From a virus: DNA of 64,000 nucleotides. The DNA is taken from positions 172,115-236,114 of IMG/VR virus record IMGVR_UViG_3300045988_142085; one strand, 5' to 3'. The notes beneath the pieces are model-generated. The model was not told where the DNA came from and ran no database searches. It saw only the letters and a program-made list of their open reading frames with translations. A program made the position numbers and the translations under genes. Shown here one piece after another: positions 1 through 64,000 of the stretch (position 1 is its first letter; every line of letters begins with the position of its first letter).

Positions 1-989
1 CTTCGTCGGTTAAATTTTCATCTGGAATGAATAATTTAGTTTCATGAAGATCCATCGTACTGTGTTCATTTACTGGAACCCATTGATAATCTTCGCCGTT
101 AAATTGTCGCCAAATATATAAAATATTTGTATCGCTATCATACCATAAATCATTCGGCTCAGGTCGTTCTGGTTGGACAAAGTAAATAAATTTACGTTGG
201 TTCTTAGAATATAATTTACCGTAGAAATAAATATCGCCAAATTCATCGACATAAATAGCTCGAGTATTTCTATTGTCATAGAAGAACTTAACAGAAATAC
301 CTGTTTCATCGACGATCCAATAAGCCCAACCTAATACGATATCGCCAGCGTCTTCAAAGTTTTGCATTGGCGGGAATGCCGGCGATGCTGAGAAGATACC
401 ATAATGATATTTAGGATACAACTCTGGAGTCTTGTCGTTATAAGTAATTGTATCGATATGAGATGATGCATAGTTATATACGACACCAACTTTTCTACCG
501 ACATTAGCTTCTGGGTCTACGACATGAATAATTTGCTTATTAATAGAGGCTATTTGTAGAGTTTCTTGAGTTTCTAAATCGTATACTCGAAACTCTTTTA
601 AATCTGGAAGTTCACCTTGAACTCCGGAGATATATGCTACTTGTTTTAATTGAGATGGAGCATATACTGGAAAACGTAATGTAATCTGTCCACTAGCATC
701 GAGCGTAAATTTTTCAAAATACTGAATAGCCTGTGGAGCACCTACATTAATGGACGCAGCGTCAAGATTAATTCGATGGCCTTTTTTGTTGATTAATTCA
801 CCAGCTGCTACATCGATAATAAACTCATCGCCACGTCGAGAGCATTCAAAACCGGACACAACGCCCCAGCCAGCGGACTGAAGACGTTCTGTGTCGATCC
901 AATCTTGAATCATTTCAAAATTGTCGTTAATAGGTTTAGCTTTTACGCCTTTGGTAAAATCAACCTTTGTTAAATAATTTTGTGCCATT
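1..989 (-). CDS. Partial CDS whose 3' part extends beyond the window start. Distal tail fibre or baseplate structural protein, start ATG at 989.
   Basis: An uninterrupted protein-like minus-strand frame starts at ATG 987-989 (MAQNYLTKVDFTKGVKAKPINDNF...) and runs off the window. It sits at the distal end of the tail-fibre gene block. The six-frame track only lists a spurious 79-aa ORF here. Confidence 0.55.
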
Positions 990-991
990 TA

Positions 992-2680
992 TTAATCCTT
1001 GAATAATAATACTGCTGCTTCCGACGAAGAAATATGTTTGTCAATTTGTTCCTGTAACTGGTCTCTATAGCTTTCATATTTTTTAGGTAATGTGATTACC
1101 ATAGAAGTACCAATTCTGTACGGTCTGCCAAGTATATTACCAGTATCGATATATTCGTAATTGTCGAATTTACTAGATCCGCCACCAATTATTCTGGTAT
1201 CAGTTGGCTCGATTTTTGTATCGAGCTTAATAATTATATTGGCAATTTTAATATCGTTAGATGGCTCATCTGTCGGTAACACATAAAATCTTTGGTCTTT
1301 TAATATACCGGTATTCGTCATATATAAACTATAATTAGTTTTTATATTAGTAATATCGATAACGGTTTCTTCAGATTTAGCGATATTATATTTAGAGCTA
1401 TAATATTGACCGATAATCAACTGAAGTTTTTCCTTGTCATAATTATAACGTATAGTAGGTAACTGTTCAATATTAAATAAAGAATAGTCGACATTATCGA
1501 TAAATTTTAATTCTTGATTTACGGTATAAATTAAAGATTCATTATTATCTTTTTTAGGTTCGTCGTCGATTATTTTTTTAAAGTAGATGTCACGGGAAGG
1601 TGTTGCATAATCGAAGATAACATTCTCATTCGTTGTTTCGACATAAACTAATTTATAATCATGATTATCTAAAGAAGTTAGAGAAGCTATATCTTTATCT
1701 AAATTAATTTGAGGATGTTTCATATTTAATCGATTATTTAAACTATAATAATAGTCGATTAAATTATTAGAAATAAAAGTATTAATATAGCTGTCAGCTT
1801 TTTCTGGAGCACGATGATAACCGATGCTATAAGCATAAACAATATTTTCGGCTAAGAACTGAATTAAACGAGGCTCAGTAAAAATTTCTTTACCACACAA
1901 TAAAATCGTTTTAAAATTTAATCGATCTTGCATAATCAATATCGGAGTATGATTAATAGTTAACTTAATGTAATCATATGTAGCACGAGGGAATACCGAC
2001 ATTTCTAAATCATGATTAAAGATATCCCATGACGGTTCAATTACGTATTCAGATTGATTAAATAAAACAGGTCTTGCTACATCAAATATCTTAGGTTTAT
2101 TATAAAGAATCTTATTACCGTAAGTAGAGTTTACAATATAAATATTGCAATTGTCTTTATAGCCGCCAGCTTTCATTGCCTTTAAGAATTTATCTTCGCC
2201 ATTATAATATTTAATATCGGGATTATCGGTTACGCTATTAAACTTAACGTTATTCGGAACAGTAATGCCTTGCAACATTGACTTTACTTTTTCTATACCA
2301 GTAAAATCGATATTAATATTCCAGCTACGTTCAGAAGAAAACGGAATATTTCTTTGTAAGATATACTTATAACCAAATACTGTCGGGCGATAAGACGCTT
2401 TTTTAGATGTATCTTTTATTGTAATAATGCCGTCTTTATCTAAAAGGTAATCTTTTTGTTCTTTTGCCGGGACATAATTCTCTTTAAATAAAAGCAAATC
2501 TTTATCGATCTTCTGATATAAAGATACAGCTTCTTTTTTATTTAAACTCAATAAATCGTTATTGAATTTAATAACGGTATCCGCATAAACAGAGTTATTA
2601 GCTAAATAAGATAACGGCATATCTTGATCGTCGAGTAATACAGTATTTGCTATTTTTTTCTTATTTCTATAAATTTTCAT
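992..2680 (-). CDS. Hypothetical tail fibre or baseplate-associated structural protein (562 aa).
   Basis: Long minus-strand ORF collinear and tightly packed with neighbouring structural genes. Asn/Tyr/Ile-rich composition typical of fibre proteins. No recognisable catalytic motif. Confidence 0.6.
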   Translation of the reverse strand: MKIYRNKKKIANTVLLDDQDMPLSYLANNSVYADTVIKFNNDLLSLNKKEAVSLYQKIDKDLLLFKENYVPAKEQKDYLLDKDGIITIKDTSKKASYRPTVFGYKYILQRNIPFSSERSWNINIDFTGIEKVKSMLQGITVPNNVKFNSVTDNPDIKYYNGEDKFLKAMKAGGYKDNCNIYIVNSTYGNKILYNKPKIFDVARPVLFNQSEYVIEPSWDIFNHDLEMSVFPRATYDYIKLTINHTPILIMQDRLNFKTILLCGKEIFTEPRLIQFLAENIVYAYSIGYHRAPEKADSYINTFISNNLIDYYYSLNNRLNMKHPQINLDKDIASLTSLDNHDYKLVYVETTNENVIFDYATPSRDIYFKKIIDDEPKKDNNESLIYTVNQELKFIDNVDYSLFNIEQLPTIRYNYDKEKLQLIIGQYYSSKYNIAKSEETVIDITNIKTNYSLYMTNTGILKDQRFYVLPTDEPSNDIKIANIIIKLDTKIEPTDTRIIGGGSSKFDNYEYIDTGNILGRPYRIGTSMVITLPKKYESYRDQLQEQIDKHISSSEAAVLLFKD

Positions 2681-2684
2681 ACCG

Positions 2685-4760
2685 TTACCTCATAACAACA
2701 TATTCATTTGGAATCATATTTAAATCTGTTATTCTATACTGATCGATAGCTTTAGTTTCTTTATTTTGATCGTAAATAATTTTAATATCTTTTTTATTAG
2801 AAGATACTTTTACTTCATAAAGATTAGAAGATTCTTTCCCGATTAATACATTATATTTTAAATCGTTGATACAATAACTATCTGCTTTTAAATATTCAAT
2901 AATGTAATATTTATAATTATTATTATGGAGAACGATTTCGTTTCGCCCAAAATCGATATCGAATTGACTATTATCTAACACATCGTAATTAATAACTGCC
3001 ATTTTTACATCGGTCGTTTCTTTTTCTTTGCGAACCCGATAGAAATATTTTTCATCGACTTCTTCGTTTGTCGCATATACAATAATATTATTAAACGTAT
3101 CCAAGATCGGCTTTGCTAATTTTAATTCTTTTTTAGCGTTAGAGAATACTTCACGATTCCAGTTAGTAAATCGATACATATATTCTTCTGCATGCGGATA
3201 TACGATAATAATATATTTATATTGTTTTCTTATCTCATTAGAGATATTAATAGAATTATGTTTAATGTCGACATCAGTATTATGATTAAAATCTAAATAT
3301 ACATATCCGACATCGGAAAGAATAAACTTATCTAATGTTTTAGCTAACGGATTAACTTCGGTAAACTCTTTAATACCGACTACTTGTATATCTTCTAATT
3401 CATACACGTTAAGTTTTTTAGATAAATTGATCGGTGTATATCGATTAAACATTTCTATTTGAACAGAAGGGATAATAATTTCTCGATAAGAAGAACTTAA
3501 ATCGAGCGGCTCATCATCTTTATCTAAACATAAAATAGGAGACGTCACTTCATCGGTAACATAAGAAACAAATTCGCTAACATTAAGAATATCTTCGGTT
3601 TTATTTTCTTTATTAGTAATAAGCAACTTATATACGTAAGCATCGATATTATAGAACATATCTAAATATCGAGAAGAATATTTATTTAAATGAACATAAC
3701 CGCCTAGATATGCAATAGTTAGTGATTCACGATCGTATACGATTCTAACGTCTTCATTTAGAGGAAGTTCAGGAGTATATTCACGGCCGTCATATTTAAA
3801 ATAATAATATTTTAATTTGTCGGCAACAGGTAACTTCTGAATATTAATAACGAGTTCTATTCTAGAAATATTATCTAAATCGAAATGTAAATAACTTCCT
3901 TCTTGTTTAGAACCGCTACCAGATGACGGAACATATTCACTATTTTCATATTCCTGCAATGAAATATTTTTAACGGTACCATTTCTACCAGCAAAACGAA
4001 TAGAAATATCGGCATCTTTTTCAAGAACTATTTTATTGCCGTTTAACAGTTCTTTTTTGTTTATATCTGTACTGTCGCTATTAGACTCAAAAACATAAGC
4101 AATAATATCGCCTTCAATGTCGGCTTTTAAGTAATACGTTCCCTTTTTAAGCGAGATAAAATCAGTTTCTGTTTCCGCATCATAAGTACAGTTTTCAAAT
4201 TGTATTGTATTATCATAATAATAGATCCTACCACCAACAGTACTGATAGAATTAGCAGCCCATCCAATAGGAAGACCAGTTGAGATTTTGATAGACTTAA
4301 TAGTATTTCCATATTGAGAGTAAAATCCTATTTTATAATTATCGATGTCGATTTTAAATTTCTCGATAAATACAACTTTTTCTTTTTTAGTTTCGAGATA
4401 AAAATTAACTTCGTTGTTTATTTTTTCTAAAACTAAAACAGCGTCATTATTATTGATTAAATGTTTAAATTGTACGGTAGAATATTCTTGAACAGTTTGA
4501 GAGCTCGCTCCAAGCATATCTATAATTTTATCGATAACAGAATATTCATTATCGCCAAGTTTAAACATATATTGTTTAGGAGATTTAAAGATGTCTTCGG
4601 CATCTTGAATTAACAAAATGCCGAATCCAGAATTAACATACTTCAGTTGAAGTTCAATTCTACAATCTCCAGAATATAAATAATCGGCAGTTATAATATC
4701 TTGGTCATAAAAATAACACCCATTATTTTTTGTTACACGAGCTTTATTAAAAAATATCAT
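2685..4760 (-). CDS. Hypothetical tail fibre or baseplate protein (691 aa).
   Basis: Long ORF whose start overlaps the upstream gene by 4 nt (ATGA). Position in the distal tail module. Confidence 0.6.
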   Translation of the reverse strand: MIFFNKARVTKNNGCYFYDQDIITADYLYSGDCRIELQLKYVNSGFGILLIQDAEDIFKSPKQYMFKLGDNEYSVIDKIIDMLGASSQTVQEYSTVQFKHLINNNDAVLVLEKINNEVNFYLETKKEKVVFIEKFKIDIDNYKIGFYSQYGNTIKSIKISTGLPIGWAANSISTVGGRIYYYDNTIQFENCTYDAETETDFISLKKGTYYLKADIEGDIIAYVFESNSDSTDINKKELLNGNKIVLEKDADISIRFAGRNGTVKNISLQEYENSEYVPSSGSGSKQEGSYLHFDLDNISRIELVINIQKLPVADKLKYYYFKYDGREYTPELPLNEDVRIVYDRESLTIAYLGGYVHLNKYSSRYLDMFYNIDAYVYKLLITNKENKTEDILNVSEFVSYVTDEVTSPILCLDKDDEPLDLSSSYREIIIPSVQIEMFNRYTPINLSKKLNVYELEDIQVVGIKEFTEVNPLAKTLDKFILSDVGYVYLDFNHNTDVDIKHNSINISNEIRKQYKYIIIVYPHAEEYMYRFTNWNREVFSNAKKELKLAKPILDTFNNIIVYATNEEVDEKYFYRVRKEKETTDVKMAVINYDVLDNSQFDIDFGRNEIVLHNNNYKYYIIEYLKADSYCINDLKYNVLIGKESSNLYEVKVSSNKKDIKIIYDQNKETKAIDQYRITDLNMIPNEYVVMR

Positions 4761-7700
4761 ATAGCCGTTAATCCTATTCTGTTTAATTTAATAGTAGATT
4801 TATTATTTAACAATTCAATTTTAAACTGGAATGTATCAGTATCGGTAAACGATACCGGAGTTAGCGTACCAGATCGATATAAATCCTTCCAAGCAGTAAA
4901 CTGATTATTTACACCTTGTTTCCGAAGCGATCTTACTTTAATCGATACATCACCGACTATATCGGCATCGATCGTATCTAAGTTATAAGTACCTTTTTCA
5001 GATACCATAAATAATCGAGAGATAAAATCTCCACCAGCAACCGGTAAAGACTCAATAGCCTGGTCTTCTAATTCATCGTAAATATTATACACATCGATAG
5101 AACTAATAGAACTATTTGCCGGAATATCGATTTCTAATCTAATATATTGTACTAGTTTATCGTTAGATAAAAGAACAAAGTCTCCATTTTCTACAACAGC
5201 AATAGTCGCATATTTAGAATAATAATTCTCAGAACCTAATACTCTAATCGTAAATTTATCTTCACTAAGAGTATTTATCTTGGCTGCCATATATAATATA
5301 TTTTTAAGGTATTTATACCAATCTTCAGATTTAGCTTTATATTGATTATGGATTAAATCAAAGATTTCTGTCGTAATTGTGCCAGGCTCATTTAACGTAA
5401 TTAACTTATTGCCGCGCAATAACACTTTATCTAACTGACAACGTTTTAAGTCGGCTGTCGCTAATAGTGTAGCGTCATAATCGATTGTCGTACCATATTG
5501 AATTACGTCGTTATCATCGACATCAATATTATTATCAGTCATATAATTAAAGGTATCGAAAATGATTTCGTTAGCAACACTATTTTTCTTTTCAGTTAAA
5601 TCCCAACTATATTTATCGATATTTTTACTATGAGGTTCTGTTATTAATTTATCAGATAAAACAATTTCTTCGATTGAACCAACTGTACCAGTAACGACAA
5701 TATAATAATAGAAATCTTTATCGACATCAAATTGAAAGAAAGCAAAATCGTCGTTAATAACGAAGTCTCCAATTTTTTCTAAGAGTGGCTTCTTTTGCAA
5801 TCTAAATCCATTTAATTTCTTTTCTTTATAAAGACTAATTTTTAGGTTGCCGACTTTTTTAATATAACAATATGACGTAGAGTATGCATATTTATCGATT
5901 CTAAAAATAGCATATCCTTCTTTATCGAATTTAAAATTAATTACATAATTTTTATTTAATTCGATTAATGTAGGATCACAATCTTCGAATGTCCAATTAT
6001 TAAATGTATTAGCCGTCGTTAAAGAATGCAACGATGAAATTTCAGAGACTTCTTTTTGTTCTTTAAAGTTGACGTAACAAAGTGGATTCAAAACTTTCAT
6101 GTCCATTAAACTATTCGGAATATAGTTTTGTCTTTCCGTTAACATTTTTACAAGACTACCTTGTTTTTTAGTATTATTTAAATCGACATAATGTTCTTTA
6201 TGATGGTCGACTTCTGTTTCGTATACTGGGAAGTAATATTCCTTACCGGCTTCATAATAATAGCCAGATTTAATAGCAATCTTATTATCTAAACTATTAC
6301 GATATACAGATACAACATTGTTTACGACGACTGCAGTAAAATTAGGATCTAGTGCTTTGGCATATACTTTGTCGATATCGTTATTAGCGATATTTAGATT
6401 TTTAGAATCCCCGTCTTTCACATCTTTAATCGTCATTAAAGTTTCTGTATCGTAAGCGTTAATATTATACTCGACTAATTCATATAATTTATCGAGATTG
6501 GTAAATACGATTTTAGAAGGATGCTTATAAGTATATGTCGCCTGCAAACTTAATGAATCATAATCGTAAATAGAATTTACTTGAATAATACCTGGCGTAC
6601 CATACAATACATATTCATCATTAGCTAATGCAGTATTAGAAATAGATAATTCAATATTATCAGGAGATACATTAGAATATTTAAATTTACCTAACCCATC
6701 TTCAGTTAGCTCGATTGTTTCAGTATATCTTTTTTCATTATATACGATAGTAGCATATGAAGGAACAGATAAAATATATTCAGATAAATTATAATCGATA
6801 TTGTCGATTTGATATACATCTTGTAAACTCAATTCAGAAGCAAACAACGTTGTCTCTAATTTTTTATTAACAGAGATATTATAATCTGATTCATTATCGT
6901 TCCACATATTAGCGAATATAGAAATTTCTGGCGTAAGGATATTAATATTATTACCTAATAAACACCATTTAGATAATACTTCTTTATTCTTATGTTGATA
7001 TCGAATATATTGTGTCGATTGATTATACCCGTCCGGCAAATTAATTTCGACGAAATAAACTTGTTCTGTCGACAATTTAGGAACAAAGTTATCTAAAACA
7101 ATCGGATACTCTTTTTGATTCTGAACAATTGTTTCAGAATGATGTAGCGTATGATTAGAAGAGTTCTTCATCGCTAATAAAATTTTATATACTTTGTTTT
7201 CTGTCGATGCCTCAGTTGTCTTAATTAAGCCTCGAGCATCGTGAACATAGTTAACTAATAACGTAGTCGGAATCTCCGAGAGAATTTTATTATATTCAAG
7301 TTCAAAGTATGCACCAAGAATATCGACTTCCTTAAATGCCGATTGGTCCATATTTTTATTATAAATAATTACTCGGCCATCATAAGTAACAAATACAGCA
7401 TCATTAGATTTATCAAAAGAATAATGGTTAGTTAAAATATTTAATAACGATAATGATTCAATTTGTTTTTCGTAATGATCGAACGTTAATGTTATATACT
7501 TAGTTTCACTATCAACGTTGATATAATCGACATTATGTTTATTTATTTGACCTGTAAGGATAGGGAATTCACTCTTAGATATATTTTGTTTATCGATGAG
7601 TAACGGGAGCCTTCCCGGGCCAATAAATGAATCATAGGTATCATAATTGTCGTCGATAATATTGTTATCTTTATATAATTTTAATATTGTATCTCTCGAT

Positions 7701-9844
7701 TTAATCTTTAAGTTAACTTGACTATTTGGAGGAACCGTAATAGATTTTTCATAGTACTTAAAATTAGCATATTCACCAGCAATAGAAATATAATTAATTA
7801 CCGGATTAGAAATACCGAGATAAGAATGAAGAGATAATGTAAGTATCTTATTATCTGGATTATCGGGAATAGAATATGTATTTAAAGATTTAGATAATGG
7901 TTGCCCATTAATCGAGAACACTAAGCCGTTTGCAGTCGCATTAATATATTTAATTTTAAACCCGCGTTGTCCGATTTTAACGATCGAGATATGTTTTCGT
8001 TTCGAGTCTTCAGATTCGAAAGAGAACTTCATATTTTTAGTGTCGGTATTTAATTCTTGAGAAGCTAAAATATTGTTATTGTCGTCAGTAATTAAAATGC
8101 GACAAGAACCTGTGTGTATTTCATTATCTAACTTATCGATTTCAAATTCAAGAGAAGTAATAATCTGATCGATATTAATTTGACCTTGAACATCGGAATC
8201 GATATAAAGATAATTATCGGCTTGATTGTATTTAAAATTATTTAACTTAATTAAGTCAAAACGATTAATGATATTAACAGGAGTATCTTTAATAGAATAA
8301 TTAATCGTTTTAAAACGCATAGCATCTGTTAAAGGAATACTTAAAGTACCAACAGTTGACTTAGAAGTGTCGAGTTTAATACCGTCTTTAGTATTGATTA
8401 CGTTAGAAGATGAAGAGAAATCACTAATGCGAGTGCCGTAAAAATAATTATCTAAATAAGATATAGCACCGTTTTCTTTAATAAAGTAATCATTAGTGAA
8501 TTCATTATTTAACTGTTCTTGGTTATCGATCTTAAAAGAAGTTAAATAAATATTGCCGCCCTGATGTTTAGGTTGCGCAATAACTTTATATGTTACATCT
8601 TTGTTAGTATCGTTAACTAATAAGCCTTTATTTTTAATCGTAACATTTTTTACGCCGACTTCATAATCGACAAAGTCTTCTAATGGTAAACGATATTCAC
8701 CGTTATACGTTTTATATGTTTTAAAATTAATCGTTGCGGGGTCGATTTTAATTGTCGAAGTCGCTTTTAAATTATATTCTACTTGAACAGGTTTAAGTTT
8801 TAAATCATATTTTTTTAGACCGATACCAATATTAACATTCTTATTGCTATTTAATAAGTATTGACTAATTTTCTGATTAGATTTTTTATAGCCGATAATT
8901 GATACATCGGTAGTGTCGGAAGAACTAATTAAATTAGATGTCGTAACTTTTAAGCTGTCATAATAGCCGACGCCATCTAAATAATATTCGACAGGTTGAT
9001 CCCAGATATGAGGAAGATAATCGAGTTTTTTAAATTCATTTTCCCAAAATGTAATATCCCAGATCTTTTCTCTTGCTATATCTTTATTTAGTTTAGCAAT
9101 ATAATCGTAAACTTTCTGATCTTTAATTACTTCTTGGATATTAATATTATTTAATTTATCGATTTTAATATCTTTAAAAGCAATACCGGCATAAGCCGAT
9201 AATAAATTTTTAATTAGATATTTTAAACCAAATTCAGTCGAATTAAATCTATGCTTATACGTATTAAGAATATTAGGATCGTCAAATAAGATATTATTAT
9301 TTTTATTATTCTTAGTTCTTAATGCGTCGTATGTTCTATTAGATAAACTTAAATTAGACTCATTAGGAAGTCGATCGATCCCGGCAAACCATGCGAACTC
9401 ATCGAAGATATTCCAGACAGGTTCTTGTTTTAAATTAACTGTATAATGGAACTTGTTAATAGCATATCCGATCGGAGTACCATCTACTTCACCGAGTTTA
9501 AAGTAAAGATTGCCATTTTCATAATAAGCATACTTTTTATTTTTATAGAACTCGTTTAAGTTTTCTGTAATAGTAAATTCATTATCTAACTTTAAATTAT
9601 CTTCAAGTTTGCCAATGTTTGCTACATAGATTTGAGAGATGATAGAATCTTCTCTCCCAGCATAATTAACTAAAAAGAAATCTTTAGTATAATCATCGAC
9701 CTCTTTATAGATAGAGGTCATTTCTTCGATTACAGCTCTAAGTAGATGTCCGGATGTAGACTTGTATGGTCGGCGTCTAATTTGCATCCACTTTGGAAAA
9801 TACTGCAAAGCTCTTGCAAAATTTTTATTAGTAATTGCATCCAT
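4757..9844 (-). CDS. Large tail fibre or baseplate structural protein (1695 aa), a candidate receptor-binding or central fibre protein.
   Basis: A 5.1-kb uninterrupted ORF downstream of small baseplate-like genes. Repetitive N/Y/T-rich composition. Confidence 0.6.
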   Translation of the reverse strand: MDAITNKNFARALQYFPKWMQIRRRPYKSTSGHLLRAVIEEMTSIYKEVDDYTKDFFLVNYAGREDSIISQIYVANIGKLEDNLKLDNEFTITENLNEFYKNKKYAYYENGNLYFKLGEVDGTPIGYAINKFHYTVNLKQEPVWNIFDEFAWFAGIDRLPNESNLSLSNRTYDALRTKNNKNNNILFDDPNILNTYKHRFNSTEFGLKYLIKNLLSAYAGIAFKDIKIDKLNNINIQEVIKDQKVYDYIAKLNKDIAREKIWDITFWENEFKKLDYLPHIWDQPVEYYLDGVGYYDSLKVTTSNLISSSDTTDVSIIGYKKSNQKISQYLLNSNKNVNIGIGLKKYDLKLKPVQVEYNLKATSTIKIDPATINFKTYKTYNGEYRLPLEDFVDYEVGVKNVTIKNKGLLVNDTNKDVTYKVIAQPKHQGGNIYLTSFKIDNQEQLNNEFTNDYFIKENGAISYLDNYFYGTRISDFSSSSNVINTKDGIKLDTSKSTVGTLSIPLTDAMRFKTINYSIKDTPVNIINRFDLIKLNNFKYNQADNYLYIDSDVQGQINIDQIITSLEFEIDKLDNEIHTGSCRILITDDNNNILASQELNTDTKNMKFSFESEDSKRKHISIVKIGQRGFKIKYINATANGLVFSINGQPLSKSLNTYSIPDNPDNKILTLSLHSYLGISNPVINYISIAGEYANFKYYEKSITVPPNSQVNLKIKSRDTILKLYKDNNIIDDNYDTYDSFIGPGRLPLLIDKQNISKSEFPILTGQINKHNVDYINVDSETKYITLTFDHYEKQIESLSLLNILTNHYSFDKSNDAVFVTYDGRVIIYNKNMDQSAFKEVDILGAYFELEYNKILSEIPTTLLVNYVHDARGLIKTTEASTENKVYKILLAMKNSSNHTLHHSETIVQNQKEYPIVLDNFVPKLSTEQVYFVEINLPDGYNQSTQYIRYQHKNKEVLSKWCLLGNNINILTPEISIFANMWNDNESDYNISVNKKLETTLFASELSLQDVYQIDNIDYNLSEYILSVPSYATIVYNEKRYTETIELTEDGLGKFKYSNVSPDNIELSISNTALANDEYVLYGTPGIIQVNSIYDYDSLSLQATYTYKHPSKIVFTNLDKLYELVEYNINAYDTETLMTIKDVKDGDSKNLNIANNDIDKVYAKALDPNFTAVVVNNVVSVYRNSLDNKIAIKSGYYYEAGKEYYFPVYETEVDHHKEHYVDLNNTKKQGSLVKMLTERQNYIPNSLMDMKVLNPLCYVNFKEQKEVSEISSLHSLTTANTFNNWTFEDCDPTLIELNKNYVINFKFDKEGYAIFRIDKYAYSTSYCYIKKVGNLKISLYKEKKLNGFRLQKKPLLEKIGDFVINDDFAFFQFDVDKDFYYYIVVTGTVGSIEEIVLSDKLITEPHSKNIDKYSWDLTEKKNSVANEIIFDTFNYMTDNNIDVDDNDVIQYGTTIDYDATLLATADLKRCQLDKVLLRGNKLITLNEPGTITTEIFDLIHNQYKAKSEDWYKYLKNILYMAAKINTLSEDKFTIRVLGSENYYSKYATIAVVENGDFVLLSNDKLVQYIRLEIDIPANSSISSIDVYNIYDELEDQAIESLPVAGGDFISRLFMVSEKGTYNLDTIDADIVGDVSIKVRSLRKQGVNNQFTAWKDLYRSGTLTPVSFTDTDTFQFKIELLNNKSTIKLNRIGLTAI

Positions 9845-9847
9845 TCA

Positions 9848-10639
9848 TTAAACCTCTATCCACTGAATTGTATCGAGAATCATTTTGGATTTAATATCCT
9901 GTAATGATTTTAATGCCGTTATAGATACACCGTCGACAAATAATCCTGTAACATTAAAATAACTTACACCAGTTTCATTAATGCCCATCTTATTAATAAC
10001 TCCGATATCAAGATAAGAATCAGGAGGAATAGCATTAATATATTCTGCAATACGTTGTTCTAAATTCTTTTTAATGTCGGCTAAGTTAGAATTATCGTTA
10101 GATAAAGTAATAGATAATGTAACAGCTTTTAATGCCGGTGTCACATACTCTATATATAATGATGGACTTGTGACATTCTTTAAACGGTCTTTTGCTTCGT
10201 TTAGCGCCGCTTCAATCTTTTCGATAGTATATTCTTTAGGAATAACGTAACAAATAGCTGTACCTGTACCATACACCATCGGCACATATGTTACGTTAGA
10301 TGCATTTTGTAAATCTAATAACGCAGCATCGATTGCAATCGTATTAGATTTTTCATTAATTAAAGACCAATTAATTAATCGATATAATAAGTTCTGATCA
10401 CTTTCGCCTTCGCGACGAGTGAATCCACAGAATTTAACCATATCATCTAAATTGGAGCCTCTTAAATTTGTGTATATATGAGGATTTTTATTGGACTCAA
10501 TATACAAATATGCTTCTTCCATTTCTTTGGAATTAGCTAACATAAATAAATCGACAACAGAACCACGCTCAACAGTATCGTTAGTCAGTTTCTGAAAAAT
10601 ATTTTTAATCGATTCATGAATTTGTGTAAATGTCTTCAT
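9848..10639 (-). CDS. Hypothetical baseplate component (263 aa).
   Basis: ORF in the baseplate position between the tape-measure-like giant gene and the fibre genes. Overlaps the upstream gene by 4 nt. Confidence 0.5.
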   Translation of the reverse strand: MKTFTQIHESIKNIFQKLTNDTVERGSVVDLFMLANSKEMEEAYLYIESNKNPHIYTNLRGSNLDDMVKFCGFTRREGESDQNLLYRLINWSLINEKSNTIAIDAALLDLQNASNVTYVPMVYGTGTAICYVIPKEYTIEKIEAALNEAKDRLKNVTSPSLYIEYVTPALKAVTLSITLSNDNSNLADIKKNLEQRIAEYINAIPPDSYLDIGVINKMGINETGVSYFNVTGLFVDGVSITALKSLQDIKSKMILDTIQWIEV

Positions 10640-11175
10640 ATAACGAATCCTTTTAAAACCTTTCCAGTTCGTTTATTAATAATCTTAATATGAATATTAT
10701 GCCATGCCATAATCTGATGATCATCGACATTAGGTGTAACAAATACATCGTATAATGAAGTGTCGACAATACTGTCGACGATTTCTTTTATCGCATGTAA
10801 ATTTGCCTTATCGAATTTATCTTCATGACGATATTCAACGAGTCTAGATCCATAATCAGAATAAGGTTGAACTTCGCCTAATTCAGTTTTTAATCGTAAC
10901 ATGATTTGTTGAACTTCATAATCTTCGTTATCTTTGCATACGTCGACAGAAGATAATTTTTTATTTAAATAATCATCCTCTTTAGGCTTCACTTTAAATT
11001 TAATACTTAAAGCATTTGTCTTATGCTTTGGTCGAGTAACTGATTCAACGAAAAATTGAATTTTTAACTTGTTTGTTTTTTGACCGATATTAAATTGAAT
11101 AGCTAATGAATTAGATCGTCGACTTGGACCTAATATGATATCATCTTTATTTGTGTCTAATAAGAAATCGATCAT
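10636..11175 (-). CDS. Hypothetical baseplate protein (179 aa).
   Basis: Compact ORF translationally coupled to its neighbours. Confidence 0.5.
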   Translation of the reverse strand: MIDFLLDTNKDDIILGPSRRSNSLAIQFNIGQKTNKLKIQFFVESVTRPKHKTNALSIKFKVKPKEDDYLNKKLSSVDVCKDNEDYEVQQIMLRLKTELGEVQPYSDYGSRLVEYRHEDKFDKANLHAIKEIVDSIVDTSLYDVFVTPNVDDHQIMAWHNIHIKIINKRTGKVLKGFVI

Positions 11176-11184
11176 TTGTTATCC

Positions 11185-12180
11185 TTAAATTTTAAATTTA
11201 CCAAGTGCTGATTTAGCAATCTTACCAACCTGTTTACCGATAGCACCTAAAGCTTTTGTCGCTAATTTAGTAACTTGTTCTGTCGCCCATGTCTTAGCGC
11301 GATCTAAAGCTTTTCTAGCAATCTCATTATACTTAACTAAATACTTATTAACACGTTCTACTTGTTTGCTAACATAATCGATTTTAGATAATTGCAAATT
11401 CATATTAACGACTTTTGCAAATCCACTAATCTGTGTGGTATCTAATTTAGATACAGCCGCATTTAATTTATCTTCCAAGGCTATTGCTTTATCTAAATAT
11501 GTTTTACTCGTTTTATTAGCAATATCGAGATACTGAGTAGCTTTTGTATATAAATTATCTATTTGTTTTCCACTTTGCTGTTGTGCAATTAATAGATATT
11601 TCTTTTTAGCGTAGTCGACTTCTTGATCGAGTTGTTTATTAATATTAGTCGACAATTCTTTAACGAGAGTATTTGCTAACTCTGGATTCGTATTTTTAAT
11701 ATGTTTATACGTTTTAATAATTGCTATAATTTGTGAACGCTTTTCACCGATTGCGGCCGGAACAGCTTGTAGGCTATCGACATGTAAAGTATCGTAAATA
11801 CGTTGAGTAATTTGTTTATCTAAAAATTTGTCTAAAGCTAAATAAGCTAAATCTCTTTTATCGACATATTTAAGAATATCTTGCGCATTGACATCCTTAG
11901 ATATTTCAGGAATATTTTTAATATCCTTAAGCACTGCCTGTGCTGCCTTAAAATCTTTTTTGCTTAATGCTTCAGATAATTTAGATTGCGTATCTTTAAG
12001 TTTCTTACGAATTGTATCGTCGATCTTTATATTTTTATCCTTGAGCAAAGTATTGATTTTATTGTTGGCGCCATTAAAATCTTCCTTTGTCGGGTTCTTT
12101 TTATAAATTTCATGATACTCTTTCGATACTTTTTGCTTAGTTTCTTCGCTAATCTTTCCTAGTATCTGATTGTAGTTCAT
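11185..12180 (-). CDS. Lys-rich coiled-coil protein (331 aa), function unknown.
   Basis: ORF directly downstream of a strong hairpin terminator. Highly charged helical composition (many K, D, A, L heptads). Confidence 0.55.
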   Translation of the reverse strand: MNYNQILGKISEETKQKVSKEYHEIYKKNPTKEDFNGANNKINTLLKDKNIKIDDTIRKKLKDTQSKLSEALSKKDFKAAQAVLKDIKNIPEISKDVNAQDILKYVDKRDLAYLALDKFLDKQITQRIYDTLHVDSLQAVPAAIGEKRSQIIAIIKTYKHIKNTNPELANTLVKELSTNINKQLDQEVDYAKKKYLLIAQQQSGKQIDNLYTKATQYLDIANKTSKTYLDKAIALEDKLNAAVSKLDTTQISGFAKVVNMNLQLSKIDYVSKQVERVNKYLVKYNEIARKALDRAKTWATEQVTKLATKALGAIGKQVGKIAKSALGKFKI

Positions 12181-12204
12181 ATTTATTTTTCCTGTAAAAA
12201 AATT

Positions 12205-12245
12205 AAATCTAGTACCGGTATTATTACCAGTACTAGATTTATATT
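12205..12245 (-). terminator. Rho-independent terminator: 16-bp near-perfect inverted repeat followed by a T-run on the minus strand.
   Basis: Plus strand reads aaatctagtaccggta-ttat-taccagtactagattt. On the minus strand the T-rich tract aattttttt follows immediately. It lies in a 69-nt gap between two genes. Confidence 0.6.
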
Positions 12246-12249
12246 ACAA

Positions 12250-13179
12250 TTACTGCTTTTTGTTAGCATAATAATTTGTTGCTGCTTTTAACAATAAATC
12301 ATATGCTTGAGTAGCTTGTTCTATTGAGTTTTTAGCACTAGCATCACCTTTAGAAACTTGTTCATTAAAACCTTTAATAACGTTTTCTTTTTTGGTATCT
12401 AATGCTTTTTTAAAATCATCTATAGTCTGATAATCAGAAACTTTTAAATCATAAATATTTGATTCTAAGACTTTCTGTTCAGCAGGATTTGCTTTAGCTA
12501 ATGCTTCCTTCGCAGATTTTTCTGTGATAGGAGAATCACCGGCAAGCATTGCTGCCGTAAACGGAGCAAAATCTGTTACGAGTTTAGTCGGATCTTTTAG
12601 TTTTAATCCTTCTGCAATTTCGACAGTCGTTGTCGTTTTACCGAATAACGGCAAATAAATATCGCGGCGGATTAAAACATAACGAGCTAAATTAGGTTCC
12701 CATGATTTAACGAGAACAGTTCCTTTAACCATAAGATCACCAATGATGGAACCTTCTTGATCAGGGAGTTCTCGGAAGTCGGCAAGTTCAAAAATTCTAT
12801 TATTTAATTTATGACCGTTAATAATTAACTCATCACAATCTAAATGAATTCGGTTTGCTTTAATTCTATGTGTTTGAGATATAGAACTAATACTTCCCGA
12901 ATCCAGGGACAACTTTGTATCGTTACCGATAGATAAGCCAATAGATTTACCCATCTTAATAACGATACTTGCTAAGAATCTTTTAATCGACCAATCTTTA
13001 ATCCGATGTGGATGCTTAGAAGATTCTTCCATTTCTGTAGCATTAATTTTTAAATCTTGATATACTTTCTGATTATCTATCGCAGAACCGTCATCCGGAG
13101 TATCTTTAATTGCTTCAGATACTGCTTTATCGGTTTTAGCGATATCGACATTCTTAGACGTTTGATTGATTTCTGGCAT
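12250..13179 (-). CDS. Hypothetical baseplate hub or spike-region protein (309 aa).
   Basis: ORF immediately downstream of the tape-measure-like giant gene and a small 121-aa gene. Structural position only. Confidence 0.5.
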   Translation of the reverse strand: MPEINQTSKNVDIAKTDKAVSEAIKDTPDDGSAIDNQKVYQDLKINATEMEESSKHPHRIKDWSIKRFLASIVIKMGKSIGLSIGNDTKLSLDSGSISSISQTHRIKANRIHLDCDELIINGHKLNNRIFELADFRELPDQEGSIIGDLMVKGTVLVKSWEPNLARYVLIRRDIYLPLFGKTTTTVEIAEGLKLKDPTKLVTDFAPFTAAMLAGDSPITEKSAKEALAKANPAEQKVLESNIYDLKVSDYQTIDDFKKALDTKKENVIKGFNEQVSKGDASAKNSIEQATQAYDLLLKAATNYYANKKQ

Positions 13180-13545
13180 TTAATACACTGAGCCTCCATT
13201 ATCTTGACCATTTTCATCTGGGAAGATATCGCTCTTTAGTTCGCTTTCTTGGTATATTTCAGAACCGTAATCTGCAATCCAGCGACCAGTAACAAGAGGA
13301 CGATCCCCGTATGCTTCAATTATAACATAATCTCCGCCTTTTGGGAACCAATCATCAGGTGAATTTGTTTGTACTGGCATAGCAGGCTCAGTTATTGTTT
13401 CGCCATTTTGTGAAGTATACGTTACTGTACAAGTGCAAGTTTTAGGGTCAGATCCTAAGACTGACCCTTTCAACTTTGCAAACCCGTCATTACGGATCTG
13501 TTGTCCAGCATATGTATCTTTAAATTTATTCTGTATTACTGACAT
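13180..13545 (-). CDS. Small baseplate or distal-tail protein (121 aa).
   Basis: Its start overlaps the stop of the 3123-aa gene by 1 nt. Position immediately after the tape-measure-like protein. Confidence 0.5.
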   Translation of the reverse strand: MSVIQNKFKDTYAGQQIRNDGFAKLKGSVLGSDPKTCTCTVTYTSQNGETITEPAMPVQTNSPDDWFPKGGDYVIIEAYGDRPLVTGRWIADYGSEIYQESELKSDIFPDENGQDNGGSVY

Positions 13546-16500
13546 TATGCACCGAGCTTAGGGATATTAACATTAACTTGATATACCTTACCATCGTCAT
13601 TATCGTATACTTGATAAGTTAACTCATCTTTTTCTTTTAATGTATCCATAATAACTTTAAGATTATCTTTAGATTCACCATGAGCAATTAATGTAAAACC
13701 AAAACCGGATCCAGGGAATATTTTTTTGGTACCGAACAAATAACAACTTGTTAACGTTATATAATCATTCGATACTTTATTGATATATGTATTTTGGTCG
13801 GTCGTAGTCTTATAAGATAACATTTGTTCTGCTTGGAAAATAATCTTACGAAGAGTATTTAAAGCAAATGGATGTAACAATGGAGCATCGACGATTTCAT
13901 TGCCGTCGCCGTCTTTACCTTTAATGCCGATAACCTTAACAGGTTTACCGCCTTGGTTTACAGAGAATTCGACTGTATTCTTAGACTCTTCATTATTTAA
14001 CGCTTTTTCATGGCGTACAACGAAGAATTTAAATTGTTTAAAGATATCGAATTCAGGACCAGGAACAGGAACTAAAGGATCGAGAATAGATGTATTATCT
14101 TTCTGAACATCTTCGATATTATGCATGAATTGTTCAGCTCTCATCTTAATCTCTTGTTTATCCTTATCGTTCTCTTCGTTATTACGCATTAACAATTGTT
14201 CGACAGAACGAATGCTGCCACGTTGTAATAAGCCATCGACATAGTTTTGATTTACGAGGTACTCATAATCGCCACCCATATTGTTAGCATACATGTTGCC
14301 GTCAGCATTTAATTGATAGCGCTGAAGAGCGTCGGCAGGACCGCCACCCATCGAAGCATTTAATATAAAGCTTAATGAACCAGCGATAGGATGATATCCT
14401 TCTTGATCTTGGAAACGATGGTTAAATACAGAGTCCATAAGATCTAATACTTGACCACGTTTCCCCCAGTTAGGGCTCATAAAGATTGTACCACTATTAC
14501 CTGCCCATGCTGGTATAAATGGCATACCGCGTTTAAGTAAAGGAGTAACACTTAATGTTTTGTAATTCTGAATAAAATCAGAAATCATGTCGCCCCATCT
14601 ACCTAAAGTATAGGCGGCAGCGACCATTAATACGTTACCACCGATTTTGCTGCCAAAATTTAACGCAGAAGATAAATATCGACCGATCGTAGAGCCAGCA
14701 ATTTTATTAAACAAAGCACCAGCTTTGCTCTTCATCAAGATATCTTTAGACGTAGCATCGATTATCTTTTTACTTATTTCAGGTTTAGCTTTTAATGCGG
14801 CAAGAGTTTCTTGACCTTTTTTAGTATTATTTATACTTTGAACATCTTTAATTAGACTTTGAGTTTCTTTACTATAAGCTTTTAATTTATCTATTCGTTT
14901 TTTATATTCTTTATTAAATGCTTCTTCAGCCTGTTGCTTATATAAACTTTCTAAGTTAGCTTTTCCACCACGGTCAAATTTATCCAAATCTTCGACGTTA
15001 GCAAGTTCTTCAATTTTTTTCTTTACAAAGTTATCTTTATTGACTTTAAAAACATCTGCTTCATTACTTAACTTTGTAAATTCTGGCATTCTAAGATTAA
15101 AAACTTTTTTAGAAATTTCTAAATTAGCTTTTTCGAAATTAGAGCTAGCTTCTGACCAAGCATTTAATACTTTAGAGATTCCTTCTCTTCCTTGAAGCTC
15201 ATATTTACTTAGCGCTAGCGAAGATTTAATAGGATCATATTTTGCTAAACGAGTTTCGACAGCTAAAAGTTTAGCTTCTAGTTCTGCAATTTTTGCTTCG
15301 TCTTTCGCTTCTTTCGCAGCATCCAATGCAGTCTTAATACCTGCTTCTCTTGTTTTTATTTTTTTATAAAAACTTTCTAATGCATTTTGGCGTTTCTTTA
15401 TTCTATTTAAATCATTTGAAACTTTTTCTGCATATTCTGCCGCAGCCCAGCCTTTTGCTCGAGCAAATAAGCCCCAACCATCATCGATAATGGCACGAAC
15501 AATATAAGCTCGTTGTAAATTATAAACACCGAGAGCATATATTGCGATACGCATTAATGTAGACGTAATAGCCATATTAACAGCTTGAGTCGTCTTATCA
15601 TTAAGCACATCGACAATCGCATCTGGAGTAATTGTCGTAACAAAACCTGTCGTAGCCGATAGTGTATGAACGACTTCTCGAACTCTCGCTTGACCTGTCA
15701 TGCTATTAGGCTCATCGAAAATAGAAATTCGGTCATGAGGTTTTACAGTAGGATCACCATAAACTACAAGATTGCCAGAATAAATTTGTTCGACAGATTT
15801 CTTTAATCGAGATAACGTCATTAATCGAGCAGTTTGTGCATGATTATGTTCAGGACCACCATAGTTATCTGGAGCAAAATTAGATATTGCCCAAGAAGCA
15901 ACGTTCTTTAAGCCTAGCTCTATACCTGTGCCAATAGCTCCACCAATGAGAGAACCAGCACCGGCTCCGACTGAACCACCTCTGGATCCAATTGCACCAC
16001 CGACAACCGAAGTAAATGCACCTGTAACTGTCGCATAGCTATCTAAAGAGCCGATTTCACTATCGATTCCGAATGTATTTTCAGAAGAAGTATGAACTTG
16101 AGTTCTACCATGTAACCATGTATCGACTACCATAGAACGTTGATACTCAGGATAAATATCACGATCGAAATAAATATCGGGAGTCGATTTTTTAACTTCT
16201 TCAAACTGATACATACCTTTAGCTACTGTAGCTACTTTATTAGAATTAGTTTGAATTTGGTTAGATAAAATATCGTGGTCTGACCAATACATATGGAATT
16301 GAGAATAAGGTTTTCGTTTTTCAAGAACATTTAATTGCTTGTTGTTCTTAATATATTTATAAGCATAATACCAATTAGGTAAGCCCATAAATACAGTACT
16401 TCTAAATCCGAAGTAATCAGTTGCGCCAATATAAGATGGATTTGCACTTGCTGCAAATTGCAACATATCCCACACTGTTCGGCCTTGCGTTTTAATACTA

Positions 16501-19500
16501 ATAAATTGATGACCTTGTTCTGGGGGATCGATACCGATAACACTTCCTAGTGAACGATACCAATGTTGTTGTCCTTGTTCTGAAGCACCATTTTCAAACT
16601 GTAGACTATCACTATTAAATAAATTAGTAATATCGGTATTTTTTCTAAAGTTATAATAATGAGCAGAAGAGTCATTAGTTACTTCATAAATATTTTGTAC
16701 TGGTTCACCATTAACGAATATATCACGATAATATGGATCGCCATAATGATAAATACCGAATGGATTATTAGAGAATACTCTCGATAGAATATTCCAATTC
16801 TTCTCACGGAATAATTGACTTGCGTAGTTTTGATCTTGACATGTTAAGAATGAACTTACTAATACACGAGGACTTACGCCACCGAAAGATAAACCATAAG
16901 GAGATTCACCTAAGTATTTTACACCACGGTTTTTAATCTTATCGCCGAAATTATCTTCACGAATAGGGTTAGATAATTCTATGCCATCGCCTTGACCGAC
17001 GATACTTACTACGTCGCCACCTTGGATCTCAGTAACAGTACCGTTAAACATAACAGGTAACTTAGCTGCATCAGCAGAATAACCCATGCGAATATGCATA
17101 CGAGCACCGGCTACTAATTTAATAGAATTTCTCTCAGGTATTAACGCTTGTTTTTCACTTAAATTACGAACATAAGTACGAGGATTAAAAATACTATCGT
17201 ATAGATTTTCAAGTCCGGCAACACCATATTGTAATTGTGTCGTAAAATTGTCGCCTTGTCCGTCGTCTTCATATTCAGCTAATATATTTTGATATAAATT
17301 ATTTAACTGAATAATAGCTGTATCGGCCGCAATATTTTTAGATTTAACGACTTGAATAGAACTTACTGCATTCGTACTATAGAAGCTATCATGCATCTTC
17401 CAGAATCCCGATGAAGCACCTTCATCGATAAACATAATCTGGAATGTCGGGAATCCTCGAAGCATCCTACCACGAACATCGGTTTGAACCATGTTAAGAT
17501 ATGAATCTCGAATGCGTCTTGCCAATGCTTTAGGAGTCATTGCATTTGCTTCTAATTCAAGTTGCTGCATAAATTCACGTTGAATTTGAGCGATAGGATT
17601 ATCGGTTGCAATATCAATACCGAGCTCTTCGATTTTTTCTACGAGACCGGAAAGAACTAAACCATATAATAGTTTTCGCAAGCTAACTTCGTCGTTTGTT
17701 AACGGAGCTGTCGTCGTAATATTCGGTGTAATTACTTTATGAGTTAACGCATTTAATGCATTATAATCACGAGTAACGATTTTTTTAATCAAAGAAGAAT
17801 CTTTACACATCAACGATAAAGCCGTTGCTACGAATAATTTACCTTTAACAAATTTATCTTGATTATCTTTAACGAAGTTTTTAAGAGTTTTAACGTTCTT
17901 TTCTTGAACGTCGTTAGCAAGTTTCATATCCTTCATGAACTCATATGCAGAAGCTTCGCTTACAGCATTTTGGAACATGATATCCGTCATATAGTTAGGA
18001 TAGATATTTTTCTTAATTAAAACACATAACCAGTATAAAACATTTCGTAAGAAAGCATGTTTTGCATAATTCATATCATGCATACAATATTTCATATATT
18101 GAATTGTTTCATCGTGGTCGGATGTTTGATAATAAGGATCCAAGAAGTAATATCGATCAGAAGCTTCGAAAGTGAAGCCTTTATCTAAAAACTTTTTACG
18201 ACGTTTATTATAATCGATCGGTAAGAATTGAAGCATAGGATTTTCTTCGAATTCTTTTTGAGTAAAGCAAGGAATACCGTAAGGGCCTAATTCAGTACAA
18301 GAACCATAACTATAAAAATCAGATGTGTCGTCTAAATGACGAACATAAGTTAAACCATTAATTGTATATCGTGTCGGCTTAAAGTTTTTTACGTTAAATT
18401 CTAAATCACTTTTTTTATCTTTAGAATCATCCTTATCTTTATTATAGTTAGGATCATTAAAGATACTATTTGATTTTCCGTTAAGTTTTACAGATTGCCC
18501 CCATAAGCCATATTGACCGCCATTTTCTTGAGCACCATTAGCTAAAGCTTGACCCATATACATAATAATGCTTTTTGCTTTTTCAGGTTCAAGATCAGTA
18601 GAGAACCCAGAAGCAAGTGCAGACCAAGCAAATTTATTTAACCAATCATTAATGTCGGCATTCCATTTGGAAGTTAAAGTAGTATCGACAGATTTTGTTT
18701 CGACAATAATATTTTTAAAATATTGAATTAAAGCTTCTTCAGAACCTTCATCTTCAATAGAAGTTTCAGATAAGAACTTAAGAGCTTTATCAGCTTCCCA
18801 TTGGAATGTATTAATGCTATCAACGATTACAGATTTAAGAGCGTTTTCGCCGCCCTCTTTTTTAACCTCGTTGACTTTTTTCTCAGCGCCTTCTTTTACG
18901 TCATCACCAACGACATCAAATTCTGCATTTTTTTGAATATCGTTTTTAACGACAGGTGCAGCTTCTTCTACTTTTTCTTTGGCCTTATCTGCTTCCTTTT
19001 GGCCATCTTCTGTGTTTAAGTTATGATATAACCATGCATAATAAGGTTCTAAGAAAGTAACGCCGATAGATTTACCGACCTTCCATTGACCGGTCGCAAT
19101 ACCAGATTTGAAGAGTTTCATGCGTTGTTCGTTCTCTTCTTTTTTCATCTGATTTAATTTTTCTTGCGTTAACTGCCAATCTTTAGCCGTCATTTCAGAT
19201 ATGCCACCATTTTGTGCAATCATACCATGACGCATAGAATATTGAGCAGCCTCACTAAGATCGGAAAGTATTTTTAATTCACCAGATGGATTACCGTCTT
19301 CATCTGGTTTGGCAAACATTTGTAACATCTTACTATCTTGCAAAATACAGTCTCTTAATAATTCCGAGAATAAATGTTCGTGATAGAAGAAATAAAAATC
19401 AGGATCGACAAATACTTGATCTCGAGGATTTTTATAACGAATGAACTCGAAGCCTAACTCGCCAAGCTCTTTAATCGTTGGCAACTCTAAATCTGGATAT

Positions 19501-22500
19501 AATTCAGCTTTAGATAAATTTTGATCGATTTCGAAGTAGCCTAATGCGGCTTGCGCAGCACGTTGAGCCGTAGCTTCTTTAGATGCAAAATTAGATTGTT
19601 CGAATTGTTTATAGATAGCAAATCGATTACGAATCGTTCTATCAGTTTGGCGCAATGTTACATTAATTTGAAATAACCCAGGATAATTTACGACAGTCGA
19701 AATCGATACTTGTTCGACGATTACTTCGAATATACCTAATAAGCGAGTGAATTCAGAATCAATTCTGAATGGATAACTCGGTAATGCATTCGGATATTTC
19801 TTTTTAAAATAAGAAATAATCTTCGGGATCTTATCGAAGCGATCGACAGTTTCTTTATCATAAGTCATTACAGAAAATGTTAACGTAGCATCTTGTCCGC
19901 CCATAAACTGAGGAGCCTGACCATGATATGTATTCAATGTCATGTTGGCATATGTATTAGAGAAGTTTGCTGTTAAACCTTGTACTAATACATCTTCTAA
20001 ATACGTTACATATTGAATAGAGCCGATACGTTCAAATTCAGAATCTTCATAATTTTCATATGTCTCTTGATTGCCAGACATTTGAACAGAACCATCAGCA
20101 TTTTGTACAGCAGCAAATTGAGATGCACAATATTCTAAGAATTTAGAATCGCCATCATAAGGAGAATATTCTAATGTGCATTGACCATTATTTTGCTTTA
20201 ACACAATTCTAAAGTTAAATGCGTTATCGGCAAACACCATATCATAATAACTAGTTTCTAAGAACATTCCAGACTGATCGGTATTCTGAATATTATCAGA
20301 CATGTTCTGATTGCCACCACCAGTTAAGGTGGAAACAAACTGTTGTCTTAATAATAAAGATTCATCTCGACTATTATAATCGACACTCGGAATGATTTTA
20401 ATTTTTAAATAATCATTATCTGGGTCTTCATCGAAACTGTACTGAGGTTTAGCTTGTCCGCCGCCAGCAATTGATAGAGCATAATCCTTAGCAGCTTTAG
20501 CTACGTCGATATGTTTTTCTAAGATAGAATAATCGGACGGAATATTTAATTTTTGTAAATAATCGACAATTTCACGACCAGCTGTTGACATTACAGAAGC
20601 TTTATCGCTATAATTAAATTTATATTTTTTAAGAATATTATTAATTTGATCGCTATGAATCGTTTTATAATATTGATTTGCGATCGCAAACAATTCTTTA
20701 TCTTTTTCAGATGGACGATAATAGTTAGGAGCTTTATTATTACTATGAGTAAAAGTCTGTCTAACTTTCTCCATCTTAACAAGCTTACCTTCGTCAGGCA
20801 TATAAATATTAATTCTAGGATTTAATGTGTCGACCGGCATATAAGCAGATCGATTTGCGAACAATGTTTTCTTCATAAAATCTTTAGAAGAAATATTCAT
20901 CTTTCGATCGTGAAGGTCTTGTCCTAATTGCAATGGTCGTTGAATATACCAACGTAATAAATCATAGTTGATTGTCTTTGCAAAGAAGTTGCGATAAATA
21001 TCGACAACGCCATCTTGTAAGTCACGCTGTTTAGGAACTTGAGGCATAAATACTTGATAATCAAATTCTTTAAGCAACAGCGTTACTTTTAATAATTTAG
21101 GATAGTTCGGAACTGTCGCTACCGACATCGATTCAAAACAAATAGCATCGATATCGAGAACTTCATTAATATATTTATTTTCGATTGGCATATATGGAGC
21201 AAAATGGAATTCAGATAGCAACGCCCGGAATCCATTCATATGATATACGACTTTTTTCTTTTTATCACTAAGATTTGTATACCACTCTACAGGTTGTCCG
21301 TTAATACCACGGTCTTCGTTAAAGTATAATTCTAATTGTAAAAATCGTTCAGGTTTTGCATTTTCAATATTAGCAGAACCTTTCGCACGAAGTAACGGAA
21401 CAGAATTTGTATAAGCTTGTGTTACCGTATTGATAGAAATAGGTGGAACAAATAACGTTACATCTCCGATTGTACAAGTCCAATCGGAGATAGAATTTAA
21501 TCCTTTAGTAATGTTATTCCAACCAAACGCTTTATTCTGAATATCGTGACGATTATCGTATTGTGATGTAGCGTTCCATACTGCATCAGTCCAAGCTTTC
21601 GTATCGTATTGATATGCCCAAGGTTTAAGATGAGGATTCGTAAAATCAGAATACTTTAAAATAGAAGTATTACGATGGCGAGCAATGATATATTTATTTA
21701 AATTAATCCATTGTCCATCTTTATCTTTTACGAAAATAACAGCTAAGTTACGACGATAATGTTCTAAACCATATGCGTTAATGCCTGTTTCTTGGAATAC
21801 GGTAGGATCTTGTCCAGTAAAGAATTTATTAAATGTATTAAAATAGTTAGCTAATAATCCATTACCAGGAAAGCTAATCATATTCTTAGGGTATGCCGTA
21901 GTTTGATCCTGTTTAGAAGAGCCATTGATATCGATAACGGCACGAACTTCTTGTGCGTTCTTTACCATATTTACGACATCATTAGCCGCAGCATATGCTA
22001 CTTCTAATGTACCGTAATTAGTTCCGTCAGCCATTAAACCAAATACAGGTTTACGTCCATTTAATAATGTAGAAGATCCGCCAAAACGTTTTTCGGTTAA
22101 ATAATCATTTACTTGGATCCATTTATTGTCGAACTCGCCGATTTGAGCAATCGTAACAGTATCGCTATCTTTATAACGTTCCCATTTAGAACCGTTCTTA
22201 TTGCTACTAGAATCATAAGCTTTCGTTAAAAAAGCTTGATAATTTTGAACGGCTTCACCGTATGTAACTTGTTTAACGTCAGTTGCATATACGATAGACC
22301 AGTGATGAACTTCTGGTGCATCGTAGAATAAGAAACGGAAGCCCATATCATAATCAAGACTTCTATTTTCGTCTTTTACTTTGTTCGCATCCAGAACATC
22401 TTCTGTCGCTTTTTTATTGCCGGCTAACCATGCTCGCATGTTTTGCTGACCGACACACAGATATTCTAACAGTTCTGGATCTTTTACTTCTGCTTTTCTT

Positions 22501-22916
22501 AAATCGGCATATAAAGTATCACCATCGACAAAACCAGCATGTAAATCTTCATCTGTAATTCTAAAAGCAGATGGAGGAAGGCTGACCATAGCCAGCCCTC
22601 TCAATCTATCAATACCAGTGTTTTCTAATGGAGGATTTTCTTTATAGAACAAAGCCTGTTCTTTTGAATCGCCCATCTTTTTAGCGAGCTCTTCATAAAT
22701 TCTCATGTCGACTGCGCCTTCTTCAAAGTCGGCTAATTCCGGAAGGCTCATCTGAGTATCTCGAACCATTTGGTCAAGCTCTTCTTTTGATCCTTCAGTC
22801 GGATTATTAGGAATATCTTCCTTTTTTGTCTCGACTTGATCGGAAGCCTTCTTGCCGACTTTTTGACCTAAGTGTTGAGTCGCATAGTTAACACCTGGCT
22901 TTTTATCTTCCGCCAT
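13545..22916 (-). CDS. Giant virion protein (3123 aa). The C-terminal third has tape-measure-protein character: coiled coils plus Gly/Ala-rich hydrophobic segments.
   Basis: A 9.4-kb ORF. It contains segments such as GGAIGSRGGSVGAGAGSLIGGAIGTGIELG and VLMVAAAYTLGRWG, flanked by long K/E/A-rich coiled-coil stretches. It lies between the other two giant genes and the baseplate genes. Confidence 0.55.
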   Translation of the reverse strand: MAEDKKPGVNYATQHLGQKVGKKASDQVETKKEDIPNNPTEGSKEELDQMVRDTQMSLPELADFEEGAVDMRIYEELAKKMGDSKEQALFYKENPPLENTGIDRLRGLAMVSLPPSAFRITDEDLHAGFVDGDTLYADLRKAEVKDPELLEYLCVGQQNMRAWLAGNKKATEDVLDANKVKDENRSLDYDMGFRFLFYDAPEVHHWSIVYATDVKQVTYGEAVQNYQAFLTKAYDSSSNKNGSKWERYKDSDTVTIAQIGEFDNKWIQVNDYLTEKRFGGSSTLLNGRKPVFGLMADGTNYGTLEVAYAAANDVVNMVKNAQEVRAVIDINGSSKQDQTTAYPKNMISFPGNGLLANYFNTFNKFFTGQDPTVFQETGINAYGLEHYRRNLAVIFVKDKDGQWINLNKYIIARHRNTSILKYSDFTNPHLKPWAYQYDTKAWTDAVWNATSQYDNRHDIQNKAFGWNNITKGLNSISDWTCTIGDVTLFVPPISINTVTQAYTNSVPLLRAKGSANIENAKPERFLQLELYFNEDRGINGQPVEWYTNLSDKKKKVVYHMNGFRALLSEFHFAPYMPIENKYINEVLDIDAICFESMSVATVPNYPKLLKVTLLLKEFDYQVFMPQVPKQRDLQDGVVDIYRNFFAKTINYDLLRWYIQRPLQLGQDLHDRKMNISSKDFMKKTLFANRSAYMPVDTLNPRINIYMPDEGKLVKMEKVRQTFTHSNNKAPNYYRPSEKDKELFAIANQYYKTIHSDQINNILKKYKFNYSDKASVMSTAGREIVDYLQKLNIPSDYSILEKHIDVAKAAKDYALSIAGGGQAKPQYSFDEDPDNDYLKIKIIPSVDYNSRDESLLLRQQFVSTLTGGGNQNMSDNIQNTDQSGMFLETSYYDMVFADNAFNFRIVLKQNNGQCTLEYSPYDGDSKFLEYCASQFAAVQNADGSVQMSGNQETYENYEDSEFERIGSIQYVTYLEDVLVQGLTANFSNTYANMTLNTYHGQAPQFMGGQDATLTFSVMTYDKETVDRFDKIPKIISYFKKKYPNALPSYPFRIDSEFTRLLGIFEVIVEQVSISTVVNYPGLFQINVTLRQTDRTIRNRFAIYKQFEQSNFASKEATAQRAAQAALGYFEIDQNLSKAELYPDLELPTIKELGELGFEFIRYKNPRDQVFVDPDFYFFYHEHLFSELLRDCILQDSKMLQMFAKPDEDGNPSGELKILSDLSEAAQYSMRHGMIAQNGGISEMTAKDWQLTQEKLNQMKKEENEQRMKLFKSGIATGQWKVGKSIGVTFLEPYYAWLYHNLNTEDGQKEADKAKEKVEEAAPVVKNDIQKNAEFDVVGDDVKEGAEKKVNEVKKEGGENALKSVIVDSINTFQWEADKALKFLSETSIEDEGSEEALIQYFKNIIVETKSVDTTLTSKWNADINDWLNKFAWSALASGFSTDLEPEKAKSIIMYMGQALANGAQENGGQYGLWGQSVKLNGKSNSIFNDPNYNKDKDDSKDKKSDLEFNVKNFKPTRYTINGLTYVRHLDDTSDFYSYGSCTELGPYGIPCFTQKEFEENPMLQFLPIDYNKRRKKFLDKGFTFEASDRYYFLDPYYQTSDHDETIQYMKYCMHDMNYAKHAFLRNVLYWLCVLIKKNIYPNYMTDIMFQNAVSEASAYEFMKDMKLANDVQEKNVKTLKNFVKDNQDKFVKGKLFVATALSLMCKDSSLIKKIVTRDYNALNALTHKVITPNITTTAPLTNDEVSLRKLLYGLVLSGLVEKIEELGIDIATDNPIAQIQREFMQQLELEANAMTPKALARRIRDSYLNMVQTDVRGRMLRGFPTFQIMFIDEGASSGFWKMHDSFYSTNAVSSIQVVKSKNIAADTAIIQLNNLYQNILAEYEDDGQGDNFTTQLQYGVAGLENLYDSIFNPRTYVRNLSEKQALIPERNSIKLVAGARMHIRMGYSADAAKLPVMFNGTVTEIQGGDVVSIVGQGDGIELSNPIREDNFGDKIKNRGVKYLGESPYGLSFGGVSPRVLVSSFLTCQDQNYASQLFREKNWNILSRVFSNNPFGIYHYGDPYYRDIFVNGEPVQNIYEVTNDSSAHYYNFRKNTDITNLFNSDSLQFENGASEQGQQHWYRSLGSVIGIDPPEQGHQFISIKTQGRTVWDMLQFAASANPSYIGATDYFGFRSTVFMGLPNWYYAYKYIKNNKQLNVLEKRKPYSQFHMYWSDHDILSNQIQTNSNKVATVAKGMYQFEEVKKSTPDIYFDRDIYPEYQRSMVVDTWLHGRTQVHTSSENTFGIDSEIGSLDSYATVTGAFTSVVGGAIGSRGGSVGAGAGSLIGGAIGTGIELGLKNVASWAISNFAPDNYGGPEHNHAQTARLMTLSRLKKSVEQIYSGNLVVYGDPTVKPHDRISIFDEPNSMTGQARVREVVHTLSATTGFVTTITPDAIVDVLNDKTTQAVNMAITSTLMRIAIYALGVYNLQRAYIVRAIIDDGWGLFARAKGWAAAEYAEKVSNDLNRIKKRQNALESFYKKIKTREAGIKTALDAAKEAKDEAKIAELEAKLLAVETRLAKYDPIKSSLALSKYELQGREGISKVLNAWSEASSNFEKANLEISKKVFNLRMPEFTKLSNEADVFKVNKDNFVKKKIEELANVEDLDKFDRGGKANLESLYKQQAEEAFNKEYKKRIDKLKAYSKETQSLIKDVQSINNTKKGQETLAALKAKPEISKKIIDATSKDILMKSKAGALFNKIAGSTIGRYLSSALNFGSKIGGNVLMVAAAYTLGRWGDMISDFIQNYKTLSVTPLLKRGMPFIPAWAGNSGTIFMSPNWGKRGQVLDLMDSVFNHRFQDQEGYHPIAGSLSFILNASMGGGPADALQRYQLNADGNMYANNMGGDYEYLVNQNYVDGLLQRGSIRSVEQLLMRNNEENDKDKQEIKMRAEQFMHNIEDVQKDNTSILDPLVPVPGPEFDIFKQFKFFVVRHEKALNNEESKNTVEFSVNQGGKPVKVIGIKGKDGDGNEIVDAPLLHPFALNTLRKIIFQAEQMLSYKTTTDQNTYINKVSNDYITLTSCYLFGTKKIFPGSGFGFTLIAHGESKDNLKVIMDTLKEKDELTYQVYDNDDGKVYQVNVNIPKLGA

Positions 22917-22930
22917 AGAATCTCCTTTAT

Positions 22931-33700: not shown

Positions 33701-36700
33701 TAAACCAAATGCATAACATATTTGTTTTGTTAATACAATTTTTCTAGGAATTCTTCTTATTTTTCTATTATGCTTTATGTAAGCTTGAACACTTTCGTAA
33801 ACTCTATCATTCCAGTTCATTTTTTCTAAGAGTTTTTTTCTTTCTCCTCGATTAAATTTTGGAACGCCATATTTTTCAAAATATTCATATATTTCAACAA
33901 ATTGTCTATTTTTTGTATTAATTTTATATAAATATTTTTCTGTTGAAATATATTCTGGTAATAATAATCCTAAATCTAATATTATTTCTTGATTTTTAGA
34001 TTTTGGAATAGGATAAGCGACATAGTTACCAATTTTAATGTCTTTTACTTTTTTCCAAGATAATCTATTTTTCAATAAATTAATATCATATAATTTATAT
34101 TTTTTTAAATGAATATTATGTTTATCTAATTTATAATCATAAATTAAATTATCTTGGAACATTTTTTTCCATAATTGACAAACATCATTTATAGAAATAT
34201 TAACAAGATCAGCTAAATCTTTTTTAGATGTTATTCCATTCTTTAATGCATTTAATACAGTATTTGCTCTTTTGTAATATGATAAAGAATTTCCAGATAA
34301 TTCTTTTGTTACATTATTAGAAGATTCAGTAACTAATAATGGATGATTTTCAGAAAATTCATAATCAAATGCAAATAAACTATTAACTTTTAACGAATAA
34401 ACTTTTTCTTTTAATTCTATTTTACGACAGACAATTTTATTTACGACTGTATTTTGACCAGTATGATCAATAATTATTGATTGATTTTCTACTACTTCAT
34501 CAGCAGCTAAATAGTCAAGATTGCCTATTTCTACCATTGTATTTTTTGAAATACAGTATGCATCGCCCATATAGAATTTTTCTGGAAGCCAAGCATGTTG
34601 ATCTGCCATTGTATTCATCAACGGATTAACACGTCGTCTTCTCGAAAATTCCGGTAAGAAACGACGGCTAATTTCGGCTGTTTCACCGCCGAGACCACCT
34701 ATACCAGCATCCCAGAATTGACGAGTGAATGAATCGATATCGCCAGCATTAGCAATGAATTTAGATTCGTCACGGCCGAATGCTTGAGATCCGATATAAC
34801 CATAAATACCGGTTAATAATCTTGAAGTAGTTTGTAATTCATCTAAATAATCACGACCACCATTTGAATTCATTAAATTATTATATAGGTCGGCATTATT
34901 TAAAATTTCTTCCAACGATCCTTTAGGTCTACCACGTTTAACACGTTGTTGTATATACATACCATTAGGATTAGTATAAGGAGAACTACCAGAATAAATA
35001 GCATTATTCATAGCAGAAATAGTACTTCCTGTGCCATTAGTAACAGGCTGTAAACTTGCTACTTCAGGATTTACTGTTCCGTCAGGATTAATATACTTAA
35101 CGTAATCGGCTGCCGATGCGTACATCGGTGCTTGTGGTGCATATTGTTGATCGCCACTTTGCACATATTCATTATCAGTCGGATGATCGAATGCCGTAAA
35201 ATCATATACGCCAAGACGTCCATTTTGGAATATTAGATAACGAGTATCTTGAGACTGCTCTTGTATTTGCTGGTTCATATGGTACATGACTGCTTTAACG
35301 TCACGACCGAACCACATTCTATCCTCATGGTATTTTTTCTTAGGCTTAATTATTTCACCTAATGTCGGATTAAGAATTAAACCTTGAAGAGTATTAGATT
35401 CAAACAAAGGACCTGATTCTAAATAAGGTCTATCTTCTGAATGCATCTCTTCTAACCAATAAGGATTAAGAGCATATATTAATGGAGATAAAGGGTTAGA
35501 TAATGTCGGTATTGGACTATGCATCCATTTATTAAAGTAACCGCCATAAATACCTTCAGTCTTATAATCAGACTTAGCTAACTTTAAACTATTATCTTCC
35601 CAATATGAAATACTAGAACCACGGAATTCATTCGTAGAACCCCATACCCAATAACGACCAGCACGAATTGGATCCTTACCGTTTTGATAATAATCTAATC
35701 GTTCCTCATAAGATTGATAAGGGCGATAATCGCCACTGATATACTGGGCCATTGGGTTAGCCATTTTAGCTAACTTAAATACATCGGTTAACCCTGTAGC
35801 ATCAGTAAATTTTCTAAAGCCTAAATCGATATTCGCTAAACCAGTTTGGAAATTTTCATTTAAATTAAATGTGTCGTCTGCCCAGTCAAATTGTGTATAT
35901 AAAAAACTAGCAGGCAATACACGTTTAAATAAAAGTTTGTCGATTATTTCTAAGCTGCTTCTTGAGGCATTTTCATGTAGTCCAAGACCATGACCAAATG
36001 TAAGAACTCGAGCAACTGCTCTTGTTGCAACGTTATTTACGACACCGGTAAAAGCACCTGGATCAAGCATATTAAGGCCGCCACTTAATCGGCTAACCAT
36101 CTTATATAAAGTCGACCCTGCTACAGATAAATCATTTGCTGTGCTATTATTAGAAAAATCTAAATGGCCACCAGTAACTTTACCTAACCATGTTGTTTGA
36201 CTTAATTTAGAATTCGCAAACAATCCTTTAGCCGAATCAGAAATTCCTTGCATTAATCCATTAAGATCGCCACTATTCCAAGAAGTAATTATCTTCTTAA
36301 CATCGAGCGATTTTCTTGCTAAAACTGGAGCAGCAGCATTTCCCTTTTTACCGAAATCATAATGGATATCTTTGCCATTACCTAAATAATGCCCGAGTAT
36401 TCTATCGGCTTCAGGACTATCGTCTAATGTATCTTGTATTTTCTTAAATACGGCAGAACCAATATCTTGCTTATCTCGATTAAAGTTATGTCGATCTTTA
36501 ATAACGTTAATACCAGATTCTTTTTTATACTTTTCTAAAGTATACATATCTTTTAGTTTTTGTTTTTCACCTGGAGATATGTTTAAAGAATCTATTTTAG
36601 CATAAGCTTCTGCTTGTGTTTTGCCTAAAGAATCGACAGCATTTTTAACGACGGCTTCATTAACTGTTTCTTCGACAGATTTAATTTTATATAAAGCTTC

Positions 36701-38440
36701 ACTACCGATACCGATACCGTCATCGCGTAAACGAGCATTAATTTTTTTGCCGTCGCTAGCAGCTTTAACGACACTTAATAAATCTAAGTTATCGACCTGA
36801 TCAACGTCGATATCCCGCAAGATTCTTCTTTTAGCACTTTCACTTTTTGCATGATATACATCACGTATTTTAGAAAGTGTATCTTTTTTAATGCCTTCTT
36901 TTGATGCGGCTAAATCGAGAACGATTTTCTCAGTATTTTTTTCTAAGTCGATATCGATACTTTGTACGGCACGAGCATGAGAATAGGCACGTCTGCCTAA
37001 TGCTGCTAATTCTGATTCGCTTAGCTGGTCTATATTAGTATTTCTTAATGCGTATAAATTATTGCCGTCTACATCAGTTAGTCTTTTAGCGCCTTCACTT
37101 CTGCCAAGCTGAGCCCAATTAGTTTTCTCTTGTTGAACACCATATTGACTCATTATACGACCATGATGAACTATATCGTCATTAGTAGAATGCCAATTGT
37201 ATCCGCTAATATCCATTTGTTCCATCTTACCGGTCGTAAGATCTTGGCGATATAATTTGTCTCGATTACGAACTAATAATGTTCCTTCCTTTTGGAAGTT
37301 AGCCATACCGAGTTTAAACTGAGCGTTAGAATAAACATCGACGCCTAACTGATTTCGAGGCGATAAATCATCGAGACCAAATAACTTACCAGCTAATGTA
37401 TCGCCGACAATTCCTTTTGCTTCAGATTTTATTTTATCTAAATTAGGAGTATTTAATACTTCGCCATCGACATACTTAGTGCTATCATTATATTTAGCAT
37501 TTTCAAATAAATCTGCTAAGAAAGCTGTTCTACTATCACTGCGTATTTTATCGAGAGCATTATCGACATCGATGATATCTCGTTTACCGTTACGAGATAC
37601 GATCGGAACATCGAGAGCACCATTATCGATTGCTGCATCAGCTTGCTTTTGTTTTACAAAATCGGCTAATGCAAAATCATGAATTTCTCCAGTCTTTTTA
37701 GCTTGATGCTTTTCTAGTAGTTCTCCAATATCTCTGATTTGATTCTCGATAAAATTCTCGGTAATCTTTTCGCCGCGGCCACCAACACTTTGCCAATCTT
37801 CAAAACTTTGTTTTCTTGTTAAGTTTCGAATAGTTCGTAATGCTACATTTGTATCATCAAATTCTGCATACTCTGACTCGCCATCCATAACGACGTCTCT
37901 TAATGTATTTTTAAGACGTTCAGAGAACCCGACAGTGCCGTCATATCGTTGAGATGGAACGATATTATTAATAGCGTCGACCATGTTGTCGATCGTTGCT
38001 TGATTGACGCCGGCATCTTTAAAATCGGTTGCTATCGAATCGATTACTTGAGCATGATATAATCCTTGTAAATTCTTTTCTGCATCTGCTTGTAAATTTA
38101 ATGTACGATTAAGAGTGTCACGAAGAATATCGGTTTGTTTGTCGGCCGTTACTGCAGATGAAGGTTTAGGAAAATTTCCTCTTAATGCTTGATTAGCATA
38201 TCCTTCTAACTCAGATAATGTAATAGCATTAGCGCCATCATCCGTTATTTTTGAGAGTCTACGCTCTACTTGTCCTATAATAGGATCGAGTTTAGATAAA
38301 ACTCTCGCCCCTCTTTTTGTTCTAGAAAAAGCAAAAGCGGCCCCGACGAGTCCGCCGGTAGCCGCTACTGTATCAACAAAAGAGTCGGCAGGACTATCAG
38401 AAGGAGCTTCTATTCCTTTAAATAAATAATCGTCAGCCAT
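30701..38440 (-). CDS. Giant virion protein (2579 aa precursor, ~2051-aa extein) interrupted by an in-frame intein. C-terminal Ala/Gly-rich hydrophobic segment.
   Basis: A 7.7-kb ORF directly downstream of two chaperone-like genes. The extein junction reads ...KFYMGDAY / TSLPNAEARLPG.... The C-terminal region contains AAAFAGTGLAIALAKNNP. Confidence 0.55.
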   Translation of the reverse strand: MADDYLFKGIEAPSDSPADSFVDTVAATGGLVGAAFAFSRTKRGARVLSKLDPIIGQVERRLSKITDDGANAITLSELEGYANQALRGNFPKPSSAVTADKQTDILRDTLNRTLNLQADAEKNLQGLYHAQVIDSIATDFKDAGVNQATIDNMVDAINNIVPSQRYDGTVGFSERLKNTLRDVVMDGESEYAEFDDTNVALRTIRNLTRKQSFEDWQSVGGRGEKITENFIENQIRDIGELLEKHQAKKTGEIHDFALADFVKQKQADAAIDNGALDVPIVSRNGKRDIIDVDNALDKIRSDSRTAFLADLFENAKYNDSTKYVDGEVLNTPNLDKIKSEAKGIVGDTLAGKLFGLDDLSPRNQLGVDVYSNAQFKLGMANFQKEGTLLVRNRDKLYRQDLTTGKMEQMDISGYNWHSTNDDIVHHGRIMSQYGVQQEKTNWAQLGRSEGAKRLTDVDGNNLYALRNTNIDQLSESELAALGRRAYSHARAVQSIDIDLEKNTEKIVLDLAASKEGIKKDTLSKIRDVYHAKSESAKRRILRDIDVDQVDNLDLLSVVKAASDGKKINARLRDDGIGIGSEALYKIKSVEETVNEAVVKNAVDSLGKTQAEAYAKIDSLNISPGEKQKLKDMYTLEKYKKESGINVIKDRHNFNRDKQDIGSAVFKKIQDTLDDSPEADRILGHYLGNGKDIHYDFGKKGNAAAPVLARKSLDVKKIITSWNSGDLNGLMQGISDSAKGLFANSKLSQTTWLGKVTGGHLDFSNNSTANDLSVAGSTLYKMVSRLSGGLNMLDPGAFTGVVNNVATRAVARVLTFGHGLGLHENASRSSLEIIDKLLFKRVLPASFLYTQFDWADDTFNLNENFQTGLANIDLGFRKFTDATGLTDVFKLAKMANPMAQYISGDYRPYQSYEERLDYYQNGKDPIRAGRYWVWGSTNEFRGSSISYWEDNSLKLAKSDYKTEGIYGGYFNKWMHSPIPTLSNPLSPLIYALNPYWLEEMHSEDRPYLESGPLFESNTLQGLILNPTLGEIIKPKKKYHEDRMWFGRDVKAVMYHMNQQIQEQSQDTRYLIFQNGRLGVYDFTAFDHPTDNEYVQSGDQQYAPQAPMYASAADYVKYINPDGTVNPEVASLQPVTNGTGSTISAMNNAIYSGSSPYTNPNGMYIQQRVKRGRPKGSLEEILNNADLYNNLMNSNGGRDYLDELQTTSRLLTGIYGYIGSQAFGRDESKFIANAGDIDSFTRQFWDAGIGGLGGETAEISRRFLPEFSRRRRVNPLMNTMADQHAWLPEKFYMGDAYCISKNTMVEIGNLDYLAADEVVENQSIIIDHTGQNTVVNKIVCRKIELKEKVYSLKVNSLFAFDYEFSENHPLLVTESSNNVTKELSGNSLSYYKRANTVLNALKNGITSKKDLADLVNISINDVCQLWKKMFQDNLIYDYKLDKHNIHLKKYKLYDINLLKNRLSWKKVKDIKIGNYVAYPIPKSKNQEIILDLGLLLPEYISTEKYLYKINTKNRQFVEIYEYFEKYGVPKFNRGERKKLLEKMNWNDRVYESVQAYIKHNRKIRRIPRKIVLTKQICYAFGLYLAEGWNNGCSIGMAHNINERDYAYNAFLGFKQIDSYINFSFKRSGVTNGAYSRFGSSIIASLLDVLFNKGAHDKKIPEFFWDAKEECVLGLLEGYICGDGSNFVMKSGYGKETEKISITSCNKKLLYQVRKLLLRFNIVGSINIHNKTSKKIRITKYLVTAGISYSLNIRGKKASILSELLFGKSLLPINNRARESSHHYINNGYLYLRIEDIKEINTIKEVYGYQVNQNNSFCVVGFATHNTSLPNAEARLPGKGYEAINALHPDQFASDGYGAIDRYKILADIAPNSPEYKYWKQIVKMMNSDEAKKVLQDTEEMVKHQGKKHDFFNYKFLGKTTVSQEGHIEEVLSNGKFKIAGDDRLYQIAGVKFKENGFMSKQQLLQVIQPGQRVTMRIDDEERTDNPDAPQAPIRAALFLNGENISDTLREVGLAEYDMDDSSAAGAYANYNTFGRIFGSAAELVTHAQIPILHSQFMRINDPLEEYRSDQLYGSGFASWEDIIDTMLVPTFEQSKTSFVKDLVADSAYRYYKGLNSRALDNASKSRLAVAKFASTYLDGPALAGEITGRFTFVGANAVERKEKLSRAFRFAGNAFAMATSTDDPMYATYAWGRMGYDIGSHLNLFDKFVSDESIIGRFAEGIFGNVDNKGIEKLVDFAKRTRASRMLQAAAFAGTGLAIALAKNNPITEALGLDHVYTPDNVEKRWDTEEYFDRLRYIKYMGLYEAAKEKAKSEEGVDVDKLYQHQAALRAEMDGDVSITDMMASVLTSGTPSNDPLAQWINKKFGRLSEDMTTLAAGEWTEQAIMYHQVAESTVYALNKDSEYSDIIRALPSTEKEYFVEFAKVTNEKQRRAILRNVSPSLAKALKLVWYQEETETESNESYFTTHNLPGPLWQGWEASSNLEDIKAKVIYNEGMQYADFGIYSSTYEDPEVINAPNIENIRNGDDPITVRAKINTVLSGIGLTEKQIQVNPTQQDGIIDIVTNVTSVIGYKIDKALSFL
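32972..34555 (-). mobile_element. Intein (528 aa) with an embedded LAGLIDADG homing endonuclease domain, inserted in the 2579-aa giant protein.
   Basis: Starts with Cys (CISKNTMVEIG; Cys codon at 34553-34555) and ends with ...VVGFATHN followed by extein Thr (codons at 32972-32977). Contains LAGLIDADG-type motifs GLYLAEGWNNG and LLEGYICGDGSNF. The region is markedly AT-richer than the flanking extein DNA. Confidence 0.7.
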
Positions 38441-38462
38441 ATTTTTCCCTTGTTATATTAAT

Positions 38463-39266
38463 TTAATTATTATTTCTAAGTTCAGCTAACTCTGCAAGTG
38501 TCATATCATGAGGATTTTTACCGCTTAATGCTACTTCACGAATAGAGTTTTCATCGCCTTGATTTACAAATGCTTCTGGGAACATAGCTTTTAGTTCGTC
38601 TTCAGACATTTGTTGTTTACGTCTTTTTGGACGTTTAACTGTTGGTTTTGGTTTTTTAATTTCTTCCGGAGGCTTTTCTCGTTGTTCTCTTAACTTATCG
38701 AAGTATTGTTTTTCTTCGTTAAACAAACGAGGATCGTCTTGTTTAAACGATACGTTACTGCCAGCATCGAGAAGTTTTTCCATATCGAGACCGCCACGAC
38801 CATGGATGTTTTTTAAGATCCATTCGCTTCTTGCTAAGAAATCCATTGTTCTAACCATATCCCAATTATCGATATCTTCGATATCGTATTCAGGGAATGC
38901 TTCATGGATTACACAAGAGATTTGTTTATCGACATTTTGCATATTATCGACAGCATTTAAATAAAGAATTTCTCGGCCTCGTTTGCTCATGAAACTAGCA
39001 TCGAGAATCTTCTGTGCTAAATCGGCAATAAGACCAGCTGGCTGTGCTCCGATATCGAAATTTTCAGGATATAAGATACAGTTATAACAAACAATATCTT
39101 CACGCTCCACATCCATAAGTTGTTCATTTTCGAATAGCTCATAGTATTGTGAACGAGTTAACGGTCGATAAATTACGATACCGTCCGGGAATCCTGTATA
39201 AGTAAAAACAGTTTTATATTTTTCTTTTAGTTGTGTAAATATTTCATCGAAACGTAATTCTTCCAT
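38463..39266 (-). CDS. Acidic protein (267 aa), candidate tail assembly chaperone.
   Basis: Sits immediately upstream (in transcription order) of the first giant tail-lumen gene. Acidic, with a basic K/R-rich tail segment. Confidence 0.35.
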   Translation of the reverse strand: MEELRFDEIFTQLKEKYKTVFTYTGFPDGIVIYRPLTRSQYYELFENEQLMDVEREDIVCYNCILYPENFDIGAQPAGLIADLAQKILDASFMSKRGREILYLNAVDNMQNVDKQISCVIHEAFPEYDIEDIDNWDMVRTMDFLARSEWILKNIHGRGGLDMEKLLDAGSNVSFKQDDPRLFNEEKQYFDKLREQREKPPEEIKKPKPTVKRPKRRKQQMSEDELKAMFPEAFVNQGDENSIREVALSGKNPHDMTLAELAELRNNN

Positions 39267-39277
39267 ATCAACACACC

Positions 39278-39835
39278 TTATAATGGATTAGAAACAGTAT
39301 TCTTTTCGTAACCAGAGTTTACTAAAATTTCATTTACGACAGTATCGATAAAACCACCGAATGTTTCTTTACAGTATTCAATTCGTTCTGGACGTGGGAA
39401 CAAAACGAAATAACGAAGAATATTGTCGCTACGTAAATCTTCTAATTTTTGTATGCGTTCTTCATAATCTGTAATAGCATCAAATTCAGCTTGTTGTTCG
39501 AAAGACAAATTAGTCATAAGATGTTGTTCGGCACGAGTAATGATTTTATATACGATAAACTGATCGTTTAACATTCGAAAAAATCGAACATTTTTATTTT
39601 CTTTTCGAATGCGAGCAGCTTCACTGTTCATTAAATATTCTGTCTTAGAAGGATCGAAATCGTCGTCATGTTCTGTATTAGATACTTCGACTACATCGAC
39701 ACCACCAGTCATTTCACGATCGATATTATCGACAGGATTTGTAGTATCTTTTACGGATTGAGTTTCTTTAATATCGATACCTTTTTTATGTTGTTGATTA
39801 TTAAACTTTTGTTTCTTCTTGTTATTAGTTGTCAT
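39278..39835 (-). CDS. Acidic protein (185 aa), candidate tail assembly chaperone.
   Basis: Precedes the 267-aa ORF by 12 nt in the classical chaperone position between the tube and tape-measure-like genes. Confidence 0.35.
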   Translation of the reverse strand: MTTNNKKKQKFNNQQHKKGIDIKETQSVKDTTNPVDNIDREMTGGVDVVEVSNTEHDDDFDPSKTEYLMNSEAARIRKENKNVRFFRMLNDQFIVYKIITRAEQHLMTNLSFEQQAEFDAITDYEERIQKLEDLRSDNILRYFVLFPRPERIEYCKETFGGFIDTVVNEILVNSGYEKNTVSNPL

Positions 39836-39849
39836 AAATCAGTTTGTCC

Positions 39850-40488
39850 TTAGCTATTAATTACCTTACGATCTCGAGCTAAAAATTGATATTGCTCTAA
39901 CACTGGACGACCAGAAGAATCGAGTACTGTTTGTACATTCATTATATGACAGTCTAATAAAATAACGTGTAACGGTTGACCCATTACATCGTCATCTTGT
40001 CCATATACAATATCGATTTCAAACCCTTGTCTCCATATAGCATCATGCTCAGGATTAGATTGTACGGTTTGAGATAATCGATGTGGTTGAACAATTTCTT
40101 TATATTCGACTTCGGTTGTCTTATCCTCGGCAACTAAAGTTGCTTTCTGATATTTCTTAATCATGTTATCGATGTAAAGTGGTTCGGTAAAATTAATAGT
40201 AAACGTTCCTTGTACTAACCGATTACCGATAGCTAACTCGTCATAGATATAAGAATTATAACCGAATAATGGCATATCGTGTTGAGATAATCCATAATTA
40301 ATATTCTGGATATCGGTAACTAATTTATCACCGAACCATACATTTGCATCGATCTGAGAATAATATCTTTTATATGTCGGAGTATTTTTAGTATACCCAG
40401 ACGAAGATCGAGTGATTTCTTGTTCAACGTTTTTATTTGTATAGGACAATAGACTGCTTAAATGATTATCGAAGCGCTTTCGTCTCAT
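39850..40488 (-). CDS. Hypothetical tail protein (212 aa).
   Basis: Compact ORF in the tail module. Confidence 0.5.
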   Translation of the reverse strand: MRRKRFDNHLSSLLSYTNKNVEQEITRSSSGYTKNTPTYKRYYSQIDANVWFGDKLVTDIQNINYGLSQHDMPLFGYNSYIYDELAIGNRLVQGTFTINFTEPLYIDNMIKKYQKATLVAEDKTTEVEYKEIVQPHRLSQTVQSNPEHDAIWRQGFEIDIVYGQDDDVMGQPLHVILLDCHIMNVQTVLDSSGRPVLEQYQFLARDRKVINS

Positions 40489-40511
40489 AATATATTATAC
40501 TCCATATTTAT

Positions 40512-42227
40512 TTAAAAGTCTATTTGGTTCTTAATTAGAACGTTCCAATTAGCCAAATAATAATCGTTACCATTTCTCCATACTGTAACTAATCCAGTAT
40601 GAGTTCTAGTTTCTTTATCGTATATAGATATTACAGTATAATCGGCATCATCATATGTTATATATGCAGCATTATCTGTAACTTTTTTATATTCGAATCG
40701 ATAGTTTTCTCCACGCTTAAATTTAACGGCAGATACTATCATATTCTTAATATCGTTAGGAATAATTACTCGATGAGATGATTCTTGATTATACACATAC
40801 ATACCGATATCTTTATGTACTTGTTTAGAATAACGATACACATTTAAATAATGAATCATGTCGAGCAATTCTTCATAAGGATTAATTTGCACGAACCGAT
40901 CGATAACTTTATCGTAATAATTAGATAATGTTACGTCGTTGTTGCCGATACAATCTGTAAAATAATGATAATATTTATTTACGTCTTCTAATTCAAACTC
41001 TTCTTTTAAGAATGCCAATAAGCCAGTCTGTTCATAACGGAGAGTTTCTTCGATATATTTATGTTCGATATCTTGATCGATATTAAATAAACATATCGGA
41101 CTTAAAATATTATTATCTTTATCGGATAAATAGCTAAAGTAATTGCCGTCATAAATAGAATTACCTTGTGTCGGCAAATCGATTACTAAATTGTCGATTT
41201 CTTTTTTAACCAAAACTTGATCGGCTGCTAATCCTTCAACATCTGTTATGCAGAAATAAATAGGGTCAATATCTTGATATTGATTAGCACCATCGATAAG
41301 TGCCGTTATTTCACCATCTTCGACGATAATTTTAGGCATTTGTAAAATAGGATTATCGATATGTTTGCTGAGTAACATGCTAATTGCTAATTTAGTATCT
41401 TCATCGAAAGACTGATATGCTAATGGCAAATAACGAAGGCTATCTGTTAAATCGCTTATCTTAGTTGCAATAATATTTAATTTATCCCAGATAAGATTAG
41501 CCGAAGTTAAAGATGGATGAATCGTATAATAAGAATTAATAATATTCTGATCCAAGATTAAATCGATACGATATAAATAATCTTTATCTAAAAATCCTAA
41601 ATCGATATTTTCATCTTTAAAAGTTATAGTATCTTGATACTCATAAAACTTACCGGTAAATTTATATAAATTAATTTTACCTTCTAAGAATCCATTTATG
41701 ATATTAGGATGCAATAAAGACTGATTATCAGAGTTTAAATAAAGAGAGCTATTATTATCGATATTATTATAAAAATTATTAGCATTATAATGTTTAATCG
41801 CCGCTAATAATAAATAAAATAGTCGATACTTATTCTTCTCTTCTTGATTAGTCATATAAGAAAAATATAAAGTTTCGACTAAATTTAATCCGCGCTCATC
41901 AGATACTTTAATAATAAAATCCTTTAAATCTTTATTTAACTCATCGTTGAATATTAAATTATTTAAATACGTTAGCTGATATTCTAATCCTTCTGGGTAT
42001 ACTTCGATATATTTATCTTCAGATTGTCCATCAGGTCCTTTACTAAATACTCGATAGATACCAGACTGTAAATCGTTAATAATAACAGTCGGTTCTTCTA
42101 GTTCGTATTTAGTTAATTCATTTCCATCATCGACATATAGTTCTATATGACCATTAAAATAATCGTTACAATAGAGGGCAACGAATGTCTCAAATTGCCA
42201 CAAAAAAGTAATACTAGATGTGCTCAA
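40512..42227 (-). CDS. Hypothetical tail protein (571 aa).
   Basis: Long ORF overlapping the upstream gene by 14 nt, in the tail module. Confidence 0.55.
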   Translation of the reverse strand: MSTSSITFLWQFETFVALYCNDYFNGHIELYVDDGNELTKYELEEPTVIINDLQSGIYRVFSKGPDGQSEDKYIEVYPEGLEYQLTYLNNLIFNDELNKDLKDFIIKVSDERGLNLVETLYFSYMTNQEEKNKYRLFYLLLAAIKHYNANNFYNNIDNNSSLYLNSDNQSLLHPNIINGFLEGKINLYKFTGKFYEYQDTITFKDENIDLGFLDKDYLYRIDLILDQNIINSYYTIHPSLTSANLIWDKLNIIATKISDLTDSLRYLPLAYQSFDEDTKLAISMLLSKHIDNPILQMPKIIVEDGEITALIDGANQYQDIDPIYFCITDVEGLAADQVLVKKEIDNLVIDLPTQGNSIYDGNYFSYLSDKDNNILSPICLFNIDQDIEHKYIEETLRYEQTGLLAFLKEEFELEDVNKYYHYFTDCIGNNDVTLSNYYDKVIDRFVQINPYEELLDMIHYLNVYRYSKQVHKDIGMYVYNQESSHRVIIPNDIKNMIVSAVKFKRGENYRFEYKKVTDNAAYITYDDADYTVISIYDKETRTHTGLVTVWRNGNDYYLANWNVLIKNQIDF

Positions 42228-43458
42228 GTCCTTCGCCGCCTCCTTCTTTTTTATCGGTAACGTTATCCGTTACAATTACAATATTGCCATTTTCATCGAG
42301 ACGATATTTAGTAGCGTCTTCTTCGTCGACTGTTTTAATATCTTTTCTGAAATTAGAATAATCTGGCAACTTACTATCTTTACGTTTTTCTGTTTTTCTA
42401 AATTCATCGTAAGACGGAATATTACTATTATCTTTTTTAGGATCTAAACGATATTTACTGTAATCAGGAATATCCTTAGAATCGCGAATTTTGCCGTCTA
42501 AGCGATATTTAGAATAGTCAGGTACATCACGTCTAGACGTATACAAAGACGTTCTAAAGTTGTCATATTCTTTATTTATTTTAACTCTTTTATGTTCGAG
42601 GAATCTGACTTTCTTTTGTTTTTTAGAAAGCAATGCTTGAGATGGATAATATTGTTCAGCTTCTGTACGTAAATCGTAATAATCTTTTTTAAGCTGTGCC
42701 ATCTTTTCAGATTCTTTTTCGCCCATAAATTGATCGGCTAATTTTTTATATTTACGATTAAGTGCTTCCATATAAGATTTAAAAGAATAATATCCATCTT
42801 TAGAAAGCTCGAGCACGTGTTGCCCATATTGAATCTTAGGATTGTAACGAGAAATTTTTGCATTTGTCGTCGTTAACCATGGATTAGATTCTATGATGCT
42901 TTTTTCATTTATTTTATAATAGTCATTAGACTCTGTCATATAATCGATATCGGTCGCATAATAATGATATGTATTTTCTGTTAAGATATCGTTAATCGAC
43001 ATAATCTGACCTTCGTCTATAATCGTACAGTTATAGACGCTAATAGTAGATTGATGGCCATATTCATTCGCAAAAGATAATGTTACGTCGAATACAGGTA
43101 ATTCATCCATTAAATAATGTTTATTTAAATAATTGCCTCTTTTAGTAACTTCATCAAATATTTCATAAATAACATGTTTATCTAATACTGCAAATACAAT
43201 AGAGCCGGCGATAGTTCTTGGGCCGCTTACATACGTAATAGCATTAACATCACCTAATGTTCGTATAGGAGATTTCTCTTGATGAATACTATAAGAGAAA
43301 GTTTGAACACTCCCGAAAACATAAGAAATCATATCTTGTCCTGGGATCGTGATATTTACAGATGCCACAATATCGCATCCACTATAGGATGTATATGTTC
43401 TTGTATATTTAGAAGTCTGAATAACTTCCTTATTCCCTAAAGAATAATCAGTTGGCAT
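42214..43458 (-). CDS. Tail-tube-like paralogue (414 aa): N-terminal tube-fold domain plus a C-terminal extension with PDYSKYRLD tandem repeats.
   Basis: The N-terminal ~180 aa align with both exons of the split tube gene (KYTRTYTSYSGCDIVAS vs EYTRSYTTFSGCDIVAT; FDVTLSFANEYGHQ vs FDITLSFANEYGQS). The C-terminus carries 4-5 copies of (D/N)IPDYSKYRLD. Confidence 0.6.
   Translation of the reverse strand: MPTDYSLGNKEVIQTSKYTRTYTSYSGCDIVASVNITIPGQDMISYVFGSVQTFSYSIHQEKSPIRTLGDVNAITYVSGPRTIAGSIVFAVLDKHVIYEIFDEVTKRGNYLNKHYLMDELPVFDVTLSFANEYGHQSTISVYNCTIIDEGQIMSINDILTENTYHYYATDIDYMTESNDYYKINEKSIIESNPWLTTTNAKISRYNPKIQYGQHVLELSKDGYYSFKSYMEALNRKYKKLADQFMGEKESEKMAQLKKDYYDLRTEAEQYYPSQALLSKKQKKVRFLEHKRVKINKEYDNFRTSLYTSRRDVPDYSKYRLDGKIRDSKDIPDYSKYRLDPKKDNSNIPSYDEFRKTEKRKDSKLPDYSNFRKDIKTVDEEDATKYRLDENGNIVIVTDNVTDKKEGGGEGLEHI
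42380..42560 (-). repeat. Intragenic imperfect tandem repeat (~45-nt unit, 4-5 copies) encoding the PDYSKYRLD motif.
   Basis: The protein repeats DVPDYSKYRLDGK / DIPDYSKYRLDPK / NIPSYDEFRK / KLPDYSNFRK. The corresponding DNA is visible as repeated ...tagaatagtcaggtac... and ...tactgtaatcaggaat... units. Confidence 0.5.
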
Positions 43459-43693
43459 ATTTCACCTTTAAGTTGTATAGCTTCATATATTGTTTTACTC
43501 TATTATCGACTAACGTAATAATATGAGTCTTGAGCTCGATGTTGTGCTCATAAATAATGTCATAGCAAACTTTTAACATTTCTGACTTCATATCATCAGG
43601 ATATTCGCCAGAAACTAGGACATCATTTATCAATGTTTGTAAGCCACGATTTAAGTATAAAAAGATTTGATTTGTGTTTTCTTGAGGATTCAC
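43448..43693 (-). CDS. Small helical protein (81 aa), GTG start, downstream of the tube gene.
   Basis: ORF with an AAGGAG SD 7 nt upstream of a GTG start. Follows the tube terminator. Confidence 0.5.
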   Translation of the reverse strand: MNPQENTNQIFLYLNRGLQTLINDVLVSGEYPDDMKSEMLKVCYDIIYEHNIELKTHIITLVDNRVKQYMKLYNLKVKYAN

Positions 43694-43705
43694 GCCTAAT
43701 TCTCC

Positions 43706-43742
43706 TTAGAAAAATAAAAAGGCGAGGAAAAACTTCCTCGCC
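43706..43742 (-). terminator. Rho-independent terminator after the tail tube gene.
   Basis: The minus strand reads ggcgaggaag-tttt-tcctcgcc followed by tttttatttt. The stem is GC-rich and perfect. Confidence 0.65.
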
Positions 43743-43749
43743 GAATTTA

Positions 43750-44235
43750 TTAATACTTGTTATCAAGTAAATATTTATTTTCTACTGGTTGCAAGTAATC
43801 AACAGAGCGAGCAATGTAAGTACAAGCTTTATCAGTAGTTGTGGAGTCAACAGAGAAGCTAGATGCTTCGTTCAAAATTTCGCAGCCATAGATAACCATA
43901 ACTGCGGACTGACCGTATTCATTCGCAAATGACAAAGTAATGTCGAATGGAGGAATTTCATCAGAATATTTTGGCGTAGACTGAATAGCTACGTTTTGCG
44001 TAACTTTGAATGGGTTAGTAGAAGCTACTTGGCTATCGTTACCGTTAGAACCCAAGGAGTTAACTACCATGTTAGTTAATTTTGTATCCCATTCAGTAAT
44101 TGTGTACGGTTGATAGTTAATATCGCCACCGATACGTTGGAAGTAAGCTGCTTTAGCAGCACGAACAGCAAGTGCGTCGACTAGAGCATCACGGTCGAAT
44201 AATGTGAATACAATAGTACCTGCAATACCTCTTTT
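43750..44235 (-). CDS. Major tail tube protein, exon 2. The 5' boundary is approximate: the frame is open upstream to ~44247 and the splice acceptor lies near 44232-44240.
   Basis: The in-frame extension upstream of the 106-aa ORF reads ...KRGIAGTIVFTLFDRDALVD..., which aligns with the paralogue sequence PRTIAGSIVFAVLDKHVIYE. It sits directly after the sheath gene and is followed by a terminator. Confidence 0.6.
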   Translation of the reverse strand, partial: KRGIAGTIVFTLFDRDALVDALAVRAAKAAYFQRIGGDINYQPYTITEWDTKLTNMVVNSLGSNGNDSQVASTNPFKVTQNVAIQSTPKYSDEIPPFDITLSFANEYGQSAVMVIYGCEILNEASSFSVDSTTTDKACTYIARSVDYLQPVENKYLLDNKY

Positions 44236-45150
44236 TGGATCTAGTCTTTAGTTTTAACTAAAGTCGAGACTATATCTTCATCCCTGGTACGATCGAATTT
44301 TCTTTTTAAACATAGGCATCCATCATAATAAATAATTTTTAATAATTCTCGCGCTGTTTTAAAATTATAAGTTATAACATAAATATTTTCTTTGCCTTTT
44401 TTATTTACAGCGTTTGTGTTATGTGGATATAATAATTTTGTCTTTTCATTTAATTCTTTTAGAAAAATTTCATTGCCTAATATTCTTAATCTAGCGCCAA
44501 TATAAATTTTATCACCTTTATAACCTTTTGTAGAATCTATATTCCCATCGCCATCAATTATTCCACGAATAAAATCACGAAGATATTTGTTTGGAACTTT
44601 TGGAAATCTAATTTCTTCAGTTTTTTTATTGCTAGTCATTGAAAAATATTTTTTTAATTTTTTAGTCATTTTAATATTAAAAAATGATGCTCTATAAGAA
44701 TTTGTTTTTTCTCTAAAAACAACTTCTTTTTCTGGACATATGTAATCATTTAATTTTTTTACCATATATCCATCTTTTTCATTAAGCTCAAAAATGATTC
44801 CACTATTCGTTAATGAACCATCTGCTGCTAAAAAACCAAGAAAATAATATTTTTCAGGTGATTCTTTTTCTAAAATATCAAAGTTATAATTATATATTGC
44901 CATATTTATGACCTCCTTATATATCTATTATATTACAAGAAGATAAATATAGCAATACCTATATTACCCAGGGAGCTCTGCACTTCCATCAGCTGTTATG
45001 ATGTACTCCTTACGGATAGTCGTTGAGGCGCTTAAGCTGCCTGCTGATTGCCCAATCCTTTAGATTATCACACTTTGGTACTAAAGGCTCTAAGGGGTTT
45101 CCAGCATATCACAGAGTTTAATTATGCATTGCATTACTGCAAAGGAGAAG
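44236..45150 (-). mobile_element. Group I-like self-splicing intron (~0.9 kb) in the tail tube gene, carrying a LAGLIDADG homing endonuclease ORF. Boundaries approximate.
   Basis: Two halves of a tube-protein paralogue flank the element. It has GC-richer structured non-coding flanks (44904-45133 and 44071-44240) in multiple frames with stops. Its sequence blocks (ggatagtcgttga, ctgctgattg) are shared with the terminase introns. Confidence 0.6.
44241..44903 (-). CDS. LAGLIDADG homing endonuclease (220 aa), intron-encoded.
   Basis: Two LAGLIDADG motifs are present: YFLGFLAADGSL and IRGIIDGDGNID. The ORF is very AT-rich and lies inside the intervening sequence of the tube gene. Confidence 0.75.
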   Translation of the reverse strand: MAIYNYNFDILEKESPEKYYFLGFLAADGSLTNSGIIFELNEKDGYMVKKLNDYICPEKEVVFREKTNSYRASFFNIKMTKKLKKYFSMTSNKKTEEIRFPKVPNKYLRDFIRGIIDGDGNIDSTKGYKGDKIYIGARLRILGNEIFLKELNEKTKLLYPHNTNAVNKKGKENIYVITYNFKTARELLKIIYYDGCLCLKRKFDRTRDEDIVSTLVKTKD

Positions 45151-45367
45151 CAAAAGTGGTATTCTTACCTCTCGAAATGGAGCGAGGCTCTGCTGAACCA
45201 AATGTGTAAACCGGAGCTTTCTCACGGTTAATAGAAACTGTAATACCTTGAATTTCAGCAACTACTTCGGAACCGAATGTAGCTACAATATCACAGCCAG
45301 AGAAAGTAGTATAACTACGAGTGTATTCAGACGCTGTAGTTACACCAGAGTTATTAGAGTAAGCCAT
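45150..45367 (-). CDS. Major tail tube protein, exon 1. The 3' boundary is approximate: the ORF stop at 45131-45133 lies in the intron.
   Basis: MAYSNNSGVTTASEYTRSYTTFSGCDIVATFG... aligns with the N-terminus of the 42214..43458 paralogue. The sequence then diverges into an intron-encoded tail (TFASPLQ stop). Confidence 0.6.
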
Positions 45368-45377
45368 GTGTTAAATA

Positions 45378-45410
45378 ATGGGGCGGAAGTTATCCGCCCC
45401 CTCCTTCTTT
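45378..45410 (-). promoter_or_regulatory. GC-rich hairpin between the sheath and tube genes, overlapping an AAGGAGG Shine-Dalgarno. Candidate attenuator or terminator, or a structured translation-initiation region.
   Basis: The minus strand reads AAGGAGG-GGGCGGA-TAACT-TCCGCCCC-ATTATTTAACAC-ATG. It has an 8-bp G/C stem, the SD lies at the 5' foot of the stem, and the start codon is 12 nt after the stem. Confidence 0.45.
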
Positions 45411-45422
45411 ATTTAAAAACTA

Positions 45423-48400
45423 TTAGGTACCAGGTTGACGAATTTGAATGTAGTTATTGATTTGACGAATTTCGTTAAATGGCATAATAGTGTAATTGAT
45501 ATCAATATAAGTATATTGAAGAGCAGTTACGTCATTAGCAATATCGAAAATATAGTCATATAATAAAACACCTTTAAGTTTATTCAACTCAGATGTCAAA
45601 CCTGTGCGGATAGCATCACGAACGGAGTTTTTGTTTTGTTTGCCGATGAACGGTTCACAAACACGGCGGATAGCTCTTTCAACAGCACCAATGATACGAA
45701 CGCTGTTCAAGCGAGATAATGCATCAGTTGGATCAGCCATTGTACAGCCATCAGTTACTACATAACCACGAGTAAATGTGTTTTTAACTGTTACGATACC
45801 TTTCTTAGTCAAATCAGAGATTTGAGTAGTAGTCAATTCGAACAATGGATTAACACCGATTTTTTGGTTAGTAGGAGATTGTTCTACAGGCAATGCAGAA
45901 ACCATACCAGCGTAAGCGCCAGCACCGTTGCCTACATAAGCGTAAGTAGAATTGTAAACAGGTACATTGTTTTGGAAGAAAGTACAAGAAATTGCGCGAC
46001 CGATATCGACAGGCATACCGTCATCATCGATTACAGATTGACCGTTAGCACGTTTCAAATCGAGATGTAAATCAAGATTTTTAAGGTCTTGGAATTTTTG
46101 TTCTACACCAGACAATGTATAGTCAGAGATACGTTCCATACCAATTACGCCATGAGTATGTGCAGTTTTTAATTCTGTGTACATACAATGTTGAGCGAAT
46201 TGGCGAGCGAAGTTATCTGGAGTGCGGTAAGGAATACGCATAGTATAATCGTAATCGATTGTACGGTCAGCTTTAAGATTAGCTAATGCTACTTTACCAC
46301 CAACCAAAACTGGTTCCAATACTTCTTCGATAAGAGCGTCTTTTTCTACGATACCGTTATCTGTCATTTCAACAGCAAATGTATCGGCAAAGTTTACGTT
46401 ATCTTTTAAGTCGGAAATAAATTCTGCTACAGTACGATAGTTAAAGTCTGTTACGGAAATAATAACACGGTTATCGACGCAATCAAAGTTTTCAACGTAA
46501 GCTAATACTTTATCGTCGCGAGATTCTTTATTAATAAGAATATCGTATTCACCGATTGGAGTTACTTGACCGCCGTCATATTTACCGACATAAAGAACGT
46601 CGTTTACAGACAACAATACATATTTAGCAGTGCCAGCAGTTGCAGCAGAAGCAGCAGCTGTAGTTGCATAATATGCAGCAGTAGTTGCATCAGCATCAGA
46701 CAACAAACCGTTCATAGCTGTATCGTATTGAAGATCTGTAAGAGCAGTGATGTCTTTAAATGTTACTGTGTTGCCAGTAGCAGGTTCAGCTTCAATAATT
46801 TTATCGCTAGTTACAAAATGTTTGAATTTTTGATGAGCAGATACTGCAGGTTGAAGTTTGCCGTCAAATGTAATAGATTTAACTTCTTTAGTATCTTGTA
46901 AGAAGAATGTTTGACCGACTTCGTAAGTTTTATTATCTAAATCGAGAGCTGCTTCATTAGCTACAGTCGGAATAACTGTAAATACTTCATTTTGATAAAT
47001 AGCATCGTCAACGATAGCATTAGCATCATCGATTTTTACGAAACTAAATTTGTAAGAACGAGGTGCGTGTTTTACGTCTTTAGTGTTAATTACTGGAGTT
47101 AATTTAAACATTTCTGTATCGACTACAGGAGCACCGGCTGCTACAGTATTAACCATAGCTACATCGATAGGGAATGCTTTTAAGAAATCTTTTGGTTTAG
47201 GTAAACGGCCACCAATTACTGTGTCAGCACAGATTTGGGAACCCAATACACGATAAGGCATATCAGCATTTTGCAATACAGAGTAAGCACCTTCACCGAT
47301 AGCAGTGATGTATTGTTTATCTTTTACTTCAGATTCTTTAACACGAGGAGTTAAATATTGACCAGTAGAGTTTGTACGAGGGAATGCAGTTGCAGTTACT
47401 GCGAAACCAGAACCTAACTTCATGTACTTTTGGAAGTTAGTCATATTAGTATCTTCATAATCTTTATCGTCTTCTTCGAACGCTAATGCAGATGCACCAG
47501 GAGTCAAAAGATAATCGTTATGAGAATACATTTTTAAACCGACAGTAACGAAAGCTTCGTTCAAATCTTTATCCATTACAGAGTAAATAGGGTACTCAGC
47601 ATTAACGTCTGTGTTAATACGCAATGTATGGAAGTATTTACCAGTGAAGGAACTGAAAGGTTTAGGAGATTTTTTATTTTTAATTACATGTGTACGAACT
47701 TCTGTACGACATGGAATCAAAGAACGTTTACGGCCGATGAAATATGTACCAGGGAAAATAGAGCCCATAGCCAAATCATAGGAGTCGTTGCGAAGAGTAA
47801 CGTCTTGGCCTTTTTTGTTTACGATAGAAAGAGTCACTACGTTATTCAATTGGTGTTTATTGATATAACGAATTACTTCGCTAATAGTAGTGTCGGCATT
47901 AAAACCAGCACCCATCAAACCTAATTGAATATCGATTTTGATCATTTCATTTTCATCGTTAACCATTGCATTGTAACGTTCGTAAGCAGTTGCTTTGGAA
48001 ACTGGTTTATACAATGTGAAAACTTCTTGACCAGGAGTATTATCGAAAGTGAAGTATACTTGTTTTGCTTTATTGGAAGGGAAACGAGATTTTACACGTA
48101 AACGAAGAGTATCGTCAGAACGCAATTTAAAATCTTTTTGAGCTTCGGAACCACCAATACGGAAACCATAAAGAGTACGGCAACCAGAGTTGTAAGCATC
48201 GGACAATGCTGCAGTTAGGTCTACTTCACGTTTAGTTGTGCGATCATAAGTATCGCCATAAGTATATTTAGCATATGTTGGATCATAAATAGGTACTGGA
48301 ACACCGTTAGGACCATCAAATGCTGTACCGATACAAAGAACTGCGTCAGTTGTACCGAATTGAGAATCGTCATAAAGTTTTTTCTTTACAGAATTGACTT

Positions 48401-48485
48401 CGACGAATACACCAGGAAGATCTCGAAGGATTTCCTCTTTAAAGGTGAAAGCCATATTTAAACCTCTTAAGAAATTATTTACCAA
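45423..48485 (-). CDS. Tail sheath protein (1020 aa).
   Basis: N-terminal LPGVFVEVNSV...TTDAVLCIGTAFDGP matches the conserved sheath N-terminal signature (PGVYVxE ... S.AIVG...D, as in P2 FI). The gene is immediately followed by the tube gene. There is an AAGAGG SD 8 nt upstream. Confidence 0.6.
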   Translation of the reverse strand: MVNNFLRGLNMAFTFKEEILRDLPGVFVEVNSVKKKLYDDSQFGTTDAVLCIGTAFDGPNGVPVPIYDPTYAKYTYGDTYDRTTKREVDLTAALSDAYNSGCRTLYGFRIGGSEAQKDFKLRSDDTLRLRVKSRFPSNKAKQVYFTFDNTPGQEVFTLYKPVSKATAYERYNAMVNDENEMIKIDIQLGLMGAGFNADTTISEVIRYINKHQLNNVVTLSIVNKKGQDVTLRNDSYDLAMGSIFPGTYFIGRKRSLIPCRTEVRTHVIKNKKSPKPFSSFTGKYFHTLRINTDVNAEYPIYSVMDKDLNEAFVTVGLKMYSHNDYLLTPGASALAFEEDDKDYEDTNMTNFQKYMKLGSGFAVTATAFPRTNSTGQYLTPRVKESEVKDKQYITAIGEGAYSVLQNADMPYRVLGSQICADTVIGGRLPKPKDFLKAFPIDVAMVNTVAAGAPVVDTEMFKLTPVINTKDVKHAPRSYKFSFVKIDDANAIVDDAIYQNEVFTVIPTVANEAALDLDNKTYEVGQTFFLQDTKEVKSITFDGKLQPAVSAHQKFKHFVTSDKIIEAEPATGNTVTFKDITALTDLQYDTAMNGLLSDADATTAAYYATTAAASAATAGTAKYVLLSVNDVLYVGKYDGGQVTPIGEYDILINKESRDDKVLAYVENFDCVDNRVIISVTDFNYRTVAEFISDLKDNVNFADTFAVEMTDNGIVEKDALIEEVLEPVLVGGKVALANLKADRTIDYDYTMRIPYRTPDNFARQFAQHCMYTELKTAHTHGVIGMERISDYTLSGVEQKFQDLKNLDLHLDLKRANGQSVIDDDGMPVDIGRAISCTFFQNNVPVYNSTYAYVGNGAGAYAGMVSALPVEQSPTNQKIGVNPLFELTTTQISDLTKKGIVTVKNTFTRGYVVTDGCTMADPTDALSRLNSVRIIGAVERAIRRVCEPFIGKQNKNSVRDAIRTGLTSELNKLKGVLLYDYIFDIANDVTALQYTYIDINYTIMPFNEIRQINNYIQIRQPGT

Positions 48486-49182
48486 GATTTAGTAAACGTT
48501 CGATAAGTTTGCTAGTTACAACATACATTTTATCGATGTTTAAAGTATAGCGAACACTTCTTATGGAATATTTTTCACGATACATAACGTAGGATTCGTC
48601 AGTTAAGCGTTGATCGTAAAGTAATTCAGATACACCACGCATTTTTAAATAACCGGTGTAGTCTACCATAAGCTCTTCAAATTCTTTAAGAACTTTATTA
48701 GCTTGGTCGTATGAAGTAGCGAAGATATCAAATTGGATGACGTATCTAAATGCATGACGATACACATCGACACCTTCTTCTTCAATATTTTCTTTAACAG
48801 GATATTTATCGTCGGGACGATAATCAGGATTTCCGGGAGCACGACGAATCGTCGTTTCCATCAATCTTGGTTTTAAATCCTTAGCAGGCATACCGCTAAT
48901 AATTTTAAAGAAAATATAAGGATGGTTAATTTCCTGATCCCGGTCGTTAATCGTAACGCCTTCATCAGGACTCATCTTTACGTTATCTTCACGAAATGCT
49001 TTTTCTACGAGTTCTACGAGTAACGCAATAAATTCGTCGAAACTAATGGAACTGTCAGCCCGTAATCGGTCGAGACGTTTTCGACTATTCAGTATCCTAC
49101 CGGGATTAGTGACTGCAACCAATTGTTCTTTTTGACGTCGTACTTGGTCGAGTACAAAACGTTCATTAATTTCTTGTGTCAT
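48475..49182 (-). CDS. Hypothetical neck or tail-terminator-region protein (235 aa).
   Basis: Overlaps the sheath start by 11 nt. Position between the connector genes and the sheath. Confidence 0.45.
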   Translation of the reverse strand: MTQEINERFVLDQVRRQKEQLVAVTNPGRILNSRKRLDRLRADSSISFDEFIALLVELVEKAFREDNVKMSPDEGVTINDRDQEINHPYIFFKIISGMPAKDLKPRLMETTIRRAPGNPDYRPDDKYPVKENIEEEGVDVYRHAFRYVIQFDIFATSYDQANKVLKEFEELMVDYTGYLKMRGVSELLYDQRLTDESYVMYREKYSIRSVRYTLNIDKMYVVTSKLIERLLNLGK

Positions 49183-50165
49183 AGTCTTTGCTCCGCGGTA
49201 TAAGATTCTGTTGTAAATAATGGATATAATGTATATCGTAAAATGATGTCCACACCATATCCATGATTACTAATTTGTTCTTCAATACTATCGATATGAT
49301 AATCATAAAGAACAAAGCCAACATTATCTTTAAGTAAATTATCTAACCGTTCTTTTATTTTATTTAAATAAAATTTGCGGTAGTTCTTACCTATATATTC
49401 TTCGAAATCCATTTCTCTGATTAAGTAATTAATGATCCTCATTACCATAACAGATTTATTTGGATTTTCGTCAGATAAGTTAACTAAATTTTCAATAGTA
49501 GTACCTGTCCGATAGTTATTTTTGAAATAACAAACATTAGGAAGCATGTCTTTATAATCTATAATAAAGTCAGTATCCTCATCATCGAAATCGGGGTACT
49601 TATTGATAGGCGTGGCTGCTAATTTCGCAGCTACAACTATATTACAGAAGTGAATATATTTCAGGTTGTTGCCGACAAAAATTATATTATCTAAGTATTT
49701 ATTCTTATTATTAATAGCAGTATATTCTGTTAACTTAGAATTATAATCTTTATTAAATGCATCGATGTCTTCATATAAAGAACTATGGTTATCTGTTACA
49801 AATATAAAACTTCTATTTCTTACACATGAAGAAGATAACAAATTTATATAATGTTCAGTTAAATTCTTATTATATCGATCAGTATATTTATCGGAGAATT
49901 TAATCTGAGTCGGACAAATATAAGCGAAGTCGTAATCGATAAGTTGTTTTGCTATATTTTGAAAGTCAGATATCGTTCTCATATTAACTAAATATATGGA
50001 TGGCGCACCATAATTTTTAGCTATCGTATACGCTTGATATAAATCAGAATCTTTCCCATATTCTTCTTCGACTTGTGAGAGTAAATCGAATTTTTCGATT
50101 TTACAAGTTTTATTAGTAAAGTCGGAGTTGCCGATAATTAATAAGCTAGTATGCTTATCTTCCAT
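49179..50165 (-). CDS. Hypothetical head-tail connector-region protein (328 aa).
   Basis: ORF translationally coupled to the downstream gene (ATGA overlap). Confidence 0.5.
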   Translation of the reverse strand: MEDKHTSLLIIGNSDFTNKTCKIEKFDLLSQVEEEYGKDSDLYQAYTIAKNYGAPSIYLVNMRTISDFQNIAKQLIDYDFAYICPTQIKFSDKYTDRYNKNLTEHYINLLSSSCVRNRSFIFVTDNHSSLYEDIDAFNKDYNSKLTEYTAINNKNKYLDNIIFVGNNLKYIHFCNIVVAAKLAATPINKYPDFDDEDTDFIIDYKDMLPNVCYFKNNYRTGTTIENLVNLSDENPNKSVMVMRIINYLIREMDFEEYIGKNYRKFYLNKIKERLDNLLKDNVGFVLYDYHIDSIEEQISNHGYGVDIILRYTLYPLFTTESYTAEQRL

Positions 50166-50168
50166 TAT

Positions 50169-50615
50169 CTAAACACCTCCGATCAATGCTTTAAAGTTTT
50201 TCATAAAGGCTTCTGGGTTTCGTTTATAGTCGACACAGTTAGCCTGATAATATACACAATCCATTGTATTAGAATGCCAATCCATAACATAAACGACATT
50301 CATAATTTTATCTTTAAAAACGATAATATCTCCAGGGAAAACCGGGAATTCATTTCTAAGATATACATCGTAACCGCGCATTAAAAACATTTTATTATCG
50401 CCACTATCTGTTGCAAATAATGGTTGAAAATGTGCGCGGATTTCTCGTATCGTTATTTTGTGACCAAGACCTAAACAATTTTCGCAAAATGGATCACCAT
50501 GTTTTGATACAGGATCCATACAAGTGCAATTAATATGTTTATTAGGTTGGATTAGCCACATTGGCACTTCCATTAATTGGATTAAACCATTAATACGTTC
50601 ATCGAGGTTTTTCAT
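50169..50615 (-). CDS. Cys-rich small protein (148 aa) with a putative zinc ribbon.
   Basis: CTCMDPVSKHGDPFCENC cluster. In the connector module. Confidence 0.5.
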   Translation of the reverse strand: MKNLDERINGLIQLMEVPMWLIQPNKHINCTCMDPVSKHGDPFCENCLGLGHKITIREIRAHFQPLFATDSGDNKMFLMRGYDVYLRNEFPVFPGDIIVFKDKIMNVVYVMDWHSNTMDCVYYQANCVDYKRNPEAFMKNFKALIGGV

Positions 50616-51310
50616 TATGTTTTCCTCAATGCTTTAAGAGAGCGAGATAAATTATCTAACAAGTCTGTTGGGAATGTATGTAACTTACGTGCTTCAGTAT
50701 AAGAACGTTTACCAACACGAGGTTCAGCTCTACCCATAGTAAGATACGTAGGATCGACAATTAGTTTCTGGAAAATCTCCATCTCGGCTTTAATCATTTT
50801 AATTAAATCCGATAAAGATGGAGCACCACTACCACTAGAACTAGAAGAACTAGAACCACCGGACTCTGTCGAGCCAAAACTAATATTACCGATATGACCA
50901 GATATCTTGCCAGACGTAGTAGTCATTACTGCATGTTTACTAACAAGACTTAACGTTGCTCTTAATTTACAAAATTGTTGTAAAAGATATGGCAAGTCAG
51001 CTCTATTTTCATAACCAGGAATTTGGTCTAATAGAAACTGAGCAAACCGACTTGCTTCTTTTAACGCATATAAAACTTCTGTATCACTAGCATCAAATAC
51101 GTTGATTAGATAATTAACATCACCTAAAGTGTAAAAATTACTAATTTGTTCTGATGCTACCGTATAGACTTTATACTTTAATACTTTTTTACCATCGACG
51201 GATTCTAATTTTTTAATTCTGATTTCGTATAAAGAATCAGGTTTAGTTCCGCCAACCGGTTTTAATTCTAAACGATTACCAAATATCGTATACTCAAAAG
51301 GTTCTGCCAT
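50615..51310 (-). CDS. Hypothetical head-tail joining protein (231 aa) with a poly-Ser linker.
   Basis: SSSSSSSGSGAPSLSD low-complexity linker. Shares start/stop overlap with its neighbours. Confidence 0.5.
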   Translation of the reverse strand: MAEPFEYTIFGNRLELKPVGGTKPDSLYEIRIKKLESVDGKKVLKYKVYTVASEQISNFYTLGDVNYLINVFDASDTEVLYALKEASRFAQFLLDQIPGYENRADLPYLLQQFCKLRATLSLVSKHAVMTTTSGKISGHIGNISFGSTESGGSSSSSSSGSGAPSLSDLIKMIKAEMEIFQKLIVDPTYLTMGRAEPRVGKRSYTEARKLHTFPTDLLDNLSRSLKALRKT

Positions 51311-52443
51311 TAGAAATCCTTTCTGATGATTTCGATATTTTGTAGAATACCTTCATCTTTAATTTCGGCATCGAATTCAAATACAAATCCATCATTAGTG
51401 CCTTGTCTAGGACGTTGAAGGACTTTTAATTCTTGAATAATTACTGGTCGAATATCTTGACCGGCAGGAGTTTCGTCGACAACGACACCAGGTTGACCGG
51501 CAGTCGCTCTTGTTATTACAGTGCCATCTGCTAATTTAATAGTAGTAGCAGCATTATTAGCATTACCATCTTTCATAATCTTTTCGATTGTTTCAGGTGT
51601 TAATGCAGTTGTCGATGTGTTCCCAGATGCATTTGTTACTTCATTAGATAGACCAAGAGAAGTAGCATCGTTAATCTCGTCTTTTGTCATAGATCCTGGA
51701 GAAGTAGGATTTTGATCGAGATTAACTTTATTGTTATGCATATTACGTTTATAATTATATGGAGCCCAAATAGATACTGGATCTATCTTATGAGGATTTT
51801 CTTCGGCTTTTTCAAGTCGATCTTTAATGCGCTCAGGGCCATCATATGTAAACGTAGCCAATTCAGACCATGCACCAAATTCACCGTCTTTTTCGACGCG
51901 CACTCTAATATAATATTGCTGTTGTTTGTTTAGCTTAGGGAAACTAATTTGTTGTTTATCGACTACTATTGTATTAATTTCAATAGGGTTAAATAAACTA
52001 TTGTCAGCAATTTGGAGCCGATATTCTAATACAGGTTTTCTTCGTTTATCTCGAAGAATTTCTTGCCATTGGCAATTAAAAGTACCGTCAACTAATTCAT
52101 GATTAGCCGGGCTTAAAATTCTAACGTTAGAGTAAATACTCGTATTAAAATATACGTGTCTAATTAAACTAGATTGAAGTTTGGCACCAGTAATATCTTT
52201 AATCGTTCTATTGATATCGAGACGATATTCTTCATTAGGAAGCACATCGTCTAATACAGTAATAATAACGAGCTTTTTACTTGTGCGATATTTTAAACGA
52301 TATATTTTTTGTGATTCAGCATGAACCATAGCGATTGTATCGCTATTAATAGTGTCTGGATCGACATTGCCAGTAAAGAAAAGTTTAATTTGCTTTTCAA
52401 TAGGATTAACGGCCATGTCGACCAAAGCAAATTCTTTAAACAT
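51310..52443 (-). CDS. Hypothetical head or neck protein (377 aa).
   Basis: ORF downstream of the capsid gene block. No recognisable catalytic motifs. Confidence 0.5.
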   Translation of the reverse strand: MFKEFALVDMAVNPIEKQIKLFFTGNVDPDTINSDTIAMVHAESQKIYRLKYRTSKKLVIITVLDDVLPNEEYRLDINRTIKDITGAKLQSSLIRHVYFNTSIYSNVRILSPANHELVDGTFNCQWQEILRDKRRKPVLEYRLQIADNSLFNPIEINTIVVDKQQISFPKLNKQQQYYIRVRVEKDGEFGAWSELATFTYDGPERIKDRLEKAEENPHKIDPVSIWAPYNYKRNMHNNKVNLDQNPTSPGSMTKDEINDATSLGLSNEVTNASGNTSTTALTPETIEKIMKDGNANNAATTIKLADGTVITRATAGQPGVVVDETPAGQDIRPVIIQELKVLQRPRQGTNDGFVFEFDAEIKDEGILQNIEIIRKDF

Positions 52444-52451
52444 GCTACACC

Positions 52452-53033
52452 TTATTTACTAGCTTTTTTGCGACCACGTTTTTTAGGTTTTTCTTCGGAA
52501 GTTTCTTCTTCAGTAGACTCAACTTCTTCAGAAGTTTCTTCAGCTTCTGCTTCAGTTTCTACAGGAGCAACAGTTTCTTCGGTTTTCGCTTCAGGTTCTA
52601 CTTGCAACCCTTCTTGCCCTTTTTCTTGCAAACCATCTTGAGTCACCTCTTCTTTTTTAACTTCGGCAACAAGTGCCTCTGTTTTAACTACAGGAGCTTC
52701 GGCAATAATACCAGCACGTTTAGCTTCTTCTGCTACTTTTTCTTTAGCTTCTTCTGGATTAACAAAGCCAGAGGAAACAATATCATAGTTAGTAGATTTA
52801 ACTAATTTACGGATAAGTGGAGAATATGTACCTTGCTCTGCAGGAAGGATACCATATACTAATACTAAACGACCCATGCGAACGGATTTACGAATATTCG
52901 TTAAATCCATCTTTTCATGAATGAAACCGTAAGGCTCTTTGCGAGATAAACGCATACGAGACAAGCGATCCCAATAGCCAGTTTCTCCAGAGGCCAATTT
53001 AACAATGGCAATTACTTCATGTTGTTGTTTCAT
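52452..53033 (-). CDS. Small head-associated protein (193 aa) with a highly acidic E/T/S-rich region ending in a basic KKRGRKKASK tail.
   Basis: Composition of the C-terminal 70 aa. Located immediately after the MCP terminator. Confidence 0.5.
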   Translation of the reverse strand: MKQQHEVIAIVKLASGETGYWDRLSRMRLSRKEPYGFIHEKMDLTNIRKSVRMGRLVLVYGILPAEQGTYSPLIRKLVKSTNYDIVSSGFVNPEEAKEKVAEEAKRAGIIAEAPVVKTEALVAEVKKEEVTQDGLQEKGQEGLQVEPEAKTEETVAPVETEAEAEETSEEVESTEEETSEEKPKKRGRKKASK

Positions 53034-53056
53034 ATTATATAAATTCCTTTTATTTA

Positions 53057-53095
53057 AATTAAAAAGGAGGAGCTCCGAAAAGCTCCTCCAGTTAA
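53057..53095 (-). terminator. Rho-independent terminator after the candidate major capsid gene.
   Basis: The minus strand reads GGAGGAGC-TTTTCGGA-GCTCCTCC followed by TTTTTAATTT. Perfect 8-bp stem. Confidence 0.65.
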
Positions 53096-53101
53096 CTACT
53101 A

Positions 53102-54325
53102 TTATTCAGTTACACGAACAACAGTTGGACGTGGATAGGATGGCATTGCGGAAATATTTTTAGCAACTGCGATACCTTTACCGTTATCCATGATGCCGAT
53201 ACCATAGCGTTCTTTAGCTTTGATAATACGAACATCGATTTCAGGGTTAGTCCATTTTTCAACGGACAAATCTTCACGTTGTACGATCGCACCAATGTTG
53301 TTGCGGTCGATAACATACATATCAAATGTTTTGTTTTGCTTGTCAAATTTAACGCGAGGGGAAAGAATTACGTTAATTGGCATTGGCAAGTTGAAGCGAG
53401 CTTGAGATTCGTTCAATACGAATTGTTGAGGACCCATATTGTTAGATAAACCAGCGAAACCACCAGTACCTTGAGTTGTACCGAATGGGTTAACATTCAT
53501 AGCACCCATAGCACCGAATGTTAAGCCTTGGCCTACCATTGCGTTACGAGCGAATACTAACCAGCAAAGTGGATGCATGATTACGTCTGTTGGAGTTTTG
53601 TCGTTAGCCATCAAAGCTAAGCACATAGACATAAAGTCTTCAACGGACAATGTGTTGTTAGGCAAGGAATCTTCGCCAAGACCTGTCGTAGCAGCGTCTG
53701 GGTTTTGAGCAGCCAATGCATTATCGAATACGATATGGCCATGTTCGGAGAATTCACGAGCACACCACTCATCTTTATAACGAGCCATAGCGCCACCAAT
53801 ACGGGAAAGGTTAGCTTCCATGATGTCCCAATAAGAGTCCATGATAACTTCTTCGGAAAGAGTTACTTTAAGACCGATTTTTTTAGGACGTACTTCGATG
53901 GAATTGTATTCCAAAGTATTGATTTCTACAGCTTCATCGTTGTAAGCGCCACCTTCGGCAACTTCGTGAGCTTGCAATTCACCAATGATAGGTACTACTA
54001 CAGTACCGTTAGTGTTACCAGCTTGAACTTTAGTGAAGAATGGAGAAATAACAGATTGAGTATCTTCAGCTTCGATCATTTTAGATTCGATGATACGAGG
54101 AACCAAATCAACTACGTCTGTTGTCATAATTGTTTCTTTGATGGAGAAATGTTTGTCGGACAAGTTTTGTTTATTTAATTTGCCGACCATATCTTTCATC
54201 ATGTCATATTTTCTTACGGATTCTGTAATTTTTTCTGGAGACAAGCCTTCTTTTTTAGCAGCTTCAACAGCAGCAGAACGCTTCGTATTAACATCTTCCA
54301 AAAATTCTTTAATATTGATAGCCAT
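53102..54325 (-). CDS. Candidate major capsid protein (407 aa, HK97-like).
   Basis: Size and composition typical of HK97-fold MCPs. AGGAG SD. Followed by a strong terminator, as is usual for the most abundant virion protein. Sits downstream of the portal and scaffold genes. Confidence 0.5.
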   Translation of the reverse strand: MAINIKEFLEDVNTKRSAAVEAAKKEGLSPEKITESVRKYDMMKDMVGKLNKQNLSDKHFSIKETIMTTDVVDLVPRIIESKMIEAEDTQSVISPFFTKVQAGNTNGTVVVPIIGELQAHEVAEGGAYNDEAVEINTLEYNSIEVRPKKIGLKVTLSEEVIMDSYWDIMEANLSRIGGAMARYKDEWCAREFSEHGHIVFDNALAAQNPDAATTGLGEDSLPNNTLSVEDFMSMCLALMANDKTPTDVIMHPLCWLVFARNAMVGQGLTFGAMGAMNVNPFGTTQGTGGFAGLSNNMGPQQFVLNESQARFNLPMPINVILSPRVKFDKQNKTFDMYVIDRNNIGAIVQREDLSVEKWTNPEIDVRIIKAKERYGIGIMDNGKGIAVAKNISAMPSYPRPTVVRVTE

Positions 54326-54343
54326 TATTATGCGTTACTCCTA

Positions 54344-55933
54344 TTATTTTTGCAACAATACTTTAACTGCGCCTACACAGCCGTCCCAATCCATGAATGT
54401 AGGAACACCTGCAAGACCTTCACGAGTATAAGAAACTTTCACGTCAACAGTTTCTTTAGGACCTGCTTTAATAATAGCGTCAGCTGCAGCACGATCTACA
54501 ACTTTAAGACGAAGCAAGTTGTCTTCTGTATTATAGTGAACTACTTCGAATGCATTAGCGATCAAACCACCTTTTACTACAGGAGTATAAGCGGAACCGT
54601 TAATGGAAATTTGAAGTGTGCCAGGTTTTACAAAACGATCTGGAACTTGGAAGTTGAAATCTAAGTATTCTTTACCAGCTTCAGCAGCATGCATTTGACC
54701 TACGAGAACGTCTTTAAGTTCAGTAGATGCAACATTGCGGCCATCAGTCAAGCCAGGAATACCGATGTATTCATATTTAGCACCCATACGAGAATCGTAA
54801 ATGTCCAATTTGTTATTGGAAGCATTCATATTCAAGTCATGGTTAGAATACAAGGAATTATATTCGTAGTTATCCATGCCACGGAAGTAAGCATAATCTT
54901 CGTAAACATCTTCACCACGACGGTAAGAACGACCATAACCATCAGCTGCATATTGAGCCAATTCTTCTTGATCGCCAATAGCCCATTTCATCCATTTAGT
55001 GGAACCTTCAGGAACCAAGTTAGGATTTACTTCATGTACTTGACCAATAACTTGTTGACGTTCAAATTCAACTTCAGCAGGAGTCATAGCAGCAAGAAGA
55101 GTTTCGTCGGATAATGGAGATTTAACGACACGGCCGTTTTCATCAGATTTAACTAGGTCACCAGGCAAGAATGCGCCGTATGCAGAACCCCAAGGGTTTT
55201 GTTCAGCTTTATCTTTGAACAAGAAATGAGGCAATTCTACCATTACGTCAGTTTTAATAGCGCCAGGAGTCATGCCATTCCAAGCGTTTTCATCACGAGT
55301 AGCTTCGTTACGGGACATAATACCGATAGGCACGTTACCAGCACGATGAGCCAAGGAAACTTTGCCGTTTTCTTTCAAAAGACCAGTAGCTTTGTCTTTT
55401 TCTAAACCAGCATCAGTAGCCAAAGTGCGAGGACCTTTACCACCAGCGAATGGTTGATAGAAATCAGCAGTATAAGCAGCTGCATTTACTGGAGTCCATT
55501 CAATATCGATATTTTCCAATGGTTTGCCAGCACCGACAGGAGATACTAAACCTGTAGCAGCATTATAAGTATCGCCAACTTTACGCAAACGAACAGGAGA
55601 ACCGCCGTTAGCAAGTGTCAATACGTTTAAGAAAATTTCAGGATTTTCTTTTGCAGCTTTTACGTCAGGATCTACGGCTACGATACGACCTTTTGGAATA
55701 ACCAATTGGTTGTACATTTCAGCGTAGTTATAACGGAAAGCAACTGGCAAACGAGAATCCAACCAATAAGATACGTTAGAAGTGTCATGGTTTGCAGTGT
55801 TCAAGCGAACTTGAGTGCGTGTTACACGACGTTCTTCATTATTGAAAGCTTTGAAACCAAGGCCTTTGAATACTTTACCGTTAGAACCAGTGGTGAAACG
55901 ATTAGGGCCTTTACCAAGATCAAAATTAGGCAT
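54344..55933 (-). CDS. Capsid-associated protein (529 aa). Alternative MCP candidate, or a vertex or decoration protein.
   Basis: AAGGAG SD. Lies between the scaffold-like gene and the 407-aa gene. Gly/Asn-rich globular composition. Confidence 0.45.
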   Translation of the reverse strand: MPNFDLGKGPNRFTTGSNGKVFKGLGFKAFNNEERRVTRTQVRLNTANHDTSNVSYWLDSRLPVAFRYNYAEMYNQLVIPKGRIVAVDPDVKAAKENPEIFLNVLTLANGGSPVRLRKVGDTYNAATGLVSPVGAGKPLENIDIEWTPVNAAAYTADFYQPFAGGKGPRTLATDAGLEKDKATGLLKENGKVSLAHRAGNVPIGIMSRNEATRDENAWNGMTPGAIKTDVMVELPHFLFKDKAEQNPWGSAYGAFLPGDLVKSDENGRVVKSPLSDETLLAAMTPAEVEFERQQVIGQVHEVNPNLVPEGSTKWMKWAIGDQEELAQYAADGYGRSYRRGEDVYEDYAYFRGMDNYEYNSLYSNHDLNMNASNNKLDIYDSRMGAKYEYIGIPGLTDGRNVASTELKDVLVGQMHAAEAGKEYLDFNFQVPDRFVKPGTLQISINGSAYTPVVKGGLIANAFEVVHYNTEDNLLRLKVVDRAAADAIIKAGPKETVDVKVSYTREGLAGVPTFMDWDGCVGAVKVLLQK

Positions 55934-55951
55934 TGTTAATAGAGCTCCTTA

Positions 55952-57157
55952 TTATTTAAAATATTTGTAAAGATCGGATAAGGATTCAGTAACTTCGACA
56001 GTTGGCTTAACCTCAGTTTTCTTTACAGGATCTTCGACTTTGGAAGTGGAAAGTTCAATTGTTTTAATTTTTTCTTCCAAGGATTCTTTTACAGCTGTTA
56101 CGTTTTCTTGTAAAGCTTTTTCGCTTTCAGAGCGCAAAGTTTCAAGACCTTCTTTAACAGTTTTTACAGAATCAATTGCTTCTTGCAATTCTTCTTTAGA
56201 AGATACAACAGCTTGAAGTTGTTCGCGAACTTCATTTTTATAAGCTAAGAAATCGGAAGCTAAATTCTTATAATCTTTTTCTACTTGTTCTTTAGCTTGA
56301 ATAAGCTCTTGAACTTGAGCAGCAAGTTCTTCGAATTTTTTATCTTCGGATTCTTTAACCTCAGTAGGTTCTTCAACTTTAGCTGGAGCTTCTTTTTCTT
56401 CAGCAGGAGCTGGAGTTTGTTCAGCAGATTCTTTTACTTCGACTTCTGCTGGAGTTACTTTAGGTTCTTTTTCCATGTGTTCTTTAACGACAATTTTATT
56501 GCCGTCGTGTTCTCCTTCTAATGAGCTAATAGGAAGAACCGGTTCAACTTGAGCCGGCTCTGCATTATCATCATATACTTTAATATTCTTAGCATATGCA
56601 TCAGATGGAACAATAACGTAAGATAGCTCTTTAGGTTCTAATTTCTTAAAGTCCCAATAGCACATCTCACCGTCATATTTAGTTCCTCGAGCATGCTCGC
56701 ACAATCCGTCGTTCGCTAAATCTTGTCCACAAATAGAACAACGAACTTCGTCGCCACGAGCGCCAATGCTTACAGTATCTAACAAACCATTTTTAACTTC
56801 TTCTTGAGCGTCAGGCGTTAAAATATCGGCAGTTAATACTAATGCTTTCGTGCCAGGTAATCGTTGAGATTCCTTAATTTCGGCATTAATAACACGACCG
56901 ATTGTTTCACCATCTTCGTCGTTATGATGTTTAATAACTGGAATGTTATAAGGATAAGTCCATTTATGCAACGACTCTCTCATAGCAGATTCGTAATAAC
57001 GTGTATCATTACGAGTAGCATACGGATAAAAATGTAATGCTTCGATATCTACTTTTAATCCTTTAGCTTTAACGTTGTTAGATAAAGAATGAGAGTGTGC
57101 GACTGCGGACTCTTTTACGTCTACAGGATTAAACCCAAGATATTCACGGAATTCCAT
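55952..57157 (-). CDS. Scaffolding-like protein (401 aa): N-terminal Cys-containing globular domain (possible prohead protease or zinc-binding domain) plus a C-terminal acidic coiled coil.
   Basis: The C-terminal 200 aa are E/K/A/V-rich heptad repeats typical of scaffolds. The N-terminus carries CSICGQDLANDGLCEH. The gene is directly downstream of the portal. Confidence 0.5.
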   Translation of the reverse strand: MEFREYLGFNPVDVKESAVAHSHSLSNNVKAKGLKVDIEALHFYPYATRNDTRYYESAMRESLHKWTYPYNIPVIKHHNDEDGETIGRVINAEIKESQRLPGTKALVLTADILTPDAQEEVKNGLLDTVSIGARGDEVRCSICGQDLANDGLCEHARGTKYDGEMCYWDFKKLEPKELSYVIVPSDAYAKNIKVYDDNAEPAQVEPVLPISSLEGEHDGNKIVVKEHMEKEPKVTPAEVEVKESAEQTPAPAEEKEAPAKVEEPTEVKESEDKKFEELAAQVQELIQAKEQVEKDYKNLASDFLAYKNEVREQLQAVVSSKEELQEAIDSVKTVKEGLETLRSESEKALQENVTAVKESLEEKIKTIELSTSKVEDPVKKTEVKPTVEVTESLSDLYKYFK

Positions 57158-57159
57158 GT

Positions 57160-59235
57160 TTATCCTTTCATTATCGGTTTAATTGAGCACTTACAATATG
57201 GAGTGTAAGCTGGAATATCTTCGATAGTAATCTTATCGATATCGAAATGGGTCATGCGGCCATTTTGATGATCGCTATTCTCGAACTGAATTTCGATTGT
57301 TTTTATACCGTCGGTTTTACATTGTTGAACGTAATTCCACCAGTAAGCTTTCTTCGTGAGATAATCACATAAGAATCTTAATCGATATTCTGTTTTCGAG
57401 AGTTGATTATCGATGTATATTTTATCTTTATTGTTTTTTGTCGTAGATTTTAAATCTTCGACTATCTTATTAATTTTTTTTGAAGAATAGTCTTCAAATG
57501 AATCGACTATCGGATCAATTATCTTTCCATTAGTTTTATTGTTCGCATGTGAATCGTTAACACCACGCCTTGCGGACTCTGCTAAATGTTTATTTAACTT
57601 TTTCAAGAGTTCGGTAACTACAGGCTTTGTAGAGCCACGACTCGCCAATATATTACCTAGTCGATTGTAACTTGCGTGTATATCGCTAAAATTTTTCTCA
57701 TAATCTTTAATATTGTCTTCCATAGACTCCTTAATTACGAACTCTTTTGCAGCAGGATTGTCTTGGATTGTATTCTGATTTTGAGGATTTGCATCGTTAG
57801 AGAAATATTTATTCGGAGTCGATTGTTTCTTTTTTCCGTTGAAGCTACGTTCATCTAAGCCGTCATTACTTGTTTGCTGAGAAGATTGTAACTGCATAGT
57901 TTCTTTAGACGCCTTAATAGATGCATCTGCTTGTGCATCGATTTGTTCCAACTGAGATTCTAGTGTAACTTTAAATGCATACATATCTGTTTCAGAAACT
58001 TCGTTATCGAAACCAAGTTCACGACGAGCTTCTTCAAGCGTAATAACATTACCTTGATATTTTTGAATCGTATGAGATTCAACTTTAATTTTTGTATCGA
58101 TCGATACTTCGTTAAAGTCGAAGAATACATAATCGTCTTTATTAGTTAGTGGATTGAATCCACCTTCTAATAATAATTCCGAGAATAAATATTTTTCGAT
58201 GAAAGCAGAAATTATATTCTGGAACGCTTTTACTTCGTCATGCATTAATGCTTCCGTATTATCGGCTGAGGATTGTCCACCACCTCGACCCATCGAAGAT
58301 TTTGAAGCATTGAGACCAGTAAAAATACGTTGTTCCATATAGTCTAAGAATTTTAATAATTCATTAGCTTTCATATCTGGAGTAACGGACGTAATCGTCG
58401 TTCTTTCATTCGTTACGATAAAGCCATCATTTGGCATATCTTGAAAAGCATTTCTTGCATCGTCAATTTCTTTTTGTGTCGCATATTGACCTTCAGCAAC
58501 ATTACCTACTTTTATATGCAAAATAGGAGTGGCGAAACGATATAATATCGTCATAACCAATCCTTCAGCTTTCCGCAACATGGATGCATCCTCTAGAACT
58601 GTAAACATTCTAGAGGTACCATATTCGGCGTTATTCATTTTGTCAATATACAAGTGAATTACGTCGTTCGGAGAATATTCTTCTCCGTCGATAAGGTAAT
58701 GATCAATTCTTCCATCGTCTCCTCGCTGTATTGTTACACTGCAAGGATCTGCTAAGAATAAACCAGAGATTGCTCCGCCTTTATAAATTTGATCTGCTTT
58801 AATTCCAAATTTTTGCGTATCATTATCTCTAGTTTTAATTATATACGAATTTGAGAAAGTATACAAGTCTTTCGCAATAGAAGTTATTAAGACATAAAAA
58901 GGAATTTTAGAACGAAATTCTATAATACGTAATCTATCATTAATATAATCAGCTGCTGCTTCATTTTTAGATTTAATTTGATAACCAGCTTTAGTAATTA
59001 ATTGAGAAAACTTTCTAATTGCTACCGATAAATATGAATCGGTAAGGATTGCATTTTTAATTCTTTCTAAATCGTATGTACGAGAACCTGGATTAGTTCC
59101 TCGTCGATTAAATTGACCGAAAGCAATAGCCTTCGCTTTAATAAGATTTTCCTTAACAGTGCTAACTGCTCTGCCAAGTACCGAATCTTTTTTCTTCTTC
59201 GGCTGTTCAGCCTCATAGAAATCTGATATTTTCAT
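57160..59235 (-). CDS. Candidate portal protein (691 aa).
   Basis: Large ORF located between the terminase/CHAP genes and the scaffold/capsid genes. Size consistent with portals of large phages. No direct motif verification possible. Confidence 0.45.
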   Translation of the reverse strand: MKISDFYEAEQPKKKKDSVLGRAVSTVKENLIKAKAIAFGQFNRRGTNPGSRTYDLERIKNAILTDSYLSVAIRKFSQLITKAGYQIKSKNEAAADYINDRLRIIEFRSKIPFYVLITSIAKDLYTFSNSYIIKTRDNDTQKFGIKADQIYKGGAISGLFLADPCSVTIQRGDDGRIDHYLIDGEEYSPNDVIHLYIDKMNNAEYGTSRMFTVLEDASMLRKAEGLVMTILYRFATPILHIKVGNVAEGQYATQKEIDDARNAFQDMPNDGFIVTNERTTITSVTPDMKANELLKFLDYMEQRIFTGLNASKSSMGRGGGQSSADNTEALMHDEVKAFQNIISAFIEKYLFSELLLEGGFNPLTNKDDYVFFDFNEVSIDTKIKVESHTIQKYQGNVITLEEARRELGFDNEVSETDMYAFKVTLESQLEQIDAQADASIKASKETMQLQSSQQTSNDGLDERSFNGKKKQSTPNKYFSNDANPQNQNTIQDNPAAKEFVIKESMEDNIKDYEKNFSDIHASYNRLGNILASRGSTKPVVTELLKKLNKHLAESARRGVNDSHANNKTNGKIIDPIVDSFEDYSSKKINKIVEDLKSTTKNNKDKIYIDNQLSKTEYRLRFLCDYLTKKAYWWNYVQQCKTDGIKTIEIQFENSDHQNGRMTHFDIDKITIEDIPAYTPYCKCSIKPIMKG

Positions 59236-60816
59236 TTATTTTCCTTGTAATGGAATAAACCCGGCATAATTTGTCCATCCCATTTGTGTATAATCACTAC
59301 CATGGACACCTTGATTTTGAGAAGACGAGTTTCCATAATAACCGCCTTGACCATCGGCGATAACGACATGGTTATAACCATTACTATTATTATAGTATAC
59401 TATGATATCGCCTTTTGCTGGCGTACCGCTAGTTACAAAACTCAACCCAGCGGCTCTAGCGTTTGTCATTATATCATCTACATTAACAGTGCCTTTAGAT
59501 AATTCATTAGACAAGAATTTAGAATAATATGAGCCAAACTTTGTTACGAATTCTACGCAACCATTAGACCCGTTAGCCATAGTAGAGCCTACTAAACCAG
59601 ATGCAACTGCTTTTGTAAAGTCTGTATCGATTACTCCAGTGCCGCCACTACCATTTATAATTCTATCAGATAACGAACCAGGTTTCAAGTTACCATAATT
59701 ACCGGTACTAGACAATCCATTAGCACCAACTTTACCAGGATCAGGAGCTAAATTATTTAAATAAAAGACTGGATCTGGTTCTGGCGTCTTTTCAAATGGA
59801 TTGATGCCGTTATTAATTAAAACACCTTTAGCAAATGCACTGTTAACCGTTAAATCAAATACGTCTTTCGTTAATTCTGTCGACGACATTAATAATTTAT
59901 TATATTGATATACACTATTAACATACTTCTGATCGTATACGGCACGATTTTCTCGTAAAAAATCATTTTCGTATTGACTCAACATTGTCGGGCAATACGA
60001 TAAGAATTCATGATTATAATATTCTTGACGTGTTTGAGCAGCCGCTTCGATCGCTCGCATAAATTTAATTAATTCATCGGCGCCGTATAATTTAGCCATC
60101 ATTTTAGCTTTTTCTCGAATCATTAAATCATTTCGAACAATGCTATCATGTGCTACTTTACATTTCTTACCTGAGACTGTTTTAACGGCTAATCCATCGA
60201 ATACTAATAATAGTATCGTTAAATCTTCTGCGCCACATAACTGAACGGCATGAAACATTTTAGATAAATAATCTTGAAGATAGTCTTTTAATTTATCTAT
60301 CCAGTGTTTCTTAATCCGAACCAGATTACTCTTCGTCCATCGATATACGAGCTTATCGATCTTTTCGGATGGTTCTTGTTTAATATCGACAATCGGAACA
60401 TCGGGGAACCCGAATGGGTCATCATTATCTGATTGCGGCTTAGGAGCAATAGGTTTCGATGTCTCCGGAATTTTAGGCTCTACCGAAATAAAATTATTCG
60501 GGTCTTCCGGTTCCGGAGGATAAGGAGTTTCTGGATCTGGAGGATCGATACGAATTATCGTATCGGTAGTAATTGTTACAATCATCGTCTCGATAATCGG
60601 CTTAATTTGAATCGGAAAGTATGGTAATAAATTATACACCGTCTTTAAGTCGGCCAATAATTCATCGACTTCACTTTTCTTAACTTCTTCTGACGGTGTC
60701 CAAGGAATAGGATCGTTAAATACTCTAGAAGGAGTTTTTTCAAAAGTGGCGTCACTTTCATAATGTCGTTTAGGCTGTATATCGGGACGATAAATAATTT
60801 TATTATTGTCTTCCAT
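59236..60816 (-). CDS. Virion-associated peptidoglycan hydrolase candidate (526 aa) with a C-terminal CHAP (Cys/His amidohydrolase/peptidase) domain and a Pro-rich linker.
   Basis: The C-terminus reads ...NGSNGCVEFVTKFGSYYSK...GDIIVYYNNSNGYNHVVIADG..., which is a CHAP-like Cys...His arrangement. There is a DPPDPETPYPPEPEDP linker. Encoded between the terminase and portal genes. Confidence 0.55.
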   Translation of the reverse strand: MEDNNKIIYRPDIQPKRHYESDATFEKTPSRVFNDPIPWTPSEEVKKSEVDELLADLKTVYNLLPYFPIQIKPIIETMIVTITTDTIIRIDPPDPETPYPPEPEDPNNFISVEPKIPETSKPIAPKPQSDNDDPFGFPDVPIVDIKQEPSEKIDKLVYRWTKSNLVRIKKHWIDKLKDYLQDYLSKMFHAVQLCGAEDLTILLLVFDGLAVKTVSGKKCKVAHDSIVRNDLMIREKAKMMAKLYGADELIKFMRAIEAAAQTRQEYYNHEFLSYCPTMLSQYENDFLRENRAVYDQKYVNSVYQYNKLLMSSTELTKDVFDLTVNSAFAKGVLINNGINPFEKTPEPDPVFYLNNLAPDPGKVGANGLSSTGNYGNLKPGSLSDRIINGSGGTGVIDTDFTKAVASGLVGSTMANGSNGCVEFVTKFGSYYSKFLSNELSKGTVNVDDIMTNARAAGLSFVTSGTPAKGDIIVYYNNSNGYNHVVIADGQGGYYGNSSSQNQGVHGSDYTQMGWTNYAGFIPLQGK

Positions 60817-60822
60817 ATTTTC

Positions 60823-61407
60823 CTAAAATAATGTACGACTAAATTTATTTCGTGTATGAGATAATCTTCTCGATGGGCGATCGAATGATTCGCCGGGGCC
60901 TAGCTTACGCCAAGCTTCATCAGAAGACTCATACGTTTTCTTTTTATCTTCCCAAGGATTATCTAAATCTCGTTTTTCATATGTCGGTAATACCGTACCT
61001 CTATTAATGGAATATACAATATCGTGAGACGCTTTTTTAACGAGTTTAGTTAATTCAGGGAAATGTTCTACGAATGCTAAATAAGCAAGTCCTAACGCAT
61101 CGACAAAATGTTCGTTATTACTATTATATACCGGAACACCGGCCGCCGTAATCTTTTCGACACGATAATCGATCAATTGTTTAAAAATTACGTTATCGTA
61201 AGGACTCATAATTAAATTACCGCGCTCAATAAGAATAGATAACTGATTTACCATAAACGGTTTCAAGTGTTTCTTTTCTAAAGTACCTGTAACAGGATCT
61301 TGAACGTCGATTTTCTCTGAGAACATCCAGCCTTTAACCTTTTTATCGAGTCCAGTTTCTGGATGTTGTTTACCATAAATCTTAAGAGACTCCATCTGAT
61401 ACTCCAC
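60823..61407 (-). CDS. terL: Terminase large subunit, last exon (C-terminal nuclease-domain end).
   Basis: Contains NEHFVDALGLAYLAF, the conserved terminal Asp-containing helix of RNase H-like terminase nucleases. Preceded by a ~240-nt structured non-coding intron. Confidence 0.55.
   Translation of the reverse strand: MEYQMESLKIYGKQHPETGLDKKVKGWMFSEKIDVQDPVTGTLEKKHLKPFMVNQLSILIERGNLIMSPYDNVIFKQLIDYRVEKITAAGVPVYNSNNEHFVDALGLAYLAFVEHFPELTKLVKKASHDIVYSINRGTVLPTYEKRDLDNPWEDKKKTYESSDEAWRKLGPGESFDRPSRRLSHTRNKFSRTLF

Positions 61408-64000: not shown

What the first reader, a model, noticed from the sequence alone, without database searches (positions are those of the whole stretch)
13545..38440. 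Three consecutive giant ORFs (2579, 2585, 3123 aa) occupy the tape-measure position of a contractile-tailed phage
About 24.9 kb, roughly 40% of the window, is three back-to-back genes separated by only 12-22 nt. They lie between two acidic chaperone-like genes and the baseplate genes. Only the last protein (3123 aa) has classic tape-measure features: Gly/Ala hydrophobic segments and long coiled coils in its C-terminal third. The first carries an intein and the middle one enzymatic domains. This suggests a multi-protein, enzymatically active cargo threaded in the tail lumen and ejected with the DNA. It resembles N4/crAss-type virion RNAP delivery, but in a myovirus.
Basis: inference. Interest (0 to 1): 0.7.

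Follow-up and report, generated by a model that had tools for sequence, protein, structure and literature searches.

The report
Giant tail-core trio with polymerase-like middle protein
The three giant genes are the conserved tail-core trio of a known lineage of jumbo contractile-tailed phages; the last is the baseplate hub rather than the tape measure, and the middle one carries an RNA-polymerase-type catalytic motif, which suggests an enzyme injected through the tail.

Summary
Three back-to-back minus-strand ORFs of 2579, 2585 and 3123 aa lie between a two-gene tail chaperone and the baseplate genes of a ~236-kb myovirus.

The trio is not new as an arrangement. It is syntenic and partly homologous with gp145/gp146/gp147 of Bacillus jumbo phage 0305phi8-36 (described in 2007), and it recurs in phages Edson, WH1 and MTATph1 and in every metagenomic relative examined.

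- **Third protein:** this is the baseplate central hub. An AlphaFold model of aa 1760-2560 matches the phi812 hub, Mu gp44, T4 gp27 and VgrG (Foldseek E down to 8e-11). Its Gly-rich hydrophobic and coiled-coil C-terminal extension is what looked like a tape measure.
- **First protein:** this is the gp145-type virion protein. It is interrupted by a 528-aa LAGLIDADG intein, and intein-free 2051-aa alleles exist. The only recognisable fold is a degenerate SNase-like OB domain.
- **Middle protein:** it occupies the gp146 "tape-measure" slot. It carries an N-terminal DEDDh-exonuclease-like domain. It also carries an invariant RxP…S…DxDGD block whose profile hits only RNA polymerase largest-subunit active sites in the PDB (E 2.9e-8).

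The closest precedent is the tape-measure-fused virion RNA polymerase of Thermus siphophage P23-45. The second catalytic barrel was not found, so polymerase activity remains inferred.

The parts
39278..39835 (-). First acidic chaperone-position gene (185 aa, pI 5.12).
   Evidence: There is no significant similarity to gp143, so the assignment rests on position only.
38463..39266 (-). Tail assembly chaperone (267 aa, pI 4.85), homologue of 0305phi8-36 gp144 and the gp143 C-terminal domain.
   Evidence: blastp E 4e-14 to gp144 and 5.6e-10 to gp143. The two-gene chaperone is described in PMC2147016.
30701..38440 (-). gA: gp145-type giant virion protein precursor. It is 2579 aa, or 2051 aa after intein removal.
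   Evidence: tblastn and blastp hits to gp145, Edson 093 and MTATph1 026. The family has 114 members of mostly 1.7-2.3 kaa. gp145 was detected in virions by mass spectrometry according to the record annotation.
38324..38383 (-). gA N-terminal hydrophobic segment (aa 20-39).
   Evidence: Kyte-Doolittle scan. gp145 has an equivalent stronger segment at aa 27-56.
32972..34555 (-). Class-1 intein with a LAGLIDADG homing endonuclease (gA aa 1296-1823, 528 aa). It is inserted in the conserved motif GDAY|T.
   Evidence: Pfam LAGLIDADG_3 E 1.2e-8 and Intein_splicing at 25.6 bits, below the cut-off. The boundaries read Cys1296…His-Asn1823|Thr1824. Intein-free alleles of exactly 2051 aa at 95-97% identity exist.
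32354..32689 (-). SNase-like OB-fold domain in gA, approximately aa 1918-2029. The bounds are set from the beta-rich stretch of the model, because the fold searches do not report query coordinates.
31661..31720 (-). gA Gly/Ala-rich hydrophobic segment (aa 2241-2260).
   Evidence: gp145 has equivalent Gly-zipper segments.
22931..30688 (-). gB: middle giant protein (2585 aa), positional equivalent of 0305phi8-36 gp146, which is annotated as a hypothetical tape measure protein.
   Evidence: Synteny in every locus examined that carries a relative. It evolves fast: only 7 hits among 1.84 billion representatives.
29699..30481 (-). gB N-terminal DEDDh-exonuclease-like domain (aa ~70-330). The motifs are ExoI FFDIETIP, ExoII GFNSQFFD and ExoIII AHDAGAD.
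   Evidence: Motifs are conserved in P0355, which is 28% identical. Pfam RNase_H_2 scores 22.1 bits against a cut-off of 22 in P0355, and E 0.1 in gB. RNase_T scores 29.8 bits against a cut-off of 24 in the MTATph1 middle protein.
24254..24436 (-). gB RNA-polymerase beta'-type catalytic double-psi barrel block (aa ~2085-2145). Key residues are R2093-x-P2095, S2101 and D2131-Y-D2133-G-D2135-Q.
   Evidence: R, P and the three Asp are invariant in 7 divergent middle proteins. The profile hits RNA polymerase largest subunits at the NADFDGD loop: phiKZ gp55 E 2.9e-8 and Pol V 1.9e-5. In all, 20 of 21 hits are RNA polymerases.
22934..23287 (-). gB C-terminal module: a hydrophobic Gly/Ala segment, a Pro-rich linker and a small alpha/beta domain.
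   Evidence: All 10 middle proteins examined share the same architecture, including gp146.
13545..22916 (-). gC: hyperplastic baseplate central hub (3123 aa), orthologue of 0305phi8-36 gp147.
   Evidence: phrog_20474 E 4.5e-149. tblastn and blastp to gp147, MTATph1 032 and Edson 091. The family has 498 members.
20877..21770 (-). gC conserved domain R1 (aa 383-680), paralogous to R2. It is possibly a tube/Dit-like adaptor domain.
   Evidence: jackhmmer cross-hits between R1 and R2. A weak Dit_like hit falls in the equivalent part of gp147.
19377..20084 (-). gC conserved domain R2 (aa 945-1180), paralogous to R1.
   Evidence: Weak DUF6046 hits are seen in gC and Edson 091.
15582..17567 (-). gC central hub domain with the gp27/gp44/gpD/VgrG fold (aa 1784-2445).
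   Evidence: AlphaFold model with pLDDT 67 and pTM 0.65. Foldseek PDB hits: phi812 baseplate 8e-11, AlgoCIS, PVC spike, Mu gp44 (TM 0.59-0.63), pyocin R2 hub, T4 gp27 1.7e-5 and VgrG. A weak sequence hit to PVC spike 9qgm supports this.
13548..15581 (-). gC C-terminal extension (aa 2446-3123): hydrophobic segments, long helices and an uncharacterised terminal domain.
   Evidence: No Pfam or PDB match was found. Relatives carry lytic or nuclease add-ons instead.

Best explanation
The three giants are the conserved tail-core trio of the 0305phi8-36-like lineage of long-tailed jumbo myoviruses.

**gC** is the baseplate central hub. It combines two paralogous adaptor domains, a gp27/gp44/VgrG-fold hub domain and a membrane-active-looking C-terminal extension. 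The tail is built on this protein.

**gB** is the protein in the tape-measure slot. Its conserved C-terminal module most likely docks in the hub (inferred). The rest lies in the tube lumen and helps set tail length (inferred from position, from its length variability of 1631-3173 aa among relatives, and from the published assignment of gp146). Unlike an ordinary tape measure, gB also carries two enzyme-type features: a DEDDh-exonuclease-like N-terminal domain and an RNA-polymerase beta'-type catalytic barrel with an invariant Asp triad.

The most likely mechanism resembles Thermus phage P23-45 gp96. On sheath contraction the lumen protein is expelled through the hub into the cell ahead of the DNA. 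There its polymerase module transcribes the first genes of the entering genome. This whole step is inferred, and no activity has been shown.

**gA** is the gp145-type virion protein encoded just after the chaperones. It must first excise a 528-aa homing intein. It has terminal hydrophobic segments, a fast-evolving N-terminal half and a compact conserved C-terminal half with a degenerate SNase-like OB fold. It is probably a second lumen or ejection protein loaded by the same chaperones. Its biochemical role is unknown.
For: - **Synteny and homology with gp145/146/147.** The same trio occurs in Edson, WH1, MTATph1 and five metagenomic relatives.
- **Virion presence.** gp145 and gp146 are annotated as detected in virions by mass spectrometry. 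WH1 annotates all three as virion structural proteins.
- **Hub fold of gC.** The published gp27/gpD assignment of gp147 agrees (PMC2147016).
- **gB C-terminal module.** It is shared with gp146 and all other middle proteins examined. There is also a weak Tape_meas_lam_C hit (E 0.008).
- **Exonuclease motifs and Pfam support.**
- **DxDGD barrel.** It is invariant in 7 lineages that are 14-31% identical. Its profile gives E 2.9e-8 to phiKZ RNA polymerase gp55, and essentially all PDB hits are RNA polymerase active sites. A neighbouring-region profile returned only noise, which serves as a control.
- **Precedent.** A tape-measure-fused active virion RNA polymerase is documented (PMC10770324).
- **Intein.** Boundaries are proven by intein-free alleles of exactly the predicted length. 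Inteins occupy at least three different conserved sites in the gp145 family.
Against: - **Only one of the two required barrels was found.** No beta-like DPBB-B, bridge helix or trigger loop was detected by motif, iterative or profile searches.
- **Standard libraries do not recognise the polymerase or exonuclease in gB.** Pfam and PHROGs do not see a polymerase. Pfam sees the exonuclease only weakly.
- **The barrel is not universal.** It is absent or undetectable in gp146 of 0305phi8-36 (the one member with proteomic data), in the IS-disrupted MTATph1 gene and in the 1631-aa protein of L007. It is therefore not required for the slot's core function.
- **The barrel sits differently from the precedent.** It lies about 450 aa from the C-terminus, not at the N-terminus as in P23-45.
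- **The tape-measure role is untested here.** gB's composition is not markedly more helical than that of gA, and no structure was predicted for it.
- **gp146 fits the tail length imperfectly.** 486 nm over 2537 aa is 1.9 Å per residue, against about 1.5 Å for an alpha-helix.
- **gA is an equally canonical candidate by gene order.** It directly follows the chaperones.
Confidence: 0.55

Rival explanations
1. gB is an ordinary tape measure, though a very large one. Its exonuclease-like and DxDGD blocks are inactive relics or structural modules, or serve a non-polymerase function such as metal binding during assembly. The phage relies on a separately encoded polymerase or on the host enzyme.
For: - The second barrel was not found.
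- gp146 of 0305phi8-36 lacks the block. That phage is reported to encode a separate YonO-like RNA polymerase, ABS83659, which is not gp145 or gp146.
- Pfam does not call any polymerase family.
Against: The R, P and all three Asp are strictly invariant across lineages that otherwise share 14-31% identity and cannot be aligned elsewhere. This indicates strong selection on the metal-binding loop. The spacing and flanking residues match the beta'/Rpb1 active site.
Confidence: 0.25
2. gA is the true length-determining tape measure, because it directly follows the chaperones as in most phages. gB is then a purely ejected enzyme cargo, a virion polymerase/exonuclease that merely shares the lumen.
For: - The gene order is chaperones then gA.
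- gA has N-terminal and C-proximal hydrophobic/Gly-zipper segments and a fast-evolving ~800-aa N-terminal half with no similarity to relatives.
- gp145 is a virion protein.
Against: - The C-terminal 1200 aa of gA is predicted as a compact multidomain body (pTM 0.68) rather than an extended ruler.
- Family length is nearly constant (1.7-2.2 kaa without inteins), whereas the middle protein varies two-fold.
- gp145 at 1930 aa is too short for a 486-nm tail.
- The middle protein, not gA, carries the conserved C-terminal module next to the hub gene.
Confidence: 0.15
3. All three proteins are lumen cargo, the 3123-aa protein is the tape measure, and the system is an N4/crAss-type polymerase delivery device.
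For: Hydrophobic Gly/Ala segments and long helices occur in the C-terminal third of gC.
Against: - gC aa 1784-2445 has the central-hub fold, with E down to 8e-11 against solved baseplate hubs.
- gC is orthologous to the gp147 hub.
- No T7/N4-type polymerase signal was found in any of the three.
- The A6 barrel profile finds nothing in gA or gC.
Confidence: 0.03

Closest known systems
Bacillus jumbo myovirus 0305phi8-36 gp145 / gp146 / gp147 (Thomas et al. 2007; Hardies et al. 2007, PMC2147016)
   Same: - The gene order is the same: sheath, tube, tube paralogues, two-gene chaperone, three giant genes, gpV-like gene, baseplate.
- gA is homologous to gp145 and gC to gp147.
- gB shares the C-terminal module and a DEDDh-like ExoI motif with gp146.
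- The hub is 'hyperplastic' with swappable add-on domains.
   Different: - About 27-31% identity, and only in blocks.
- gA carries an intein.
- gB has the exonuclease-like domain at the N-terminus (mid-protein in gp146) and an RNA-polymerase-type DxDGD barrel that gp146 lacks.
- gC is 1200 aa longer and shows none of gp147's NlpC/P60, M23 or SLT lytic domains.
Thermus siphophage P23-45 gp96, a 5002-aa tape measure protein with a fused two-barrel virion RNA polymerase (Chaban et al. 2024, PMC10770324)
   Same: - It is a giant protein in the tape-measure slot carrying a DxDGD RNA polymerase signature that standard searches otherwise cannot recognise.
- Hydrophobic membrane segments are present.
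- It offers a mechanism for delivery through the tail and transcription of pre-early genes.
   Different: - P23-45 has a non-contractile tail, whereas this phage is a myovirus.
- The P23-45 polymerase is N-terminal and experimentally active. Here the barrel is about 450 aa from the C-terminus and activity is untested.
- The gB block scores best against multisubunit-type beta' proteins (phiKZ, Pol V, Rpb1). P23-45 gp96 was not among the PDB hits.
- gB additionally has a DEDDh-like domain.
- The second barrel was not found.
Baseplate central hub proteins: T4 gp27, Mu gp44, P2 gpD, phi812 hub, T6SS VgrG and eCIS spikes
   Same: The fold of gC aa 1784-2445 matches. The gene lies immediately upstream of a gpV-position spike gene and the baseplate genes.
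   Different: gC is roughly ten times larger. It has two extra paralogous N-terminal domains, about 600 aa of unknown sequence between them and the hub domain, and a ~680-aa hydrophobic/helical C-terminal extension.
crAss-like phage gp66 and N4 virion RNA polymerases; polyvalent injected proteins (Iyer et al. 2017, as cited in PMC7824862)
   Same: The concept is the same: large multidomain enzymes are packaged in the virion and ejected with the DNA.
   Different: - The N4 enzyme is a T7-like single-subunit polymerase, and no such signal is seen here.
- To my knowledge, the crAss and N4 enzymes are carried in the head rather than encoded in the tape-measure slot.
- gB's barrel resembles the multisubunit beta' type.
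Inteins in phage structural genes (portal, minor capsid and tape measure proteins in actinobacteriophages; bioRxiv 10.1101/2025.01.02.630785)
   Same: A class-1 intein with a homing endonuclease is inserted in a conserved motif of a virion protein, and intein-free alleles co-circulate.
   Different: The host protein family (gp145-type) was not among the exteins quoted from that survey. At least three different conserved sites in this family are invaded.

Membership tests
0305phi8-36-type tail-core trio (gp145/gp146/gp147) | Gene order: chaperone pair, three giant genes, gpV-like gene, baseplate. | tested here: met
0305phi8-36-type tail-core trio (gp145/gp146/gp147) | Sequence homology of the first and third proteins to gp145 and gp147. 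| tested here: met
   blastp E 4e-40 (gA to gp145) and 1e-58 (gC to gp147).
0305phi8-36-type tail-core trio (gp145/gp146/gp147) | Homology of the middle protein to gp146. | tested here: inconclusive
   There is no BLAST or HMMER hit. A shared C-terminal architecture is seen in all 10 middle proteins. The literature reports the same rapid divergence for gp146.
0305phi8-36-type tail-core trio (gp145/gp146/gp147) | Presence in the virion. | not testable with these tools
   The only evidence is annotation of relatives: gp145 and gp146 by mass spectrometry and WH1 gp094-096.
Baseplate central hub (gp27 / gp44 / gpD / VgrG) | Hub fold. | tested here: met
   Forty Foldseek hits with E <= 0.001, essentially all to phage, tailocin, eCIS or T6SS hub, spike or tail-tip assemblies; the best is 8e-11. 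TM is 0.59-0.66 to the ~320-aa hubs.
Baseplate central hub (gp27 / gp44 / gpD / VgrG) | Trimer at the centre of the baseplate that nucleates tube assembly. | not testable with these tools
   This needs cryo-EM.
Tape measure protein | Gene located between the tail chaperones and the hub/baseplate genes. | tested here: met
   This holds for gA and gB jointly. gA is adjacent to the chaperones and gB is adjacent to the hub.
Tape measure protein | Match to a curated tape-measure family. | tested here: inconclusive
   gB aa 2342-2380 matches Tape_meas_lam_C at 16.6 bits, below the cut-off of 23. PHROGs finds nothing.
Tape measure protein | Mostly extended alpha-helical protein whose length scales with tail length. 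| not tested
The middle protein varies from 1631 to 3173 aa among relatives. gp146 against a 486-nm tail gives 1.9 Å per residue.
Two-barrel (multisubunit-type) RNA polymerase | Beta'-type double-psi barrel with the DxDxD metal-binding loop. | tested here: met
   R2093, P2095, D2131, D2133 and D2135 are invariant in 7 lineages. Profile E is 2.9e-8 to phiKZ gp55 and 1.9e-5 to Pol V, aligned at NADFDGD.
Two-barrel (multisubunit-type) RNA polymerase | Second, beta-type barrel with basic catalytic residues. | tested here: inconclusive
   It was not found by regular expressions, jackhmmer or profiles. The literature states that families share no detectable sequence similarity beyond the DxDxD region, so absence of a hit is uninformative.
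Two-barrel (multisubunit-type) RNA polymerase | Template-dependent RNA synthesis. | not testable with these tools
   This needs a biochemical assay.
DEDDh (DnaQ-like) 3'-5' exonuclease | ExoI (DxE), ExoII (NxxxFD) and ExoIII (HxAxxD) motifs in the right order. | tested here: met
   gB has D75/E77, N215…D220 and H316…D321. The motifs are conserved in P0355, and the same kind of motifs is seen in the Edson and MTATph1 middle proteins.
DEDDh (DnaQ-like) 3'-5' exonuclease | Score above a curated family threshold. | tested here: inconclusive
   gB itself scores RNase_H_2 at E 0.1. Its homologue P0355 scores 22.1 bits against a cut-off of 22. The MTATph1 middle protein scores RNase_T at 29.8 bits against a cut-off of 24.
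Class-1 intein with LAGLIDADG homing endonuclease | N-terminal Cys, C-terminal His-Asn, +1 Thr/Ser/Cys, and an endonuclease domain. | tested here: met
   C1296, H1822-N1823 and T1824. LAGLIDADG_3 scores 35.5 bits against a cut-off of 22.5.
Class-1 intein with LAGLIDADG homing endonuclease | Precise absence in otherwise near-identical alleles. | tested here: met
   Many alleles of 2049-2052 aa (mostly exactly 2051) at 95-97% identity. The junction reads GDAY-T in the intein-free allele.
Staphylococcal nuclease | SNase OB fold. | tested here: met
Staphylococcal nuclease | Catalytic Ca-binding and general-base residues (D21, D40, T41, E43, R35, R87). | tested here: not met
   By inspection of the family alignment, the DxPE-equivalent positions are not conserved. 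gA is therefore not filed as a nuclease.
N4-type virion RNA polymerase (T7-like) | Single-subunit palm-domain polymerase motifs. | tested here: not met
   No Pfam, PHROG or PDB hit was found for any of the three proteins.

The most novel reading that the evidence does not exclude
The middle giant protein is a complete, active virion RNA polymerase of the multisubunit beta/beta' lineage, fused to a DEDDh exonuclease and to a tape-measure-type hub anchor. It is threaded in the lumen of a contractile tail and injected ahead of the DNA to transcribe pre-early genes. The exonuclease might act in proofreading, RNA processing or anti-defence. This would make tail-lumen delivery of a polymerase a recurrent solution found in jumbo myoviruses as well as in Thermus siphophages.
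Probability: 0.35. Interest if true: 0.8.

Novelty: new variant of a known kind. Interest (0 to 1): 0.62.

Why it matters
If the middle protein is an active polymerase, this lineage would be a second, independent case of a transcription enzyme built into the tail tape-measure slot. The lineage includes relatives found in public metagenome assemblies and in isolated Bacillus phages. It would also be the first such case in a contractile tail.

That would bear on three questions:
- how jumbo phages start transcription independently of the host;
- how large folded domains travel through a tail tube;
- how two-barrel polymerases diversified.

The result is also a practical correction. Annotating the longest gene before the baseplate as the tape measure mislabels a hub protein here. 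The gp145 family, which inteins have repeatedly invaded at several conserved sites, is a conserved and probably essential virion component whose function is still unknown.

Tried and rejected
- **DNA similarity.** Megablast of the whole 24.9 kb against phages found no match.
- **Single-sequence searches against solved structures.** All three giants gave nothing.
- **Family libraries.** Pfam and PHROGs on the whole proteins gave only the intein and phrog_20474. Pfam on 400-aa pieces of gB gave only sub-threshold hits.
- **gA as an active SNase.** Rejected on catalytic residues.
- **gB representative search.** Only its own lineage was returned.
- **Internal repeats and composition of gB.** No repeats were found and the composition profile was not discriminating.
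- **Linking the exonuclease domains of different lineages with jackhmmer.** This failed.
- **Search for the second polymerase barrel.** All of the following were negative or noise:
  - windowed jackhmmer;
  - a two-sequence full-length profile against the PDB;
  - a reduced-alphabet common-pattern search, which gave 10,820 patterns against about 10,000 in shuffles and so had no power;
  - beta-subunit K/R-G-x-K-G regular expressions;
  - a profile of the upstream 480 aa.
- **An E-INS-i alignment printout.** My thresholds were too strict, so it returned nothing.
- **The 2007 Virology proteomics paper (PMC2171028).** It is not held.
- **The barrel as an MltA/3D/RlpA-type lytic domain.** Considered and rejected. 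All but one of the PDB hits to the profile are RNA polymerases, aligned over RxP…S…DxDGD.

Full report
**1. Observation**

The window carries three consecutive minus-strand ORFs:
- gA: 30701-38440, 2579 aa
- gB: 22931-30688, 2585 aa
- gC: 13545-22916, 3123 aa

The spacers are 22, 12 and 14 nt. In DNA of 33-38% GC, frames of this length cannot be chance. The surrounding genes form a myovirus structural module:
- portal (57160-59235), protease, and major capsid protein (53102-54325);
- a 1020-aa sheath (45423-48485) and tube paralogues;
- a Baseplate_J-like gene after the trio.

The 267-aa protein just upstream is homologous to the 0305phi8-36 tail chaperonins gp144 and gp143, with E 4e-14 and 5.6e-10. 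Both upstream proteins are acidic. The exact gA sequence occurs on a 236,270-bp metagenomic contig. Near-identical relatives lie on contigs of 225-235 kb. The source is therefore a jumbo phage.

**2. The trio is a known, conserved arrangement**

tblastn against phage genomes links gA to gp145 and gC to gp147 of Bacillus phage 0305phi8-36. It also links them to the corresponding genes of phages Edson, WH1, KLEB27-3 and Moorella phage MTATph1.

The annotated records show the same order: sheath, tube, tube paralogue, two chaperonins, three giant genes, a gpV-like gene, then the baseplate. The three giant genes have these sizes:

| Phage | First | Middle | Third |
|---|---|---|---|
| 0305phi8-36 | 1930 aa | 2537 aa | 1903 aa |
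| Edson and WH1 | 2025 aa | 2515 aa | 2319-2320 aa |
| MTATph1 | 1949 aa | IS-interrupted | 2225 aa |

Five metagenomic relatives reached through gp145-family proteins have the same trio. Their middle proteins range from 1631 to 3173 aa.

In 0305phi8-36, gp145 and gp146 are annotated as detected in virions by mass spectrometry. gp146 is the "hypothetical tape measure protein", and gp147 is the "baseplate hub protein/endolysin". Hardies et al. [quoted passage not shown] They noted its very rapid divergence and described gp147 as a hyperplastic homologue of T4 gp27/P2 gpD.

**3. gC is the baseplate hub**

- gC matches phrog_20474 at E 4.5e-149.
- It aligns with gp147 in three blocks: aa 483-667, 975-1178 and 1808-2441.
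- A profile search returned 498 family members. Their add-on domains vary: SNase, M23, NlpC/P60, amidase, glucosaminidase, 3D and LysM.
- An AlphaFold model of aa 1760-2560 has pLDDT 67 and pTM 0.65.
- Foldseek against the PDB gave 40 hits with E <= 0.001, essentially all to phage, tailocin, eCIS or T6SS hub, spike or tail-tip assemblies. They include the phi812 baseplate (8e-11), AlgoCIS, the PVC spike, Mu gp44, MuSo2, the pyocin R2 hub, T4 gp27 (1.7e-5) and VgrG.
- A sequence profile independently gave a weak hit to the same PVC spike.
- The two upstream conserved blocks, aa 383-680 and 945-1180, are paralogous to each other. They show weak Dit_like/DUF6046 signals.

After the hub domain come Gly-rich hydrophobic segments at aa 2314-2336 and 2444-2467, long helices, another hydrophobic segment and an unassigned terminal domain. 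They are better read as a Tal-like extension of the hub. Unlike its relatives, gC shows no recognisable lytic or nuclease domain.

**4. gA is the gp145-type protein and carries an intein**

Pfam finds LAGLIDADG_3 and a sub-threshold intein splicing domain. The sequence reads …FYMGDAY|C1296ISKNT … VVGFATHN1823|T1824.

Removing aa 1296-1823 gives 2051 aa. A search with that spliced sequence returned many alleles of 2049-2052 aa (mostly exactly 2051) at 95-97% identity, plus the 2579-aa allele. The residues just after the junction differ between the allele types: KVING in intein-free alleles and SLPNA here. This fits a homing-related conversion tract.

The family has 114 detected members. Other members carry inteins at no fewer than three different conserved sites: GDxY|T, G|TPFTGGK and |TKLLQVRSPLE.

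The N-terminal ~850 aa share no detectable similarity even within the family. Hydrophobic segments lie at aa 20-39 and 2241-2260.

The YonO-like polymerase reported for 0305phi8-36 is ABS83659, not gp145 (ABS83703). gA's single DxDxD is not conserved. The function of gA remains unknown.

**5. gB: tape-measure slot with two enzyme-type signatures**

gB has no BLAST hit in phage genomes. Among 1.84 billion representative proteins it has only seven hits, all from its own lineage. The best is P0355, 28% identical over the full length.

*C-terminal module.* All ten middle proteins examined, including gp146, share the same C-terminal architecture. It consists of a Gly/Ala hydrophobic segment, a Pro-rich linker and a small alpha/beta domain. 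A weak Tape_meas_lam_C hit lies at aa 2342-2380.

*Exonuclease-like domain.* The N-terminus has ExoI (FFDIETIP), ExoII (GFNSQFFD) and ExoIII (AHDAGAD) motifs of DEDDh exonucleases, conserved in P0355. Equivalent motifs occur in the Edson and WH1 proteins, in one metagenomic relative, mid-protein in gp146 (YLDIETTGL), and in MTATph1. Pfam support is as follows:
- RNase_T above threshold in MTATph1 (29.8 bits against a cut-off of 24);
- RNase_H_2 at threshold in P0355 (22.1 bits against 22);
- only E 0.1 in gB itself.

*Polymerase-type barrel.* gB contains GRYPFDYPTSV…(29 aa)…LDYDGDQ. The pattern R-x-P-x5-S/T … D-x-D-G/S-D is present in seven divergent middle proteins. R, P and the three Asp are the only invariant columns.

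A profile of this 200-aa region was searched against all PDB sequences and returned 21 hits. Twenty are RNA polymerase largest subunits aligned exactly at the NADFDGD active-site loop:
- phiKZ non-virion polymerase gp55, E 2.9e-8;
- plant Pol V, E 1.9e-5;
- ASFV/poxvirus RPB1, E 0.015;
- AR9 beta', E 0.03;
- Pol I, Pol II and archaeal Rpo1N.

A profile of the adjacent upstream region gave only unrelated noise above E 0.06.

*Limits.* The barrel was not detected in gp146, in the IS-disrupted MTATph1 gene or in the 1631-aa protein of L007. A second, beta-type barrel could not be found by any sequence method. This is the main gap.

**6. Precedent and mechanism**

Chaban et al. (PMC10770324) showed that the 5002-aa tape measure protein gp96 of Thermus siphophage P23-45 has an N-terminal two-barrel RNA polymerase. 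They found it through a DFDGD signature alone. The enzyme is present in virions as part of the full-length protein, is active in vitro and transcribes pre-early genes. They also state that RNA polymerase families share no reliable sequence similarity beyond the DxDxD region. This explains why the second barrel may be invisible here.

By analogy, the best-supported model has these steps:
1. The chaperones load gA and gB into the growing tube on the gC hub.
2. At infection the sheath contracts.
3. The hydrophobic segments of the hub extension and of the lumen proteins engage the membrane.
4. gB is expelled ahead of the DNA.
5. Its polymerase module starts transcription.

What is shown: the homologies, folds, motifs and gene order. 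What is inferred: lumen location, ejection, and polymerase and exonuclease activity.

Tail length gives no clean answer on which protein is the ruler. The 0305phi8-36 tail is 486 nm (PMC4113786), which is 1.9 Å per residue of gp146. An alpha-helix gives about 1.5 Å. gp146 alone is therefore somewhat short, especially with a globular domain inside it.

**7. Verdict**

The arrangement is a new member of a lineage-specific trio known since 2007.

The general idea of enzymatic cargo delivered through the tail gains specific support for the middle protein.

I found no report of the RNA-polymerase-type barrel in the gp146 slot of jumbo myoviruses in the held literature. Together with the DEDDh-like domain, it makes this a new variant of the tape-measure-fused virion polymerase kind. 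Demonstration of the second barrel and of activity is still needed.

Noticed in passing
window 43750-45367 (-): The major tail tube gene appears to be split. Exon 1 is the ORF 45134-45367 (MAYSNNSGVTTASEYTRSYTTFSGCDIVATFG…), and exon 2 lies inside the ORF 43750-44070 (…IPPFDITLSFANEYG…). Between them are a LAGLIDADG-like endonuclease ORF (44241-44903) and sub-threshold group I intron matches at 44890-45162 (31.9 bits, E 7.8e-6) and 44246-44340.
   Followed up: partly
window 61902-62123 (-) and 62471-62690 (-): Two full-score group I introns (106.6 and 101.4 bits) lie among the ORFs 60823-61407, 62087-62464 and 62656-63753. The last of these is a LAGLIDADG homing endonuclease with HTH domains. 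The interrupted host gene was not identified.
   Followed up: partly
window 39850-40488, 42214-43458, 43750-44070 (-): Three paralogous tube-like proteins all match phrog_9206. That family is labelled 'major head protein', but in 0305phi8-36 it corresponds to the tube (gp140) and the tube paralogue (gp141). The library label is misleading.
   Followed up: partly
window 32960-32975 (gA junction) versus protein P0001: The five residues after the intein insertion site differ between alleles: SLPNA with the intein and KVING without it. The flanks are otherwise about 97% identical. This is possibly a homing co-conversion tract or a change that protects the target site.
   Followed up: no
L002 (Moorella phage MTATph1) 21669-29025: The middle giant gene of MTATph1 is interrupted by a transposase gene. 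It is annotated as several ORFs (026-031), yet the phage was isolated as viable.
   Followed up: no
L007 (GCA_043531625.1 contig) 16642-26642: One lineage has a short middle protein (1631 aa, no detectable polymerase barrel), an extra 147-aa gene and a hub of 3730 aa. This suggests that domains move between the middle protein and the hub.
   Followed up: no
Hub family (proteins P0235-P0354): The add-on domains of the hub are highly variable: SNase, M23, NlpC/P60, amidase_2, glucosaminidase, 3D, LysM and Endonuclea_NS_2. Nuclease-type domains recur in the hub and the middle protein of these phages, and some gp145-family members carry a source annotation as thermonuclease.
   Followed up: partly
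window 4757-9844 (-): A further 1695-aa ORF lies downstream of the baseplate genes, with no Pfam or PHROG match. It is presumably a fibre or baseplate-peripheral protein.
   Followed up: no
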